Assembly (NCBI GenBank): GCA_004022145.1 | Contig: RCNU01000002.1 | Length of the DNA: 64,000 nt | Direction: 5' to 3' (one strand) | DNA from: Paecilomyces variotii | Taxonomy: Eukaryota | Shown here: piece by piece, positions 1-64,000 of the stretch | How positions within the stretch are numbered: position 1 is the stretch's first letter | Layout: each line of letters opens with the position of its first letter | Translations under genes and position numbers: made by a program | The notes under the pieces: model-generated | The model's database searches: none | Told to the model about the DNA's origin: nothing | The model's input: the letters and a program-made list of their open reading frames with translations, nothing else

Positions 1-1712
1 GGTTCAAATTGGAGGAAGCTACCATTGATGAAATGCAAATAGCTTTGAGCACGGGTCAACTGACCAGCATGCAATTACTAAATTGCTATTTGGATAGGAT
101 ACATCAGGTAGACAGCTATCTCAGGTAACGGGAATCATTGCATCATAATCATTAGAACGCAGCGTTTGCTGACCCCCTACTGGCCAGTTCAATACTTGAG
201 TTCAATCCGGACATGTTCAAGCTGGCAGAGTCACTGGACAGGGAGCGGTCCGAAGGCCATGTCAGAGGCCCTCTACATGGCATCCCGTTTATCGTCAAGG
301 ATGTCTTTGCGACAAAGGATCGCATGCAGACTACCGCTGGCAGCTGGGCTCTTCTGGGATCAGTCGTACCGCGCGACGCCCATGTGATTTCTCGTCTTCG
401 CTCAGCGGGAGCGTTGTTGCTGGGAAAGGCAGCATTAAGCGAATGGGCCGATATGCGTAGTAATAATTACTCTGAAGGATATTCTCCACGCGGTGGGCAG
501 TGCAGGAGCGCTCATAACTTGACAGTGAACCCTGGAGGCAGCAGCTCGGGGTCAGCTGTCGCTGTGGCAGCAAATCTTGTTGCCTTTTCCTTGGGAACAG
601 AAACTGACGGGAGTAGTAAGTTGGTACCCGGATACAAACGGCCATTGCAAATGAACCCATTAAGTAACAGCTGAATAGTTATCAATCCTGCACTGCGAAA
701 CAGCATTGTTGGTATTAAGCCCACCGTGGGCTTAACGTCTCGTGGAGGTGTCATTCCCGAGTGTTCACACATGGACAGTGTCGGAACGTTTGGTCGTACC
801 GTTACTGATACGGTGTATGCTCTTGATGCCATCTATGGCCCAGATCCTCGAGACAATTACACCCTTGCCCAGGAAGGCAAGACGCCCCAAGACGGCTATA
901 GCCAATTTATATCCGATCAGTCAGCTCTCAAAGGAGCAGTTTTCGGGCTACCCTGGAAGTCTTTCTGGGCTCTGGGCGATCCGGATCAGATATCACAGCT
1001 GTCGGAATTAGTGCGCCTTATTGAGGAGGCCGGTGCCACGATTATAAACGGTACGGAACTTCCCAATTACAAGACTATTGTGTCTCCCGACAAATGGGAC
1101 TGGGACTACGGCACGACACGAGGATATCCCAACGAATCTGAATATACCGTCGTCAAAGTCGACTTCTACAACGACATCAAGAAGTATCTCTCTGAGCTTG
1201 AAAACACCAACATCCGCTCGTTAGAGGACATAGTACAGTACAATATTGACAACGTAGGCACCGAAGGTGGTCTTCCAGGAATCCACCCAGCTTTCGGCTC
1301 CGGACAAGATGGCTTCCTCGCTTCTCTCGAGACAAAAGGTGTCATGGACGAAACCTACTTCCAAGCTCTCTCTTTCTGTCAGCGTTCTACGCGGGAGGAA
1401 GGCATAGACGCAGCACTCAATCATAACGGGACCAAACTCGACGGTCTCCTCGTCCCTCCGGAACCAGGTCAGGCAGGCCAGATCGCAGCCCAAGCAGGGT
1501 ACCCACTGATTACGATACCTGCAGGTATCACCACCGAATCAGGAATGCCGTTCGGCCTGGCAATCATGAATACTGCGTGGTCGGAACCAGCCCTGATCAA
1601 GTTCGCGAGCGCCATTGAAGACCTGCAGCGTCATTCGGGGACTAAGTATAAGCGATCTCAAGCCACGTGGAGGGGATATATGCGGCGCAATATACCCGTT
1701 ATTAATGCATGA
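1..1712 (+). CDS. Amidase signature family protein (5' end outside window; introns about 125-187 and 616-678)
   Basis: RGPLHGIP..VKD (catalytic Lys), NPGGSSSGSAVAV (Gly/Ser-rich amidase signature) and LGTETDGS (catalytic Ser) in ORF 213-674, spliced through GTAAG..TAG intron to ORF 726-1712 (IINP..GIKPTVGLTSR). Confidence 0.9.
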
Positions 1713-3002
1713 TTCATATGTTTGCATCTTCGTACATGGACTAGAAATGAGGAAAGAGGTGTCTATACATAGGCTATTATGTTGATACTGCATAACCATT
1801 TGTATGTATGTGTATAACAAAGCCTAGACTACAGAGACAAAAATAGAAGCTAGTTTGGGATACAATATCAAAGTTCTCAAACTTTTTGTTATACAAGAAA
1901 ATATTGTTACTTATCCCCCATAACCTTCCCATGTTAGTAGCGACATAGCCCTCATCAAACAATAGAGTCATTGTCCGCAGGCCCCTAATATTATCGCTTC
2001 TCTCGTTGTCACGGCATCATCTAAATAGCTGAACAATCAGACCTTGGAACCCGGAAAATCTTCATGCAACCTTATCAGCTGACAAGTAAAGAGCGGATAT
2101 TTTCTTTCGTCGATAAGTTCTGCCGAATTCGGAAAATCGTTCTATAGCAACACACTCAAATCCTCAGCTAGTTATCGCGGAAGCTACAAAAAAAACACAT
2201 CTTATCAGCAATACATAGGAAGTCACTATGTGCTCTTTCTTACCTTTCTCCCAGGTTCTCTCACATAGCGCATCTTGCGCCACTTGCCATAGTTAGAGGA
2301 CAAAAACAGGGATCTTGTCCACTTCCCATTCCAATTCGCCCTGCCTGTCCGAGGGGCTCCCTGGGCAGTATGTACATAGATTGGACTGATGAAGTCTTTG
2401 CGGAAATTTCTAAGACTGTTGTATTATTGTATATTTTTTTGGTGGGATTCAAGTAGTCTGATGCTTGGATTGTCTAGTAAGTTCAGACTAATTTATCATT
2501 GTGGGTGGAGCTCGATAAGGGGAAGTCGTGGGGGAACTCTGGCAGACTTTGTGGTTAGGTGGGGAACCGAATAGGATATGTATTTAATTGATTTTTCTAT
2601 CTGGGGATGCTACGCCCAGTGAAAAAAAAGGGGTTTTCTTAATGTTAGGTCTATGGCAGGACCCGACGATCTGTGAATACTGCTGAGTTTTGGCTACTGT
2701 GAATGAGTCAAGTCATGTCGATATATCACGAGAGGAGAGATATCAGGAGTACATTAGGCGGGTTTTCTATAGTTTCTTTCATATATGGTTTCTATTTCTA
2801 GTATATTTCTATCTGGTTCATATATAGAGCATAGTCAAACTCGAGACCCTTTTTGCTGGACCCGTAACAATCATTCCAGGTGAAATTCTTTCAGTACATA
2901 TAACGCCATAGCACCCCATCAAGCCCAGTTTGTCCCGTTCTTTTAAACGTAAAGACATGAAAATAAAAGAGGTATATCCACGCAGAGAAGCACTCTATTT
3001 AC

Positions 3003-3952
3003 TTACTGATGCTTTTCGTCCGGGGTACTATCGGCCAGAGCCTGGAATAGCTTCACCAGCGCCATGGCGGATCCTGCCGCTAAACCTCCGACTATTACCA
3101 TCTGCACTCCACCGATGACTCCGCGGCGGATGTTACCTGCTCCTTTCCAGCCACTAACGTAGCAGGTCTTTCCGTAGCCGAAGAGGAACAGGGTGACCGC
3201 CATGGTAGCTATGGACCAACGCAGAGCGATGAAAGCGTCGTGAGGGCCGACGAAGAAATATGGAAGCAGAGGCACAAAACCGCCGATGAAATAGCCCAGA
3301 GCAATGGTGATGGCGCAGACAACGGCTCGAGACCCGGATGGCTCCGGGAGAGTATGATGGAAGTTCATGAGGAATGAAGGGAGATTGGGGGATTCAGAGA
3401 GGTGGGTGGTGAGTTCGCTCAGAAGGTTAGATGGGAGGTCGTAAGGGGCGAATATTTGTGAAATGATGCCGTCGACGGATGACGGGTCTGTCACCGTCTG
3501 CTCGCGGGTCTCTTTTAACGTTGCTTTATATGATTCCCTACAGGCCTTGTTAGCATCTGGCTCCATCCTTCATATAGACCATGACGGTCTTACTCTTCAC
3601 TCTTGGCTCCCAGATATCCACCCAATCCCATGGAGATGGCACCAGCGATTAGTTCTGCCATTCCGCCAAAGACAACCACTTTCGTGTCGCCTAACGCAGA
3701 CAAGCCCGCTGTGAGGGCGAATGGCACCGTCATGCCATCGGACAGTCCAATGATAGCATCTGACACAATCCTCGCATCAACGATCTTGAAGCTGCTCTTC
3801 TCATTGTGCGTTGACGATGTTGCGGTCGATTCCAGGTCTTGGAGCTCTTTCCGGAAGGGGATATGGACATCTTTCTCAGCGTCTCTGGACGGCGACTGCT
3901 CCCCCAGAGGGGAGTAACGGGAGAACATCCCCTTGAGCAGGGCCAACGACAT
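3003..3952 (-). CDS. cccA: Vacuolar iron/manganese transporter, Ccc1/VIT1 family (intron about 3538-3593)
   Basis: DAIIGLSDGMTVPFALTAGL and AELIAGAISMGLGGYL are VIT1/Ccc1 hallmarks; second exon has GYFIGGFVPLLPYF. Start at ATG 3952 is a best guess (frame is open to 4114). Confidence 0.88.
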
Positions 3953-6209
3953 GGGCGATTTGGTCTGCTCGTCGTGTGCTGCTGGATTGCGCCGTCTGTG
4001 ACGAGTTGAATCTGCTTTGGACTTGGGGAAAGGACCCAACAGCTCTGGGAATTCGTCCAACAACGGAGAGGAAAACAATGGCTGTCCGCTGGGTTCTGAC
4101 CTCAAGGATGCCATGTCTATTTCTTTCTTTTTTCCTTAAAAGAGGAAATCCTCGCACTGACCTTTCAGACAGCGGCTCATCTTGCGGTGCCACCGGGAAC
4201 AAGCCGTGAACGTGAGATAACCACTAGTTTATCACATCTGGACCAGATCCGAGGCCCGCAGAGAAAATGTCTCGTGGAGCCCTTTTGCCAGATATCGATT
4301 CGGGTCATTCCGCCTCGTTAAACAGAATGTATGACGGCGTTGAACGTGAGCCTATCGAGTGCAGAACGTGATATGAAGAATCATGGCCTGCCAAGATCTT
4401 TGTCAGGGTCGGGGCCTCCATAGCCAAGTAGTAGTATTAGCGGCGCATGGAAGACGGGGAAGATACAGTATACAGATGGCGACGGCCCGTTAATATCGCA
4501 CGTTGGCGGCATTGGCGTGTCTGATTTGACGGCTGCCGCGATCGCGCTAGAAGCTTTAGTAGACGGTAGATGAAGCTTCGGCGGGGAAGAAAACGCTTGT
4601 CTAGTTCCTCAAGTGGGATTCCCGCCTATCACACGCCCGCAGTTTCCAAGCTGAGGAGCTGTAGTAGTAGTACGTAGTAGCATTAATTAGTATATCTTCT
4701 TTTTGTTAGTAGTATACCACTTCAACCACCTTTTGCTTGGATCCCCCCTTCGACATTCAACTGCCGAATCATCCGAAAATGGGTCTAATGTCCAAGCTAG
4801 TAGCCCACGTGGTACTACTACGTTGTAGTATGTAGGCTTGACAACAGAGATCGATCGAGATCCAAATCTGTAGAATCAAGGACGAGACTAATTTATTCAA
4901 GAGTCATGTCATGGTTGTCGATGTATTTATATCCAGATTTCGCCTCACATGCAGACATCGACAAGTGCTCCACGATAAGACAAGACGGCCAGGAAGGAGA
5001 GACAATGGAGTCTAGGTACTCTTGCTATAACACTTATCTCGACCCTGGCTTTACTTGAGAGACCAGACTGAATGAAATAATATAGGATCTTCAGAATCAT
5101 TCGTTTATTATTACAAACCTCAAAAATGCGGGTCCTGCTATTCTTTAATTTCCGTCCAACTCACTTCTTTTTCTTTTCTTTTCTTTTCCTTTTTCCTTTT
5201 TTTGTTACTCGAGCCTGATTATTATTATCAACTTTGACGACTATAGTGGTTTTCTTAACCATGTCCTCCCCGCGCTGGAGGATAATCTCACCTACACTGG
5301 AATTTCCGACGGACAAAATATCACCTACTATGTCACCCTCATGTCCCCTTACATCGCATCCCACAAACACCCTGATCAACGACCAAGGAATCATATATGT
5401 CTCGAGTTTCGCATACGCACAGAGCTCCATCCTGCATTTCCTTCAGGAAGTTGAGGTCTGGGGGTCTGAAAACCCGCGTCCAGTGGACCAAGATCTTTGA
5501 ATAACGTCTTTGGCAATTAGAGAAACCACTCCTCAGAAGCTCTATACTCCCGTCTGTCCTGTCTAGTACTGGACGCAGCCGGAGCCATATTTTGAGCTAA
5601 ATACTTTAGAATGAAGATGATTAATTACGCGAGTTTGTCATGATGGATTTTTGCTATTCCGAGAGGAAAAAGGATGTTGAGAGGATTAAATGGGACGCTG
5701 GATTCGATTTTGGGAAATGAAGAGAAGGTAAAAAGTGATACACACGATTCGATTCGACCTGATGATATGTTTATGATGAAATTTTTGATTGATCTTGGAT
5801 GGAATAAGAGTCTTTCGACCAATGAGGTGCAAGGTCACCTTGGTTACTGATCCCCCTCGGGCAAGTATGCACTTCAAAATTCTCAAAACTAGGTAACTTG
5901 ACTATCAAGTCAAGTGAAACAGCCGAAACCAAAAAGGCCAGGTACCAACATGCACTGTCCAGATAAAACCCGCTGATGCGAGGGAAAAAAAAAAGATGAA
6001 TAGGAATGATGTATTTACAGAAATTACAACGCTTTAGAATGAACAAGAAGAGAATCCTGCTATGAGGGGCCCGAACGCCGTGGTTCCTTTTAGATCAACA
6101 ATTCAAACTGCTCAGGGAACGGTCTGCGGAGAATATCTGCATAGAAAACGAATGCCGTTAGAAGGATACGTGGTGAAGAAATACGGCACGGGGATACTAT
6201 GTGCACTCA

Positions 6210-6618
6210 CTACTTTCTCTTCGATGCTTCCGCTCCGGATCCGTTTCCCCAAAGCCGGCTCTTGTAAGCTGGGAAGGAGGTGTGGTTCCACATGTTGACG
6301 AGAACACTAGATATCACGCAGTGCAGGTTAGCTTCCTGATTCCCAAGAATAAAACTAAATTGCTCCCTGGATAAGGAGTGCGTCTCTGGATGTAACCCAC
6401 CTCTGGCTGCGATCCCTGTACGCCTCATCGGTCAACTCCTTCACTTCGACTTTGAGGCCGTCCTTGTTGAACATGATATGCTTCTTCTCCATCTTCGCTC
6501 TTGTCTGGTTGCTGACCTCCTGTATGATGCCGTATGCGACGAAGCCAACGACGGCGATGACGCCGATGACGACAAAGAGGATCAGGAGGGGAACGAGGTT
6601 CTTCAGTCCGACGGCCAT
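6210..6618 (-). CDS. Small single-pass membrane protein of unknown function (intron about 6308-6401)
   Basis: ATG at 6618, hydrophobic N-terminal helix (LVPLLILFVVIGVIAVVGFVAY), GT donor after RSQ, GCTAAC branch point and AG acceptor joining to VLVNMWNHTSFPAYKSRLW..stop 6210. Confidence 0.65.
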
Positions 6619-8015
6619 TGTTTGTATGTAACGATGATGGCCTCAGGTTTCAAAGATGAATGTCCGGTATAGTAATCCAGTAGTTGATATAATCACTAGC
6701 GAGGGGCAGAGACGGATGCGGGGGATTGGCGATAGGCGATCGGGTGGAGTTTCGTAGATGTGAAAATCGTTTCTCGTTCTGTCCCGCGTTGCAAGGAATA
6801 TCAGATCGGAGTGGAGGATTGATGATGACTGGTGCAGTGTTTTGTTTTGTCTCGTTGTTTCTGCGAGAAATCTACTGTTAGTGGGTTGGGTCTCAAAATC
6901 TCTTTTGTGTGTTCAGGTGGGCGGCGAGACAGAGTTGTTCCTCGTGACGAATTTAAGGTAACTAAAAGGGATGCGAACCTACTGCAATACGTCACGCGAG
7001 TAGCTGTATGAAGTATCGCTCTGCTATATCAACTCCACCTGACAGGAGCGACAAACAATCAAAGAGATATTCACACTTGAAGCGAGCACAAGAAATGGAG
7101 AAACACCACGAGATTTATCAGGCACAATTTCGACCGAGTTTGGCATCCGGATGACTGTCCCTTAACTGGGGGAGTGGGGCCATGGTAGGGCTTGGTTGAT
7201 CTAGCGTTGAGGCTGCCAGCAAGTGGCCAGGATAGTTCGTTCCTTAGCATCATCCAAGGTTCCAACTTCCCAGGCTTCTTGAACTGTTCCTTACCAGCAG
7301 CTTCTCTTTATCATCCATGAATTAATTCCTTTTGAGCTAATTCTTCTTCATAACCATCTTCAGGATACGAGGACCATCATCTCTTCACCTTATTATGCCT
7401 ACCCCTTCTGAACAACGCAGGCCTATGGTACAGACAATTTAACCTGCCGTACGCGTTCGGCGGTTCGCCCCCGGATCAGCAAGCCACAATCCGGTTCGTG
7501 AACTGCGCCAGCCACAGTGGACCCCGGTCCCTGGCCCCGAGGAATTCCCTCACGTCCAACTCCACGACCGCAGTGGTAGAGCAAAACAAGAAAAACTTGC
7601 GGCCAGCGCATGGTATTATTGCTAGTGGATCATCGTTATCATTTACCCGCGGGGATTTTCGTTTTGTTTGCTCCTCGTGTTCCTTCTGATTAGCGCCACG
7701 ATCATGTTCTGTGGCGCAGCACCCTAAACTGCGCCGGCCCTGACGCCGCCCATGCCCTAACTCTAGGCATTTCCATTTTTAGGCTTCCCTGTGGTACACT
7801 AGTCTCTAGGGCTTATGATTTATGATTACGGAGTACAGCAAACACACGCCAGATAACGATGTTGGAGGAGGGCACTCGTAGGACGTCATCACGGGTGTCA
7901 GGTAAATCTGACTTGGCGTCATGCAGGGACAAGATGAGCTGGTAGCGGGAAATGAATTCTTCAAAGTGAGTTCATATGCAATGCATAGCCACGAAATATG
8001 CTGACTTTTGTTCAT

Positions 8016-9697
8016 TCAAGGATAGGCCACATCGTAGCCGCTCTTCTTTCGAATCAGACTTCCGTACTTGAAGAATAGCCACGGAACAGGAAGGAGTGCG
8101 AGAGAGACGAAGGCCAAAAGGCTGGTGGCCCAATCGATCCCCAGCTTCTCGTACACTATGGACATCACGAGTATTAGCCTACCTATCGAGCATCTGACAA
8201 CAAATAAAAGATGAAGGATAGGGGACCAGGCTTACTCTGCACCGTAAATAGCGGGAAGGAACCGCCCAGCATGTACCGCACGATTCCATTCGCAGCCATC
8301 GCGGATGCGCCGTTCAGCGGTCCATACACGTCTGTCAGGTATAGCGCACATGAGGTCTGCCAAAAGCGTCAGGGAAGAGTCTCCTTGATAAAGATAGCAA
8401 TGTCAGGAACTCTCACAAAGGTCAGTAGATTTCCACATGCAAAGAAGACAGTCGCTATGACGCAGCTGATCCAGTGAATATCGGCGCGGGCAGTCCAGGC
8501 AAACCAGAAGAGCCCGACTGTCAAAAGGACACTTCCCAGCATCGCACCATATAAGCGATTCTCTGGGGCAATAGTACCATCACCGCCAGCAGCACGATTT
8601 CGCAAGGCGCGTCTAATGTACGCGAAGTCGTCGATAATTAGAAAAATTGCGGCAGCCGCCGCGCATCCCGCCGATAAACCAAGAAACACTAATCCTGCTT
8701 CGCCCACTGAAAATTTATACAGACCACGGAAGACCAGAGGGAATGCGGCGAAGAAGCAGAAGAGGACAGAGAAATTGAAGCCGACGTACAAAGAATACAG
8801 TCCCACAATTGGCTCGGTCAGAATCATATGGATCGGTCTCGCCAGAGTGACGGTCAGAAGGAATTTGATCGCAGGTAGACCCTCTGGTATAGGACTGCGC
8901 GGCAGCGGTTTACCCAGTTTCTTCAACCGTTTAGCCAGGATAATCTTTGCGTACGTTTCTTTTGCCCCCAGTGAGTATATCCAGACGGCCGCCCCGAGAA
9001 ATATAGTAGTCCATTGCGTCCATCTCCAGCCTTTGAATTCGGCTACGTAACCGCCGACTGCGGGTCCAAGAGCTGGTCCCAGGAATGGGGCTACTAGAAA
9101 CAAGGATACCGCTCTTGCGCGATGCATCGGTGCCCAAATGTCGAGATTTGTCCCTGCTCCTACTGCCAATGGAGGTGACCCTAGTATACCGGCAAGTAGC
9201 CTGCAGATCAGCAGAGAGGCCAAGTTCTGGGAGAAGCCAGCTCCCAAAGTAAACATAAGAGAAATAGGCATGCAGAATATATAGATGAACCGCCGACCGT
9301 AGGTCTCGCTGAGAGGAGCAGCAATCACTGGACCACAAGCGAGACCATATGTGTATAGTGTAATGGGCAGCAATGCCACGGTATTGCTGACTTGAAACCT
9401 TTCTGCAACCTCTGCATCACTAGGCGAGTATACAGACGAACCAAACGTCCTAAGCAGTGTCAGAAATGCAGATATAGTTACAGCTGGCGTTTCTCCTACT
9501 CACACTGCAAGGCCCATGAGACCGGGAATTGACATTGTATAGGCCTTTTTCCATATTCCCCAGTTATGAGGATTTTCCGGGTCATCTGGGCCATCAAAAG
9601 TTATCTGCGACGGAGGCTGATTCGAGGTATTCGAGGACACACTTGGTTGTTCTGCCGACTTCTCAACATCTACTGTCCGGCCGTGATTTTCGCCCAA
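8016..9697 (-). CDS. MFS multidrug transporter, DHA1 family; possible cluster exporter; start codon irregular
   Basis: FDGPDDPENPHNW, PLSETYGRR, GPALGPAVGGY, WRWTQW, ETY, RPIHMILTEPIV and PENRL motifs; introns near 9450-9503, 8358-8416 and 8148-8235; stop TGA at 8016-8018. Confidence 0.88.
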
Positions 9698-10292
9698 TCT
9701 TGTCTCGCTTGCGGCAAGAGAAAAGAAAAATTACAATAAACAGGTCACCTCGTAATACGAATTGTTTCATTAAGACTGGGTAATGTCCTATACGAAGATA
9801 AATATGGGCCGCCATGCCGTTTCGACGGGGAAAATACTTTCAAACTTCATTGTCTGCTGGTGAGTCTTGGAAATAAATTTCATCTCTTCCGCAGCGCGGC
9901 TGTAGAATTCGCGTCTGGCCGTCGAGTTTCCTGGGTGGATTGGGCTTCTTACTGACACTGCAGGGTCGATGATATATATACTCTAGAACACATCTCTCTG
10001 CTGGCCGTGTCTCACGGCTCTCCACGTACGAGTCACACCATCGGGATCGCTTTCCCACGCGGGTTACTGTAAGGAAGGGTTTCATTCAATCATGACGTTA
10101 TCGGGATGGACCTTCCTAGCTGATTCGGAATCCGGATATATTTTCTTGACGACCACAGTCCACCCCTCGAGTGACGGCCTCGCTCCCATGAGGGAAATAT
10201 GTCTTTTCGACACGGAGGAGCACTGCGAGATGTAATCACGTGGAACCAGCACAGGCCAACTCGGGGTAAACGAAGCGAATCGACGCTATCTA

Positions 10293-10834
10293 GGGGCATA
10301 CAGCTCGGCGTGGTTCCAAAAAAGCTCCGCGTGGTTCTAAATTTTGCCCATTTCTTCCGCCTTCCTAAAGCAATCACTGGAACCACGCTGAGCTTTTTCT
10401 TGGCATAGGCTCGGCATGGTTTGAAACTCCCTGGAACCACGATGAGATTTTAGCGCCTATCCGAACCACGCTGACCTTTCTAGCCCTAAGCCCTAATTCC
10501 CTAATTCCCTAATTCAAAAATTCCCTAAGTCCCTAAGTCCCTAATCTGCCTAAAACCCCTAATCTTTTAGGCCCTAATAAGGGCATATGTTAAACATATA
10601 CATAGCATATGCGCCAAAATTTATGAGGCATATGTTAAGTATATCCCCAGTATATGCTCATTAACCTATAATTATATAACACTAAACCAGATAGGTCAGC
10701 GTGGTTCCAGCATTTTAAAAGGGTTAGACTATAAATCTCAGCGTGGTAGCAGTAGGGCGTTGCAAAGGCGGGGAAAAACGGCAGTATTTAGAACCACGCT
10801 GAGAGATTTTAGAACCACGCCGAGCTGGCACCCC
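10293..10834. mobile_element. Non-autonomous DNA transposon (MITE-like) with imperfect terminal inverted repeats
   Basis: Left end GGGGCATACAGCTCGGCGTGGTTCCAAAAAAGCTCCGCGTGGTTCTAAA matches the reverse complement of the right end (GGGGTGCCAGCTCGGCGTGGTTCTAAAATCTCTCAGCGTGGTTCTAAA); flanks GCTATCTA / GCTATGTA form a near-perfect 8-bp direct repeat; about nine GAACCACG-type subterminal repeats; no transposase ORF. Confidence 0.75.
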
Positions 10835-10916
10835 GCTATGTAGATTTTGAATGACCACTACTACCTGTGACTAAGCCCGGTCGGGCTTTCGGTAATCGCG
10901 GAGTCGGAACGTGTAC

Positions 10917-11223
10917 TAGCGGTGGTATTTGAAATTCAAAATTTCATGAATTTCATAACTTTTTAGGTATTGAATTTCGCAACGAAAAAGTTTTTTGAAA
11001 TTTGAAATATGCTAAAAATTAGTCTCTACTAATAGCTTATCTAGGAAATTAATAAGCGAGATTTCCTTAATTTGTGGAACTTGATATTCTCGCTTAATTC
11101 CCTGGTTTATTATTAGCGCGCCCTATATATAGTCTGTGTGTAATGCATTGCAAAAGGAAAAAAAAGGTAAAATGTCAGCATTTTATGAAATTAAAATCAA
11201 ATTTCTAAAATGCACTATCCCTA
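10917..11223. mobile_element. Second degenerate MITE-like element, hAT-like ends
   Basis: Begins TAGCGGTGGTATTTGAAATT; right end reads TAGGGATAGTGCATTTTAGAAATT on the minus strand; flanked by ACGTGTAC / ATATGTAC (8 bp, differing only by C>T and G>A transitions); AT-rich interior with repeated GAAATT. Confidence 0.55.
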
Positions 11224-12299
11224 ATATGTACAAACGATGCCAGACCTTAGGATTAAGCTCTTTAGCGGCGACAGCCTCTCTGCCCGCTGTGAGCGTTGAT
11301 CCCCGCAAAGATCCTCTTAATTACCTCATATAATAGCATAGAATTAAATAACAGAAGATTTATTTACAGATTAAGCGTAGGCCCTACCCTTTCACTGGTG
11401 AGGATATAATTAATATATTCACCGGCTTCGACAGGATTGCTGGGATTTTTCCAGCTTCTTGCAGATGTATCCCATTAGCGATCTATTTGTCGAAATAAGG
11501 TTTTACCTCAGGACAAGTAATGGATCCATTGGGGCGGGCCATCCAGGGCTCTGGGTCACACGAACCACTCAGATAATTCAGGTGCTCAGACCGCCAAGAC
11601 GCCGTCCCTGGACTTTCTGCTCAGATACGGTGATTCGCCACTGAGTAGTATGGATATTATCGTCTCACTGGCTAGTTTCATCGGGTCGTGCGTCTCTAGA
11701 TCTGAACGGATAATCGGGCGAGCGAGCATCGGGGTAAGAAAATGGATAATTGCTCCTCGCCTGCTGCCTTCCAATCACAGTACCGGTCGGCACTGTGGCC
11801 GATAATTCTGATCATTCATCGACTCAAGATGACTATTATTGTTTTTTGCGCTTCTTGTTCTCTTCTTTTCTTCATTCTATAATCCCCACCTTTCACGGTC
11901 ATCGTCTGATCACGGTGGATTCCCAGGCAGGGTCGTGGCCGAAGACTGTTGATCGTAGGGTGGGCAATGAGTTCGGTAAAGTCCGGTAACATATGATGGA
12001 CCCGCTATGGATCCAAACACGACAGGGAGCTTGTCTCCCGCTCGGGGCCATACCGGATCGGCGCCAGGTAGTGGAGCCTATGGCGGGACTGCTAGACCAG
12101 GATACATGATGCAAAGAACTTGATATGCTCAGTGAATCTTGTAGCAGAGGCAGGTCCAGAGTAAACCAAGAAGGCTATGAATGCTGTGACTGCCATTCAG
12201 GAACTGGCGTTGTTCCCTACTACCCATTGTTGCAAGCCTGTGAGATCGAGAAACTGTGCCCATGTTTTCATTCACTTTAATGTGTTTATTTTGCTCTGT

Positions 12300-13600
12300 A
12301 GATTACAACCTTGTCTCTGAGAGATTGCATTTCTCTATACCTAGTTGTTACAGTGGCCTAGATAATATTCTATAAGAATCTACTAATCCAGGGCTAATTA
12401 TTATAGAATAACCTATGCACACGGAGTAGAGTAAGCCCTTGGTAGGGAGGTGGGGGGAGGAAAGATATCGGGAGGGCTCCCCCGATAGGCAGTTTACGTC
12501 GAGTTTGTGCACAGTATACTGTAAGTTGTAACTAAACGCTTGATAGCATTACAGATTATGGCAGATAGTTCTTATCTCTTAACCGGGACTATTTTGCAGA
12601 TCTAGTGTAATTTGCGAAGCGAATTCATGTAGACTTTTAATGTAACCCTGCGGCGTAGTTTTCTTATGGATTATGTGGAATCTAGCATGTAAAATGATAC
12701 CTCATTTCATTAACAGTCCGCTGCCCCACACTGATACGCGATCCACTGCGCTAACCGGCACACTCATCTTGCCTGAACTCAGGTTGTGTAGGGGGACCCT
12801 GTCATTCTAGCCGAGGAGCGTGGCCTGCTCTAGGTAGGATTACGTACACTACATGCGCTATGGATGTTAAACTCATGTAAGAGGGATATAGAATAGCATG
12901 GCATTAGTCCGGTTCTAGCAAGACTAATCGCTAGAGAATTGTACTTCCAGCGAGGCGCGCTTAAGAAGGCGCAGGGTGTCAATGTCACGTGATCCATGAC
13001 TGCTACCCTGCGCTATCCATAATGGGGTTCTATATACAACGTGCACCTTATACAATAACTCCTATCTAAGACAATAGATAGGCAGTTGTAACCTTTAGGA
13101 GACTAGACTATATCTTCAATTCTATAGCACAGGTAGAGATTAATTAGATTAGATTGGAATTTATTCATTTAAACAGGCAGCAGAGTAATTAAACCCTTTC
13201 TATCTGTAAGAAGCGCGCGGTCTCTAGGGGTTCGGTTAAAGCTTATAAGGGGTGCCAGCCCGTGATAGCCTAGCGGCTATCATTTTGTGTAGTCTTTTTG
13301 GCTGAAGGGTTCGCTAGGACTAGGCTGGCGCCTAGAGTTCTCCATACACTATCCCTGTAAAGTCTGGTTAGAATAGCATTCCTATATTAATATTTTGCCA
13401 GCTAACCAGCATTGCTTTACTTTTTGGATACAGATATCTAATAAGAATTTTCTAATCTAAAACTGGATTGAATTTTTATTATCTAACCAACTAACTAACC
13501 AACTAATTAACCTTCTAGATTGGGGTGTTTTTTAAACAATAAATTCTTGTACTCGTAATTCTTGAGACTCAAACTTAAATGGATCTACTCCCTCTACTAT
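12300..13600. repeat. TA-rich, ORF-free degenerate DNA, probably a RIP-mutated repeat relic
   Basis: No ORF of 60 aa or more from 12115 to 13607; visibly many TAG/CTA/TAA/TAT trinucleotides compared with flanking genes. RIP indices not computed; boundaries approximate. Confidence 0.45.
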
Positions 13601-13860
13601 TCTGGCTTTAAATCAATGTATATAGAGATTGGGGGTAATTCTGGATAGGCATGTAGGCCAACTGTGCGTGTCGCTCCAATCTGGGGTTAACCCCCATGCT
13701 TGGGTGTAGTGCAGGGGGAATGACGGGAGCCATAGCAACGGCAGGCGAAACTGTACGCGGGTGAGGTGCCTGGGAGCAGGACTGATGTTCTAGGGACAAC
13801 AGAATGAACCCATATATTGTGATAAGACAGCCCCTGAATCCCCGTTCCTTTCAACTAGCA

Positions 13861-15417
13861 TTAACAGTCAAATTGCGAGATCGGTGAGCGCTTCACACAA
13901 GCTTGAATACAGTCCAGTGTTTTCTTCAGTGATAGCAAGGTCACTAGCGTCTGTCGCATCACTGCCTTGGCTAGTACGGATGTATCATGGAAATCCATAG
14001 CATCTGTTGAGGCATTATTACACCAACCAAGGCAATATTGCGCGGGGAGACCGATAAGCTTCTCCAGGGTATGTAGCTGATGCTCAACAACACGGATCGT
14101 CATCAATATGTCCTGGCTGTGTGGCCGGGTGACCCCCTGAGCTGATCTTTGGGCTCTGGGGTCCATTGGGTTTAGTTCATCATGTGGCCGCTGAGGGTCC
14201 AATGCCGTTGATGACATTAGAGGGCAGCCAGTCTTCCCCGTGGGGTTGCCCGGCTCCGGGCTTGCATTCGCTAGGTCGTTTAAGAATTGAACAGTGGGTG
14301 AGAGGATAATGTCAAATAGCTCTCCAAGTTGCAGGTAGGTCGACAGGAGTATGAGTGTGACCTGGGGCGGAGCATTGGCTGAGAATACCGACGTAGGCAA
14401 TGTGCGATTCGACATGGGGCGAGAGGCAGCGTCCTCTGCCGCGCTGTCTTCACCAACCATGCCTGTCCAATCTACCGGCGATGGTGGCATTATCTGTAAT
14501 ACCAGAATGAATCTCATCGTAGCTATTACTGCCTTTCCCAGCAGCTTTGCCCGGGAGGAGCCGTCCGAGGCGCCGTCGCAAACGGGGGTGTCCAGGAAGT
14601 TCAGGTCCGGCGAGATGCCCTCGAATGTGCAGGCCCCGACGGGCTGAGTGGATAGATTGCAGGCCTGCGCCCTCAGCTCGTCCAGCTGGCGCGATACACT
14701 CCCTAGCGCATTCATAAGGGACGTCGTCCAGTCGCTGTTGGGCCTCCCGGTCTTCGACTTCGTATTGGTGTCATTCCTGTAGTGGGTGCTGCTATCGGGG
14801 GTATACGGTCGCTTGCAATTGCTTCGGTGTAGGTTGGCATACGGGCTGGGCTGCATGTCAGGGATCCCGATATCAGAGCCGCAGAGCTCGTCCGGATCTT
14901 GAAATTCCTGTGCGTGAGAGTCATTGCCGTTGTTGGTATGGGTGCCATCTAGGGAATTGTGGCATGTGGTTCGCATGGTCGCTTCTAGAAGGCCATATGG
15001 CTCATAGATATCTTCCAGTTGCATGCATAACATACCGTCAGACTCAGATAGGCCAGGATCTGTGCAAACACCAGGGCGCTGGTTGTGCGACTCGTGCGTC
15101 AATTTGCACTGGCTGTGAATTGGCATTCCAGCAGCACCAGAAGCTCCCATTGACCTACAAGACATGGAAGTGTTGGGGAAGTCCCCGGTAACCATTTGTT
15201 GGTTGGATTGGGCGTGATGCATATCTTGACAGATGGCGGTGTTGACGTGCGATTTATGCTGGGTTGGCGGCCTCCCCAAGAGTCGACCACTGCTTGTGAC
15301 GCAGCGAGCATCTACACGTAGGCAGCGATCACAAGGGGCTTCTTCAGTGTTGCGTGTGCACCGAAGTTTCAGGTCCCTGCAGCGATCGCAAGCATATCTT
15401 TTGGCATTGCTGGTCAT
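13861..15417 (-). CDS. Zn(II)2Cys6 transcription factor, probable pathway-specific regulator
   Basis: N-terminal ACDRCRDLKLRC-x7-CDRC-x6-C binuclear cluster right after ATG 15417; single long ORF; adjacent to the PKS-NRPS. Confidence 0.9.
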   Translation of the reverse strand: MTSNAKRYACDRCRDLKLRCTRNTEEAPCDRCLRVDARCVTSSGRLLGRPPTQHKSHVNTAICQDMHHAQSNQQMVTGDFPNTSMSCRSMGASGAAGMPIHSQCKLTHESHNQRPGVCTDPGLSESDGMLCMQLEDIYEPYGLLEATMRTTCHNSLDGTHTNNGNDSHAQEFQDPDELCGSDIGIPDMQPSPYANLHRSNCKRPYTPDSSTHYRNDTNTKSKTGRPNSDWTTSLMNALGSVSRQLDELRAQACNLSTQPVGACTFEGISPDLNFLDTPVCDGASDGSSRAKLLGKAVIATMRFILVLQIMPPSPVDWTGMVGEDSAAEDAASRPMSNRTLPTSVFSANAPPQVTLILLSTYLQLGELFDIILSPTVQFLNDLANASPEPGNPTGKTGCPLMSSTALDPQRPHDELNPMDPRAQRSAQGVTRPHSQDILMTIRVVEHQLHTLEKLIGLPAQYCLGWCNNASTDAMDFHDTSVLAKAVMRQTLVTLLSLKKTLDCIQACVKRSPISQFDC

Positions 15418-17381
15418 AGGAATAACGCCAGTGGCCTGTGCAGGATGAATTCTTATGTATGTAAAAGAGAGCAGGTTTGGGGAGAGAGACAGACAAAATT
15501 GGCAAAATCTATCCCTTCTGTTCAACCTCTAAGGAGAATTCCTTGGGGCCCTTTAAACATTCCCAATAGTGTGCCTGGCTCTGTCGGGAATATGGAGAAA
15601 GTCCATCGATTATCAGTACGCACATGCTCTGGGATTATCCGTTAGGGTGAGGCTGATAAGATCCTGGACTACTCCGTCCCTATAGTGGTCCTTATCCCAC
15701 TATGTGCTCGAGGAAAAGTTAACACTCAGTTCTTCTCCTGCGGCTCACTGCACCTTCTCCACTGACACTCAGAATAACCAATAGCAAGGGTGATATTGAT
15801 TGAATATTATTTAGCGCAACTAAAATTTTCGCGTGGTGGAATTGTTACCAGGGGCAGTGATATTGATAGGTAGTATGGACACTTTGCCCCTCCTTCGGTA
15901 GTATCCAGTCCTCTTTGGCTGTTTTGAATCTATTTTCGTGCTTTGTCCACGGTTCTCAACAATACCGTTTCGCCGAAGAGCATATGAGCTATGACGTTCG
16001 CTAATACATAATAATTCCAATAATAAACGTAGCTAGGATTCCGGTATCCCCTACTGCTTATCGATTGAGTAAACTATGAATGTTTTATTAAGGATACATA
16101 TCTTTCCGACGAAAATCCAGTGCCATGCATGCTGGTTCGCTGCATCTTTCCAATAATCAGTGAGGGCGCCCAATTCCCCGAAGGTTACGGAGTTGACCCC
16201 CTCTATTACCTGGGCAATCAGATACCCATCGCGAGGCCTCCCCTGCCCTACGTCACCGGTTGAGGTTGTTAGGGGAGGTGGCGCGATAAGTACCATACTG
16301 AAACTCCCCGCCTAAAATTTCGTCGGTCATACAGCTGTCAAGCGGTACTAATGGGACAATGGTGCTTTCACAGAAGAAATTCATGTTGAACCAGGAATTC
16401 TCCGTCCGTAAAGCATTATAGCAGTGGGTAGAATGTTTTGCATTATTAAGATTGTTGACTCATGAGGGTACTCTTAGGGCAGCGAATTCAAGTGACTTGG
16501 GTCGCTATTGACTACCTACTCCGTAGGCACAAAAGTTAAACGATCATTGCTCCCACAGTTAGTTTGCGCGGGATCCACTGAGGCTTACGCCGGAAGGAAC
16601 CATTATCTGCTTCAACTACTATAGAGTTCTGTTGGGATGAGACATAGCCCCAACATAAAAGGCCTTCTGGGTTCATACCTATGCTCTATTAAAACAGAAT
16701 GATATATATATCTTCTCCATTCTTTAGAAAAATATCGATCTGGATTGATCAAGTCCCTTAGATAAGTGAACATGTAGTATAGCTAAGGAGAGAGATTAAT
16801 AAGGGATAACACCTTAGTGCTGCACAAAGCATATGATCTAGGAGGGGCTTAATCGCGATCAAAAAAGTGGAATGAGGAGGGGCAATATTCCGCTACAGCC
16901 GGAGCGCTCACCAAACCAAAATAAGTATATGTAGTTATATTCTGTACGGAGTACATGACATCTAAGATGGGACTGTGATCTACCAGTACTCCGTAGGAGA
17001 TAATAATATATTACGGCCCCACCTTCCGGCTGACCGCCCGCGCGCCCCCACCGGTCCTCGAACGTCGACTCCCAAGTAATCTGGATGAACTCCTACCGTC
17101 AGGGCCGAGCTGGATCGGAGAGTTCCCGACATGGATGACAAAAAGTAATTAACTAGGAGCTAACTATCCACAATACTTTACCTCGAAGTTCGTCGGCAAA
17201 ACCCCATTCGAATTTTGTTGACCATTCTAAGCCCCTTTAGGTGGACATCGGGTATTTGGAGGCCTTGCCCACCTACTCCGCACATAAAAAAACGATGATT
17301 TGAAGCATAATCCACAACAATATTTACCTAAGTAAAGACACACAATAGGAACTCACCAAGGCAACGGCTTCTGGACCAAGA

Positions 17382-20300
17382 TCAATCACTTCTCAGCAAC
17401 CTCGGAAAGCTCAAGGTGTCCTCCTTTCCAAGCCCCAGGAATACAGCGGACATCGCACTCGACAGTCCCATTTCCCCGGCTTTCCTAACCCAGTCTTCCA
17501 AATCCACTCGCTGGATAGGCTTTCCCAATTCTGTAGACAGATAGTCCGAGATATGAGCCAGATCCAGCTCAATATCGCCTGACTCATGGATGTAAACGAC
17601 GTTCTCGCCATGAGATGGAGCCATGACGGCTCGTAAGAGTCTGTCAGTCACGGTCTTGGGGTGTACAAGATCCACATATCCTGTGAGTGATACCGCCACT
17701 GGCACGGCACAAATCCGCCGCGAGAAGGTTAGCATGTTCTGCAGAACATCTGCAACGGGTGTTTGTTCCCCCCGGTCAGGACGGAGCACACTCGAGGGTC
17801 GATGAATGTAGACCGGGAGCTTGCACATGGAGTTTACTTTCTCGAGGTACACTTCGCTGGCCCACTTAGAAGAGATATATCCGTATTCCCCGTTGCACGG
17901 TGGCGGTGAGTTCCGAACCGATATTTCTGGGAACGTACTTGACGCCGTGTACATGGAGACTCCCGCCGTGGAGACGTAGTGAAGGGGTACCCGTCTTTTC
18001 AGGCATAACCGCGCTAGGTCTTTTGTCGAGTTCACGTTGGAGCCTCTCATGGAAGCGTATGTCTTGAGATGAGATACATCGGCCCCGTTGTGGATAACCG
18101 CATCGGCTTCAATACCAAAGATGCGATCGATGTCAACCTGGGCTAAACCAAGATTCGAAGCACGGAGGTCGCCTTCCAAGCACTCAACTCGCGGAGACAG
18201 GAGAAGCTCTCTCCTTCCTTCGTCGGTCATATTTCTGTTGGCGATGCATATAATCTTCTCAACGCTACCCTGCTCAAGAAGTCCACGAAGCAGATGCTGT
18301 CCCAGGAATCCAGTTGCACCAGTCAAAACAACTATCCGAGGAGGACACCTGGGAGATGGCAGTTTTACGTCTTCCACTGGTGCTTCCAGCTCGAACGCGG
18401 TCTCGCTCGCCCAATCAATACACCTAGGATGATCTAGATACGTCTCATCCAGCGCATCGCTCTCCGGTTCCATCGCACGCTGGAGGACATTGGCCATGCC
18501 ACCTAGCGTGCTCATTTTGAACAGATCCAGCAGGGTAAGAGAAACATGAAATGTGTCGATAATCTTTTGCTGCAGCTGTACCAACAGCATGGAGGTGCCA
18601 CCGACGCTGAAGAAGTCAGACGAGGGGTTTATATCAACAATCCGAACCACTTCATCGGGGAGAACGCATTGCCAGAGGCTGAGAAGTCTGGCCTCTGCTT
18701 TTGAGAGCGTAGGAGTCAAAGTGGTCGTATCCGCACTGATAATGCTACTTAGTGGTCCTCCAGCGATGTCCAAATCCTCAAGAGCGCGCCTATCCAGCTT
18801 TCCCGCTGTTGTTCTCGGTAGATCATGAACCGGAACGAGAAGGGATGGTCGCATGGCACGCGAAAGAGGTAGTTTGCCCAGAATCGTTTGAAGGATCGAT
18901 CGTGAGTTCAAGTTTTTGTCTTGCCTTTGTTCGATTGAGAAGACACAGAAAGCGACCATGTACTTGGATTCTGCCTGTTCTTCGTCCTTTGATGCCGACC
19001 AGTCGGTGCGCACGCACGCCGCCACATCGACAAGCTGGCCTTGAGAGGCTTTCAGTACGGTCTGCTCTACGTCTCTAAGGTCAATTCGGATCCCGTTCAG
19101 CTTGACCTCAGTGACATTGCTAAGACGGCCCTTAAGGATGAGGGTCCCGTCATCTTTCAAGTAGCCAGCATCACCTGTGCGATACATAGTAGTCCAACCG
19201 TGCCGGATATACTCAGTGGTTGCAAACGGGTCCGGAAGAAAGGATGTTTTCGTCTCTTCTGCATTGTTCAGATAGCCTTTCGCGACCCCAACGCCGCCAA
19301 TGGCAACTTCACCGGCTAGGCCCAAAGGTAGTAAACTCTGCATGCTATCGAGAATATAGAAGGACTCATTCGCAGATGCCCGACCTACGGGCACAGCATC
19401 AGCGTATTTGTCGGGATTGGCATAATCAAGCTGGATCTTGGACGACCCGCAGGTCGTCTCTGTCGGGCCATACACATTGAAGAGACGAAGTTTGTCTGCC
19501 CTATTGAGACTCCTGAATCGTTTAAGCAACGGCACTGTGACGGGCTCTCCTGCCACTAAGGCTAGTCTCCAAGGCGATTGTTGAATGATGCCCACATGCG
19601 CATCACGAAGCCAGCCCCTGTACTCCGTCGGAGTGGCATAAGTGGTAGTCACTCTTTCGTCACAGAGTAGCTTGGCCATGGCTCGCCCATCGGCCCTCAG
19701 AACATGGGAAGCGATGTGTAACCGCGCACCAACTGTGAGTGCCAGGAACAATTGCGTGACGGAGAGGTCGAAGCTCCAGGAGCTCTGCTGCAGCACAACA
19801 TCCTCCCTGTTGAGCCCATAAACGACTTCGCAGTGCGCAGATTCGTGTCGCAAGCTTTCATGAGAAAGAACTACCCCCTTGGGTGTCCCCGTGGTGCCAC
19901 TAGTGTAGAGAACCATGGCCGGTGAATTGGGGAGTGCAGTAGTAGGAAGAGATTGAGTGTGTGTGTCAATAGCGTTAGATACGTTGATTACGGCACCGCG
20001 AGGTGGCAGCTCTCTCACCATATCCAGCGTAGACTCATTAATCAAGATGGCCGCAGGCTTACAGTCGTGAACCATGAGAGCCAAGCGGGAGGGCGGAGTC
20101 GCGACATCAAGGGGAACATAGACTGCACCGACCTTCAGAATCGCCACAACAGAGGCAACCCAGAGAATTGTTGGATTCTGGTATACGGCGACTCTAGAGC
20201 CGGGTGCGACACCCTCCTTCAGCAGTGACGATGAAATGCTGTTAATCTGCCTGGAGAGTTCCTGGTAAGTCACGGGGTTATTGACGCCGTCGGTTACCGC

Positions 20301-23300
20301 GACCCGGCCACCGATGGATGGGAACAACGCATCCAGTTTGTGTACGATTGTGTTCGTCGAAGTACTTTCAAAGCCAGGGCCTTTTATCCGCTCAGTATCT
20401 TCAACACAAAGAGGTATCTCGTCTCTTTTTACTTACCATGACCAACTGTAAGGGCCTTCGTCAAATCGGACTGCCTAAACTTCCAGTCGCCATTCGCTTG
20501 ATTGTCTGGCCGATCAGCAAACTCCCGCAAGATGTCTTCATAGCCATGCGCGAGGGCCCTGGCCGCGTCAGCATTATAAAGGGAATCTTGAACATTGAGG
20601 ACAATCTTTGTGTCCTCGTCACCATGTGTGGTCGTGTTCGTAATGATCGTTAAGGCAATGTCGTACGGCAGCTCAGCCTGGTCCTCAGCCATCATCTCGC
20701 AGTCACAGTCTAGAAACTCTCGTCCGCTCTCAACGCTCGTCTCAGCGTAGTTGATAAATGCCTGCGCCAGTGGTGAGTGGGTGGCTTGCCTGGAGACCTT
20801 GAGCTCGTTCAGAAGAATCTCGAGAGGGACCGCGTTGGAGAGAGCCGTGTGGCTCTTCTCGCGTGACTCGATTATGGCATCTGCAAAGGACTCCGACGCC
20901 CGCGCCTTCATTCGAAGGGGGAGCATGTTTAAGAATGGACCAATTCCCGTCCACATGTGTTCGTCTCGACGACAGCCGTCGGCAAAACCGATGCACACGT
21001 CTTCCGTAGCCAGCCAACGTAAGAGCAAAACCTTGAAGGCTGCCAGGTGAAAGTGAAACGGCGTGGACCTGTACTTGCGCGCGACGCGACGGATCTTGGC
21101 TGTAAGCTCGCTGCCAATACGGAACTCGCATTCTGGAAGTCCGGTGCGAGAGCTGTATTTCTCAAGAGGGCGGCGCATCGAGATGGTGCTTCGATGCAGG
21201 GAAAGGGGCTCGGGAATAGTGGCAAATTCGTGGCGCCAGAATCTCAGTGCATCGGCCCACTTGCCTGAGGCGTGCGCTTCATACAACGAATTGGAGTAGT
21301 CGAGGTATTGAAGGGGAGGCAAGAGATTCCCGATTTGGCTTTTGTAAATGCGAGCCAGGTCAGACATGAAGATTTCGGTGCTCGCTCGATCGAAGATGAT
21401 ATGATGCGTGCCCAAGGCAAAATAGTGATCAGTTGGAGAGTACGATAAAAGCAATACTCTCACTGTGTGGCCTCTACTTAGATCGAATACCGTTTTCTTC
21501 AGATCATTGTACGCGTTCGAAAGGTCGGTTTTAGTAAAGACGCGGCGATGCTCCAGCTCCAAAGTCGGTTCGGCAAGCACACCTTGCGTATGGACCCCAT
21601 CCTCTGTGAAGAAACGAGTCCTCAAACCCTCGTGACGCTCTCCCAAAAGGCGCACAGCCCTGTGGAGGTCGGGTACTCTTATCTCACCGCTAAGATGAAC
21701 CATGCCTGTGTTGTTTAGAGTTGTCTTGTCATCCAAAAGCTCGTGCACAAACATAAACACGGACTGTGTATAGGAGAGGGGGCCGGACCTCGCTATCGAA
21801 ACCTCTTTCTCCGGAGGCGGAGTTATAATCTGTGTCTCGTTAGTGTCGGATGTGGTAGCGCTATGGCTATCGGGGGTGTTTCTGGACGACGGTGTCGTGG
21901 AAGTATTTTTCATGTCTTCGGGTGGTGGCTGCACCTCAGGGACGCCGGCTGACGGACTTGCATCGGACAAACCCGGCGTCAGGTTAGCGGGAATTTCATT
22001 GAGCGCCTGATCGATAAGCTGCTGGAGCGAAACTCCCTTGATAATCTTCAATGCCGGAATATTAACCTGGAAATGGGTTAAAAACCACGAGCGTATGCGG
22101 ACCGCAACGAGGGAGTCTAAGCCGAGCTCGTCTGTGCGAACAGCTGGTGTCATGACATAGTCGTCTCCCATGTGGAGCATGGAGCACATTTCCTTAAGAA
22201 AATTGTCTATTAAAGATAGTGGTTAGGGCAGGAAACCATGGCTTGAATCGCTGAGCACTTACCAGTGATAACTTTGTGCACATCTGCAGTCGTCTTAGCA
22301 TCGGCCAGTTGATCGATGATCGGACCAACAGCCCCGGCAGTATCTGATGCTTTCTTTGAATGGGTCGCATTCGAGTCTCTGATAGTGAGACAGGCGAACT
22401 GTGGGAAATTGTACCAGAGAGGTCGGTCGGGCGCGTCGGCCGGAAGTGGTATCAACCCAGTGGTGATGTGCCATTCCATCTCGGAGCCTGGAACCACAGG
22501 GCTGGCGTTGATTGCCTCGGCGAACAAACAGTGAACATCAGATTCAGACATCCCTAGCAAACCCCTCTCTGCCAACGGGCGGGTCAAGGCATCGCCGATT
22601 TCTCGGGTGATGTATCCCGTCCCGAGGACGGGGCCCAGGTCAATAACGGACGCAGCCAGACCACGACGCCGCCGCTTTTGCGCCAGGCCGGCCATGAAAA
22701 AGTTAGCTGCAGAGTAGTTTGCCTGTCCGGCGTTCCCGGTGATACTGGCTGCAGAGGAGAAAAAGATAAAGAAGTCCAACGGCGAGTCATGGAAGAGGCG
22801 ATCGAGATTGATGCTGCCGTCAACCTTGGGGCGCAGAACCTTGACGAGGTCTTCCAAGGACATATCCCGAGTCAGAACATCGTTGAGTACCATGGCGCCT
22901 TGGGCAACACCAGCAATGGGAGGCAGGTTACTGGTGATGTTGGCATGGGTCTTTACGAGGGAGTCAAAATCCGTAATGTCACTGCCGCCGTTAGGTCCGC
23001 TGCCGTTAAATTTAAGAACAGAAGATGACAACTTACCAACTAGTGACAAAAGTGGTAGCCCCTTTGCGAGCCGCTTTTTGAAGCCACGCTTCACTGACCT
23101 TGGGGTTACGACTAGATATGACAATATATCTGGCGCCATTGCGTATCATCCAGTCTGCAAGTGAGAGCCCCATGTCTCTAGAAAGTCCCGCAAGCCAATA
23201 AGTCCGGTCATCCCTGAGAGAGACATTGACTGGCTGCACGGTTATGGGAAGCGCCTCGAAATCGGTCCAGCTCACAATTGTCACGGGTGAATGAGCACAG

Positions 23301-26300
23301 GGACTTGTATCCCCGTCCCTAGTTAATGCGCTGATATTGACTTCTTGAAGAGTCACACGGTCTGCCGCATCATTCTTGGCTTCATTGAACGTCAGGTCCA
23401 TGGCCGTATGAAGCAAATCTTTCAGCGCCATAGAAGAGACAAGGTCTTTTCGTGATTCGGTAGCGAAGATGGTGGACTTGCTGAGAATTTTAATATGGCT
23501 GGGGAAGCAGTTTATGAACACGGACGACTCGCGGTTTTCAGCCGCGAAATCGATCAGCAGGGAAACGTTCAGAGGGAACAATGACTCGAGTTCCGACTGT
23601 CTTGTGTACTCTTCAATATGAGTCCAATTGTTCTTGGCTGCCTCATCTCGCGATGAAGTTGTGAACGTGATGTCCTTTGCCCTTGACGAGCGAGCCAATA
23701 ATGCACCCACAATGGGGGGAGGGTCGTGAACCACCACAGCCCGATGTGTGGCAAGTTTCGCTTCAATTGTCAAGAAAGCTAAGCTAGAGACAGCCAAAGT
23801 TAGGATCAAAGACTCTGAGCACATTCGAAGGACCGCGGAGGGTATCTCTATCAGATTTGACGTCGCCACGTTGGCCAGTGATGTTACGGACGACGTCAGG
23901 CCTAAGTACTTGAGGCCTGTCGCTGCGCAATACCCTGACACAGCGAAAGCGCTCCCCCATTCCGTTCGGACCGCAAAGAGGCTGGAGTAGTTAATCTTCA
24001 CCGATGCGGTTGATCCCAACTCATCGAGTCTATTGGACTGCTGTTGGTAGAGGGTATAGGTCGCTGGATAGCCGCTTGGTTTATGTAGTAAGACTGGACT
24101 CAGCTGAGGTCTGACGGCACACTCAACCCGCCGCAGTGAGGAATTATACCTAGCGTTTGCATCTACTAGAGGCTCCAAACGTGGGATCCGCTGGCGCCCG
24201 TCTGCATCGATGACAATCTCCGACTCCACTGAGTACAACGTATTGTTGGTCTTGTTTTTGGGGTCTCGGTAATGCACCGATCCGGCGACCTGGAAGCGCA
24301 GAACCGCCTCAGCGAGCGCGCGAGGATCAATCTTGGAAGGAGGGATGCCTTCAAAGTCGACAAACTGGTAGCGAAGCTCAGGGGCCTCCCAGATGGACGG
24401 TCGCACGAACCCCGGAGCCATGTTGCAGTAAGGATTATCAAGGAGACGATTATGCGTGACCCAAACAATCGTCTTTTCGGATCCAAACACCGTCTTGAGG
24501 CTCTCTAGTCTCGGGGCTGTCATGTCCTTAAATACGGGCTGATCAAGGTCTTGCAGAACTAAAACAGTTGACGACTTGTCAACCTGGTCGTGGTCAAGGT
24601 CTTCAAGGAGTCCAACTCGGATGATGGCCTGGTGGCAGAAGGGTCTTAGAAGCTTCTGCACTCCATCAATGAGTCGCGATACGTGAAGGCTTTGACCCCC
24701 GACAATGAATAACTTCTCCAACGTGCCGACAGATGACTTCTTTGAAAAGAGTGGCACACCAGCCGCCGCCTGTGACATGAGCGGCTGCCGGACAAAGTCA
24801 ACCCAGTCATCTACGGCCTGGGACACCAGAACTGAGTTACAGAAAGGCATAGAATCATTGTTGGGCGTCATCGTGTCAACCCCAGAGAAGCCAGTCCTCC
24901 GAAGAATAGCATCCCACTTGGACTCGCTCACAGCAGGGCACCATTTTCGTCCCTCGTCGACACCTTGCCACCATCCTGGGAGACAGCCGAACAGGGCTGT
25001 GTGACGGATCAAGTCAACGTTCGTTATCTCATAGAAAATGAGGTATCCGCCCGGCCGAAGCAGCGATCGCACTCTCTTCAATGTCTGTTCTAGACTCTTG
25101 GTGGCGTGCAGAACGAGGGATCCGATCACAATGTCGTACGAGTGCTGATCAAAACCCTGTGCCGCTGTGTCCTGCTCCAGGTCCAACACGCGGAAGGACA
25201 TTTGGTCTCGGTAAGCGGCGAACTCTGCCTGGGCATCATCGAAGAATCCCGCTGATACGTCGGTGAATGTGAATGAACAAAAGTTATTCCCAATGAGCTT
25301 AAACACCTCGCGGGTCGCTCCACCCGTGCCAGCGCCAACCTCGAGAATATTGGCTCGGGGGTATCGGCGGGTGACCTGCAGAACGGTATCAGCGAGGACA
25401 GTCACTTGCCCCATCCCCAGGGCCTTGGCATAGTACTCGTTGAGCAGGCCATCCACCATGAGATGCTGAAGCATTGGAGTCTCCCCGCGAATAGCCCTTG
25501 GCATTTGTTCGCCCACGATGTGCATCGCCTTGACCTCGGGCAATTCATTATACGGCTGTGTCAGGGTCTTGATATCATCCAAGGTGTCGTTGGCCCAAGC
25601 CGGTTTGCCATACCGATGCTTACCTTTCATAACTAGATCGTGGGTGTACGCAGCCCAGCGGAGATATGCCGCGTAGGACGGATCCAACCGCCCTGGGTGG
25701 TCGGCAGGGACTTGGTCATCCAGCTGGCGCAGGTAGAAGTAGTGGCCTCGCTCGAGAATCTCTGCCAGCTTTCGTTGCTCTGGGGTCGCAATGAATGGAT
25801 CTGGGATATCTGCGTCAGGTCCTGCATTCACCCAGCGCGTTTGATAAAACATAGTCCGATCGTCGTCTGGGGTCGCAGGAGAGAAGGGCACGACATGGAG
25901 CCCCTCCACCTGGACTGCTGAATAGGCCCCGTCCCCGCCATGGATCTCAGCATCACCATGGAACCCAGATGACCTGTCCGCCATTTTTACTTGGTCATCG
26001 CTGATCACCGAGACGAAAGGAACGGGCTTTGTTGTCCAATGGCGCGCGCAAAGGGCCGGGTTGAGTCGGATCCTTTTGATATACGTGGGCAGGTGCAATG
26101 ACCAGAGCGTTCCATCTCTCGGGTAGCTGTAAGCCAGGATAACTGAGTGAATAGCGGCATCCAGCATGCCAGGGTGGACCGTCATGCAATTCTCGCCATC
26201 GTTGTATTCGGCCAATGTGGTGCTGAGAACTCCCACGGCCTTTCCAAGCCTTCTGCTTAACCCCGACAACGCTCTGAAAGGACCCGTATATCCGTAGCCC

Positions 26301-29300
26301 ATTTCCTGCAGCGAGGAATAGAAGATGTCGGTCGGGACATCGGCCATGGCATTGTCCTGTTTTCCATCACTGGCAGGTAAGGTTCGCTCGCTAGGGTCGC
26401 CCGGAATGACACGAATCATGCCACTTGCTGCTAGTTCCAGAGAGCCGCTTGAGGAGTAGAACTCGTAAGTAAAACTGCCTGTGGCCGTCGAATCATGATG
26501 CGACCGGTTGATACCACCAATGGAGAATCGTACTTCAATACTGGAACTGGAAGAATCATCGAATACCATGGCCTGATGAATCACGAGATTCTCAACCTCA
26601 ATAAGACGAATAGCCTGGGCATCTGTCAGGAAAGGGGCTGCCTCCAGCGCCGTCACAGCGTATCCTGCCGCAGGAAAGACGCTCTGGCCCTGGATCTTGT
26701 GGTCTTGGACCCAGGGTATATCCTGGGGGCGCAAAACAGCTTTCCATGAAAGGTTTTGCGGGGAGCTGGAGCTACAAATATTGCCAAGAAGAGGATGGAC
26801 GGGAGAGCTCCTGAAACGAAGATTGCGAGATGTGTTGGACTCATGCCAGTGGCCCCCATTGTGGTTATGGTTCCATTGGTACCGAGGAAGGTCCGCCAGG
26901 AACCGACCCTTTGATGATCCTAAGCCACTCAATGCGTTCTCGTATCTGTCAAAGTTGACGAAATCACTTTCTACATGAGTCCAAAGGTATCCAAGTGCGG
27001 ATGAGAAACTCCAGGCTGCCTCAGTTCCTCGCTCCAGGAGCCCGGTATAGGGCAGCTGGCCAATGTTCAACTGCTCAAGGATTTGCCGCACAGGTCCCTT
27101 CAAAGCCGGGTGTGGTCCCACTTCGACAATTGCATCGAAAGGTCCTAGCTCGGTCAGGGCTCGCTCGACAGCCTGTTTGAATAAAACTGGCGACAGGAGG
27201 TTATCGACCCAATATGAGGCACCCAACTCCGTCTCCGCCATGTCTAACTCAACCACTACACTCGATACCCACAGGCAATCGGGTTGGGGCGAGGACTGAG
27301 GTGATGCTGTCTGAAAGCTCCGCACAGAACTCAAGTATGGCTGTGAGCATGGTATCATGTGGTGCGAATGGTAAGCCTTGTCGACTCTTAGCAGACGGGC
27401 CGTTTTCCCTTCGTCCTCAAACAGCGCAGCAATTTCCTCCACCGCGTCCCTATCGCCAGATAACGTAATGCTGTTAGGAGAATTGCAGGCCCCGACATTG
27501 ACTCGTCCTCGAAAGAACTCGTCGTGGCAGACTTCGCTTGCATCTTCCATGCTGGTGCTAACGGCCAGCATGGCACCCGGTGCACCGTTAGCTGCTCCGC
27601 CCAGGCGAGTGCAGTGAAAGCCACGGTAATACGCAATTCGTATCGCATCAGCCGCAGATAGGCGGCCTGCAGCGTACGCCGCGCCAATTTCACCGGAAGA
27701 ATGACCGACGACGGCGGCGAATTCCACCCCGGCTTCATGAAGAAGATCCACGAGAATCAGCTGAATGGCTGTGCATAAAGGCTGCGATATCTCAGCATCA
27801 CCGACCTTAGTCTCGGATACATCCGCCAGGAGCTCTTTCCGAAGCGTCCAATGAGGGCGGTCTTGTTCGTTGGGGAGATTCGCAAGCTCAGCATCCAGCT
27901 TGCTCAGTATATCGGACGCAAATTTGGAGGTTTCTATCAGCTGAGCGCCCATTCGCGCCCACTGAGCACCCTGCCCCGTAAAAATACCCAAGATTTTTAC
28001 CTTATGTCCTCTTGCACTAGCGGAAGACCCCACGGTTGTCAACTTCAGCCTCTGGTCAAGCTGTAACATCTTTGAGTCACTGCTGGCGATGTTCTCTAGA
28101 CTGGTGTGCAACATCTCGGCAGAGGCGGCCGATAGTGCGACTCGAAGCGGAAGACGGGACCGTCGTGAACGCAATGACCAAGCAAGGTCTGCGAGACGAA
28201 TATCGGGATGTTCCGATAGATAGGTAGCATGAGCAGCCAGACTGGAGACCAGAGACTCCTTCGACTGTGCGGAAAAGACAAATGACCTAACCATATCACT
28301 TGCGCCGTCTTTGTCCACATCCTCATGCATCCCGTCCTCCAGGCTTTCCAGGATAACGTGGGCATTTGTACCGCCAAATCCAAAGCTATTGATGCTAGCA
28401 CGTCTGGGTTGTCCTGGGGCTACCATTGGCCACGGTATGAGCTCACTGGCAATGCGAAGGTTTCTGCACCAAGGTTCAACGCGCGGGTTAATTGTGAAAT
28501 CCAAGACCTGGCCATCAAGTATCCGGTTGCCGTTGGGTGGGATCTCGCCGTGACTCAAGGCCTGCGCAACCTTTACGATGGCCGCAATTCCGGCAGTGCT
28601 CTCTGTATGTCCGATAACTGTTTTGATGGAGCCCACCACGATCTTCTCGGCACCATTCATCTCCATGGGCTGATCGTTGCTGTTTTCGAAGAAGGCTTTA
28701 TGGATAGCCTCTGCCTCGATGGGCTATGTACATGGTCAGCTTGCAAGTAGCACTCTCGCTGTATAGGCAAGAAAGGGGCTGGAGGGGCACTTACGTCTCC
28801 TGCCGGTGTTCCAGTTCCATGAGCTTCGACGTATTGGCATCGATCTGCCGATAAAGCCAAGTCCAGCCCAGCACGGGCATATACGTCGCGGATTAATTGG
28901 ACCTGAGCCTTGGCTGTAGGCATTGTGATACCGGGGCTTCGCCCATCTTGGTTAACACCGGACTCTCGAATAAGACACTCGACATGGTCGCCATCTGCTA
29001 ACGCCTGTTCGAGGGTTTTGAGCACCACGGCTGCGACCCCGTCTCCGCGGGCGTATCCATTCGCATCATTGCCCCACATCCGGGAGCGTCCATCGGGCGA
29101 CAGCATCTTCAAGTTGCTCTCGTAGATGTAAGGCTCAGGCCCCAGTAGAAGGTTGGTCCCCGCTGCCACTGCGACAGTGACCTCGCCGGAGCGGAGGGAC
29201 TGCACTGCTTGATGCAGCGCCACGAGTGACGAAGAACACGCCGTGTCGACTGTGAGCGACGGGCCGTGCCAGTCGAAGAAGTAAGAGATTCGGTTGGATA

Positions 29301-29822
29301 CCATGCTGCGAGCAACACCTGGATCCAATGAAATTAGTACGCGGCATTCAGTAGACATTGGACCATCTTACCCGTGCCGTGATACAACGGGACGCTTTGC
29401 AGGTCCCGATACTGCTGGTACTCATAATCACCGTACATCATACCGACGAATACGCCAGTATCGGAACCCCTGAGCCCATCAAGTGTCTGTCCAGCAGCTT
29501 CCAGGCTCTCGTAGACCGTCTCCAGGAGTATGCGCTGTTGGGGGTCCATGGCAGCCGCTTCGGCGACCTGGAGATTGAAAAAGCGAGCGTCAAAGCTAGC
29601 GACGTTCTCCTCGAGCAGGTACGAGCGGCGAACATTACTATGGCCCGGAAACTGGTGGTCTGAGTGGTAAAACCCTCGCGGGTCAAATCGGCCTGCGCTC
29701 AGGAGGTCTCGTGAAACATCTCGGGGATTGCAGAGGAGGTCCCATAACTTGGAAGGGGTGCTCGCACCACCCGGAAATCGACAGCCAGTGCCAACAATGG
29801 CGATGGGCTCGCTCTGTGGCAT
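17382..29822 (-). CDS. Hybrid highly reducing PKS-NRPS (KS-AT-DH-cMT-ER0-KR-ACP-C-A-T-R), at least 5 introns
   Basis: [60 protein letters not shown] and HPGMLD; c[80 protein letters not shown] and YISSK. Introns near 29320-29370, 28727-28794, 22982-23037, 22207-22262 and 20380-20436 join the six ORF segments. Confidence 0.97.
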
Positions 29823-30289
29823 GTCGGACTGATCGTGGATTGTAGGTTAGATGTTGGAAGTGTAGATAATTCGATAATATTGGGTTGGAACAACGATTTC
29901 CCCGGAGGACGGTTCACTATAGTGTCTATAGCTACTGACATGTCCCTTTCATATCATTACAGAAATCAAAAAGGCCATAGATATGGCTGGGCCCCTCTAA
30001 GTGCCCGGAAGGAAGGTGATCTCCCGGAGAGTGAAGTTATCGGGACCCATCGCTACAATCCCGGCGTGGGCCTTCCGATCAGTTCGGAGGGTTCGAGCCA
30101 AGACAAGAATGCCCCGAGCCAGTTTCCGTGAACCCATATTCGGACGCCAGCTGCTATGTTGGTCAGAGGGCTTGAAGCGGCACAATGACGAAGACAAAGT
30201 AGATAGATACAAATGTGGGCGACGGCGCTGCTCCATAACATTGACGCGCAACGCAGTCAGCGGCATAGCACGCAAATACAACTTCAACA

Positions 30290-31435
30290 ATGGGCTCTCT
30301 TGCGCGGGATTCCATGGACTGCCTTATCCAGGGCCCCTCGGGCCAAGGACAGAGGGCCGTTCGTTCACGCCCTGAAGTAAAGGCGCCCCATGATGTTTTG
30401 GTCTGCGTCTCTGCCGTGGCCCTGAACCCAACGGACTTCAAGTCGCCGGCGTCCAACCCTAGTCCAGGGGCCATCATGGGTTGCGACTTCATGGGATACG
30501 TCGTCTCAGCCGGCGAGGACGCGGACAAACTTTTTCCCTCCTCCACGCGAGTTTGCGGCTTCGTTCACGGCTCCAACCCTGGCAATCCCGACAAGGGATC
30601 GTTTGCGCAGTACCTTGTGACCGACTCCCGCCTGTTGGTCCGAGTTCCCGATAGCTGGACCGATTTGGACGGCGCAGCTCTCGGCGGGGTTGGATGGGGT
30701 ACCATTGCTCTGGCCATGGAGGTATCGCTACGGCTCTCTGGGCGTCCGTCCAAACCAGCTGCTCCTCAAGAGGATGGCTCCAGGGTTCCCGTGCTGGTTT
30801 ATGGTGGTGCCACGGCCACCGGCACCATGGCATGCCAGATACTGTCAATGTATGTATATCGTTGCGTTTTCCCTTCCAGCCGCAGGGGCCCATCCTAACT
30901 CGCCTGTAGGTCCGGTTACAAGCCCATTGCCACAGCGTCCAGCATCAGCTCGTCCCTGGTGCAAGATTACGGTGCCGCTGCAGTTGTACCGTACTCATCT
31001 GCCAGCTGTGGGGAGACCATTCGTGACCACCACACCGGCGGGAATTTGCGAAGCGCTCTGGACTGCATCAGCTCGCCAGAGTCCGTGGAATGCTGTTTCA
31101 CGGCCCTGGGTCGCATCGGGGCACACTACGCCAGCCTTGACTTCATCCCGGACGATTGGAAGACGCGCAAGGCCATCAAGGTCTACATGCCCCTGACTTA
31201 TGCTCTCCACGGCCACGAGATTCTGTTCAAGGGGCCGTATCATCGGGATGCAGACCCTGCCATGTTGGAGCTGGGCAGGCGGTGGCGAGACGAAGTGCAG
31301 GGCCTAGTAGATGCTGGACGCCTTCGACCGCACCCCGTTCGAGAGGTCCAAGGGAAGTGGCAGGGGATTATTGATGGACTGGAGATGATGAAGGCTGGAG
31401 AGATTCGAGGCCAGAAGCTTGTGGTAGCCTTGTGA
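30290..31435 (+). CDS. Trans-acting enoyl reductase (LovC/TenC type MDR), intron about 30849-30909
   Basis: AVALNPTDFK, GCDFMG, GSFAQY, VLVYGGATATGTMACQ, ALDCIS and C-terminal GQKLVV; divergently paired with a PKS-NRPS that has no recognisable active ER motif. Confidence 0.93.
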
Positions 31436-32087
31436 GCTGGATGACGCTTTTTAGATGAGATATTATATATTAGGTATATATATACTCGGCGCCGTGCTAA
31501 GTGGTAGCTCCCTTAGCCAGCTAGTAAATTAGTCAGCAGGTCCGGGGGTTAACTAACTAGTTAGTTAACTAGCGTAACTCCCGCCGACCTATCTAGTATT
31601 TAGTTTCAATATAACTATCTAACAATAACTATCTAAATCCTAAATTAGTTGCTTACCGAGGTCGGGAGCCCCATGGCCCGTGCTCGGAACCAATCCCGCT
31701 CACGGACGACATGATTTCGATGGCCGATGCGCACCGTCTAGCGTCCCGATCCGGAGCCGGTAGGCGGGAACCTGTGCCGGGGCGCGGTACCGGGTTTCCA
31801 GATGCAGAAGTATGAAACAGGTCTAGAAGCTCCGAATGGAGAACACCAGTTAAGTATGATTGCACCAGCCCAAGGCTACAAAAGAATGATATCTTTACTT
31901 CTGGGAAAGGCTGCCGACTCGGGTGTTCAAGATAATAATGGAGAACTGCTGGGGGACAGAAGAATGTGATCCACGTTTTGCAACACAGAGGACCATCCAC
32001 GACTCCGAAGATAGTGCATGATTATCTCAATGTTTTTCTACATGTCTCTGACTTCTCGTGCATTCCCACTACCTCGGTCATCGTTCA

Positions 32088-33842
32088 TTATATGATAACC
32101 TTCCGAAGACGCACGAAGCACTGGCGCGGCTTGTTCACCACGGCAAGGCACCCTCCATAGCCAGACATAGCGTCGGGGCACTTGAGCAGCTCAAAATGCC
32201 ATATAATCATTGTGAGCATGATTCTAAATTCGACATACGCCAGCCTGCGTCCAAAGCATGCCCTAACCCCGAGACCAAACGGGATGCAGGGCCCAGCCCG
32301 GGAGTCAAATATCCAACCGTCACTGTGGTTGCTGTGTTCTGGAATGAGCCAGCGCTCGGGCCTGAACTGATTGATATCCGCATCATCCCAATTTCGTGTC
32401 TCTCCACGTTCCTTTGCCTCTCGCGAGCGCGGACTGCGGCGGCTCTGATCTACGTCGAGCGCCGGCGAGAGCATACTATGGCTATTCTGCAGGAAGAATA
32501 CGAGCGTGCCTTTAGGGACCCTGTGCCCCAGCAACGTTGTATCTTTGGTCGCCTCGCGATCCATGATAGGCACGGTCCCGCCGCAGCGTAGGATCTCTTC
32601 CATTGTGGCTTCCAGCAGAGGTACCGAAGTCTGCATGATTTCCTCAACTGTTGGAGCGCGTTTCTCAGCTGCAGCAGAGCTGAAGGCTGCGAAGAGAGCT
32701 CGCCGAAGCCGTGACTGCGACTCAGGATGATCAGCAAGGAGCTTAACACCCCAGCACATCGTTGTGCTCATGGTATCGTGGCCAGCGATGATGAACCCAA
32801 AAACCTCGTCCATGACGGCTGTTGAGAAAAAGTTGGGCTTCCGTCTCTCCTTCTGAGCGTGGCTTTCCTCCCTGTCCACAATGCGGTCCACAGCAGACTG
32901 CTCCCATGCCCGACCGCTGTTCGAATGTTGGCTCTGCCGGCGTGCCTCGACGGCCTTTTCGATCTCCCGTCGTATACAGCTGTCTTTTATCCTCATCCGG
33001 CGTTTGAACTTTGGTGTTACTTTGACGTACCACCATTTCATGCGAGGCGATGGTGCACTCTTCACCTGCTCCATGGCATCCCCCAACTCAAGCATCGACT
33101 CGATGGCCTGATTGATCTCTGCGTGAGGGAAGTCGACGGCCTGGTCTTTCTCTGCTTCCTGTTCATTCGAATGAGACGTTGTAATCAGGACATCCTCCAG
33201 CCTCTGAATCTGCGGCTTCGTGGCATTGTGGGGAAACTTGGGCCCAAAAGAAAATGCCAGAACGGCGTCGAGGGTCAAGTGGAAGATGTCATCGGTGGCA
33301 GAGAACGGCCGGCCAGCTGCCAGCCTTTCCTTAATCTGCCACAGCTCCACGAAGCGTTGGCTGCTGGCATAGATGCTGGGAGCGGCCACTTCTCTCAGGA
33401 AGGCTGGTGTCATGGTGTCCTGGACCAGGCGGCGGTGGAACTTCCACTCTGGGCCCGTCTTCAGTGTGAACTGCTGCCTGTTCAGCAGCCCACTGAACAT
33501 CTCGGCCGTCAAGCTGGTGCGATCAAAATCCTTGATGCGGTTGAGCATTACATCGCGGCACTCTTCATAGTCGCTCACTAACAAAACAGGCTTGCCCATG
33601 GGTCGGATGAAGATCTGGCTAATGACGGACTCGGACTTGATGTTCTGGTCGCGCAGCCATGCCACAACATCGCCCGTCTTGGATACTTGCGTGAGCATGT
33701 CCGGGATGTCTCCGAGGAACCTGTTAACAGAGACCGCATTGTAGGGAATCCCGGGCAGCGGGCGCGGAAAGGCCGATATGTACCCAAAATAGAACATAAC
33801 CACCAGAGCAAGGGCGATGGCCACAGTCGTAGCTGTAAGCAT
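32088..33842 (-). CDS. Cytochrome P450 monooxygenase (intronless, 584 aa)
   Basis: N-terminal membrane anchor and PRPLPGIP hinge, I-helix AGHDT, K-helix EILR, PERW and heme motif PFGLGVRACFG. Confidence 0.95.
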   Translation of the reverse strand: MLTATTVAIALALVVMFYFGYISAFPRPLPGIPYNAVSVNRFLGDIPDMLTQVSKTGDVVAWLRDQNIKSESVISQIFIRPMGKPVLLVSDYEECRDVMLNRIKDFDRTSLTAEMFSGLLNRQQFTLKTGPEWKFHRRLVQDTMTPAFLREVAAPSIYASSQRFVELWQIKERLAAGRPFSATDDIFHLTLDAVLAFSFGPKFPHNATKPQIQRLEDVLITTSHSNEQEAEKDQAVDFPHAEINQAIESMLELGDAMEQVKSAPSPRMKWWYVKVTPKFKRRMRIKDSCIRREIEKAVEARRQSQHSNSGRAWEQSAVDRIVDREESHAQKERRKPNFFSTAVMDEVFGFIIAGHDTMSTTMCWGVKLLADHPESQSRLRRALFAAFSSAAAEKRAPTVEEIMQTSVPLLEATMEEILRCGGTVPIMDREATKDTTLLGHRVPKGTLVFFLQNSHSMLSPALDVDQSRRSPRSREAKERGETRNWDDADINQFRPERWLIPEHSNHSDGWIFDSRAGPCIPFGLGVRACFGRRLAYVEFRIMLTMIIWHFELLKCPDAMSGYGGCLAVVNKPRQCFVRLRKVII

Positions 33843-34468
33843 CCCGGCTGTGTCTTGTTCTCCGATAGTCCACGATGTACGCTTGCGTGTTGGTGTGTGT
33901 ATGTGTGTGTATGTGAATGTAAGAATGTGTAATTGCAGAGGCGGCGGCTAACCCATTGGCTGTTCTGAGATGTGACTTTTAGTTGCTATCCTGTTGAGTG
34001 ATCCAGGATAAGAACACTCAACAGTCTCCAATAAAGCATTCACGCTCAAAACCTACTTATGTAGGACTTTCCCATGCAATAATCCTATGAACATGCAGGT
34101 CTAGTGCTGCAGTCTCGGACAATTATCCTTCGCAAGGCCTCTGCTTTACCAACCCCAAGCCTCCGATGCTCCAAAACCCTCCTAGGGAATGCTCCGACTC
34201 CACCAGGGTTCATCCGAAGCAGGCCACGAAAATTTCCATTTAGCTAGTGGGGTTGTCTGAATCTGTTGAGGGACTCCAGCTTTTTCTGTCGCAATAAGCA
34301 ATACTTGGAAAGATGTTAAATTCCAATGGCAACGTCCGCCAAGCGTACTGGTGATAATATCTGTATTTGCATGTACCAAGGACTTTAGAGACGAATTATA
34401 ACTATATAGGGCGATTAGTTAACTGCTTCACCCTAGTACATATCCATCCAAACCACGGTAACACCGTT

Positions 34469-35843
34469 CTAAGGAGACGTTTGGATGACCTGCTTGCCCG
34501 CTCGCTGGATAAGTTGGTTCTTGATCTCGTTGGGCTTCTCGGAGTAGGCCCGCTTCCAAATTTCCACCTCTCCACCTCCGTAGATGACTCCCACGCGCAT
34601 TGTCGAGAGCAGGTTGTGTGCGGCGTTTGAGTGCTGGTAGACACCGCCATTGAAGGTGGCTGTTGCATCCTTCCCAATGGCCGAGGAGATGAACGCTTTG
34701 CCGCCGGGGTGCTCTTCAATGAAGTCAGCCACATCATGAACGACCCCTGCGATGACTACCAGGGCTCTCCCATCAGCTTTTGCCGACTCGGTTTGGAAAT
34801 CGTCCCATGTGATGATGGGCAGCTGAGAAATTGGGGTGCCCCAGTCTAGTTTAGACCGCCAGGCGTCGAGCTTCTTTTGCTCCTGCTGTAGTCGGCCCTT
34901 TTCAATTTCGTTCTGTTTAAATTGCTTGAGGTCATATGCCAGGCCAAGTTGCTTCCACGTCCAGATGGCCCACTTTGTTGGGTCATACTGCCACCACTCG
35001 ATTGCATTCCGGTAATCCGACGGGAACTCATGATGGAAATTATGGTACCCTTCCCCCAATGTGACGAGGGCCGTGATAACATGATCCCGGGGTGAGTTTC
35101 GATCGTCAAAGGGCTGGTCTCCCAGCCAGTGAGCCAAAGAATTGACGCAGAAGGTAGCTTGTTGCACAAAGGTCGCCCGTAGAATACCCGCGTAGATAAA
35201 GCCACCCACCCAATCGCCCCAGCCAATGCCGCAAACTAGAGTAGGGAAGATAAGGCCCATAAATAGAACAGCCTTGATATAATTACGGTGCTGCCATATC
35301 ACAATCGGGTCCTTATTAAGGTCGGTGATATCCGCCCGACCAATGCTCTTCGGGTTTTGTTTCATAATCATCCAGCCAAGGTGGGAATACCAGAAGCCTT
35401 TGCGCACGGAATAGGGGTCCTTTGTAGTGTCAGTATACCGGTGATGGGCACGATGGCCCCTTGACCACCACCGAATCGAGCCCTGGACGGCGCCAACGCC
35501 GACCGCCGCCAGATAGATTTTGAGAGGGGTTGAAGCTCGGTATGAAGAATGTGCCCAGAGGCGATGGTATCCTATCGAGAGATGTCAGGGTCTTGTTCCT
35601 CGTCGCCCACAGAACCTTGACGTACGCACCGGCTGTAATACCCAACCCAGTATTAAAGTAGTAGAAAATGGCAAAGGCAGCCGTGGCTCGCTGTAAGGGA
35701 TAATGATAGGCAGCGATGAAGCCCATGAGTGGGATGACTATGATAAAGAAGACACTCAGCCAGTTAACATGCTGGTACCAATTTCGCCATGTGATGGGCA
35801 TCTCCGTGATGTGAGCTGTTTTCGTGGGTTTCGAGTCTGCCAT
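34469..35843 (-). CDS. ole1: Delta-9 acyl-CoA desaturase with C-terminal cytochrome b5 domain (Ole1/SdeA/SdeB family), intron 35572-35629, 438 aa
   Basis: After splicing: [39 protein letters not shown] (three His boxes), VNSLAH, and b5 heme motifs HPGG and HSNAA. The symbol names the family; orthology to the housekeeping copy is not established. Confidence 0.93.
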
Positions 35844-36456
35844 TTCAGGATCATGCGAGTGTGTATGTGTGTTCTGATTGTTAGATCACGTCGGACGACG
35901 GGACCCAAATTTTAAACCCGAGGAAGGACATCTCACTAGGGAAGACGAGGAAAATATCACATGAGGTCTACGTATTATGTTGGGTGTTGGTGCCGTTTCG
36001 TTGGGCGTCGTCGCAATGTACAGAGAGGTAGCCGACCCTCGGTCAACAGAAGATTCCACGCCGCAAGGGGTACATTATTCCCAACGCCCCAACATATACT
36101 ACGGTGCTTGAAATCATACGAATGGTACAGTCGACATGTCAGCTTCCATCAGTGATTATTAATAATATAGAGTAACTACTGCGTGCCGCTTGGCTGTGTT
36201 ATTTGTTCAAGCGATTACAGTGTCTACCAAAAACAGGAAATTTTTTTCAAATTAAGTTGTCGATACTAATGCTTTCTCAAGGGCTAGGGACTTGGAGATG
36301 AAGAAGCTTGAATTCTCTATCTATCTAGCTACTATGCGTGTAAAACCCTAACCGAATGCAGAAGGAGGTAGGCGATTGCCTACTAGGTCCCTAGGGACCG
36401 AAAATGCTTCAAATGAGAGTCAGGCTGCCTTAAGAGAGGTCTCCCAGTAGGCATGC

Positions 36457-37555
36457 TTACCCAACATACACCAACGTCTGCAGAATCTCAAGAAACTTTT
36501 GCTCTTCCTCAATGACGTGGTTGCCTTCCAGCGGTGGGCTCGGATAGAGTGCCTCCAAGGGAGTCTCGCGAATGCGAATAGTGACAGGCTGCTCGGTCGA
36601 CTCCCCCGGTGCTGCCACTACCTCGACAATATTACCCTCACCGAACTGCGGTTCGGTCATAATCTTGAATGTTTCCTCGGCGGCTTGTTCGGCGGTAAGG
36701 CGGATGCTGTAGCAGTATGTTGTTAGCTCGCGGCGGTCGACTGAACAGAGCGGAGTTCAAACGTACTCTGTGGGCAGAAGCTGGCCTCTGCAGTAATCGG
36801 CATCGAAAATTGGCGTCTATGCAAGATCTATAGATTAGTATGGAAAGGTAAAAGTAGAGGAATTGGAAGCTCGCCTTGACTGGTCCCAGGCAAACAGCAG
36901 CGTTGCGGATGCCAAACATCCTCCTCAGCGGGCCGAGACACTTGACCATGCTATTCACGGCCGCCTTGCTACTAAAGTACAGCGGCGACTGCATCAGGTG
37001 AACATATCCGCAGACGCTTGACAGCCATACCAGGTTTCCGTCAAAGTTCATCTCGGCGTCGGGGTGGTAGAACCAGTAGTTGAGGGCGATCTGTGCCAGC
37101 CGAATGGGCCCCATAGCGTTGACAGCATGGGTCTGGTACACGCCGGGGTTGCAGTCCACCTTGTCCCTCGCCGCTGGAGACACGCCGGGGGGCTGCCAAA
37201 AGGTGCTAGAGGGCGGCTCGTAGATAGCAGCGCCGTTGACCACGATATTTACCGTGCCGTATGTCTCGATCGCCTTGTCAAACAGCGCCTGAAGTTGGGC
37301 CCAGTCCGATACATCGGTCTGCTGGAATATGGCGGACGCCTTCCCGTTAATGCCAGGTACGGTACTGGCATCTTGTAGTGTCTTCTCGGCCTCCGGTCGT
37401 AGAGTGAGGTCGGCCATAACGACCGAGCAGCCCTCCTGCAACAGAATCTTGGTCAGGGCATGGCTGATGCCGGAGCCCGCGCCCGTCACGATGGCAACCT
37501 TGCCTTTGACACTGTACGCCGTGGGGGGGTGGTCTTGCGTTGGCTTTTTGTCCAT
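36457..37555 (-). CDS. Short-chain dehydrogenase/reductase (two introns; 3' end uncertain)
   Basis: KVAIVTGAGSGI Rossmann motif, TDVSDW, VVNGAAIYEP, catalytic YFSSK; introns 36817-36874 and about 36708-36765 give GPVK-TPIF..PTD-IRLT..EPQFGEGNIVE. Confidence 0.85.
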
Positions 37556-37727
37556 TTGGGGCTGTATCAAAGAAATGGATCAGTGAATGGACAAGCCGGA
37601 GGCAAATCGGGTAGCCGTACAGTAGCTGGTTCACTTTCGAAAAAGCAATGGATTCACTGCACTAGATAGCTGCATCTATCTCTCTTTTGTGGTTCCTCTG
37701 ACATTTCTATCCCTCTTGCAGATGAAC

Positions 37728-37789
37728 CCTCCGATAGAAGCCCCCGATAGAAGCCTCCGATAGAAGCCTCCGATAGAAGCCTCCGACAG
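37728..37789. repeat. 13-bp tandem repeat (CCTCCGATAGAAG) about 4.8 copies in the SDR/BVMO divergent promoter
   Basis: Read directly: cctccgatagaag cccccgatagaag cctccgatagaag cctccgatagaag cctccgacag. Confidence 0.9.
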
Positions 37790-38034
37790 TGGAAGGTTAT
37801 CGGAATGCGGAACTGGTACGCTCGAACAAATTTCCCACCAACACAGCAAGAGGTAGATAGATAATGGGCACAGAAACCCTTTGATGTAAAGAACTTACGG
37901 AGTAGGTGTCCGATCAACCTCCCGAGCTTTACATATCAGTCCACTGCAAACCGACTGTGGGTAATTGCAGCTCCCCTAATCCCTCATCCCGCAAGGACGT
38001 TACAATCAAGGGCTACTATTCAAAGTTGCTCCAT

Positions 38035-38056
38035 CTCTTCTTCTTCTTCTTCTTCT

Positions 38057-38088
<32 letters not shown>
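38035..38088. repeat. Compound microsatellite (CTT)n(CT)n just upstream of the BVMO start
   Basis: Read directly from sequence. Confidence 0.9.
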
Positions 38089-38093
<5 letters not shown>

Positions 38094-38107
38094 CACTTTG
38101 TGCAAGC

Positions 38108-40117
38108 ATGGTTCGATCTCCCAAGAGCGTGTCAGAGACCTGTGATCCCAGCCCCGTCCGGCAGGAACAAATTCATCGAAAGTATGCTGAGGAGAGGTCA
38201 AAACGACTGCGGGCCGAAGGTGTTGGTCAATATGTGAACCTCAACACCACTGATGACCTGCGGTTGAAACGGTTCTTACATGATCCGTGGGATCAGCGCG
38301 CTGAATCCCCAATCCGGCTCCAACCAGGTGCTCGATACAAGATAGCCATCATGGGCGCGGGATATGGAGGGCTACTATATGCCACACGGTTGCTCGACTC
38401 CGACGCCGGCTTGGAACCCCAAGACCTAGTCATCATTGATACTGCGGCTGGATTTGGAGGGACTTGGTACTGGAACCGCTACCCTGGGCTCATGTGCGAT
38501 ACCGAGAGTTACATCTACATGCCCCTGCTGGAAGAGACCGGCTACATTCCCAAACATAAGTACTCATACGGAGAAGAGTTGCGGGAGCACGCCGAGAGAA
38601 TCGCCAAGCAGTGGAAAATCGACGACCGGGCTATTTTTAGAACTGAGCTGCATCGGTGTACATGGAATGATGACCGCTCCGAATGGATTGTCGATCTGAC
38701 ACAGCGGTCACCTTCCCCCGATGGCGTATCCACGAGCGGCACAATCTCCGCGGGCTTTGTGATACTCTCCCCGGGCTTGCTAAATAGGCCAAAGCTTCCC
38801 AGAATACCTGGCCTAGGGACATTCAACGGACCAAACTTCCTCGCCGCCAGGTGGGACTACGCCGCAACCGGAGGCAGCCCATCGCGTCAAGAGCTCGACC
38901 AGCTGCAGGATAAGAAGGTGGGCATCGTAGGGACCGGAGCCACTGCCGTGCAGATAGTACCCGTGCTAGCCAAATGGTGCAACCAACTTTACGTCTTCCA
39001 GAGAACCCCCGCGTCGGTGGACGTGCGTGGCCAGCGACAGACGGAACTGGATGAGTGGGCGTACAAGATACGGACTGGTCCAGGTTGGCAACAGACCCGA
39101 CGTCGCAACTTCCTGGCGTTTGGAGCCAACACCGAGCCCAGCGAGCCGGTCGACATGGTATCGGACGGATGGACTCGCTTTCCATCCTACTGCGTCCTGA
39201 CCGGATGTCCCGCCGCAATGAACGTGACCATGGAGACAGCCACGGAGTACATCTCCGAGATGCATCGACTTGACCTCATTCGGTCTGATATAATCCGCGA
39301 ACGGGTCAGCGCCGTCGTTAAAGACGAGATCACGGCTGCGAAGCTCAAGGCCTGGTACCCGGGCTGGTGTAAACGGCCCACGTTCCACGACGAGTACTTG
39401 GAGGCGTTTAACAGACCCAACGTGCACCTCATCGATACAGACGGCCGGGGTCTAGACCGTATCGTTGACACCGGGATAATAGCAAATGGGAAGATGCACG
39501 ACTTAGACCTCATTGTGTTCTCAACTGGCTTTGAGGCCGGCACGTTTGGCAGTCCTGCGCAGCGCTGCGGCGCGCAGGTCTTTGGTCGCGGAGGCAGGTC
39601 AATGGATGCCAAATGGGCGGACCCAAGAACTGCGGATAGTCAGATATCTCTAACGGTGCATGGAATATGTGCCAGGGACTTCCCCAATATGTTTTTCACC
39701 AGCAGCAATCAGGCCGGGATTGCTTCTGTCTTCACACCCACATTGGATGCCTTCTCGAAACACGCAGCCTTTATCATATCAAAGAGCCTGAAAAGGCTAA
39801 AGGATACAAGAAGAGAGGGTGATTCATCGATTGAGCACACAGTTGTTGTGGAGCCCACATCCGAAGCTGAAACCGTTTGGGCTAACCGCGTGCTCTCGGC
39901 CGCTGCTTCACTGGCACCCATAGGGGGATGCACCCCTTCATACTTCAATGCCGAGTCCAAAATAGACAGCATGCCAATACACGACCAAATCAAGGCTGCG
40001 GCAACAACACGATGGCCCGCCGGACTCAATGACTTTGTTCTTCAATTGGAAGGCCTATGGAGCGCCAACGACGACAGTGACTTTGATATAAATATTGTTC
40101 GAAAGGGCCTAGATTAG
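38108..40117 (+). CDS. FAD/NADPH-dependent monooxygenase, Baeyer-Villiger (type I BVMO) family, intronless 669 aa
   Basis: GAGYGG (FAD), GGTWYWNRYPG, variant fingerprint FNGPNFLAARWD, GTGATAVQ (NADPH), FQRTP, WCKRP (catalytic Arg), STGF, CTPSYFN. Confidence 0.93.
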   Translation: MVRSPKSVSETCDPSPVRQEQIHRKYAEERSKRLRAEGVGQYVNLNTTDDLRLKRFLHDPWDQRAESPIRLQPGARYKIAIMGAGYGGLLYATRLLDSDAGLEPQDLVIIDTAAGFGGTWYWNRYPGLMCDTESYIYMPLLEETGYIPKHKYSYGEELREHAERIAKQWKIDDRAIFRTELHRCTWNDDRSEWIVDLTQRSPSPDGVSTSGTISAGFVILSPGLLNRPKLPRIPGLGTFNGPNFLAARWDYAATGGSPSRQELDQLQDKKVGIVGTGATAVQIVPVLAKWCNQLYVFQRTPASVDVRGQRQTELDEWAYKIRTGPGWQQTRRRNFLAFGANTEPSEPVDMVSDGWTRFPSYCVLTGCPAAMNVTMETATEYISEMHRLDLIRSDIIRERVSAVVKDEITAAKLKAWYPGWCKRPTFHDEYLEAFNRPNVHLIDTDGRGLDRIVDTGIIANGKMHDLDLIVFSTGFEAGTFGSPAQRCGAQVFGRGGRSMDAKWADPRTADSQISLTVHGICARDFPNMFFTSSNQAGIASVFTPTLDAFSKHAAFIISKSLKRLKDTRREGDSSIEHTVVVEPTSEAETVWANRVLSAAASLAPIGGCTPSYFNAESKIDSMPIHDQIKAAATTRWPAGLNDFVLQLEGLWSANDDSDFDINIVRKGLD

Positions 40118-41688
40118 CTGGTAATTTGGCCAGATTAGCATTGATAGCAGTAGAACTGTAAAAGGAGCTTGAATAGCGCAGTATTAGTCGGGTTGTAAAG
40201 GAAGCGGTGAGAAGCTTGCTTAATTGAATCTAGGAGCTAGGCAAGGCCTATATAGGGTCACCTGCATCACGTGACACTAGTAAACAGGGCGCCCAAACAG
40301 GGGCCACCGGAGGGGGTCTCTAACAGTAGCCTGCTAGTGACACCAGGTACGGAGTATTGAATGACAGTTAGACTGGAGAGTCTACTCTATAAGAGTATCG
40401 TGATATATTATATTATCGTGACAAGACGGCCGGAAGGAGAAAGCAAGACTCCCCAAACAGGCAATGCAGCCTCCGATCGCAGCACCGACTGCGTCATGAT
40501 GACTAAATTCTCCATCTCCTGCGATTCGTCCGCGCGTCTGCCAAAAGACCTCTGAAGTACCGACTTCAGTCGTTCTTCCTCGGATACCAATTCCTGAGTC
40601 TCCTGGATTGACGCTCTTTCAGTTCCTGACCTCTGGTTAATACCGTACCGCTGCAGAGGTTGGATCCTTGTTGTGGAAACTCGTCCTGCCTCCGTCTCCC
40701 CAGTCTAGTGTAGAGAATACGGCGCAATGGTGTTCATTCCTATCTTCCCCATCTGCTTCCAGTGCGGTACCGATCAGAACCCTTGTCACTGCAAGGTAGT
40801 CGGTCCTACCTGCGGTATGTTAACCGGTCCCCTTTCAATTGACGTGAAGGAGCAACGTGGTAAACTGATGTAAATGGACATGTGCTAATTCGTCTCCTTC
40901 AGGTTTCATTGCTTGCGTTCTGGCTGCTGTATGTGGGCTCCTTCTAACAGATCAGATATCGAGACATTCTATGAGCGGTTGATTGACTTGATAATGTTAG
41001 ATTGTATGCTGGCCGGCTTCTCTCTTCTGTGGTTGTTGCGCAACCCAAACTGGAAATGAGTAAGTCTATCTATTTTCAGCATGATAATATACTTGCCAGA
41101 GATTCTGGTGAAAGCCCGAGAACCAATTTCTGTCCCTTTCCAGTGCTGGATCTCAAAGAGGTGGTTCGATAAGAAACAAGTAGTTAACTGTATACAGCAT
41201 GCTCGGATTCCCCGTCAAATTGAACGCAGAAGTCAGCAATACAATCCCATTCTAAGTGCATTGGATATGCGAAGCGCATCGGGGATGCTACAACATCAAG
41301 TTTATGTATGATGGAATATTTCTTTTAGGCGTTTTGGACAGGATGTGAAGTCCCCGTTGTTCTTTGATGGGGAGTACCCCCTCTGCGTTGGTGATTGTGA
41401 TGGGTAGCTCCTAGTTCATCCACTCGTAACATCAGCAGCTCGAATATGAAATTATAACATGATCTCACACACGCATGCCCTTTCCACACGTATTTCCCAA
41501 GTCTCTTTCACAGACGCACTAACCAACCAACCACCCAGCCTCCTATCTCTTCTTCTTCTTCCTCCTCCTCCTCCTTCTTCTCCTATCCTCATCAACCTCT
41601 TTCTCAAGCAACCCCTCTAGACACTTACACAAGAATCTCAACCACCGAGGAATCAAAACCAAATACGAATCGCAAAGCAAAGTCCAAA

Positions 41689-42057
41689 ATGGCAACCTCC
41701 ACCCCCAACTCAAAGACTCCCACCACCACCACCACTCCAGCTGCAACTCCAACTCCAGCCACAGCATCTCCTCCTCGCAGCACACCACCATCCTCAACCC
41801 AAAGCACAATCACACTCTTCACCCAACTCAAAACAGTCGCCGAATCCGGCTGCAAAATCCACCCAGACTTCTACTACAACTACACCGGCTACGCCGAACA
41901 CACTCTCCAATTCAGCATAACCCAATACGCCCTCCTCACAGGCGGACAACAAGAACGACCTGATCTCGAATGGGAGCGCGCAAGCCAAATCTATCTCGCA
42001 AGAAAAAACATCCCCCATGAACTGGTCACGTTGCCATTAAGTGATGTGAGGGCGAAT

Positions 42058-42089
<32 letters not shown>

Positions 42090-42255
42090 GGCTGCGGGGC
42101 CAGGAAGAGGAGCGAATGATTCGAAGAAGAATAAATATATCATGGCTGGTGTTCCGAGGGTTTCGAGGGAAGAGGTTGTCCCCGAGGGGAATGTCTCTGG
42201 GAAGGTGTTGATTACGAATGCAGATAAGGGGAAGCCGGTTTATTATGTGCCTTAG
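41689..42255 (+). CDS. Hypothetical protein (188 aa, Thr/Pro-rich N-terminus, poly-Ala)
   Basis: ATG in CAAAATGG context after a C/T-rich leader; central part has ordinary globular composition; no family recognised. Confidence 0.45.
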
Positions 42256-42531
42256 GGCATTATCATGAAGTGGTACGTGGATTTTAAATGTGTGTTGAGG
42301 GGGCAGGAAGGGGGGGGGGACTTTTTGTCTGGTCTCCTTGATGATTGATTGATTGATTGATTGCTTTCCTTCCGTCTGCGCAATGATTGCTTACTGAGGA
42401 ATTGGTGGGGTTTGAACAGGTCTTGTCTTTTATCACGATACGCGAGCTTGAGGAGCTTCGTACGAAACACAGCATTTGATGCGGACGGTTTGAATGGTGG
42501 TTCTTGACTTTGGTTGGACATTGGCGAGTTG

Positions 42532-42572
42532 GGGGAGTTGGGGGGGGGGGGGGGGGGGGGGGGGGGGAGGGG
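42532..42572. repeat. Poly-G tract
   Basis: Run of about 28 G with adjacent shorter G runs. Confidence 0.9.
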
Positions 42573-43266
42573 GTTGGAATGAAAATGGTTTTTGAAAGAG
42601 CAAGACCCTGTCACCTCTTCCTGTCTATGTCTTTCTAAGGATATCTCACCCCGGGTGCACTTGGTTCTCTGGCCTCCCTACTCAGTTTGAACTACTGTTC
42701 TCTTTTATTCTCATGCGGCGTGTCAACAGAATACATAGACGGACGGGATTGAGACATCTTAATTTCATTTCGGGAAATTCAGAAAGGTTTACAGCGTATG
42801 GAAATTCTTAAGAGTATGGAGAGTTTTCATTCATCCTTACCCGAACAGGATACTGAGAAGTGACATGGTGCCCATCGTAATGAAAAAAGAGACAGCTAGC
42901 CAAACCGATACAAACGCTGTACACGGCGACGGAAGAATTGTAGAGAAGAGTGATAGGGAATCAAGAAAACACAACCAGACCGTAGAAAATCAAAGACAAC
43001 GGGCGAGCCCGGAAACAAGCCATGTACGGCGAATCGACTGTGAGCATAACAAGAAGACAAATGTCGGCACTGGGATGCGATGGATAAGTTAATCCATTAT
43101 TAATTCTGTGCCATTCGCATAAAACAACAAAACTTCATTCCGTAAGACGTAACATAACGATCCAACTGTGCTCCAGCTGCCCGTACGCACGGTGCCAATA
43201 CGGGATGATCTGAGGAATTACTCATATTGACGGCTGCTGGATCGTTCGAGAGCCAAAGGCACTAGT

Positions 43267-45806
43267 TTATTTGAACTTCTCCTTCAGCTTCTTGAAGAAT
43301 CCACTGGAACGCTTCTTCTTCTTAGGTTCCTCTCTCAAGGTTTCCTTCAGGGTAGGGTTCTGCGAAGTCGATGCGCCCGCACCAGATTCCCCTCTCAAGG
43401 TTTCCTTCGGGGTAGGCTTCTGCGAAGTAGATGCGCCCGCACCAGTGTCCCCTCTCAAGGTTTCCTTCAAAGTAGGGTCCTGCGATGTCGATGGGCCGGC
43501 ACCGGCGACTCCCTTCCCTTCGGAAACCTCTGTCGTCTTGGCCGTAGCGACACCCGTGGTCACCGTGGGTTCCGAAGGTCCAGGCACCGGACTCGTCTGA
43601 GGGGCCACCTTGGCGGACTCTGGCTGAGTCGTTGCAACAGCAGTCGAGGCCGGAGCTGCAGACTCGGACTTAGTTGTAATAGCAGTCGGGGCTGGAGCTG
43701 CCACTGCGCTGGCTGCTGACAACGTGGGCGCAGGCTCCCCGAAAGCATCATTCGGCTTCACCTTCTGCTTGATTTCATCTTCGATTTCCTTCTTCTCTTC
43801 CACTGCTTGGATGCTCGCAGCAGCTTCAGGGGGTTCGTGAGCTTCCTGCAGAGACTTCTTCACGACGCCAGGCACGTCGCCAGCGGGTTCCCTTCCGTAC
43901 GTTGGGGCTGGTGCTCCCACGGATTCATCAGGCGGAACCTTGTTGCGAAGCTCGTCTTCGAATATCTGCTTTTCCCTCACAGCTTCTGCACTGGCTGCCG
44001 CCTCAGGACCCTCATGAGCTTCCTTCAGAGATTCCTGAACGACACCAGGCACTCCGCTGGCCGCACTGGCCGCGATCGACCCATTTGTTGGGGCCGGCGT
44101 TCCCGTGGAGTCGTCGGGCTTGACTTTATGCGTGAGCTCATCTTCAAATGCCTTCTTCTCCTGAACCGCTCCAGGACTGGCCGCTGCTTCAGGGTCTTCA
44201 TGGGCCTCCTTCAAAGAGTCTTTCACAACATCAGGAACGCCGCTAGCAGGCTCCTTGCCATTGGTATCTACGCCGCGCGTGAATGGAACCGCTGCCGCAA
44301 GGGCTGCTGTGGTCGCTACAGAGGCAGCTGACGAAATAGGCAGACCAGTGTCTGTCGTGGACGGCGTGTCCATTGGAAGACTGGACTCTGGGATCATGTT
44401 GTTCGATACCGGGGGAACACTAAAAGCATCGGCTTTGGCACCCTCGCCTTCAGGGACCAGGCCAGGTACCACAGGAGCACTAGCATCTGCTTCATAGCCA
44501 GCCTTGTCCGTCCTGACCGTCGACTCAATAGTGTTGGCATGGAGGGAGCTAGGGTCTGGGACCTTCTGTCCGGGCTTCAATTGCACGGGGTTTCCAATGC
44601 CGTTCGAAGCGGGGATAGGATTCACAGATACCTGATTCGCCTCGTTTGCGGGCGTCTCCGGGAAAGAGCCGGGCAAGACCTCACCGTTCTTCTCCAACGG
44701 GACATCCTTGGCAAGCTCAGCTGTGGTCGATCCAGGCGCAGCAGAAGAGATCGTGGCCGCTGCGAAGTCTGCTTGCTCCTCGGATTCCTTGGGGACACTG
44801 GCGGCTAGCGCAGCAGTTGTTGAGTCGGGAGTAACGCCAGCCATCACTGATGCGACTGGCGTCGTCTGGTCGGTCAGCGGGATGAAAGCTTGCGCTGGTG
44901 TCTTGGTGATTTCCTCCGGGAGAAGGACGTTGTTGGTGTTGTAACTGCCGTCGTCTTCCTCTCGAGCGTTGGGATCGGTGGTCCAAGAGCCGTCCACAAC
45001 AAACTGCAGGGGAAAGTAAAGTTAGCAGGAAAGAAGTCAAAGAAGTCAAAGCAGATAGATAAACTATGGTAAATTCCAGCAAAGATGGGCTGAGCATGCG
45101 CTAAAACCCCCCGTCGCGAGCCGCCCTGGAGGGGGGCGGTTGACGTGACGTCAGTACTTATGGTTTGCGAACGCCGCCTGCTGGAGAGACTTCAATCAAG
45201 CTGTCAGCGCTGCCAAACCGGACGGCCAATTGTCGCGAGATTAGCGCGCATTGTTGCCTATCATCCTGCTCTAAGCTCGTAATTGGGATGCCTGGGAAGA
45301 GTAAATGGCGCGGCCACCTCAGGCACGCGGCCAATTTCCCCTCACTTGCGCCGCCAGGTCAAGCCAGCCGTTCCGCCTCCCACACAGGATTATACTTCTC
45401 AAACGGATAATATAAAAGGTACAAAAAAAAAATAAATAGAGGATGGCGTTCTGGTCGACCTACCTTGTATTGGATCTTCTCATCGGCCGTGGGCAGATGG
45501 ACTTCCTTTTCAAATACTGAGCCCTTCTTGTCCAGCTGCACCGTCTTCCCCCAGTCATCGAAGGTACCCGTCACGAACACCTCGTCCGCCTCATACGGCC
45601 TAGAAACCACGCCAGCAAGTGTCAGCTCAGAATCTCATCGCACGGTGGCGGCCACTGGGAGTACCCCGGATGATCCGGTTGGAATGCGAGCTCGCAAGCT
45701 GAGGTCAGCTCAATCAATTCTTGCGCGCTTGCGAGTCCAGGCAGCCGCGATGGTCCATGATGATGATGATGGTGCCCACATACCATCGAAAGATATAGGT
45801 CCCCAT
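43267..45806 (-). CDS. CBM48/AMPK-beta-type glycogen-binding domain protein (Mdg1/Crp1-like) with repetitive C-terminal region
   Basis: Exons MGTYIFRW / PYEADEVFVTGTFDDWGKTVQL..KIQYK / FVVDGSWTTD..NTNNVL form the CBM48 fold; introns about 45600-45783 and 45005-45463; basic C-terminus SGFFKKLKEKFK. Confidence 0.85.
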
Positions 45807-48800
45807 GGTTGTAGTCCGCCTTCCTTCACAGCAAGGATGTATTATCTCGGGGGATCACTTGTAATTTGATCAGGCCTCACGAGACCGTGTGATAACGCCC
45901 GTCGCAATTGGACGCGAACCGTCCGGTTGAAACGAGTTCAGGCAGTCAATGCTCGTATCCCGTGGATCTTCTTGCGGGAGAATGACGCAGATCCTCCGCT
46001 GGGGCGTTCGATAAGAACGGGATGAGTTGCGCAATCTAAGGCGACTTCAGCACGAAAGAGAGATGGAATGGCCTTTAAAGAAAGAAAAATAAAAATATAA
46101 GAAGTAGAACTGTGATGCGCCAGACACAAAAGGCCCCTGCAGACAGCTCCACTGATCCAGGGCCAAGTCGACAGTTGTTCTCTGCTCCGGGGGAGGCTGG
46201 GCGTCATCGACGGGCGGAGAGAGCTTCACTCTACTTATCTTGCCAGTCGTGGTCCCATCCTCCTGTTTGCGGCTTTCCACTCCCGCCTTGCCTTTCAGAT
46301 AAATAAGATAGATAGATAGATCAATGTCGGTCCATTGCATCTCAGAATAAGAGCTCCTCAGTCTGAAACACTGGCTGTTGAAGTATACAGGCTGTCTCTG
46401 TCTGCGATCACATGTGAACAAGGCGCCTTGAGCACTGACAACACGCCAGCACTGACTGACTGGACTTTAGCTTCAACGCCCCGCGCAGCACCAGCACTGT
46501 GCGTTGGCTCTTTTGCGAATAATATGACCTGCCTTGGTGCTAATTCTGTCGATACCCAGCCTTCTCATAAGTATACCTTCATTTTTCTTGACAATTCCTA
46601 CTCGCTAACCCATAAAATGACTACAGGCTGCATACTCTATCTGCACACCGCTGGATTCAGCAAAATAAATGCAAGATCTAGATCAAAGCCTGATAGGAAA
46701 CCCGTTATTTTATGATGGGCAGAACATTCTAGAGGATACGGACACAGAGCGCCAGGCAGAAAAACTGTTCTTCTGGCTAACAATTACCCATTGTGGCGGA
46801 GGAAGGTTCAATAATTCTGTACAATCATGTTTCCCATTTTTTTCTGACGCATCCCGCATATTCTTGGGTACCCGATAACTTTCTTGCATTACCATATAGG
46901 TGTGGTCTGGGATACCATACTTAGCCTACAATATACTACTCAAGAGAGATGACAATCTATTGGCCATTGGTATTTATGCCTCAAAGAGATCGATCGAGAT
47001 AATAGCCTTGTAGTTAGTTAACTAGTGGCTATCAACTATTAGTTATGTTGCGCAGAGCCCCCAAGTCACGGATAGGTATTCTCGCCCGGTCGGCTTAGCG
47101 AAACGAACTATGGAGCGGACTAGCGAAGAAAGAAACAAAACAACTGACTTACTACTACTGTCTTAGATCGCTTTTTAATGCTTGACTGTCGAGAGAATGA
47201 CAGATCACAACAAATGTATTTTTCCCCAGGAAAGGCAAGTCTGGACAGTTACCTAAGCTACGAGACAGCATGCTGCTCATACAAGAGAGTTATTAGTGAT
47301 TAGTAGCCCGTTCGAGAGCTCACGCCTCTGGCGTCATGATTCGACGGGTGATAAGATAAGCCCCAGCTCTCTACGTAGCTATACCATTCGAGCTCATTGG
47401 CACATACGAAGCTTAGGTACGGAGTAATAATACTGGCCTCCTCTAAAACGTGCCTCAACTCTCTGCTGGCCGTGCAATGACTCTAATTAGTTGCCCATCA
47501 TAGCAATGGAGGTGCGCACGATGCAGGGGGTGAGGCCATTGACGGTGCAATCGGAGTCGCGCGGCACTTGTCGATTTGCAAAGTGCCACCAGGACCGCAA
47601 ACGGCCAGCATCCACGAAATCATATTGCGTTATGGTCGGGATGATCGTGGAGCAGCGAATACCATACTCTAGCACCCGAAGAGCGTATCAGTAGCTTGGT
47701 AGAGTAGGTACTCTGCGTCGTTGCAATAATATGGTAATCTAATAGTTAATCCATGATCTGCCGTCATCCAGCTTTCTTCTAGAGCCCAGTTTCGCCACAG
47801 ATTATTGCCATGGCACGGTCCATGTTCGACCTCCACAATAGATAGGGGGGTTTGGTGCATCGAGAGTACGTCACATCCCTGGGCATGTTGTCTCGTGTCG
47901 CTGACTCGCCGGGGAGCACAAAACGGGCTGGCCTTCTAGAAGACACTTGGAAAAAGGTTCCTCGACCGATCGAAGCTTCCACGCGTCGATAAAGGACCCC
48001 CAGGCCGAAACAGCGGCGCTGGACCCCGCGTCTTGGAGCCGCCATCGGTGGGCAACATGAACTGTCGGAATCGAGTTTAAAGTGTCATAGTCATAAGTAG
48101 CCGTTGATCCAGGTGTGCCGACGGGGAAGGCCTGAGAAGGAGTCAGTCCATCTCGAGTCGACATAGACAGACAACGTAGTTAGTTAAGACGACGTAGAAT
48201 AACCGAATGCCAGTCTAGCTAGCTAAGAGTCTGTAGACTCTCGAGTAGACGTACCATAAACTATTACTATTATTATTATTATTAGCTGCTCCTGCGTGCC
48301 TTGGGAAGTGGACGAAGGGGACGAAGGGGACACGCCCGGACCAGCACAGCATCGCACAGCTTCCGTCACTTCTTCTTGCTAAGTTACCTCCCCACCTCTC
48401 TCGACGGGCCCAGCAATAATCCAGCATCATCAATCACCCTGCATCACCAAAACCCTCCGGATCTGTCGTCTGTCCATCTCCTGGCTCTAATCTCTCTCGC
48501 GCTCTCTCTTCTCTTTTCCTCTCTCTCTCTCTCCCTCTGGCATTCTTCTGCTGGTCTGGCCGCTCCATTGCCTTCATCCGTGGTAACTGCTCGCCCCTAG
48601 CTGAACTGCTGGGGACAGTTGGATTCGACAGCTCCTCCTCTCTCATTCTCGCTACGCTCTCTTTCGCTGGGCAACCACCCCCCCATCCTCTACCCCCGTT
48701 ACATCTCGGCTGTTCTCCCGCAACGACAACCCGTCTTCCCAGGACAACTCTCGCGACCAGACGACGAACGAACAGTCTCTCCCTGACGTGACCCTCGGTC

Positions 48801-49059
48801 TCAGCCAGCCCTGGGAACAAGGTCCAGCGGTCGACCAAGCCGTGAGCCCCGCAATCCACGGACGGGCGTCGTCTAAAACGGGACCTTAAGAAATCACATT
48901 GCATTTACAGCTTAAACGCACGGCGAGACTTTGGAACGCTGTCTTTCTGGTGCTCCAATTAGACAATCCCCCTCCCCGATACCCACTTCCCAGATGACCC
49001 AGCATCGACTCCCCCCCCTCCTCTCAGTTGCTGATCAGTCTTCGTATCTGTCACGCCAA

Positions 49060-50484
49060 ATGTCGTTCGATACCCTTCCTCTCTCATACAAAAACGAGAT
49101 AAACACCCTTAACCGGGAGGTTCTCAAACACCAGCCGTCAGATATCTTGCAGTTCTGCGCCAACTTCTTCCTGCGGCGGCTGGAGTCTCAGCGCGCTGAG
49201 TTCCTACTCGCTCAAGAGCAGTTTGGCCTTGGCCGGAGTCCTGGCCTCACCGGCCGCAGCGGTGATAACATGGCCGAAAGCACATTTCCCGGGACCAATC
49301 CCTGGGGAAAGAGCGGCAGCAACCTGTCAACCCCGCGCTTTCAGATGATCACAGAGGAGGACGAATTCGACATCACGTCACCGACAGACGCTACCTTTCA
49401 AGAGCTAAAGGACGCTCCGCCGTCAGGAGAGCTCTTTTCGGGATATCGCGCCGACTCCAACGAAGACCCCATTGCAAGCAGCCAGTCTGAAGAGGAGAAT
49501 GAAGGAGGTGACTCGAGTGCTCCGCCCACAGGATTCCGCCCTGCTGGGACGCCGAATCAAGGATTCCCCAACAACTACGCCCTGGGACGACGTACATCAG
49601 TGTCAGCGGAGTCTCTGAATCCTACGTCGTCTGGCGCGGAGGGCTGGATGCCTCCATACCACCCGAAGACTGAGCAGCAGCTTGGCCGATTGAAGACAGC
49701 CGTGAGTGGGAACTTCCTGTTTTCTCACTTGGACGATGAACAATTCAAGACTGTGCTGAATGCGCTGGTCGAGAAACCGATTCCGGCCAAGGATATCAAG
49801 GTTATCGCCCAAGGTGATGCGGGAGACTACTTCTACGTTGTCGAGGAAGGATATTTTGACGTGTACATTCATCCTGCCGGTTCCGTGCAGCCCGGCCCCG
49901 ATGGCTTGGGCAACAAGGTCGCTTCAATTGGGCCTGGCGGTTCGTTTGGAGAGCTGGCTCTCATGTACAATGCGCCTCGCGCAGCGACAGTGGTCTCGGC
50001 AGACTCCAAGTGCACCTTGTGGGCTCTTGATCGCATTACTTTCCGTCGGATCCTCATGGACTCTGCCTTCCAGCGACGTCGTATGTACGAAGCCTTTTTG
50101 GAGGAAGTTCCGCTGTTGTCGTCCCTCAAACCGTACGAGAGGGCCAAGATTGCGGATGCACTCGACACGATTAAATATCCTGCTGGCTCCACTATCATCT
50201 CTGAAGGTGATCCTGGTGATGCTTTTTATCTGCTGGAATCTGGCGAGGCCGAGGCATTCAAGCGTGGCGTCGAAGGCCCCGTCAAATCTTACCAGCGGGG
50301 TGACTTTTTCGGAGAACTGGCACTGCTAGACGAGAAACCTCGTGCGGCTAGTGTTATTTCCAAGACCGAGGTTAAAGTAGCCCGTCTGGGGCGGGATGGA
50401 TTCAAGAGACTCATGGGACCGGTTGAAGATATCATGAGACGGACGGAGTATCCTATCGATCCGTCCAAGAGGACTTCAATTTAA
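49060..50484 (+). CDS. pkaR: cAMP-dependent protein kinase regulatory subunit
   Basis: Dimerisation/docking-like REVLKHQPSDILQFCANFF, inhibitor site RRTSVSAE, two cNMP-binding cassettes FGELALMYNAPRAAT and FGELALLDEKPRAAS; intronless. Start codon uncertain (48994, 49060 or 49270). Confidence 0.96.
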   Translation: MSFDTLPLSYKNEINTLNREVLKHQPSDILQFCANFFLRRLESQRAEFLLAQEQFGLGRSPGLTGRSGDNMAESTFPGTNPWGKSGSNLSTPRFQMITEEDEFDITSPTDATFQELKDAPPSGELFSGYRADSNEDPIASSQSEEENEGGDSSAPPTGFRPAGTPNQGFPNNYALGRRTSVSAESLNPTSSGAEGWMPPYHPKTEQQLGRLKTAVSGNFLFSHLDDEQFKTVLNALVEKPIPAKDIKVIAQGDAGDYFYVVEEGYFDVYIHPAGSVQPGPDGLGNKVASIGPGGSFGELALMYNAPRAATVVSADSKCTLWALDRITFRRILMDSAFQRRRMYEAFLEEVPLLSSLKPYERAKIADALDTIKYPAGSTIISEGDPGDAFYLLESGEAEAFKRGVEGPVKSYQRGDFFGELALLDEKPRAASVISKTEVKVARLGRDGFKRLMGPVEDIMRRTEYPIDPSKRTSI

Positions 50485-51420
50485 AACTGATCCGCCACGG
50501 TAGAGAAGTGGCTCTGTCGCGGTTATACCCATGAGTGTATCCTTCTTGGTAGTGTCTCCCCAGAGACTTGGAAGAATACAGTCGATTTTGTGATCGATTC
50601 TGATGTCGCAGATATCAAGCAACTGCTGTCCCCTTGGACGCAGGAAACGAATGTGGCTGCAGGACATCCGGCTCCACATTCAATGCCTTAATACATATAG
50701 GATTTTTATTACCCTATACTTCCGTTCTGATCAAATATCATGCTTCTTTTTTGGGTCACTAGCTATTCTCACACATTCCCCTACTTGCGGTCTTTTCCTG
50801 GTCAGAGCTCGGCTGGTGGCATTGTCCCTTTGCAGGACCTCATGTCCTGTATCTCCAGCTAAAATATAGTCTTCTTATTCCTTCTGTCTCGGACTACTCC
50901 CTACTCTCTACTTTCTCCAGTCGAAAAGGCAGTCAGACCTGTCTGATTATCACATATACACTAGCATAGCCACTCTTTTTTCCTTTGCATTCTTTTATTC
51001 TCTCCCATCGTTTTCCGACTTGATTCACTCGTGGGCGATGAATCATGAGTTATCTACTGTTTTTCTTTTCTTTTCTTTTCTTTTCTCCTTTATTAAATCG
51101 TCTGGTCTGGGATGGAGTGTGTACCGTACTTTGTGGGATTATGGCTTAACCTTTTACCTAGTCTGTACTCAAATATATTTCATTTGACATCACTTTGGAT
51201 AATTGGTCCTTTCTATAGTAGAATGTTTTTATTATTGTTGTTTTCTAGTAATGACTATATGTATGTGATATCATTGAAATGGCCAAGCCTCGCAAGCAGG
51301 AGGCAAGGCCTAGATAGTATCAGGAGTAGTAGAATTCATCTTCTGCTGTAAGACTCAACACCAGTACCTAGTTATATATAGTCTTTCTACAACAAACATC
51401 TCGTCATAATCATCATCATC

Positions 51421-52369
51421 TCATCGACCAACAACCAAATCACTCCTAACAACCCATTTCTCCCCACTAGTGACTCTCTTGCCCTCGTGGAGTAAACAGT
51501 GCTCACCGTGCCGATGCAGTAGCGCCATGCCGACCTCTGGAGCGACGGAGATCGGTTCCGGTGACCGATCCGTGGGTGTCGGGTCAGGGTAGAAGACGGT
51601 TTCGCCGCCGGAGCAGTTGGTGAGGTAGATGAGGAGGGTCCATGTCGTGCGAGCGGCTATGGGATTGTTCTGGGTGGCCGGTTTAAAAGTGAGGGTGTTG
51701 GAGTCGTCGTCTATTGTGGGAATGAGATTAGTTTGTTAGTTTGTTTTGTTGTTGTCATTGTTGGATGATTTCATAACAAAAATTGATGATGTATGAGATG
51801 CGTCGGAGAGTAATAATTGGGGGGGGGGGGGGATCAATGTCTGGACCGGGTATTATCAGGAAGAAGGGAATATATAGAATAATAAGAGTTTTTGACTCAC
51901 AATGCTGCGCAAAGAATTGGCCTGGAGAATAACGATATATTCTTATATTCGGATTCAACCCCAGAGGATTCCCACCCCAAGTCTGACGAAGCATTGCTTG
52001 CGTGGCATCGCTGTCTAGACTGCCCTCAACCAAGTCCTTTAGTGCTGTCGAACTCCATAGCATCTCAGCAAATCGAGCATCGTCGATTTGAAACCGATCA
52101 TTGACCCGCACGGCCTCTCCCTTTTTTGGCCTGCTGGGAGTGGTGATCAATGGTAGCGAGGCGAGGAATGAGACATAGTTTTTACAGAGGGTCGAAGTGA
52201 AGAAGTTGCGAATGATGTATATCTGGTCCTCTACGAGGGACTCGAGATATAGATCGGACGCGGGGACTAGAGGGCGCAGGGGAGGCCAGTTGGGAGCTGG
52301 CTCTTCTTTCTTTTGACCTTGGGTGGTGCCTTTAATTTTGATAGGTTCTTTCTTCGACTTTGGAGGCAT
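51421..52369 (-). CDS. 2-oxoglutarate/Fe(II)-dependent oxygenase (prolyl-4-hydroxylase-like), intron about 51712-51899
   Basis: RIYRYSPGQFFAQH spliced to YDDSN (HxD), WTLLIYL, GGETVFY, CLLHEG (distal His), KWVVRSD. Confidence 0.85.
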
Positions 52370-53403
52370 GGCTGAGGGGAGGAGGGGTAAACAAGGCGGA
52401 TCGGCCAACAAGTTTAATTCGAATATCTAGAGATTGTATTCTGCTTTTTGTTTCCCTTTTTGATCTCTTTTGCAGTGGAATGATGGCCTTTTAGTCTGCA
52501 TGTACAGTTTGTTAGGGTGATCAACCAGCTTGTCTTGTCTAGTACGTGGCGGGATCGATTGGGTCCGGTCCGAAGAACGGGGAGAAAGAGATCAATAATA
52601 ATCAGGTCGGAAAAAGTGATTGTCAATAGGAAGTGAATAATTTGAAGGATCTGTTGAAACAGATCTTTGTCTGAATCTCAAGGTCAAAGACGATTCTTTC
52701 TTTCTTTCTTTCTCCCAACCTCGAACAGCAAGCTTATTTTGAAGGCTTGAACTTGATAACCGAAACGATAACGAGCAACAGGTTAACTTAATCACGGGCT
52801 AAAGAGACTGGCATTATTATGGCATAGGTCCTAGGATAATACTCGAAGCAGGGACCACCAGCGACATCGACAAGGTTTTGCCAGTAGTGGACCAGAGCCA
52901 GCCAGAAATTAGAATGGACTGGCGAGGCAGAGGGCGGGGCAGGCTAGAAGAAAAAAGCCGGCAGAAACAGAGGGGAAACGGCAGGAGGGGAAGGCAAAGA
53001 TCGACAGAAGAGAAAGAGCCAGCGGACGGGCTGGATCGAGGCCATCTGCTGCTTTCTCCTGGAGAATCTGTCAGACTGGCGAGATGGATTGATCGAGAGA
53101 AGAAGAAGAAGAAGAAGAAGAAGAAGAAGAAGAAGACAGACTTACTCTAGAAACCCCGTGATCGATGCCTGCAGGGAGCCGCGCAGCCGCCTGAGGCAGC
53201 CACGCTAGACCGCAAGGAGATATTTTCTGGCCAGGCCGCGGAACCGCCAAGCGTGATTGGCGCGGGATACGGGAAGCGCCAAGCGCCTTTTGCGCGTTTT
53301 CAAAATCCGCCCGCCAGTTAAGATTGAGACTCCTCACGATAGCCTCAAACCTCACCGCCCTGCTTTGGTTCTTCAGCCTCAGTATCCTGGCAGCAGCGTT
53401 GTC

Positions 53404-56400
53404 ATGTCGTCGTCGCAGACCATGACAGCGCCAGCGGTGGGCCGTCGTCCTCCTGACCCGGGTCCGGACATGGCTCTCTACGACTATGCCGCTACAAAGC
53501 CCCAAGACAACATCTCCTCCCCGCGCGACGACTCCGCAATGCGCGCCCTGCATAATTCTGCCTTCGACGACATAGATGGCTCCCAGGACGACCTCGCCGC
53601 TCTCACCGGTGCTGCAGGAACCGCAATGGACCCGGAACATGCCCCTGGTCTCGCCGTATCGGGGGAACCGCAGACGCAGTCCGACGTTGACAAGCAGTCC
53701 GCCGCCAGCTCCCTTCTCGCTCAACTCCTCGGGAATCAGAATCAGCCATCAGGAACGCCAGCGCAAGGGAACCAACCGGAACAACAGCAGTCAGTTGACG
53801 TTTCGCAAGAAAATGGTCTGTCTCAGGGCCAGTCCTCGAGAGAGCAGCCGGAGCAGTCGATAGAGCTGCAGACAACCGAAACGCAGGATGCAATACTTTC
53901 CAGACCTGATCCGCAGAACTTTTCGAATGAGAATCAGATACAAAACGGCTCAGAGGACCAGCAGAACGGCGATCGGATGATAAAGGAGGAGCCCGTTTCG
54001 GGGACACTGGACTTCCCGGCACTCGATGGAGACCGTCCGCTCATGAAGCAGGACCAACAACATACGGACTTATTCCCTTCTTTCGACATGACTGCGCCCC
54101 CGAAAGATGCACTCGAGGCGCTTCAGCAGAACGAGATGCTCACTGCAAACTTCCTGTCTCAAGGCCTTGATATGTCTTCGCTGCCCGAGATACCCGGATA
54201 CTCGCAAGCCTATCACGACGCAACGACATCCATTGCCGGCTCCGAACCCCGTATCCAAGCCTTCGCAAAACTCGAATTCGATGATGGCCACTTCTACGTA
54301 AACACCTACTCCTTTACTCTCGGGCGCGATGTTCGAGCGGCCCGAGCAGCCTTCCAACGGGAACTACAAGCACGACAAGCCATGGGAAGGGCATCCCGGA
54401 CGAAGAGCTCGAGTGGTGGCAACACATCTCACACACCCAACCGTGTGAAACGTGAAGGTAGCGCCATAATAGGTAGCGTTGTCAGTGATCGAGGCGGTAT
54501 TATGGGGTTTGATCCGGACGTCCCTCCGCATATGCCTGCGCAAAGAAGCAGGAGATCCTCAAACTCGTCCTTTGCAGAATCTGGGGCCTTACATGCCACA
54601 CCGGCTCAACTACAAGCCAATCATACGGATTACAATGCCCTCGCTTTGCAGTCCCTTTACGAAGGTAGCGGAGACGCAAAACCTGTGGATACGTTAGCTT
54701 TGCTCCCGTCGCCTGACGCCTGTCCTACGATCCCAATTCACCCGCCTGCTACCGCTGATGGTAGCGCAGCTGGACACCGAGGGATCTCAAGGAAACACGT
54801 AAAAATCGCCTACAATTTCGACAAGAATTTCTTCGAGATGGAAGTCATCGGAAGAAACGGTGCCTTCATTGGAGCTGACTGGCTGGCTCCGGGTCAGATC
54901 AGACCACTACACAGTGGAGATTATATCCAAATAGGAGGAGTGCGGATACGTTTCTTGCTGCCGGATGTACCAATTGGAGAAACTGGAGCTGAAAGAGCTG
55001 AAGAGTCTTTCATGGAGGAAGAAGAAAAGGCCATCACTGCAACCTCCGTGGCTGAAGAAAGCGCGGTTGGAAACGAGATAGAAGCCACCGGAGAAGCTGA
55101 AAGCGACGTTGGAGAAGACAAAGACCAGTCAAAGGTGACTAAGATAGTCTTCAAGAACAAGGAGTCGGATGCATCGCAACCAAGACCATCCGTCGAAGAC
55201 ACTCCGGACTCGTCACAGCAACCTGTAAAGCGGCGTGGTCCTGGACGCCCGCCGAAGGATGGCATCATGTCAAAGCGTGAACGTGCAGAGATCGCAAGAG
55301 AGCAAAAACTTGCTGCGAAACGTGAGGCGAATGGCGGAGTCACCCCGCCTCCCTCAAGCAGATCGAAGGTTGGACGGCCACGGAAAGATTCCGATGGTGA
55401 TGAAGCCAGTATCATCAAGCCCGAGAAACGGAAATACACCAAGAGGAAGAGATCTGATGGTACTTACGTGGATGTCCCGATTCCTTCGACAGAGGGTGGA
55501 GATCCAGCCCTCCCGATGCCTCAGGAAGAATATCCCAAGCCTCCTCCCGTCAAGAAACGCAAGCCATCGCGATCACCGTCTCCGAACTACCCTCCAGAGT
55601 CTGCCTATACCCCTGAGGACCTGGCGAAGCCGCCTTACAATTACGCTGTTCTGATTTTCGACGCTCTGACCGAATCACCCACTCCAATGACCTTGAAGCA
55701 GATCTATCGAGCTCTCAAGCTCAAATACCCTTATTTCCGCTTCAAGTGCGAAACAGAAGGCTGGACGTCCAGTGTACGGCACAATCTTAATGGTAATAGC
55801 CACCTGTTTATGCATGCTGAGCGAGACGGGAAAGGCTGGTCCTGGCAACTTCGTCCGGGCGCGTCGGTCGAGAAAGAGAAGAAGAGAAGGCCCTCGCCTC
55901 CTCCACCATCCCAACCTACGAATACTACAGTTGGTGCGCAGCATTACATGCCGCCTCCGAGCCAGAACTATTCCAATCCACAGAGCGTGCCAGCCCATCT
56001 CAGGAATCAGCAGTACCAGTTTCCATCGATGCCGACGAATCCGTACAATCCTCCAGCGCCTACACCTCAACATACAAGCCCTTACGCTCCCCAGTCGCCG
56101 TTCCCCATCACCAATCCTTTGCGAAATAATCTTCCACCTGCGTTTGCCCAGACTACACCTTCTACCTACACATCTCCTTACGCATCCGACCCGCCACCAC
56201 AGCTCACACAACTCCAGCAGCAGCAACAACAGCAACCACAGCAGCAACCACAACAACAGCCGCAACAACACCAACCTCAGCTACCTGGAGGGGTGCCAAT
56301 GCAGCAACACTCCCCCTATGCACCACAGATCCCGCCCCAGCTGTCGAACATCAATCCTCAGCAGCAAGCTCCGCCACAGCAACAAGTTCCGCCGGCACCA

Positions 56401-56700
56401 CCGCCAATGCAGCACCAAGCCTCCCATCCACCGGAGCCGAGTCCGATGCCCATGGACAACCAAGATACTCTTTCTTTCAATGAGCGAGCCAACAAGGCCA
56501 TTGACGACTTCGAAGCTGTGCTCATGGAAGACTATGAGGACAAAAACTATATCCGTGAAGTTCTCAAGAGTGCTCGTGCTCGTGCTCTGGGCCATGCTCA
56601 AGAAAGCTCCTTCCCTGGCGGTGAGCCGAAGGACGAAGCAGTCCTTGTCGATGCGTTGAAGAACTTGATCGGAAGTTTGAAAGAGGAAGGTAGTAATTGA
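53404..56700 (+). CDS. fhl1: FHA and forkhead domain transcription factor, Fhl1-like
   Basis: IQAFAKLEFDDG..TLGR and ISRKHVKIAYNF..GRNGAF (FHA); KPPYNYAVLI..IY..YPYF..WTSSVRHNL (forkhead); Gln/Pro-rich tail. First in-frame ATG is 53404. Confidence 0.88.
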   Translation: MSSSQTMTAPAVGRRPPDPGPDMALYDYAATKPQDNISSPRDDSAMRALHNSAFDDIDGSQDDLAALTGAAGTAMDPEHAPGLAVSGEPQTQSDVDKQSAASSLLAQLLGNQNQPSGTPAQGNQPEQQQSVDVSQENGLSQGQSSREQPEQSIELQTTETQDAILSRPDPQNFSNENQIQNGSEDQQNGDRMIKEEPVSGTLDFPALDGDRPLMKQDQQHTDLFPSFDMTAPPKDALEALQQNEMLTANFLSQGLDMSSLPEIPGYSQAYHDATTSIAGSEPRIQAFAKLEFDDGHFYVNTYSFTLGRDVRAARAAFQRELQARQAMGRASRTKSSSGGNTSHTPNRVKREGSAIIGSVVSDRGGIMGFDPDVPPHMPAQRSRRSSNSSFAESGALHATPAQLQANHTDYNALALQSLYEGSGDAKPVDTLALLPSPDACPTIPIHPPATADGSAAGHRGISRKHVKIAYNFDKNFFEMEVIGRNGAFIGADWLAPGQIRPLHSGDYIQIGGVRIRFLLPDVPIGETGAERAEESFMEEEEKAITATSVAEESAVGNEIEATGEAESDVGEDKDQSKVTKIVFKNKESDASQPRPSVEDTPDSSQQPVKRRGPGRPPKDGIMSKRERAEIAREQKLAAKREANGGVTPPPSSRSKVGRPRKDSDGDEASIIKPEKRKYTKRKRSDGTYVDVPIPSTEGGDPALPMPQEEYPKPPPVKKRKPSRSPSPNYPPESAYTPEDLAKPPYNYAVLIFDALTESPTPMTLKQIYRALKLKYPYFRFKCETEGWTSSVRHNLNGNSHLFMHAERDGKGWSWQLRPGASVEKEKKRRPSPPPPSQPTNTTVGAQHYMPPPSQNYSNPQSVPAHLRNQQYQFPSMPTNPYNPPAPTPQHTSPYAPQSPFPITNPLRNNLPPAFAQTTPSTYTSPYASDPPPQLTQLQQQQQQQPQQQPQQQPQQHQPQLPGGVPMQQHSPYAPQIPPQLSNINPQQQAPPQQQVPPAPPPMQHQASHPPEPSPMPMDNQDTLSFNERANKAIDDFEAVLMEDYEDKNYIREVLKSARARALGHAQESSFPGGEPKDEAVLVDALKNLIGSLKEEGSN

Positions 56701-58119
56701 GGTCGATCGGCTTCTGAGATTGACTGATACTCTCGAAGGACAATGTACTCATTCTTCGAGAGATGTCCTTCGACTTCTTGCTGCCGTTCGCACTCCTTTA
56801 TTGAACGATTTACGAACTGGGCATATGATCTTTGTAGGGAGACCTATCTCTGGCTTGTTGGAATTTTGCTTGTTGCACCGATAGTAATCTTTCTTGTCTG
56901 CTGTATCTGGGAGCTCTGGGATAATCATACATCCCTTAGCTTACAGATCGCCTATGCGCATGCATGAGTATGAGTTACGGAAACTTCGTTTGATGATATC
57001 CACATGTGTTTGTTTTTGGGATCGCGCTTCTTTCTTTTTCCTCGCCCCAGTATTTGAAAGTAACCAGAACTTTCAAACTATCTACCTCAGGCGGTACCCT
57101 GTTTATATTGTTTATGTCTCCCCCACCTTTTCTTGCGGAGCATTATATCTTCCTATCTCCCGGGCGGACCCGGACCGGTGGGTGGTAAAGGATACAGAAA
57201 AAACGGAGTTCGTCAGGTGTGTTTCTGTTTATTTTCTCTCCCATCTCATGTTCTACTTACTAGTCAAGAACATGAGAGAACAAAAAGCAAATACTAAAGG
57301 AATGTTCTTTTCACTCTCCCCTGGGACTACTCATACTCTCAAAAAGAAAACCGGGCGTCTTCCAAATTCTACCCGCGCCAGTTTTTCTTTTTTTGTGTCT
57401 TCTTTTCTAGCTAGATTTCCGTCATTTATACCTTCCAAGTCTAGCTGTGTGGAAATCAAATCACGTCCAAGTCCCATCGATTTTGTCTTTCCCCGTGCAC
57501 TACGCACGTTAAGCGTAGACTAGGCCTTCTATAAACATACTTAAGGTCAGATGGAGATTATCTATCTGGTCGACTCTTTTTTTTTAAGTAGCAGTCGGTC
57601 GAAGTTGGATTCTTTTTTCACGCTTTGCGCAATACTTCACTTCCCTTGGCAACTTTGCGTTTTAGAGAAGTATCCGTATAAGAAGAGAAATAAATGCTAG
57701 GTCCGCGGGAAATCAAGCAGCAGAGTTATACCACCGGTTATGTACTTAAATACAGCGTTGACTCGTCTCAAGTAGAAAAAAAGCAAATCATTCAAGTAAT
57801 TCTTCGTGGATATATGAATTATTCTTTGGATAGCCAACCTAAGACACTGTATCGACGGCCGCCCATCAATAAAGGGGGGGGGAAGGCGCCTCGGCAATGG
57901 AAACGCAAGATATCAGACACACACAAGAGGAAAAGAAAAAAGGAACCGGTTACGCCATCCATATATGAAGGTAAGGTAGGAGGATGAGAGAGCAGGTACT
58001 TTGAGAACTGGGCTCAATAGTACAGGGAGAAGCGAATGGATGGCCAAAAAGGGGATTTCGGAAAAGGCATTCGGCTGGTTGTGGGATGGTGTGAGTTTGT
58101 GATATGTAGTGAGGATGAT

Positions 58120-59133
58120 TTAACCCATGGCCATTTCTGCACGAAGTTTCTCGAGTTCTGCTTCCTCGTCCTCCTCCTCTTCTTGTTTTGCCTTGCCTTT
58201 GACTAGAGACGTGAGGTTAGATTCACATTGAATGTATAGACGGTGCACGTAATATGGAAGGAGTGTTGACTCACGCTCTCCGTTTGCCGCAGCAGGTAGT
58301 CTGTCGAGCTGATCTGTAACCGGGACAGTTCCCGTCTTGAGCATCCGCTCGTCCATTGCCTCCTGCTCCAGACCCTCCAGTTCGGCCTCGAGCTCGTCCT
58401 CGTCGGGCTGTTCGCCAAGTGGGTTGTTCGTGATAGCCGAAGCAATTTCTTGGCTGAGCTGGTGTTGTTCGCGGAGGGCATCCCTGTAGGAACGAGTTGA
58501 TGTGTTAGCAAGGACCGATCACTCTCGGAGATATAGAAAGCGAGGCGAATATATCCTGACTGCAGAAAACGTACATAGTCTCGTCGACCTTGTCGATCGT
58601 GAGGTTGCCATGAATCTGCGCCATGGCAGCGCCCGCCTGCTTCATCGCGTTCAGAGTCTCCTGGTTGATATTTGCCGCTTCGATAGAGTAGATCTGTTGC
58701 TCTAACTGGGCGATCTGTGCACTCGTCTGTTCGAGATTCTTCTCATGGACCTTCTTCCGTCGCAGGGCAGTTTTGGCAGCTATGCAAGAAATCCTCAATC
58801 TATCAGCCTAACGTTTGCTCCCTCGCATGTTACCAGACATAGTCCGCAACTAACAATGAAATTATGGTAACTGTAAGTAGTAGATATCGAGGTTCCCTGA
58901 CTTGCTACAAGATTCAAACATGCGGGTGTGATAGTCGACACGAATCACAGTAACATACCGTTCTTATTCTTCGAGATATTTTCCCTAGCAATCGCTTCCT
59001 GATCTGCCATCTGACTCTCCAGATACTTCTCCCTCTTCTGCAGCATATCCAACTGCTCTCGCAGCAGCAGGATGGCGTTCTTTGGCGCATCCTTTCTCTT
59101 CTGGGCTGACTGCCCACCGAACCAGCCCCACAT
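58120..59133 (-). CDS. snf7: ESCRT-III subunit Snf7/Vps32 (3 introns)
   Basis: MWGWFGG..PKNAILLLREQLDMLQKREKYL, AKTALRRKK..QIYSIEAANINQETL, DEDELEAELEGLEQ, C-terminal DEEAELEKLRAEMAMG. Confidence 0.93.
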
Positions 59134-59671
59134 CCTGACTGTTTTTGACAATGACAGAAATCGGAATAAATAATCGAGGGATAGGTTTTAAGATAGAGAC
59201 TCCGACCTCAAAGCGGTTGCCTAGGGCCCTTCTGGACTTCCGCTAGGAGGGGAACCGCAGACAGGTGACTTCAGATAGCGGTCAGGCGGCAGGATAAACA
59301 GCCGTAGTTCAGCAAGAGACCGTGCGTAACAGTTCCCGAAGGACCGTTGATAAGTTAAACAGCGGCGAGAGAAGAAAGGAGCAAGTAAAACAGCGTAAGA
59401 TCAACGGGATTTTCTGGAGATAGACAGAAGCCGAGCGAAAGATGGGCTTGCTTTCCCCTCTGTCCCTATGACATACGCGCTAAACCGATCGGAGAAGGAG
59501 CATCACGTGCCATCAAGTCTAACTAAACATCCCCGCCTGGAAGATCCTATCTCGGATTTTATCGACAGACGCGCTGGCTGCTACAAGGTCAATGAACCCT
59601 TCGACAGTACGCAGCTGAAATGACCAGAATGACTCGTTGAGTCTCATGGCGTCTTTTCTACGCTTGGCGGG

Positions 59672-60237
59672 ATGAACGGCCCCATTCCCACCACCAGGGT
59701 ATTTCTTTCGGAGATCGGATCTCTGCCACTCCACGCCAAAGTCCGCTTCCTGGGTTGGTACGTAAATAAAAACAAAACCAGTCAGAGTCCGCTAGAAGCA
59801 GAGATATTTCATCTCATAGATGCACGTATTTTCCTCAAGATATATCTACTGATAATAGTCACCACAGCGTAAGGAAATACGATGTCTCAACTGGCCATCT
59901 GATCCTCGAACACAATTATCCTCGAGCTCGAGGTCAAAATGAACCCGCAGCGGTTCGTGTCGACATCAATGTAATACTCGAGAACATGAAAGCAGATTAT
60001 CTCAGAGTAGGGACGTGGCTGAATGTCCTTGGTTACGTGCGGGAGTCTCCGCAGGAAGAAAAGCAGATGCCTGTTACAGATTCCAGCTTGAGATCTGTAT
60101 ATATCGAAGCCATCATGATCATTCCCGCGGGAGCTGTGCGGGTAGGAGAGTATGAGCGCATCTTGCAAGATGTTCGTGAGATCAACCAAAGGGTCAAGCG
60201 ACCAGCTCACGGTGTTTCTGGTTCCCATAGAGGTTAG
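59672..60237 (+). CDS. ten1: Telomere-capping CST complex subunit Ten1 (intron about 59758-59867)
   Basis: Spliced product KVRFLGCVRKYDVSTGHLILEH..VDINVIL..LRVGTWLNVLGYV matches the fungal Ten1 OB-fold pattern. Confidence 0.8.
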
Positions 60238-60510
60238 GGGTGGCACAATGACATTATTGGTGCATTTTTATTGTATTATATAGAGATATTTCTCCAATAA
60301 TACCTGAACAGCTATTTGGTATTTCTTCTGCTGTGATATTTTATGATTAACAAAGATGTATAATTCAGACCATCCCACATGTCTACTTCGCAATTGCCAA
60401 AAAATGAATCAGTCCCCGACGCCTTCTCTATGACCACAGCTTTCGTTCCTTATCAGAGACGACCAAACTAGCCTGAGTACAAAAAGTATCCATGCGTGAT
60501 GCGTAATTTT

Positions 60511-62398
60511 TTATACTTCCTCTCGCTTTTGTGCTTCCCTCAGCTCTGCTGCAGCTTCCTGGTCTCTTCTCAATTGACGCTTCCCTTCGAGCTTCTTCTT
60601 ATCGTCTTGCATCATCTGGATGAGAGTGCTCTTTTGGCGGATCTTGTAGCCATACTTGTAAAAGATGATAGGGATCGGAATGATAGCCACCTCCATCAAC
60701 CCTAGCAAAGTTCCGGCCCAATTAGCCCCCAGACTGGCGTACATGTAGGGACCCGCGAGGGGAAGAACGCCTCCTAGGATGCTACGGATAACAGCGTTAC
60801 CGGCCAGAGCTGATGCGGCATAGATACCGTAGCTGTGAGTCAGGTAGTTTGTCGCGTAGATAAAAACACCAGTATTTCCTGCTCCGAACGGCACGCCCGC
60901 AAGAATGGGCACTACCCAGTGGATGGAGGCTGGCGAACAGGTCCAGGCAAACCAGAGTTCGCCGATGGGGATGAAGACAGCTGCTATACAGACAAATGAA
61001 ACCATTGCTTCCGGTGGAACCCTCCCCGTCTCCGGATCGACCTTGTGGCGGTTGATGAGACGGCGTATCAATGGCTCGCAGACAATGGTGAGGATGGAAC
61101 CAACGCCAATTCCAATAAACGCCAGTCCCGACAAGCCAACAGACCAACCCCGAATTTCCCGGAAGACAATTGGATAAGCCACAAAGCAGAGATAGAGAAT
61201 GGCGTATACAATGGCGATATAGATGTTCCAGAAGATGCTGGAGAAGGAGCATATCAGTAAGATATCCAACAATGCGGAATTGGCAAGACGTACCAGATCG
61301 GCTCAACAACCGCCATTATGAACGGTCTGGTCAGATTAATCTTCAAAACCTCACTCAATGCCACTTTTTGGTCGTATCGACTCCACCATCGCGGATCGTC
61401 CGTCTCCTTACGAATCCGTGCAGCTTTGCGCTGAAGTAGGACCGGAGTATATGTCTCCTTCATAATACACGAAAACATCAACGCAACTCCCGTCATCATC
61501 ATGACAATCCAATCCGTCCACCTCCAGCCGAGGTACTGGGTAACAAAACCACCAATGATTGGACCGAAAACTGCGTGTTCGTCAGCTATTAATGAATGTA
61601 TTGCTCTGTGTCAACATATCTTCATACCAGGTCCATTCAGTGGTCCAAGACTCCAGACGGAGAAGGCCAATGCTCTATGTTCATCGTCCACAATGTCTGC
61701 CAACGTCCCAGGTGCGCTAGCAATCATCGCACTCCCTGCAAATGCCCCGATCAATCGCACAACAAGAAGTTCCGCCACTGATGTAGCCAGCGCCGCAGGT
61801 ATAATCAGGACTAGCATCAGGAACATGCAGATGACTGATATTGGCTTTCGACCATACGTCTCACTCAGGGGAGCGATGATAACAGAGCCGACCGCAAGGC
61901 CGATCAAATAAAGGGTCAATCCAAGAGTCACTACGGTTTGAGAAGCGTTCAAGTCGGAAGCAATGTTGGCTATCCCCGCAGTATAGGAGGTCGAATATAG
62001 AACACTGTAAAGCCAGAATTCACGTTAGCAGACGAGCTTCGCATTATGGCCCTGAGGGAGACCGACACTATAAATGTGTTCCAAGATAAGAAGCCCACCA
62101 TCATACTCCTGTACGCCAACGACCAGTTCCGAGGATTTGCAGGATCGTCTTCATCCTCCCAGTCGACCTCGAAGTTGGGATCCGTAGTACCTGCGGTGCC
62201 GACAGAGGTCACCTTCTGTCTTAGTGATGGTTGCGAGGCCCGGGAAATCTGTGGTGTGAGCGCTTTCTCATAGTTGTGCGCGATATCTAAACTGTTTCTC
62301 GATACACTCTCGATTGTCGAATTCTCCGAACGTTGTATGTGTACTTCTTCCACCCATTTTCCAGGCTCAGAAGAGTCTTGCCCCGAAGACGACGACAT
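60511..62398 (-). CDS. MFS multidrug transporter, DHA1 family (at least 3 introns)
   Basis: VDWEDEDDPANPRNWS, APLSETYGRK, GPLNGP, GWRW, KETY, RPFIMAVVEPI, YAASALAGN motifs across ORF segments. Confidence 0.9.
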
Positions 62399-64000
62399 CG
62401 AGAAGACACCTAAAGCACAGCGCACAGTAACTGGGCTGTCGGTTCTTCCAAGGCGCTCGAGACCCTGCAGCAGCGTGCCTTGAACGTTAAGGACTATGCG
62501 CAGTCCGTCTGATGATTCGGTACAAGGACCTACGCATAACAGTTCGGGCGTGTATATAGCTCGCGCTGGAAATTTGAGTCAAAGGTACAAAAGATTGACC
62601 TCCAGACTGTGGCAGGTCCAGCTGAGAAATAATGTGGTGGGCACCATTGGGACCCATTTATTATAGCAGCGCCGATTTCACCAGCCGACTTATCAATCGT
62701 CGATCAGAACCTACACGGCAATGGAAAAGAACTGTGCCTGGACATCCTCCTACACCGAGGTTAGTGCCCAGTCGTGGGGGCCTCGCCGATATGGATCTGC
62801 CACCAAAGTCGCTACAGGGCATCACTCAAGCTTGCTTTATGAAGTGACAGGCAGCCGTATATCAATCAAAGGACTTATGCCCTCTCGGTAGGAAGGATCG
62901 TGCTTTTCCGAGTACTTTCTCAAACAAACACTCTCTCCACGTCTAGGGTTTGTTTCTCTACCCGCAGACTTGCAGTATCGGTATCAATTCCCCGGGAAGA
63001 GAAAATAATGTTTGTCCCGATAGCGGGGTTGATAGGCCCCGAGAGTAAAGTCGGCCAATAGAGACGGAAGCGCAAGACGCCATGGTCCACTGAATATTGG
63101 GCTCTCCCAACTCTCTCCCCGCAGCCGAAGGGGAGTATCACTCCGTATTATGGCCATTATTGATCGCGCCAGCCTCTTGGAGCATCTAACAAAGCTCCAC
63201 GGTCCCAGGATCGCGTAGGAAATCCGACCTGAATGGACCATGAGACCCATTCGATGACTGATCTATGAGACCATGGAGAAGACTATCTGAAGAGTGTGTG
63301 GTGGAAGGAGTTGAATCCCTACTGGTTTATGAGCAGCCAAGATCATAGCAGAACCGAGAGCGTGCCGGTTTGCCGGTCGTTCGGGGAATACGAAAGCCAG
63401 TTGGAAGAGGGGTTTGACCGGGCGGTTGAAGTGAGTCCCTGGATAGATAGATTCTCTTGACCTCCGCCATGGAGATCGTTAGGCTTCAGTCGGTGAAGTG
63501 ATCCTGCGCCAAGGTTAGCGGTGGGTGAGATTTTGATAAGACCGGGGTGAAAAGGCGATTACGAGACCAACCATCTCGATGTATGCATGATTGAGACAAT
63601 CTTAATCAATTCAAATGACAGAAGAGCTGATGGATAATAGAGAGCATTGCTGATGATTGATGATGGAGGTAGGAGCATACAGCCATAGTGTACAGTAAAT
63701 ACCACACCCCCATGTTTTCCCGCAACCCACATGGGCGGTCCAGACGATTCTTCCCACATTTTGAACGTCTTCCACCAGGAGTAGGTCTTCTACCGGTACA
63801 AGCCTCGCCTAAAAACTTGGCTTTTTCCTGACCTTCCTTTTACCACCAAAAGCAATTACTAAGGTACTCGAGTTAACATTTCATAGCATAACATCAAATG
63901 ACTGAAAGAGAATATCCATATCTACTACCTGCGTACTTCGCGAAACTCAGCTCCATACGATATCCCCGTTCGTGACTCGCATATTGATCAATTCTAATCC

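Follow-up and report, generated by a model that had tools for sequence, protein, structure and literature searches.

A PKS-NRPS gene cluster of Paecilomyces variotii with a conserved Baeyer-Villiger monooxygenase and an Ole1-type desaturase, and its possible link to variotin-type N-acyl-2-pyrrolidones

Three described systems offer points of comparison for the locus studied here. The cytochalasin E/K cluster of Aspergillus clavatus comprises ccsA-G, and its CcsE/PyiE-type alpha/beta-hydrolase is a defining component. [quoted passage not shown] As set out in that report, the cluster consists of four genes, with no Baeyer-Villiger monooxygenase (BVMO), short-chain dehydrogenase/reductase (SDR) or desaturase among them (PMC12076214). 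In the PF1163A system, a sterol-C4-methyl oxidase or Erg3 homologue lies near the PKS-NRPS, and the authors propose a self-resistance role for it (PMC11731387).

Gene content and surroundings of the locus

The window, a stretch of 64,000 nucleotides from P. variotii, carries the complete enzyme set listed in the initial annotation, namely a PKS-NRPS, a trans-ER, a P450, a delta-9 desaturase, an SDR, a BVMO and a regulator. Pfam matches, PDB relatives and reading of the frames confirmed that the seven genes are contiguous and oriented as stated. Both divergent pairs are real, with starts at 29822 and 30290 for the PKS-NRPS and ER and at 37555 and 38108 for the SDR and BVMO.

The leftmost gene encodes a Zn2Cys6 transcription factor of 518 aa (13861-15417, minus strand; Pfam Zn_clus at 26.8 bits, cutoff 21) whose first Met and six-Cys motif can be read in the sequence. 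It is likely the pathway regulator, assigned to the cluster by position only. The trans-acting ER is LovC-like (30290-31435, plus strand; Pfam ADH_N) and has one intron near 30858-30910. LovC (3B6Z) is the best solved relative of both exons, which align to its residues 35-189 and 188-360 with E values of 1e-20 and 2e-30. The cytochrome P450 (584 aa; 32088-33842, minus strand; Pfam p450, E 1.7e-47) carries the haem motif FGLGVRACFG. Its top representative at the 50% cluster level, KAI9150468 of Paramyrothecium foliicola, is 59% identical, and no P450 from P. citrinum or P. steckii appears among the best 7 of the 150 P450 representatives listed. The SDR (approximately 36457-37555, minus strand; Pfam adh_short) has an intron in the region of about 36760-36880, and its last exon was read; NAD+-dependent 15-hydroxyprostaglandin dehydrogenases are among its best solved relatives.

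To characterize the gaps and flanks, we scanned 123 six-frame ORFs of at least 55 aa with Pfam. These were drawn from 151 listed ORFs, the 28 omitted being known genes and short overlaps, and the scan excluded the frames at 5149-7689, at 156-674 and beyond 62600. Two of the 123 gave a match at E<=0.01, both to the right of 42 kb. As proposed, the seven are not interrupted by any other gene. No unassigned frames occur between the seven genes, save those overlapping known genes, and none was recognised as a CcsF/PyiF-type Diels-Alderase. The housekeeping genes expected on the right are present (PKA regulatory subunit, forkhead/FHA protein and Ten1). On the left, repeat relics had been described. 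What we found there is one 63-nt inverted-repeat pair (10301-10363 and 10765-10827) and one 31-nt direct repeat, with two RIP indices flagging one of the five 1-kb bins in 9001-14000 (10001-11000), compared with 3 of 64 bins across the window. By these indices the left flank as a whole shows no RIP signal, and the description has weak support.

Four runs of a single study, which carry a metatranscriptomic RNA-Seq label, contain 74-97% of the words sampled from 30200-40150. Over 21000-40900, they give unspliced contigs of up to 27 kb with zero joints. Contigs of this kind suggest that the library contained DNA, and the runs have no bearing on transcription either way.

The synthetase, the BVMO and their relatives

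The synthetase is a highly reducing PKS-NRPS of about 4050 aa in six exon pieces (17382-29822, minus strand). Pfam identifies KS, AT, DH, C-MT, KR, C, A, T and R domains in the architecture KS-AT-DH-CMT-KR-(ACP)-C-A-T-R, while a separate ACP was not detected in the Pfam scan at E<=1e-5. Its full length is matched by protein queries in tblastn at 70-94% per piece, and residues 5-4055 of a 4058-aa A. thermomutatus homologue are covered at the locus. The terminal R domain (17607-18332, minus strand; Pfam NAD_binding_4 and Epimerase, residues 701-942) is intact, with TGATGFLG and GYxxSKW retained and both the Tyr and the Lys of YxxxK present.

The adenylation domain (19269-20309, minus strand) corresponds to the Pfam AMP-binding match at residues 42-388 of the 17382-20432 frame. 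With positions set by GrsA numbering, its code reads DLTYLAVCGK. Among 20 homologues compared, 16 have the identical code, even at identities as low as 45%; those of Penicillium steckii and Colletotrichum graminicola are included, and three more differ by one change. By this comparison, the synthetase belongs to a wide fungal family with a common A-domain code. The domain is predicted to load proline, on the basis that the code is common to presumed orthologues related to the pnlt system.

The pnlt-type arrangement, KS-AT-DH-MT-KR-ACP-C-A-T-R with a trans-ER, a P450 and a transcription factor, is present at the window locus. The two systems share a PKS-NRPS with a reductive R domain, the trans-ER, the P450 and a pathway transcription factor. 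They would also share an N-acylated proline-derived ring that later loses its exocyclic proline carbon, a feature predicted on the window side. They differ in that the P. steckii synthetase is 45% identical to that of the window over A-T-R, and in that carbon excision is carried out by the P450 PnltC in pnlt, whereas here the conserved partner of the synthetase is a BVMO.

The BVMO is a type I enzyme of 669 aa (38108-40117, plus strand), assigned from its alignment to PDB 5MQ6, Pfam alone being weak. The gene and its end at 40117 stand as first annotated. The start given, 37865, is merely that of the stop-to-stop frame, and the first Met lies at 38108. Identity to 5MQ6, read from the alignment, is about 55% over about 600 residues (E 1e-178), N-terminal extension included. 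That entry is titled 'pyridine nucleotide-disulfide oxidoreductase-like protein', and we take it to be PockeMO, the polycyclic ketone monooxygenase of Thermothelomyces thermophila. Matches to cyclohexanone and phenylacetone monooxygenases have E values of 1e-41 to 1e-44.

Both Rossmann motifs (IMGAGYGG and GIVGTGATA) and the GGxWxxxxYPGxxxD motif (GFGGTWYWNRYPGLMCD) are present, such that the window enzyme keeps the FAD and NADPH motifs in common with 5MQ6. The type I BVMO fingerprint is FxGxxxHxxxW[P/D]. Here, it reads FNGPNFLAARWD, with Leu replacing His. 5MQ6 has the His, whereas the window enzyme and all eight of its orthologues (8/8) have Leu, as do five further relatives; Met or Ile occupies the position in three more. 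A metagenome scan with the BVMO returned five loci at 35-55% identity, none of them orthologous, and one of these (L001) carries an unrelated HR-PKS (30%). We also considered whether the best A. clavatus match, A1CSG1 (53%), is CcsB; this was dropped, as the accession differs from the one expected for CcsB.

The initial annotation likened the cluster to the cytochalasan pathways, and the A code, common to species reported with the pnlt cluster or its homologues, places this resemblance in the wrong neighbourhood. In common with cytochalasan clusters, the locus combines a trans-ER with a PKS-NRPS that carries a reductive R domain, and it shares a P450 and a type I BVMO with the cytochalasin E/K cluster. 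A ccs-like cluster whose hydrolase and Diels-Alderase were lost or lie elsewhere in the genome would account for these parts, including a BVMO of the broad 5MQ6 subfamily, but we regard it as very improbable. As the initial annotation had observed, no alpha/beta-hydrolase is detected by Pfam in the 123 gap and flank ORFs or the larger frames. The synthetase is of another family with another predicted amino acid, its A code being common to presumed proline-loading relatives. In addition, none of the 28 full-length fungal PKS-NRPSs among the 120 matches listed bears a cytochalasan name, and the best A. clavatus BVMO match (A1CSG1, 53%) could not be equated with CcsB. Judged from these features, the cluster is not of the cytochalasan type.

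Orthologues of the synthetase with 65-80% identity were found in A. thermomutatus, A. campestris, A. carbonarius, P. atrosanguineum and A. unguis, and the A. candidus synthetase falls in the same 90% cluster as that of A. campestris. Named BVMO orthologues (70-79%) come from A. carbonarius, P. atrosanguineum, A. campestris, A. candidus, A. taichungensis and A. unguis, and two further matches reach 80-82%. Linkage was inferred from consecutive NCBI accessions, with cluster genes 2-7 apart. Linked genes are seen in Penicillium atrosanguineum (KAJ5318336/338/341), Aspergillus campestris (PKY00827/831/833), A. candidus (PLB35828/833/835), A. carbonarius (OOF97566/569/571), A. taichungensis (PLN84683/687), A. 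thermomutatus (RHZ44284/289) and A. unguis (KAL4811321/323). Pseudovirgaria and Paramyrothecium also have more distant synthetase-BVMO pairs in close proximity, with the P450 homologue KAI9150468 between the two genes in Paramyrothecium. The pairing thus extends to at least nine fungal species. Orthologues of the synthetase, BVMO and desaturase are linked in other species, and the co-conservation on which the initial annotation had made its proposal depend is therefore present. The matches listed include desaturases of P. variotii but neither a synthetase nor a BVMO from this species, the best identities for the synthetase and the BVMO being 80% and 82%. This indicates that the cluster is strain- or species-specific within Paecilomyces.

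Predicted product

On balance, we lean towards the cluster making a variotin-type N-acyl-2-pyrrolidone polyene, that is, variotin (pecilocin), formosusin or a close congener. In the proposed pathway, the highly reducing PKS domains and the trans-ER would build a short chain bearing a single C-methyl group, a saturated tail and a conjugated triene. The NRPS module, given an A-domain code common to relatives of the pnlt system, would join this chain to proline, and the R domain, whose motifs are in place, would release the product reductively as an N-acyl prolinal or prolinol. Removal of the exocyclic proline carbon would follow, and oxidation of the ring carbon would give the lactam. Our preferred route has the BVMO turning the aldehyde into a formate ester, which would collapse to a hemiaminal that the SDR would oxidise to the imide; alternatively, the carbon could be removed by PnltC-like P450 cleavage. 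By standard polyketide logic, the hydroxyl at C-8, an even-numbered position, would not derive from the KR, and this allylic group would be installed by the P450. The Zn2Cys6 protein would control the cluster.

As a point against this scheme, older literature derives the variotin pyrrolidone from glutamate, possibly via GABA. If GABA were loaded directly, the BVMO would have no obvious role.

The producers support the variotin-type reading, the desaturase placing the window in a Paecilomyces close to P. variotii. P. formosus is a consistent variotin producer (PMC2789542), A. candidus produces (R)-variotin, formosusin A and candidusin (PMC8733401), A. unguis produces variotin B (PMC8948696), and variotin analogues are described from A. 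viridinutans (Omolo 2000). Variotin and candidusin are reported to have an N-acyl lactam, a methyl on C-6, a secondary alcohol at C-8 and E-olefins (PMC8733401). We count these features in favour of this reading, since they fit a C-MT domain, a trans-ER and a post-PKS oxygenase. Less favourable to it, variotin B of A. unguis, as described, has a longer, unmethylated chain and no hydroxyl (PMC8948696), and orthologous clusters would therefore differ in product detail.

Also counting against this reading, the cluster is present in A. carbonarius and P. atrosanguineum, and we found no report of variotin from either. Together with the match to pnlt in domain architecture, trans-ER, P450 and transcription factor, and the A code shared with the P. 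steckii and Colletotrichum homologues, this leaves a possible but less probable alternative: a proline-loading, pnlt-like cluster with a product other than variotin, such as an N-acyl pyrrolidine, prolinol or oxaindolizidine-type alkaloid on which the BVMO, P450 and SDR would carry out further oxidation. Against it stand the absence of a BVMO, SDR and desaturase from pnlt as reported and the P. steckii synthetase, with only 45% identity. Moreover, clusters orthologous to this one (65-80%) are found in A. candidus, A. unguis and section Fumigati, which, with Paecilomyces, are reported producers of variotin-type compounds.

Full-text literature searches found neither a gene cluster nor a molecular target for variotin or pecilocin, no published cluster with this gene set or enzyme combination, and no relevant match for a Paecilomyces PKS-NRPS or for the A code as text. 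The proposal that the pathway is undescribed thus probably holds at the gene level. Since orthologous clusters occur in genera and species that make variotin-type compounds, the product itself is probably not new.

The cluster-linked desaturase

The sixth enzyme of the set is an Ole1-type delta-9 acyl-CoA desaturase fused to cytochrome b5 (34469-35843, minus strand; one intron near 35582-35603; Pfam FA_desaturase and Cyt-b5). Its His boxes (HRLWAH, HRAHH and HNFHH) and the cytochrome b5 HPGG are all intact. It is 74-78% identical to annotated stearoyl-CoA desaturases and 99.2% identical to a P. variotii protein. In a tree, it falls in a separate paralogue clade of 22 rows (support 100/100, stem 0.19), which includes the cluster-linked copies of all six other species with a desaturase beside the cluster. 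By accession number, these orthologues (about 86-88%) adjoin cluster genes within 3-7 genes, and the six species represent four lineages, namely sections Candidi, Nigri and Fumigati and Penicillium. The window copy lies mid-cluster, in a gene order that differs from the other species. A 5354-aa A. pseudonomiae protein in the desaturase cluster listing, suspected to be a related PKS-NRPS, was rejected as a four-module NRPS with no desaturase part.

The desaturase is not needed for the scaffold. The simplest reading is that it represents an additional housekeeping-enzyme copy linked to the cluster. This copy is co-conserved with the cluster, adjacent to it in six other species and distinct as a clade, and on these grounds it may be a self-resistance copy. 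The PF1163A system likewise has a housekeeping-type lipid-pathway oxidase beside its PKS-NRPS, the enzyme here being instead a delta-9 acyl-CoA desaturase. Full-text searches found no report of a desaturase as a cluster-linked resistance gene.

Several observations would also suit a bystander, an ordinary second Eurotiales delta-9 desaturase beside a cluster proper of six genes. The clade occurs in at least eight named species without a synthetase or BVMO orthologue among the matches listed (A. ibericus, A. sclerotioniger, A. sclerotiicarbonarius, A. felis, P. glabrum, P. bovifimosum, P. samsonianum and P. verhagenii), and likewise in P. variotii. Only one strictly diagnostic and eight near-diagnostic residue positions separate it from other Ole1s, and the A. 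unguis cluster lacks a copy of this clade, an other-clade desaturase lying nine accession numbers from its BVMO. Its position within 3-7 genes of the cluster in six species of four lineages, its mid-cluster placement in the window and the strength and stem of the clade argue against this explanation, which we consider conceivable but not the expected one.

Returning to self-resistance, we offer a speculative proposal, as a whole decidedly doubtful, in which the Ole1 paralogue is a self-protection copy, variotin-type N-acyl-pyrrolidones block the fungal delta-9 desaturase, and the lactam arises by an undescribed route where the BVMO excises the prolinal carboxyl carbon and the SDR oxidises the hemiaminal. 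Delta-9 desaturase is essential in fungi and, to our knowledge, is not hit by current drugs, and variotin has been used on the skin as pecilocin. Variotin was described in 1959 and is a broad-spectrum antifungal (PMC8733401). If the locus is the variotin cluster, the pathway could be reconstituted heterologously for engineering, the conserved synthetase-BVMO pairing would gain a defined role, that of trimming proline to a lactam, and the embedded Ole1 copy would provide a directly testable target hypothesis.

Organization of the gene cluster and its flanks

The cluster consists of seven contiguous genes at 13.9-40.1 kb. The Zn2Cys6 regulator (13861-15417, minus strand) is followed by the PKS-NRPS (17382-29822, minus strand, ~12.4 kb), hereafter the synthetase, whose six reading-frame pieces align collinearly with an Aspergillus thermomutatus protein of 4058 aa and encode KS, AT, DH, C-methyltransferase, KR, C, A, T, and terminal reductase domains. 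A LovC-like trans-enoyl reductase (ER; 30290-31435, plus strand) is transcribed divergently from the synthetase. Beyond it lie a P450 (32088-33842, minus strand), an Ole1-type delta-9 desaturase fused to cytochrome b5, with three His boxes and the HPGG motif intact (34469-35843, minus strand), and a short-chain dehydrogenase/reductase (SDR; about 36457-37555, minus strand). The SDR forms a second divergent pair with a type I Baeyer-Villiger monooxygenase (BVMO; 38108-40117, plus strand) that aligns with PDB 5MQ6 at ~55% identity (E 1e-178). The gene set and both divergent pairs agree with the initial annotation; the starts of the BVMO and the regulator are corrected here.

We scanned the gaps and flanks against Pfam, using 123 six-frame ORFs of at least 55 aa from 151 listed. 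Just two of the 123 had matches, both right of 42 kb. No other recognisable gene was found in the gaps, and no alpha/beta-hydrolase among the ORFs scanned, again as initially described. Housekeeping genes reported to the right of the cluster were confirmed as those for a PKA regulatory subunit, a forkhead/FHA protein, and Ten1. On the left, the reported repeat relics come down to an inverted-repeat pair of 63 nt plus a short direct repeat, and no RIP signal was found.

To the left of the regulator, at a distance of 4.4 kb and across a stretch without a recognisable ORF, is an MFS transporter frame (8369-9499, minus strand; Pfam MFS_1, E 2.7e-30), which may encode an exporter for the cluster or be unrelated. 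The left end (675-1712, 3003-4135) contains the frame of an amidase fragment and a VIT1-family gene (vacuolar iron transporter) in two exons, both apparently unrelated to the cluster. Two simple repeats, which were skipped in read mapping, lie upstream of the P450 start (33884-33926) and immediately before the start codon of the BVMO (38027-38102; CT-rich, reading as poly-Ser/Leu). Elsewhere, the mapped reads carried C>T at 31876 in all four runs and lacked two bases at 36022, in the intergenic gap between desaturase and SDR, in three of the four; both variants apparently reflect strain differences relative to the window.

Synthetase family and conservation across fungi

The ten A-domain specificity residues were placed by hand, following GrsA numbering. 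The resulting code, DLTYLAVCGK, is identical in 16 of 20 homologues sampled down to 42% identity, including those of Penicillium steckii and Colletotrichum graminicola. Three others (A. wentii, Stachybotrys, and Thelonectria) differ at one position, and Zopfia alone differs throughout. In the reductase domain, a Tyr-x3-Lys motif distinguishes reductive release from Dieckmann cyclisation. This motif and the NADPH motif are kept in 21 of 21 sequences, and release from the synthetase is therefore reductive.

A characterized counterpart is the P. citrinum scalusamide/penicilactam (pnlt) cluster, in which PnltA and a trans-ER are reported to produce scalusamide A, an N-acyl prolinol (2025; PMC12076214). 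The same report describes a preference for D-proline in crude-enzyme assays and subsequent removal of the exocyclic proline carbon by the P450 PnltC, and names homologous clusters in P. steckii, P. hetheringtonii, and C. godetiae (PMC12076214). The A-domain code shared with presumed orthologues suggests that the window cluster belongs to this proline-loading family, from which it differs in having a BVMO, an SDR, and an Ole1 paralogue in addition. The cluster is not cytochalasan-like: no alpha/beta-hydrolase turned up among the ORFs scanned, and the A-domain code is shared with presumed proline-loading relatives.

Across the A-T-R region, the A. thermomutatus synthetase is among the closest (80% identity), followed by those of A. 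campestris (74%, with A. candidus in the same 90% cluster), A. carbonarius (74%), P. atrosanguineum (70%), and A. unguis (65%). Named BVMO orthologues (70-79%) were found in A. carbonarius, P. atrosanguineum, A. campestris, A. candidus, A. taichungensis, and A. unguis.

Gene order in these fungi was inferred by proxy from consecutive NCBI accessions. Synthetase, BVMO, and desaturase are numbered closely in P. atrosanguineum (KAJ5318336, KAJ5318338, and KAJ5318341), A. campestris (PKY00833, PKY00831, and PKY00827), A. candidus (PLB35835, PLB35833, and PLB35828), and A. carbonarius (OOF97571, OOF97569, and OOF97566), as are BVMO PLN84683 and desaturase PLN84687 in A. taichungensis. A. thermomutatus has synthetase RHZ44289 and desaturase RHZ44284 on one 25,980-bp contig, with no BVMO found; A. 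unguis has synthetase KAL4811323 and BVMO KAL4811321, with no desaturase of the cluster-linked clade. More distant synthetase-BVMO pairs (49-54%) lie seven accession numbers apart in Pseudovirgaria and five in Paramyrothecium, where the best representative of the window's P450 (59%) sits between them. By accession proximity, synthetase, BVMO, desaturase, and P450 are thus conserved together, and the PKS-NRPS cluster is real and co-conserved.

Within P. variotii, the desaturase matches a protein at 99.2% identity, and the window is accordingly assigned to a Paecilomyces close to P. variotii. With proteins of this species in the database, no P. variotii orthologue of the synthetase or BVMO was among the matches listed (best 80% and 82%, respectively); the cluster is therefore not a shared feature of the recorded strains.

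A probable variotin-type product and a possible route to the pyrrolidone

Variotin-type compounds are N-acyl-2-pyrrolidone polyenes. Variotin is described as made "consistently" by P. formosus (PMC2789542), variotin, formosusin A, and candidusin are reported from A. candidus (PMC8733401) and variotin B from A. unguis (PMC8948696), and a cited title gives A. viridinutans as a further source. The orthologous cluster occurs in the lineages of these producers, namely section Candidi, A. unguis, section Fumigati, and Paecilomyces. The acyl chain, joined to the lactam nitrogen, is described as carrying a C-6 methyl, a C-8 secondary alcohol, and E-olefins (PMC8733401). Candidusin has the formula C17H27NO4, which less one water would give C17H25NO3 for variotin. 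C-methylation at an even-numbered position calls for an MT domain, and the saturated tail for a trans-ER. Since a KR cannot yield an even-carbon hydroxyl, an oxygenase is also needed, for which the cluster P450 is the obvious candidate. Variotin chemistry thus fits the cluster's enzymes, and the most likely product of the cluster is variotin itself or a close congener. Our full-text search, with subscription journals and supplements outside its scope, found no description of this cluster, which may nonetheless have been published before.

The pyrrolidone is common to variotin and variotin B, and the BVMO is the synthetase's family-wide conserved partner; we therefore propose a BVMO route. The BVMO would convert the released N-acyl prolinal to a formate ester; collapse of this ester would give a hemiaminal, which the SDR would then oxidise to the imide. 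NAD+-dependent hydroxyprostaglandin dehydrogenases are among the best solved relatives of the SDR. The ring would also result from PnltC-like P450 cleavage or from direct loading of GABA.

The FxGxxxHxxxW fingerprint of the window's BVMO reads FNGPNFLAARWD (38822-38857, residues 239-250). Its His is replaced by Leu here, in all eight orthologues, and in five further relatives, including A. clavatus A1CSG1, and by Met or Ile in three more; His is kept in 7 of 23 compared proteins and, by alignment, in 5MQ6. On a metagenome contig (L001, 1-12000), a BVMO sharing 55% identity with that of the window is encoded within a few kb of an HR-PKS. This HR-PKS has just 30% identity to the window's PKS part; the locus is a different cluster using the same BVMO subfamily.

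The embedded Ole1-type desaturase

We placed 49 sequences in a maximum-likelihood tree. The window's desaturase and all cluster-linked copies fall within one 22-row clade (support 100/100, stem 0.19), whose members are 81-99% identical to the window's protein. Two further Eurotiales groups branch outside it, one in Aspergillus, with A. oryzae, A. avenaceus, and the A. unguis copy, and one in Penicillium, with P. citrinum and P. steckii. The A. unguis protein (P0559, KAL4811312) lies nine accession numbers from the BVMO orthologue. A. pseudonomiae has an other-clade desaturase with an accession adjoining that of a 5354-aa four-module NRPS (P0298/P0556, KAE8405491/492); this NRPS is listed in the desaturase's 90% cluster despite having no desaturase part. 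A desaturase labelled A. niger (P0242) groups with section Fumigati copies (A. thermomutatus and A. felis) and not with section Nigri, which could reflect a mislabelled assembly or gene transfer.

Several observations argue against a functional link between desaturase and pathway. The clade occurs in at least eight named species without a synthetase or BVMO orthologue among the matches listed, just one residue is strictly diagnostic and eight are near-diagnostic for it relative to other Ole1 proteins, and the A. unguis cluster has no neighboring copy of this clade. The variotin structure does not require a biosynthetic role for the enzyme. Precedent exists in the sterol-C4-methyl oxidase and Erg3 copies reported beside other fungal PKS-NRPS genes (PMC11731387), and a reasonable reading is that the desaturase is an extra copy serving putative self-protection.

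What the first reader, a model, noticed from the sequence alone, without database searches (positions are those of the whole stretch)
34469..35843. Intact Ole1-type Delta-9 desaturase inside the cluster: candidate self-resistance gene pointing to an Ole1-inhibiting antifungal
Seen: a full-length desaturase-b5 fusion with all three His boxes sits between the P450 and the SDR. Known: Delta-9 desaturation is essential in fungi, and clusters often carry an extra copy of the target (HMG-CoA reductase with lovastatin, IMPDH with mycophenolic acid, DHAD with aspterric acid, CYP51 with restricticin). Inference: the acyl-amide product could mimic a fatty acyl substrate and inhibit Ole1, with this copy giving resistance. 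Alternatives: it desaturates the polyketide chain, or offsets membrane stress. Caveat: Aspergillus nidulans has two ordinary paralogues (sdeA, sdeB), so copy number matters.
Basis: partly seen in the sequence, partly recalled or inferred. Interest (0 to 1): 0.92.

Follow-up and report, generated by a model that had tools for sequence, protein, structure and literature searches.

The report
Spare Ole1 desaturase inside antifungal cluster
An intact extra copy of the fatty-acid delta-9 desaturase sits inside a fungal polyketide-peptide gene cluster and stays beside that cluster's core gene in related fungi, so it may protect the producer from its own antifungal, though nothing here proves that.

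Summary
A two-exon gene on the minus strand (34469-35843, one 58-nt intron) encodes a 438-aa Ole1/SdeA-type delta-9 desaturase fused to cytochrome b5. All three His boxes and the HPGG haem motif are present. It lies between a P450 and an SDR, inside an intact PKS-NRPS cluster of a Paecilomyces variotii-like fungus.

It is not the sdeA orthologue (AU test p 0.001). It falls in a patchy 22-row clade outside the sdeB clade, but common ancestry with the sdeB/Flavi lineage is not rejected (p 0.196).

In 5 of 5 species where the search listed an orthologous PKS-NRPS, the desaturase orthologue is on the same contig, 5-7 accession steps away.

The protein keeps 174 of 177 near-invariant Ole1 columns, so it looks like a working desaturase rather than a re-tooled tailoring enzyme.

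Published producers of the old antifungal variotin overlap the holders of this PKS-NRPS. I therefore infer a variotin-type product.

Self-protection is the best reading (about 0.4) but is unproven. The clade also occurs in 16 named species with no listed orthologous synthase. I obtained no expression data. The genome's Ole1 copy number could not be counted.

The parts
34469..35571 (-). Desaturase exon 2, including the stop codon: His boxes 1-3, the rest of the desaturase domain and the cytochrome b5 domain
   Evidence: Open frame, sequence, splice model giving 438 aa, Pfam FA_desaturase + Cyt-b5, match to SCD1 structures 4zyo/4ymk at E 1e-54
35572..35629 (-). 58-nt GT..AG intron of the desaturase gene
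   Evidence: Removing it joins the two frames into a product of the same length as P. variotii P0001
35630..35843 (-). Desaturase exon 1, starting at the ATG at 35843: N-terminus and first transmembrane region
35859..35870 (-). 12-mer ACACATACACAC in the desaturase 5' leader, 16-27 nt upstream of the ATG. The only other exact copy in the window lies in the P450 leader
   Evidence: 4 matches at up to 1 mismatch, 0.16 expected, 0 of 100 shuffles reach 4. The pattern was chosen after looking, so this is only a weak hint of shared regulation
33895..33906 (-). Second exact copy of the 12-mer, in the P450 5' leader. It sits inside a 10-nt tandem repeat at 33893-33915
32088..33842 (-). Cytochrome P450, with the first Met of the open frame at 33842
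   Evidence: Pfam p450 E 1.7e-47; start codon
36638..37555 (-). Short-chain dehydrogenase/reductase. The 3' end of the model is uncertain because the frame may read into an intron
   Evidence: Pfam adh_short E 5.2e-28; start codon
38108..40117 (+). Flavoprotein with two dinucleotide-binding sites (FMO/BVMO-like), divergent from the SDR
   Evidence: Pfam NAD_binding_8 over cut-off, weak Pyr_redox_2 and a second Rossmann match at 257-316
30290..31435 (+). Trans-acting enoyl reductase (MDR family), divergent from the PKS-NRPS
   Evidence: Pfam ADH_N E 1.3e-10 and ADH_zinc_N (weak) on two adjoining frames
17394..29831 (-). Intact PKS-NRPS, KS-AT-DH-MT-KR-ACP-C-A-T-R, with five short introns. The R domain keeps TGATGFLG and YISSK
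   Evidence: Pfam; tblastn collinearity with P0121 over residues 5-4055; R-domain alignment
13861..15417 (-). Zn2Cys6 transcription factor, the likely cluster regulator
   Evidence: Pfam Zn_clus E 5.8e-6; start codon

Best explanation
The gene encodes a working delta-9 acyl-CoA desaturase (Ole1/SdeA type with fused cytochrome b5). It is an extra paralogue and a conserved member of a PKS-NRPS cluster family found in Paecilomyces, in Aspergillus sections Fumigati, Nigri and Candidi, and in Penicillium.

Shown here: the gene is intact. It belongs to a patchy clade separate from sdeA. It travels with the core synthase. It keeps almost every invariant Ole1 residue.

Inferred: the cluster makes a variotin-type N-acyl-pyrrolidinone antifungal. 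The proposed route is a PKS-NRPS with a trans-ER building a methylated C12 polyene acyl-aminoacyl thioester, reductive release by the R domain, and oxidative tailoring by the P450, SDR and flavoprotein. In that scheme the desaturase adds nothing to the molecule. Instead it supplies delta-9 desaturase activity that protects the producer. It could do so as an insensitive copy of the compound's target, for which the clade-invariant Arg-to-Tyr swap at residue 402 is the only candidate marker. Or it could simply be an extra dose that offsets a lipid or membrane insult.
For: (1) It is a distinct paralogue. In an 84-row tree the window gene and P. variotii sit in a 22-row clade (SH-aLRT 99). Eurotiales sdeA forms a separate 15-row clade (98) grouped with Onygenales, Dothideomycetes and Lecanoromycetes. 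Forcing the clade together with sdeA costs 80.7 lnL (p-AU 0.001).

(2) Linkage is conserved. The five species holding a PKS-NRPS at 73-80% identity are A. thermomutatus, A. carbonarius, A. campestris, A. candidus and P. atrosanguineum. Each has the desaturase orthologue on a contig of the same length, 5, 5, 6, 7 and 5 accession steps from the synthase. That is 5 of 5.

(3) A. unguis holds the sister PKS-NRPS (59%; sister at 100). Its Ole1 paralogue lies 11 accession steps away on the same 2.5-Mb contig (KAL4811312 and KAL4811323).

(4) The sequence is conservative. It keeps 174 of 177 columns that are at least 98% conserved in 45 canonical Ole1 rows, against 166 of 177 for sdeB/Flavi. Only one strict clade-specific swap was found, R402Y. 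The SCD1 tunnel-kink residues Gln/Trp/Thr are conserved in the printed alignment.

(5) The clade is an extra copy in the two species where both copies were visible. P. bovifimosum has KAJ5143933 plus canonical KAJ5144216. P. glabrum/frequentans has one clade copy plus two sdeA-type copies.

(6) A product link exists. Variotin or analogues are reported from P. variotii var. antibioticus, P. formosus, A. viridinutans, A. candidus and A. unguis (passages read in PMC8733401, PMC2789542, PMC2275200, PMC11277891). That list overlaps the synthase holders. The variotin structure, as I recall it and as PMC8733401 partly describes it, has no feature that needs a delta-9 desaturase.

(7) There is a precedent. 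Clusters like the PF1163A PKS-NRPS cluster carry copies of the membrane di-iron enzymes Erg25 or Erg3, which the authors call probable self-resistance genes (passages of PMC11731387).
Against: No experiment or expression datum links the gene to resistance. The four RNA-labelled runs hold the region only as unspliced contigs that span intergenic DNA.

The clade also occurs in 16 named species for which one search lists no orthologous PKS-NRPS: A. niger GLA14263, A. taichungensis, A. floccosus, A. terreus, A. ibericus, A. sclerotioniger, A. sclerotiicarbonarius, A. felis, P. glabrum, P. bovifimosum, P. samsonianum, P. verhagenii, P. riverlandense, Nannizzia gypsea, Emmonsiellopsis and Conoideocrella. 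That search only saw models of 3319-5000 aa, and it also failed to list P. variotii itself, so absence is weak evidence.

A common origin with the sdeB/Flavi lineage is not rejected (p-AU 0.196). According to passages of PMC12345192, sdeB has an ordinary role in growth.

The variotin assignment rests on overlap of producers, not on any genetic evidence, and the target of variotin is not known to me.

Whether this genome has another Ole1 could not be checked.

Shared promoter words were no more frequent than in controls: 52 of 300 random sets shared at least one 9-mer.
Confidence: 0.4

Rival explanations
1. It is an ordinary second lipid desaturase, sdeB-like in the broad sense, used for membrane adaptation. 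It lies beside the PKS-NRPS only through ancient synteny and has no role in the cluster.
For: The clade is present in 16 named species with no listed orthologous synthase. The AU test does not reject one clade of the window's group plus sdeB/Flavi (p 0.196). A. nidulans sdeB is a working desaturase needed for best growth in the cold, and the sdeA sdeB double deletion is lethal (passages of PMC12345192). The sequence is fully conservative (174 of 177). In A. unguis the linked copy belongs to the sdeB clade itself.
Against: Linkage within 5-7 gene models survives in 5 of 5 synthase-bearing species, spanning three Aspergillus sections and Penicillium, and within 3 genes in the window. In the window the gene is internal to the cluster, between the P450 and the SDR/flavoprotein pair. 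The accession offset differs between species (3 in the window, 5-7 elsewhere). The gene is therefore kept through rearrangements. The clade's patchy spread and its topology do not follow the species tree. Conoideocrella, a Sordariomycete, nests among Eurotiomycete rows, and A. niger GLA14263 groups with section Fumigati.
Confidence: 0.3
2. It is a tailoring enzyme. The di-iron centre desaturates or hydroxylates the polyketide chain, for example near C8-C10 of a C12 acyl chain measured from the carbonyl, as a CoA, carrier-bound or free intermediate.
For: The gene is conserved in the cluster. Membrane FA_desaturase-family enzymes do act as tailoring desaturases or acetylenases in other pathways; I saw the review PMC8341276 only as a search listing, and the JamB-type examples are recalled. 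If the product is variotin, its 8-hydroxyl lies close to where a delta-9 enzyme places its iron centre; this is my inference.
Against: It keeps 174 of 177 near-invariant Ole1 columns, and the tunnel-kink residues are conserved. There is only one clade-specific swap, and it lies at the end of the b5 domain rather than in the desaturase core. A shift in substrate would normally leave marks in the core. The PKS has its own DH domain and a trans-ER, and a P450 is available for hydroxylation.
Confidence: 0.2
3. It is the organism's housekeeping Ole1, either the only copy or the sdeA orthologue, and merely happens to lie next to a cluster.
For: No genome was available to count copies. No canonical P. 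variotii sdeA was seen among the listed cluster members, although only 15 members per cluster are listed.
Against: The AU test rejects grouping with Eurotiales sdeA (p 0.001). Thermoascus crustaceus has a canonical copy (P0427); that it belongs to the same family is my recollection. Other holders of the clade have canonical copies as well.
Confidence: 0.04

Closest known systems
Aspergillus nidulans SdeA (AN6731) and SdeB (AN4135), delta-9 stearate desaturases
   Same: Same architecture: a desaturase domain with three His boxes and a C-terminal cytochrome b5. The window protein is about 74-76% identical to representatives of the sdeA, sdeB and Flavi clusters. It keeps 174 of 177 near-invariant columns.
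   Different: It is not in the sdeA clade (AU p 0.001) and not inside the sdeB clade (SH-aLRT 99). A deeper common origin with sdeB is not rejected. Its distribution is patchy, it is linked to a PKS-NRPS, and it carries a clade-invariant Tyr where all 45 canonical, 13 sdeB/Flavi and 4 Cordycipitaceae rows but one have Arg.
Cluster-borne copies of essential target enzymes used for self-resistance, in particular Erg25 and Erg3 copies in pfa-like PKS-NRPS clusters (PF1163A family)
   Same: A PKS-NRPS cluster carries an extra copy of an ER-membrane di-iron oxidase of lipid metabolism. The copy is kept in related clusters (passages of PMC11731387).
   Different: For PF1163A the target (Erg25) is known from experiments. 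Here neither the product nor its target is known. None of my searches found Ole1 proposed as a cluster-borne resistance gene. The supplements of the FRIGG paper (PMC6517689), which may list candidate families, could not be read; its main text has no occurrence of 'desaturase'.
Mammalian SCD1 (PDB 4ZYO, 4YMK)
   Same: The desaturase core aligns over about 222 residues at E 1e-54. The metal-binding His boxes, the NS(x)AH motif and the Gln/Trp/Thr kink residues are conserved.
   Different: The fungal protein has a fused cytochrome b5. The Trp that follows the kink Thr in SCD1 is Phe here; I did not check whether that holds in all fungal Ole1.
Tailoring FA_desaturase-family enzymes of natural-product pathways (JamB-type acetylenases and desaturases)
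   Same: Same Pfam family, and also located inside a biosynthetic cluster.
   Different: As I recall, those enzymes are strongly diverged from housekeeping desaturases and act on carrier-bound short chains. This one is nearly indistinguishable from housekeeping Ole1 at conserved sites.

Membership tests
Ole1/SCD-type delta-9 acyl-CoA desaturase with fused cytochrome b5 | FA_desaturase domain with the three His boxes HxxxxH, HxxHH, HxxHH | tested here: met
   Pfam PF00487 at 71 bits against a cut-off of 29.7. HRLWAH at 74, HRAHH at 111, HNFHH at 248.
Ole1/SCD-type delta-9 acyl-CoA desaturase with fused cytochrome b5 | C-terminal cytochrome b5 domain with the HPGG haem motif | tested here: met
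   Pfam PF00173 at 68.7 bits against a cut-off of 23.7. HPGG at 359.
Ole1/SCD-type delta-9 acyl-CoA desaturase with fused cytochrome b5 | Conservation of the family's near-invariant residues, including the SCD1 tunnel-kink Gln/Trp/Thr | tested here: met
   174 of 177 columns kept in the 22-row clade. The kink residues are conserved in the alignment to 4zyo.
Ole1/SCD-type delta-9 acyl-CoA desaturase with fused cytochrome b5 | Delta-9 desaturation of 16:0/18:0-CoA; complementation of ole1 deletion | not testable with these tools
   Needs yeast complementation or an enzyme assay.
sdeA orthologue (housekeeping copy of Eurotiales) | Groups with Eurotiales sdeA in a protein tree | tested here: not met
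   The clades are separate. The forced grouping is rejected, p-AU 0.001. The group was named after the tree was seen.
sdeB orthologue (A. nidulans AN4135) | Falls inside the sdeB clade | tested here: not met
   The sdeB rows form their own 6-row clade (99) inside a 13-row sdeB/Flavi clade (99). The window's 22-row clade lies elsewhere.
sdeB orthologue (A. nidulans AN4135) | Shares a single origin with the sdeB/Flavi lineage to the exclusion of other fungi | tested here: inconclusive
   This is not the free-tree topology, but it is not rejected: lnL difference 26.9, p-AU 0.196.
Cluster-borne self-resistance copy of a drug target | Lies inside the biosynthetic cluster | tested here: met
   It sits between the P450 and the SDR/flavoprotein pair, three genes from the PKS-NRPS.
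Cluster-borne self-resistance copy of a drug target | Kept with the core synthase in orthologous clusters | tested here: met
   5 of 5 species, on the same contig, 5-7 accession steps apart. Adjacency is inferred from accession order, not from DNA.
Cluster-borne self-resistance copy of a drug target | Is an additional copy beside a housekeeping gene in the same genome | tested here: inconclusive
   No genome is held for the window. This is shown only for two other holders of the clade, P. bovifimosum and P. glabrum.
Cluster-borne self-resistance copy of a drug target | Co-regulated with the cluster | tested here: inconclusive
   No usable RNA evidence. Shared 9-mers are not above controls. One 12-mer is shared by the P450 and desaturase leaders, but it was picked post hoc.
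Cluster-borne self-resistance copy of a drug target | The product inhibits the housekeeping enzyme and the cluster copy is insensitive | not testable with these tools
   Needs the compound, oleate rescue and allele-swap experiments.
Tailoring desaturase of a natural-product pathway | Diverged substrate-binding core relative to housekeeping desaturases | tested here: not met
   174 of 177 near-invariant columns are kept. The single strict clade-specific swap is outside the desaturase core.

The most novel reading that the evidence does not exclude
[quoted passage not shown] Producers carry a dedicated Ole1 allele in the cluster that is insensitive to the compound, and the clade-invariant Arg402Tyr change at the end of the cytochrome b5 domain marks that insensitivity. 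The sister cluster in A. unguis keeps an sdeB-type copy nearby for the same reason. This would be the first fungal natural product shown to target Ole1, and the first Ole1 self-resistance gene.
Probability: 0.22. Interest if true: 0.85.

Novelty: new member of a known kind. Interest (0 to 1): 0.6.

Why it matters
Delta-9 desaturase is essential in fungi and is being pursued as an antifungal target. The 2025 review I read in passages lists only synthetic inhibitors and two plant compounds, and states that direct binding has not been shown for any of them. A cluster-borne spare Ole1, kept with its synthase across Paecilomyces, Aspergillus and Penicillium, gives a concrete and cheap experiment. 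That experiment could assign a target to the cluster's antifungal product, probably a variotin-type compound. It could also assign a gene cluster to variotin, an old drug. None of the 16 papers in the library that mention variotin or pecilocin reports a variotin gene cluster, judging by their titles and abstract openings. Even if the resistance idea fails, the data show a third, patchily distributed Ole1 lineage in Eurotiomycetes. It groups with Sordariomycete-type sequences, which bears on how sdeB-like paralogues arose.

Tried and rejected
Whole-genome copy count: no genome is held for this window.

Expression: one search for runs and one lay of four RNA-labelled food-fermentation metatranscriptome runs on 22000-41000. 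Contigs of up to 27 kb cover genes, introns and intergenic DNA alike. No joints were found, not even at the desaturase intron. The libraries therefore hold the stretch as DNA or unspliced material, and nothing can be said about transcription.

Shared promoter motifs: Zn-cluster-type CGG/CCG pairs and shared 7- to 9-mers were sought in four cluster promoters. Three 9-mers occur in 3 of the 4 promoters, two of them from one simple repeat. In controls, 52 of 300 random sets of window segments shared at least one 9-mer and 17 of 300 shared at least three. This is not significant.

Co-phylogeny of synthase and desaturase: the PKS-NRPS tree (14 rows) gives a 6-row clade (98) with A. unguis as sister (100), but it is unresolved inside. 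No statement on joint transfer is possible.

P0398, a 5354-aa protein, is listed as a member of the Flavi desaturase 90% cluster and is adjacent by accession to the A. pseudonomiae desaturase. blastp shows four A-domain matches and no desaturase part. It is a multi-module NRPS, not a fusion.

Clade-specific residues: I looked for a signature in the substrate tunnel. Under strict criteria there is only one swap, and it is outside the core. I could not measure distances in a structure.

A-domain specificity: the FDxS Asp is present. This does not tell an alpha-amino acid from GABA, so I did not pursue it.

Literature: searches for Ole1 or SCD as a cluster-borne resistance gene, or for this cluster under protein identifiers, found nothing relevant.
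Full report
THE OBSERVATION

The gene is there, as described. On the minus strand an ATG at 35843 opens a 214-nt exon. A 58-nt GT..AG intron (35572-35629) follows, then a 1103-nt exon ending with the stop at 34469. The 438-aa product has the same length as an annotated Paecilomyces variotii protein. It is 98% identical to that protein over exon 2 and 99% over 437 aligned columns. Pfam finds FA_desaturase and Cyt-b5 well above their cut-offs. The three His boxes and HPGG are present. The desaturase core matches human and mouse SCD1 structures at E about 1e-54.

THE SURROUNDINGS

The gene sits inside a complete cluster:
- a Zn2Cys6 factor (13861-15528, -);
- a PKS-NRPS (17394-29831, -), KS-AT-DH-MT-KR-ACP-C-A-T-R;
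- a divergent trans-enoyl reductase (30269-31435, +);
- a P450 (32088-33947, -);
- the desaturase;
- an SDR (36638-37579, -);
- a divergent two-dinucleotide flavoprotein (38108-40117, +).

The synthase is collinear with its A. thermomutatus orthologue over residues 5-4055 of 4058, with five intron-sized gaps, so it is intact. Its R domain keeps the NAD(P)H motif and the Tyr-x-x-x-Lys pair, as in ccsA, which I recall as a reductive-release synthase. Beyond about 41 kb the window holds ordinary genes, including a PKA regulatory subunit and a forkhead protein.

WHICH OLE1 IS IT?

The nearest relatives after P. variotii are a taxonomically patchy set at 80-90% identity. They come from some Aspergillus and Penicillium species, Nannizzia gypsea, Emmonsiellopsis, Conoideocrella and Lecanicillium. 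Mainstream Pezizomycotina Ole1 proteins sit at 74-78%.

Cluster look-ups identified the reference clades. The 90% cluster of P0269 holds proteins named sdeA. The cluster of P0065 holds A. nidulans AN4135, named sdeB.

I built an 84-row tree (quick IQ-TREE, LG+G4, rooted on Orbiliomycetes).
- The window gene lies in a 22-row clade (SH-aLRT 99).
- Eurotiales sdeA forms a separate 15-row clade (98) beside Onygenales, Dothideomycetes and Lecanoromycetes.
- The window's clade and a 13-row sdeB/Flavi clade both nest in a 57-row group (99) that otherwise holds Sordariomycete Ole1.

Forcing the window's clade together with sdeA is rejected (lnL difference 80.7, p-AU 0.001). The group was named after the tree was seen. 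Forcing it together with sdeB/Flavi is not rejected (p-AU 0.196). So the gene is neither the sdeA orthologue nor a member of the sdeB clade, but a deep common origin with sdeB remains possible.

IS IT AN EXTRA COPY?

I could not count copies in this genome, because none is held. Two other holders of the clade visibly have canonical copies as well. P. bovifimosum has KAJ5143933 plus KAJ5144216. P. glabrum/frequentans has one clade copy plus two sdeA-type copies. Thermoascus crustaceus, which I recall as a member of the same family as Paecilomyces, has a canonical copy.

DOES IT BELONG TO THE CLUSTER?

A search with the 1896-aa AT-DH-MT frame of the synthase, restricted to proteins of 3319-5000 aa, lists close orthologues in four 90% clusters:
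- A. thermomutatus (80%);
- A. carbonarius (76%);
- A. campestris, whose cluster also holds A. candidus (74%);
- P. atrosanguineum (73%).

Next comes A. unguis at 59%, and everything else is at 54% or below.

In all five of those species, the desaturase orthologue lies on a contig of identical length, 5, 5, 6, 7 and 5 accession numbers from the synthase. This is adjacency inferred from accession order, not from DNA.

In A. unguis the PKS-NRPS is sister to the six-member group. An Ole1 paralogue lies 11 accession steps from it on the same 2.5-Mb contig, and that copy belongs to the sdeB clade.

In the window the desaturase is three genes from the synthase and is internal to the cluster. The differing offsets mean the gene has been kept through rearrangements.

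Against this, the desaturase clade includes 16 named species for which one search lists no orthologous synthase. That search cannot see split or fused gene models, and it also missed P. variotii itself, whose strains carry the desaturase. These absences are therefore weak evidence.

WHAT DOES THE PROTEIN LOOK LIKE?

Of 177 alignment columns that are at least 98% conserved in 45 canonical Ole1 rows, the 22-row clade keeps 174. The sdeB/Flavi rows keep 166.

The Gln/Trp/Thr residues said to shape the kink of the SCD1 substrate tunnel are conserved in the alignment to 4zyo (passages of PMC8533217; alignment).

Under strict criteria the clade has a single diagnostic change. All 22 rows have Tyr at window residue 402 ([10 protein letters not shown], at the end of the b5 domain). 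There, 44 of 45 canonical rows and all sdeB/Flavi and Cordycipitaceae rows have Arg.

Divergence inside the clade is similar to sdeA, or somewhat faster. In five matched species pairs, identity was lower than sdeA in two and equal or higher in three.

This is the profile of a working delta-9 desaturase under strong constraint. It is not the profile of an enzyme that has changed substrate.

WHAT DOES THE CLUSTER MAKE?

No paper in the library names this cluster. The distribution of variotin producers is suggestive, though. Passages I read report:
- variotin from P. variotii var. antibioticus and, consistently, from P. formosus (PMC2789542, PMC8733401);
- variotin from A. viridinutans (PMC2275200);
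- (R)-variotin, formosusin A and candidusin from A. candidus (PMC8733401);
- variotin B from A. unguis (PMC11277891).

A. candidus, A. unguis and a Paecilomyces are exactly among the holders of this synthase family. A. felis, which I recall as a member of the viridinutans complex, carries the clade desaturase.

The domain set fits a methylated C12 polyenoyl amide. It has an MT domain, a trans-ER for the saturated tail, a P450 for the even-position hydroxyl, and a reductive R domain plus an SDR. The last two could yield a lactam via a cyclic carbinolamide. This scheme is my inference. The variotin structure is partly from PMC8733401 and partly recalled. In the scheme nothing requires a delta-9 desaturase.

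HOW IT MOST LIKELY WORKS

I rank four readings.

1. Self-protection, about 0.4. The cluster carries a spare Ole1. It is either an insensitive target copy or an extra dose against lipid stress.

2. Ordinary sdeB-like paralogue linked only by descent, about 0.3. The AU result, the physiological role of sdeB (PMC12345192) and the many synthase-less holders support this. Conserved linkage and the internal position argue against it.

3. Tailoring, about 0.2. The conservative sequence weakens this.

4. Sole housekeeping copy, about 0.04.

The closest precedent is the PF1163A family. Related PKS-NRPS clusters there carry Erg25 or Erg3 copies, which their authors call probable self-resistance genes (PMC11731387).

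NOVELTY

Cluster-borne duplicates of essential enzymes are a known kind of feature. Ole1 in that role is not reported in anything my searches reached.

The 2025 mBio review names only synthetic compounds and two plant products as desaturase inhibitors, and says direct binding has not been demonstrated for any.

The FRIGG paper's main text has no occurrence of 'desaturase'. Its supplements, which may list candidate families, were closed.

WHAT LED NOWHERE

- The RNA-labelled runs hold the region as unspliced contigs.
- Shared promoter words were not above controls.
- The synthase tree was unresolved within the six-member group.
- One post-hoc pattern remains. The exact 12-mer ACACATACACAC occurs only in the 5' leaders of the P450 and the desaturase.

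VERDICT

The product assignment to variotin and the resistance role are inferences.

Noticed in passing
window 37724-37786: A 13-nt unit (GAAGCCTCCGATA) is repeated 4.8 times in the short divergent promoter between the SDR and the flavoprotein gene. It creates a row of CCG-N10-CCG pairs, a possible array of Zn-cluster factor sites.
   Followed up: partly
window 33895-33906 and 35859-35870 (minus strand): The exact 12-mer ACACATACACAC occurs only in the 5' leaders of the adjacent P450 and desaturase genes. There are 4 matches at up to 1 mismatch against 0.16 expected. It may be a shared cis element or just CA-rich simple sequence.
   Followed up: partly
protein P0398 / P0058 (A. pseudonomiae KAE8405492 / KAE8405491): In section Flavi the extra Ole1 paralogue is adjacent by accession to a 5354-aa four-module NRPS. 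That NRPS is oddly listed in the desaturase's 90% cluster, although blastp finds no desaturase part in it.
   Followed up: partly
tree: Both extra Eurotiales lineages (the window's clade and sdeB/Flavi) nest within Sordariomycete-type Ole1 (57 rows, SH-aLRT 99) rather than with Eurotiales sdeA. A Hypocrealean sequence (Conoideocrella) and two Onygenales sequences sit inside the window's clade. The record labelled A. niger GLA14263 groups with section Fumigati, not with the other section Nigri rows. This suggests old transfers or mislabelling.
   Followed up: no
window 36022: Contigs from three of the four runs laid (X1, X3, X4) lack 2 bases here, in the intergenic DNA upstream of the desaturase; X5 has no depth at this place. 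All four runs carry C>T at 31876. This is strain variation relative to the window.
   Followed up: no
window 156-1712, 3003-4135, 8369-9499: An amidase (two frames), a VIT1-family iron transporter (two frames) and an MFS transporter lie upstream of the cluster. Whether the MFS gene belongs to the cluster was not examined.
   Followed up: no
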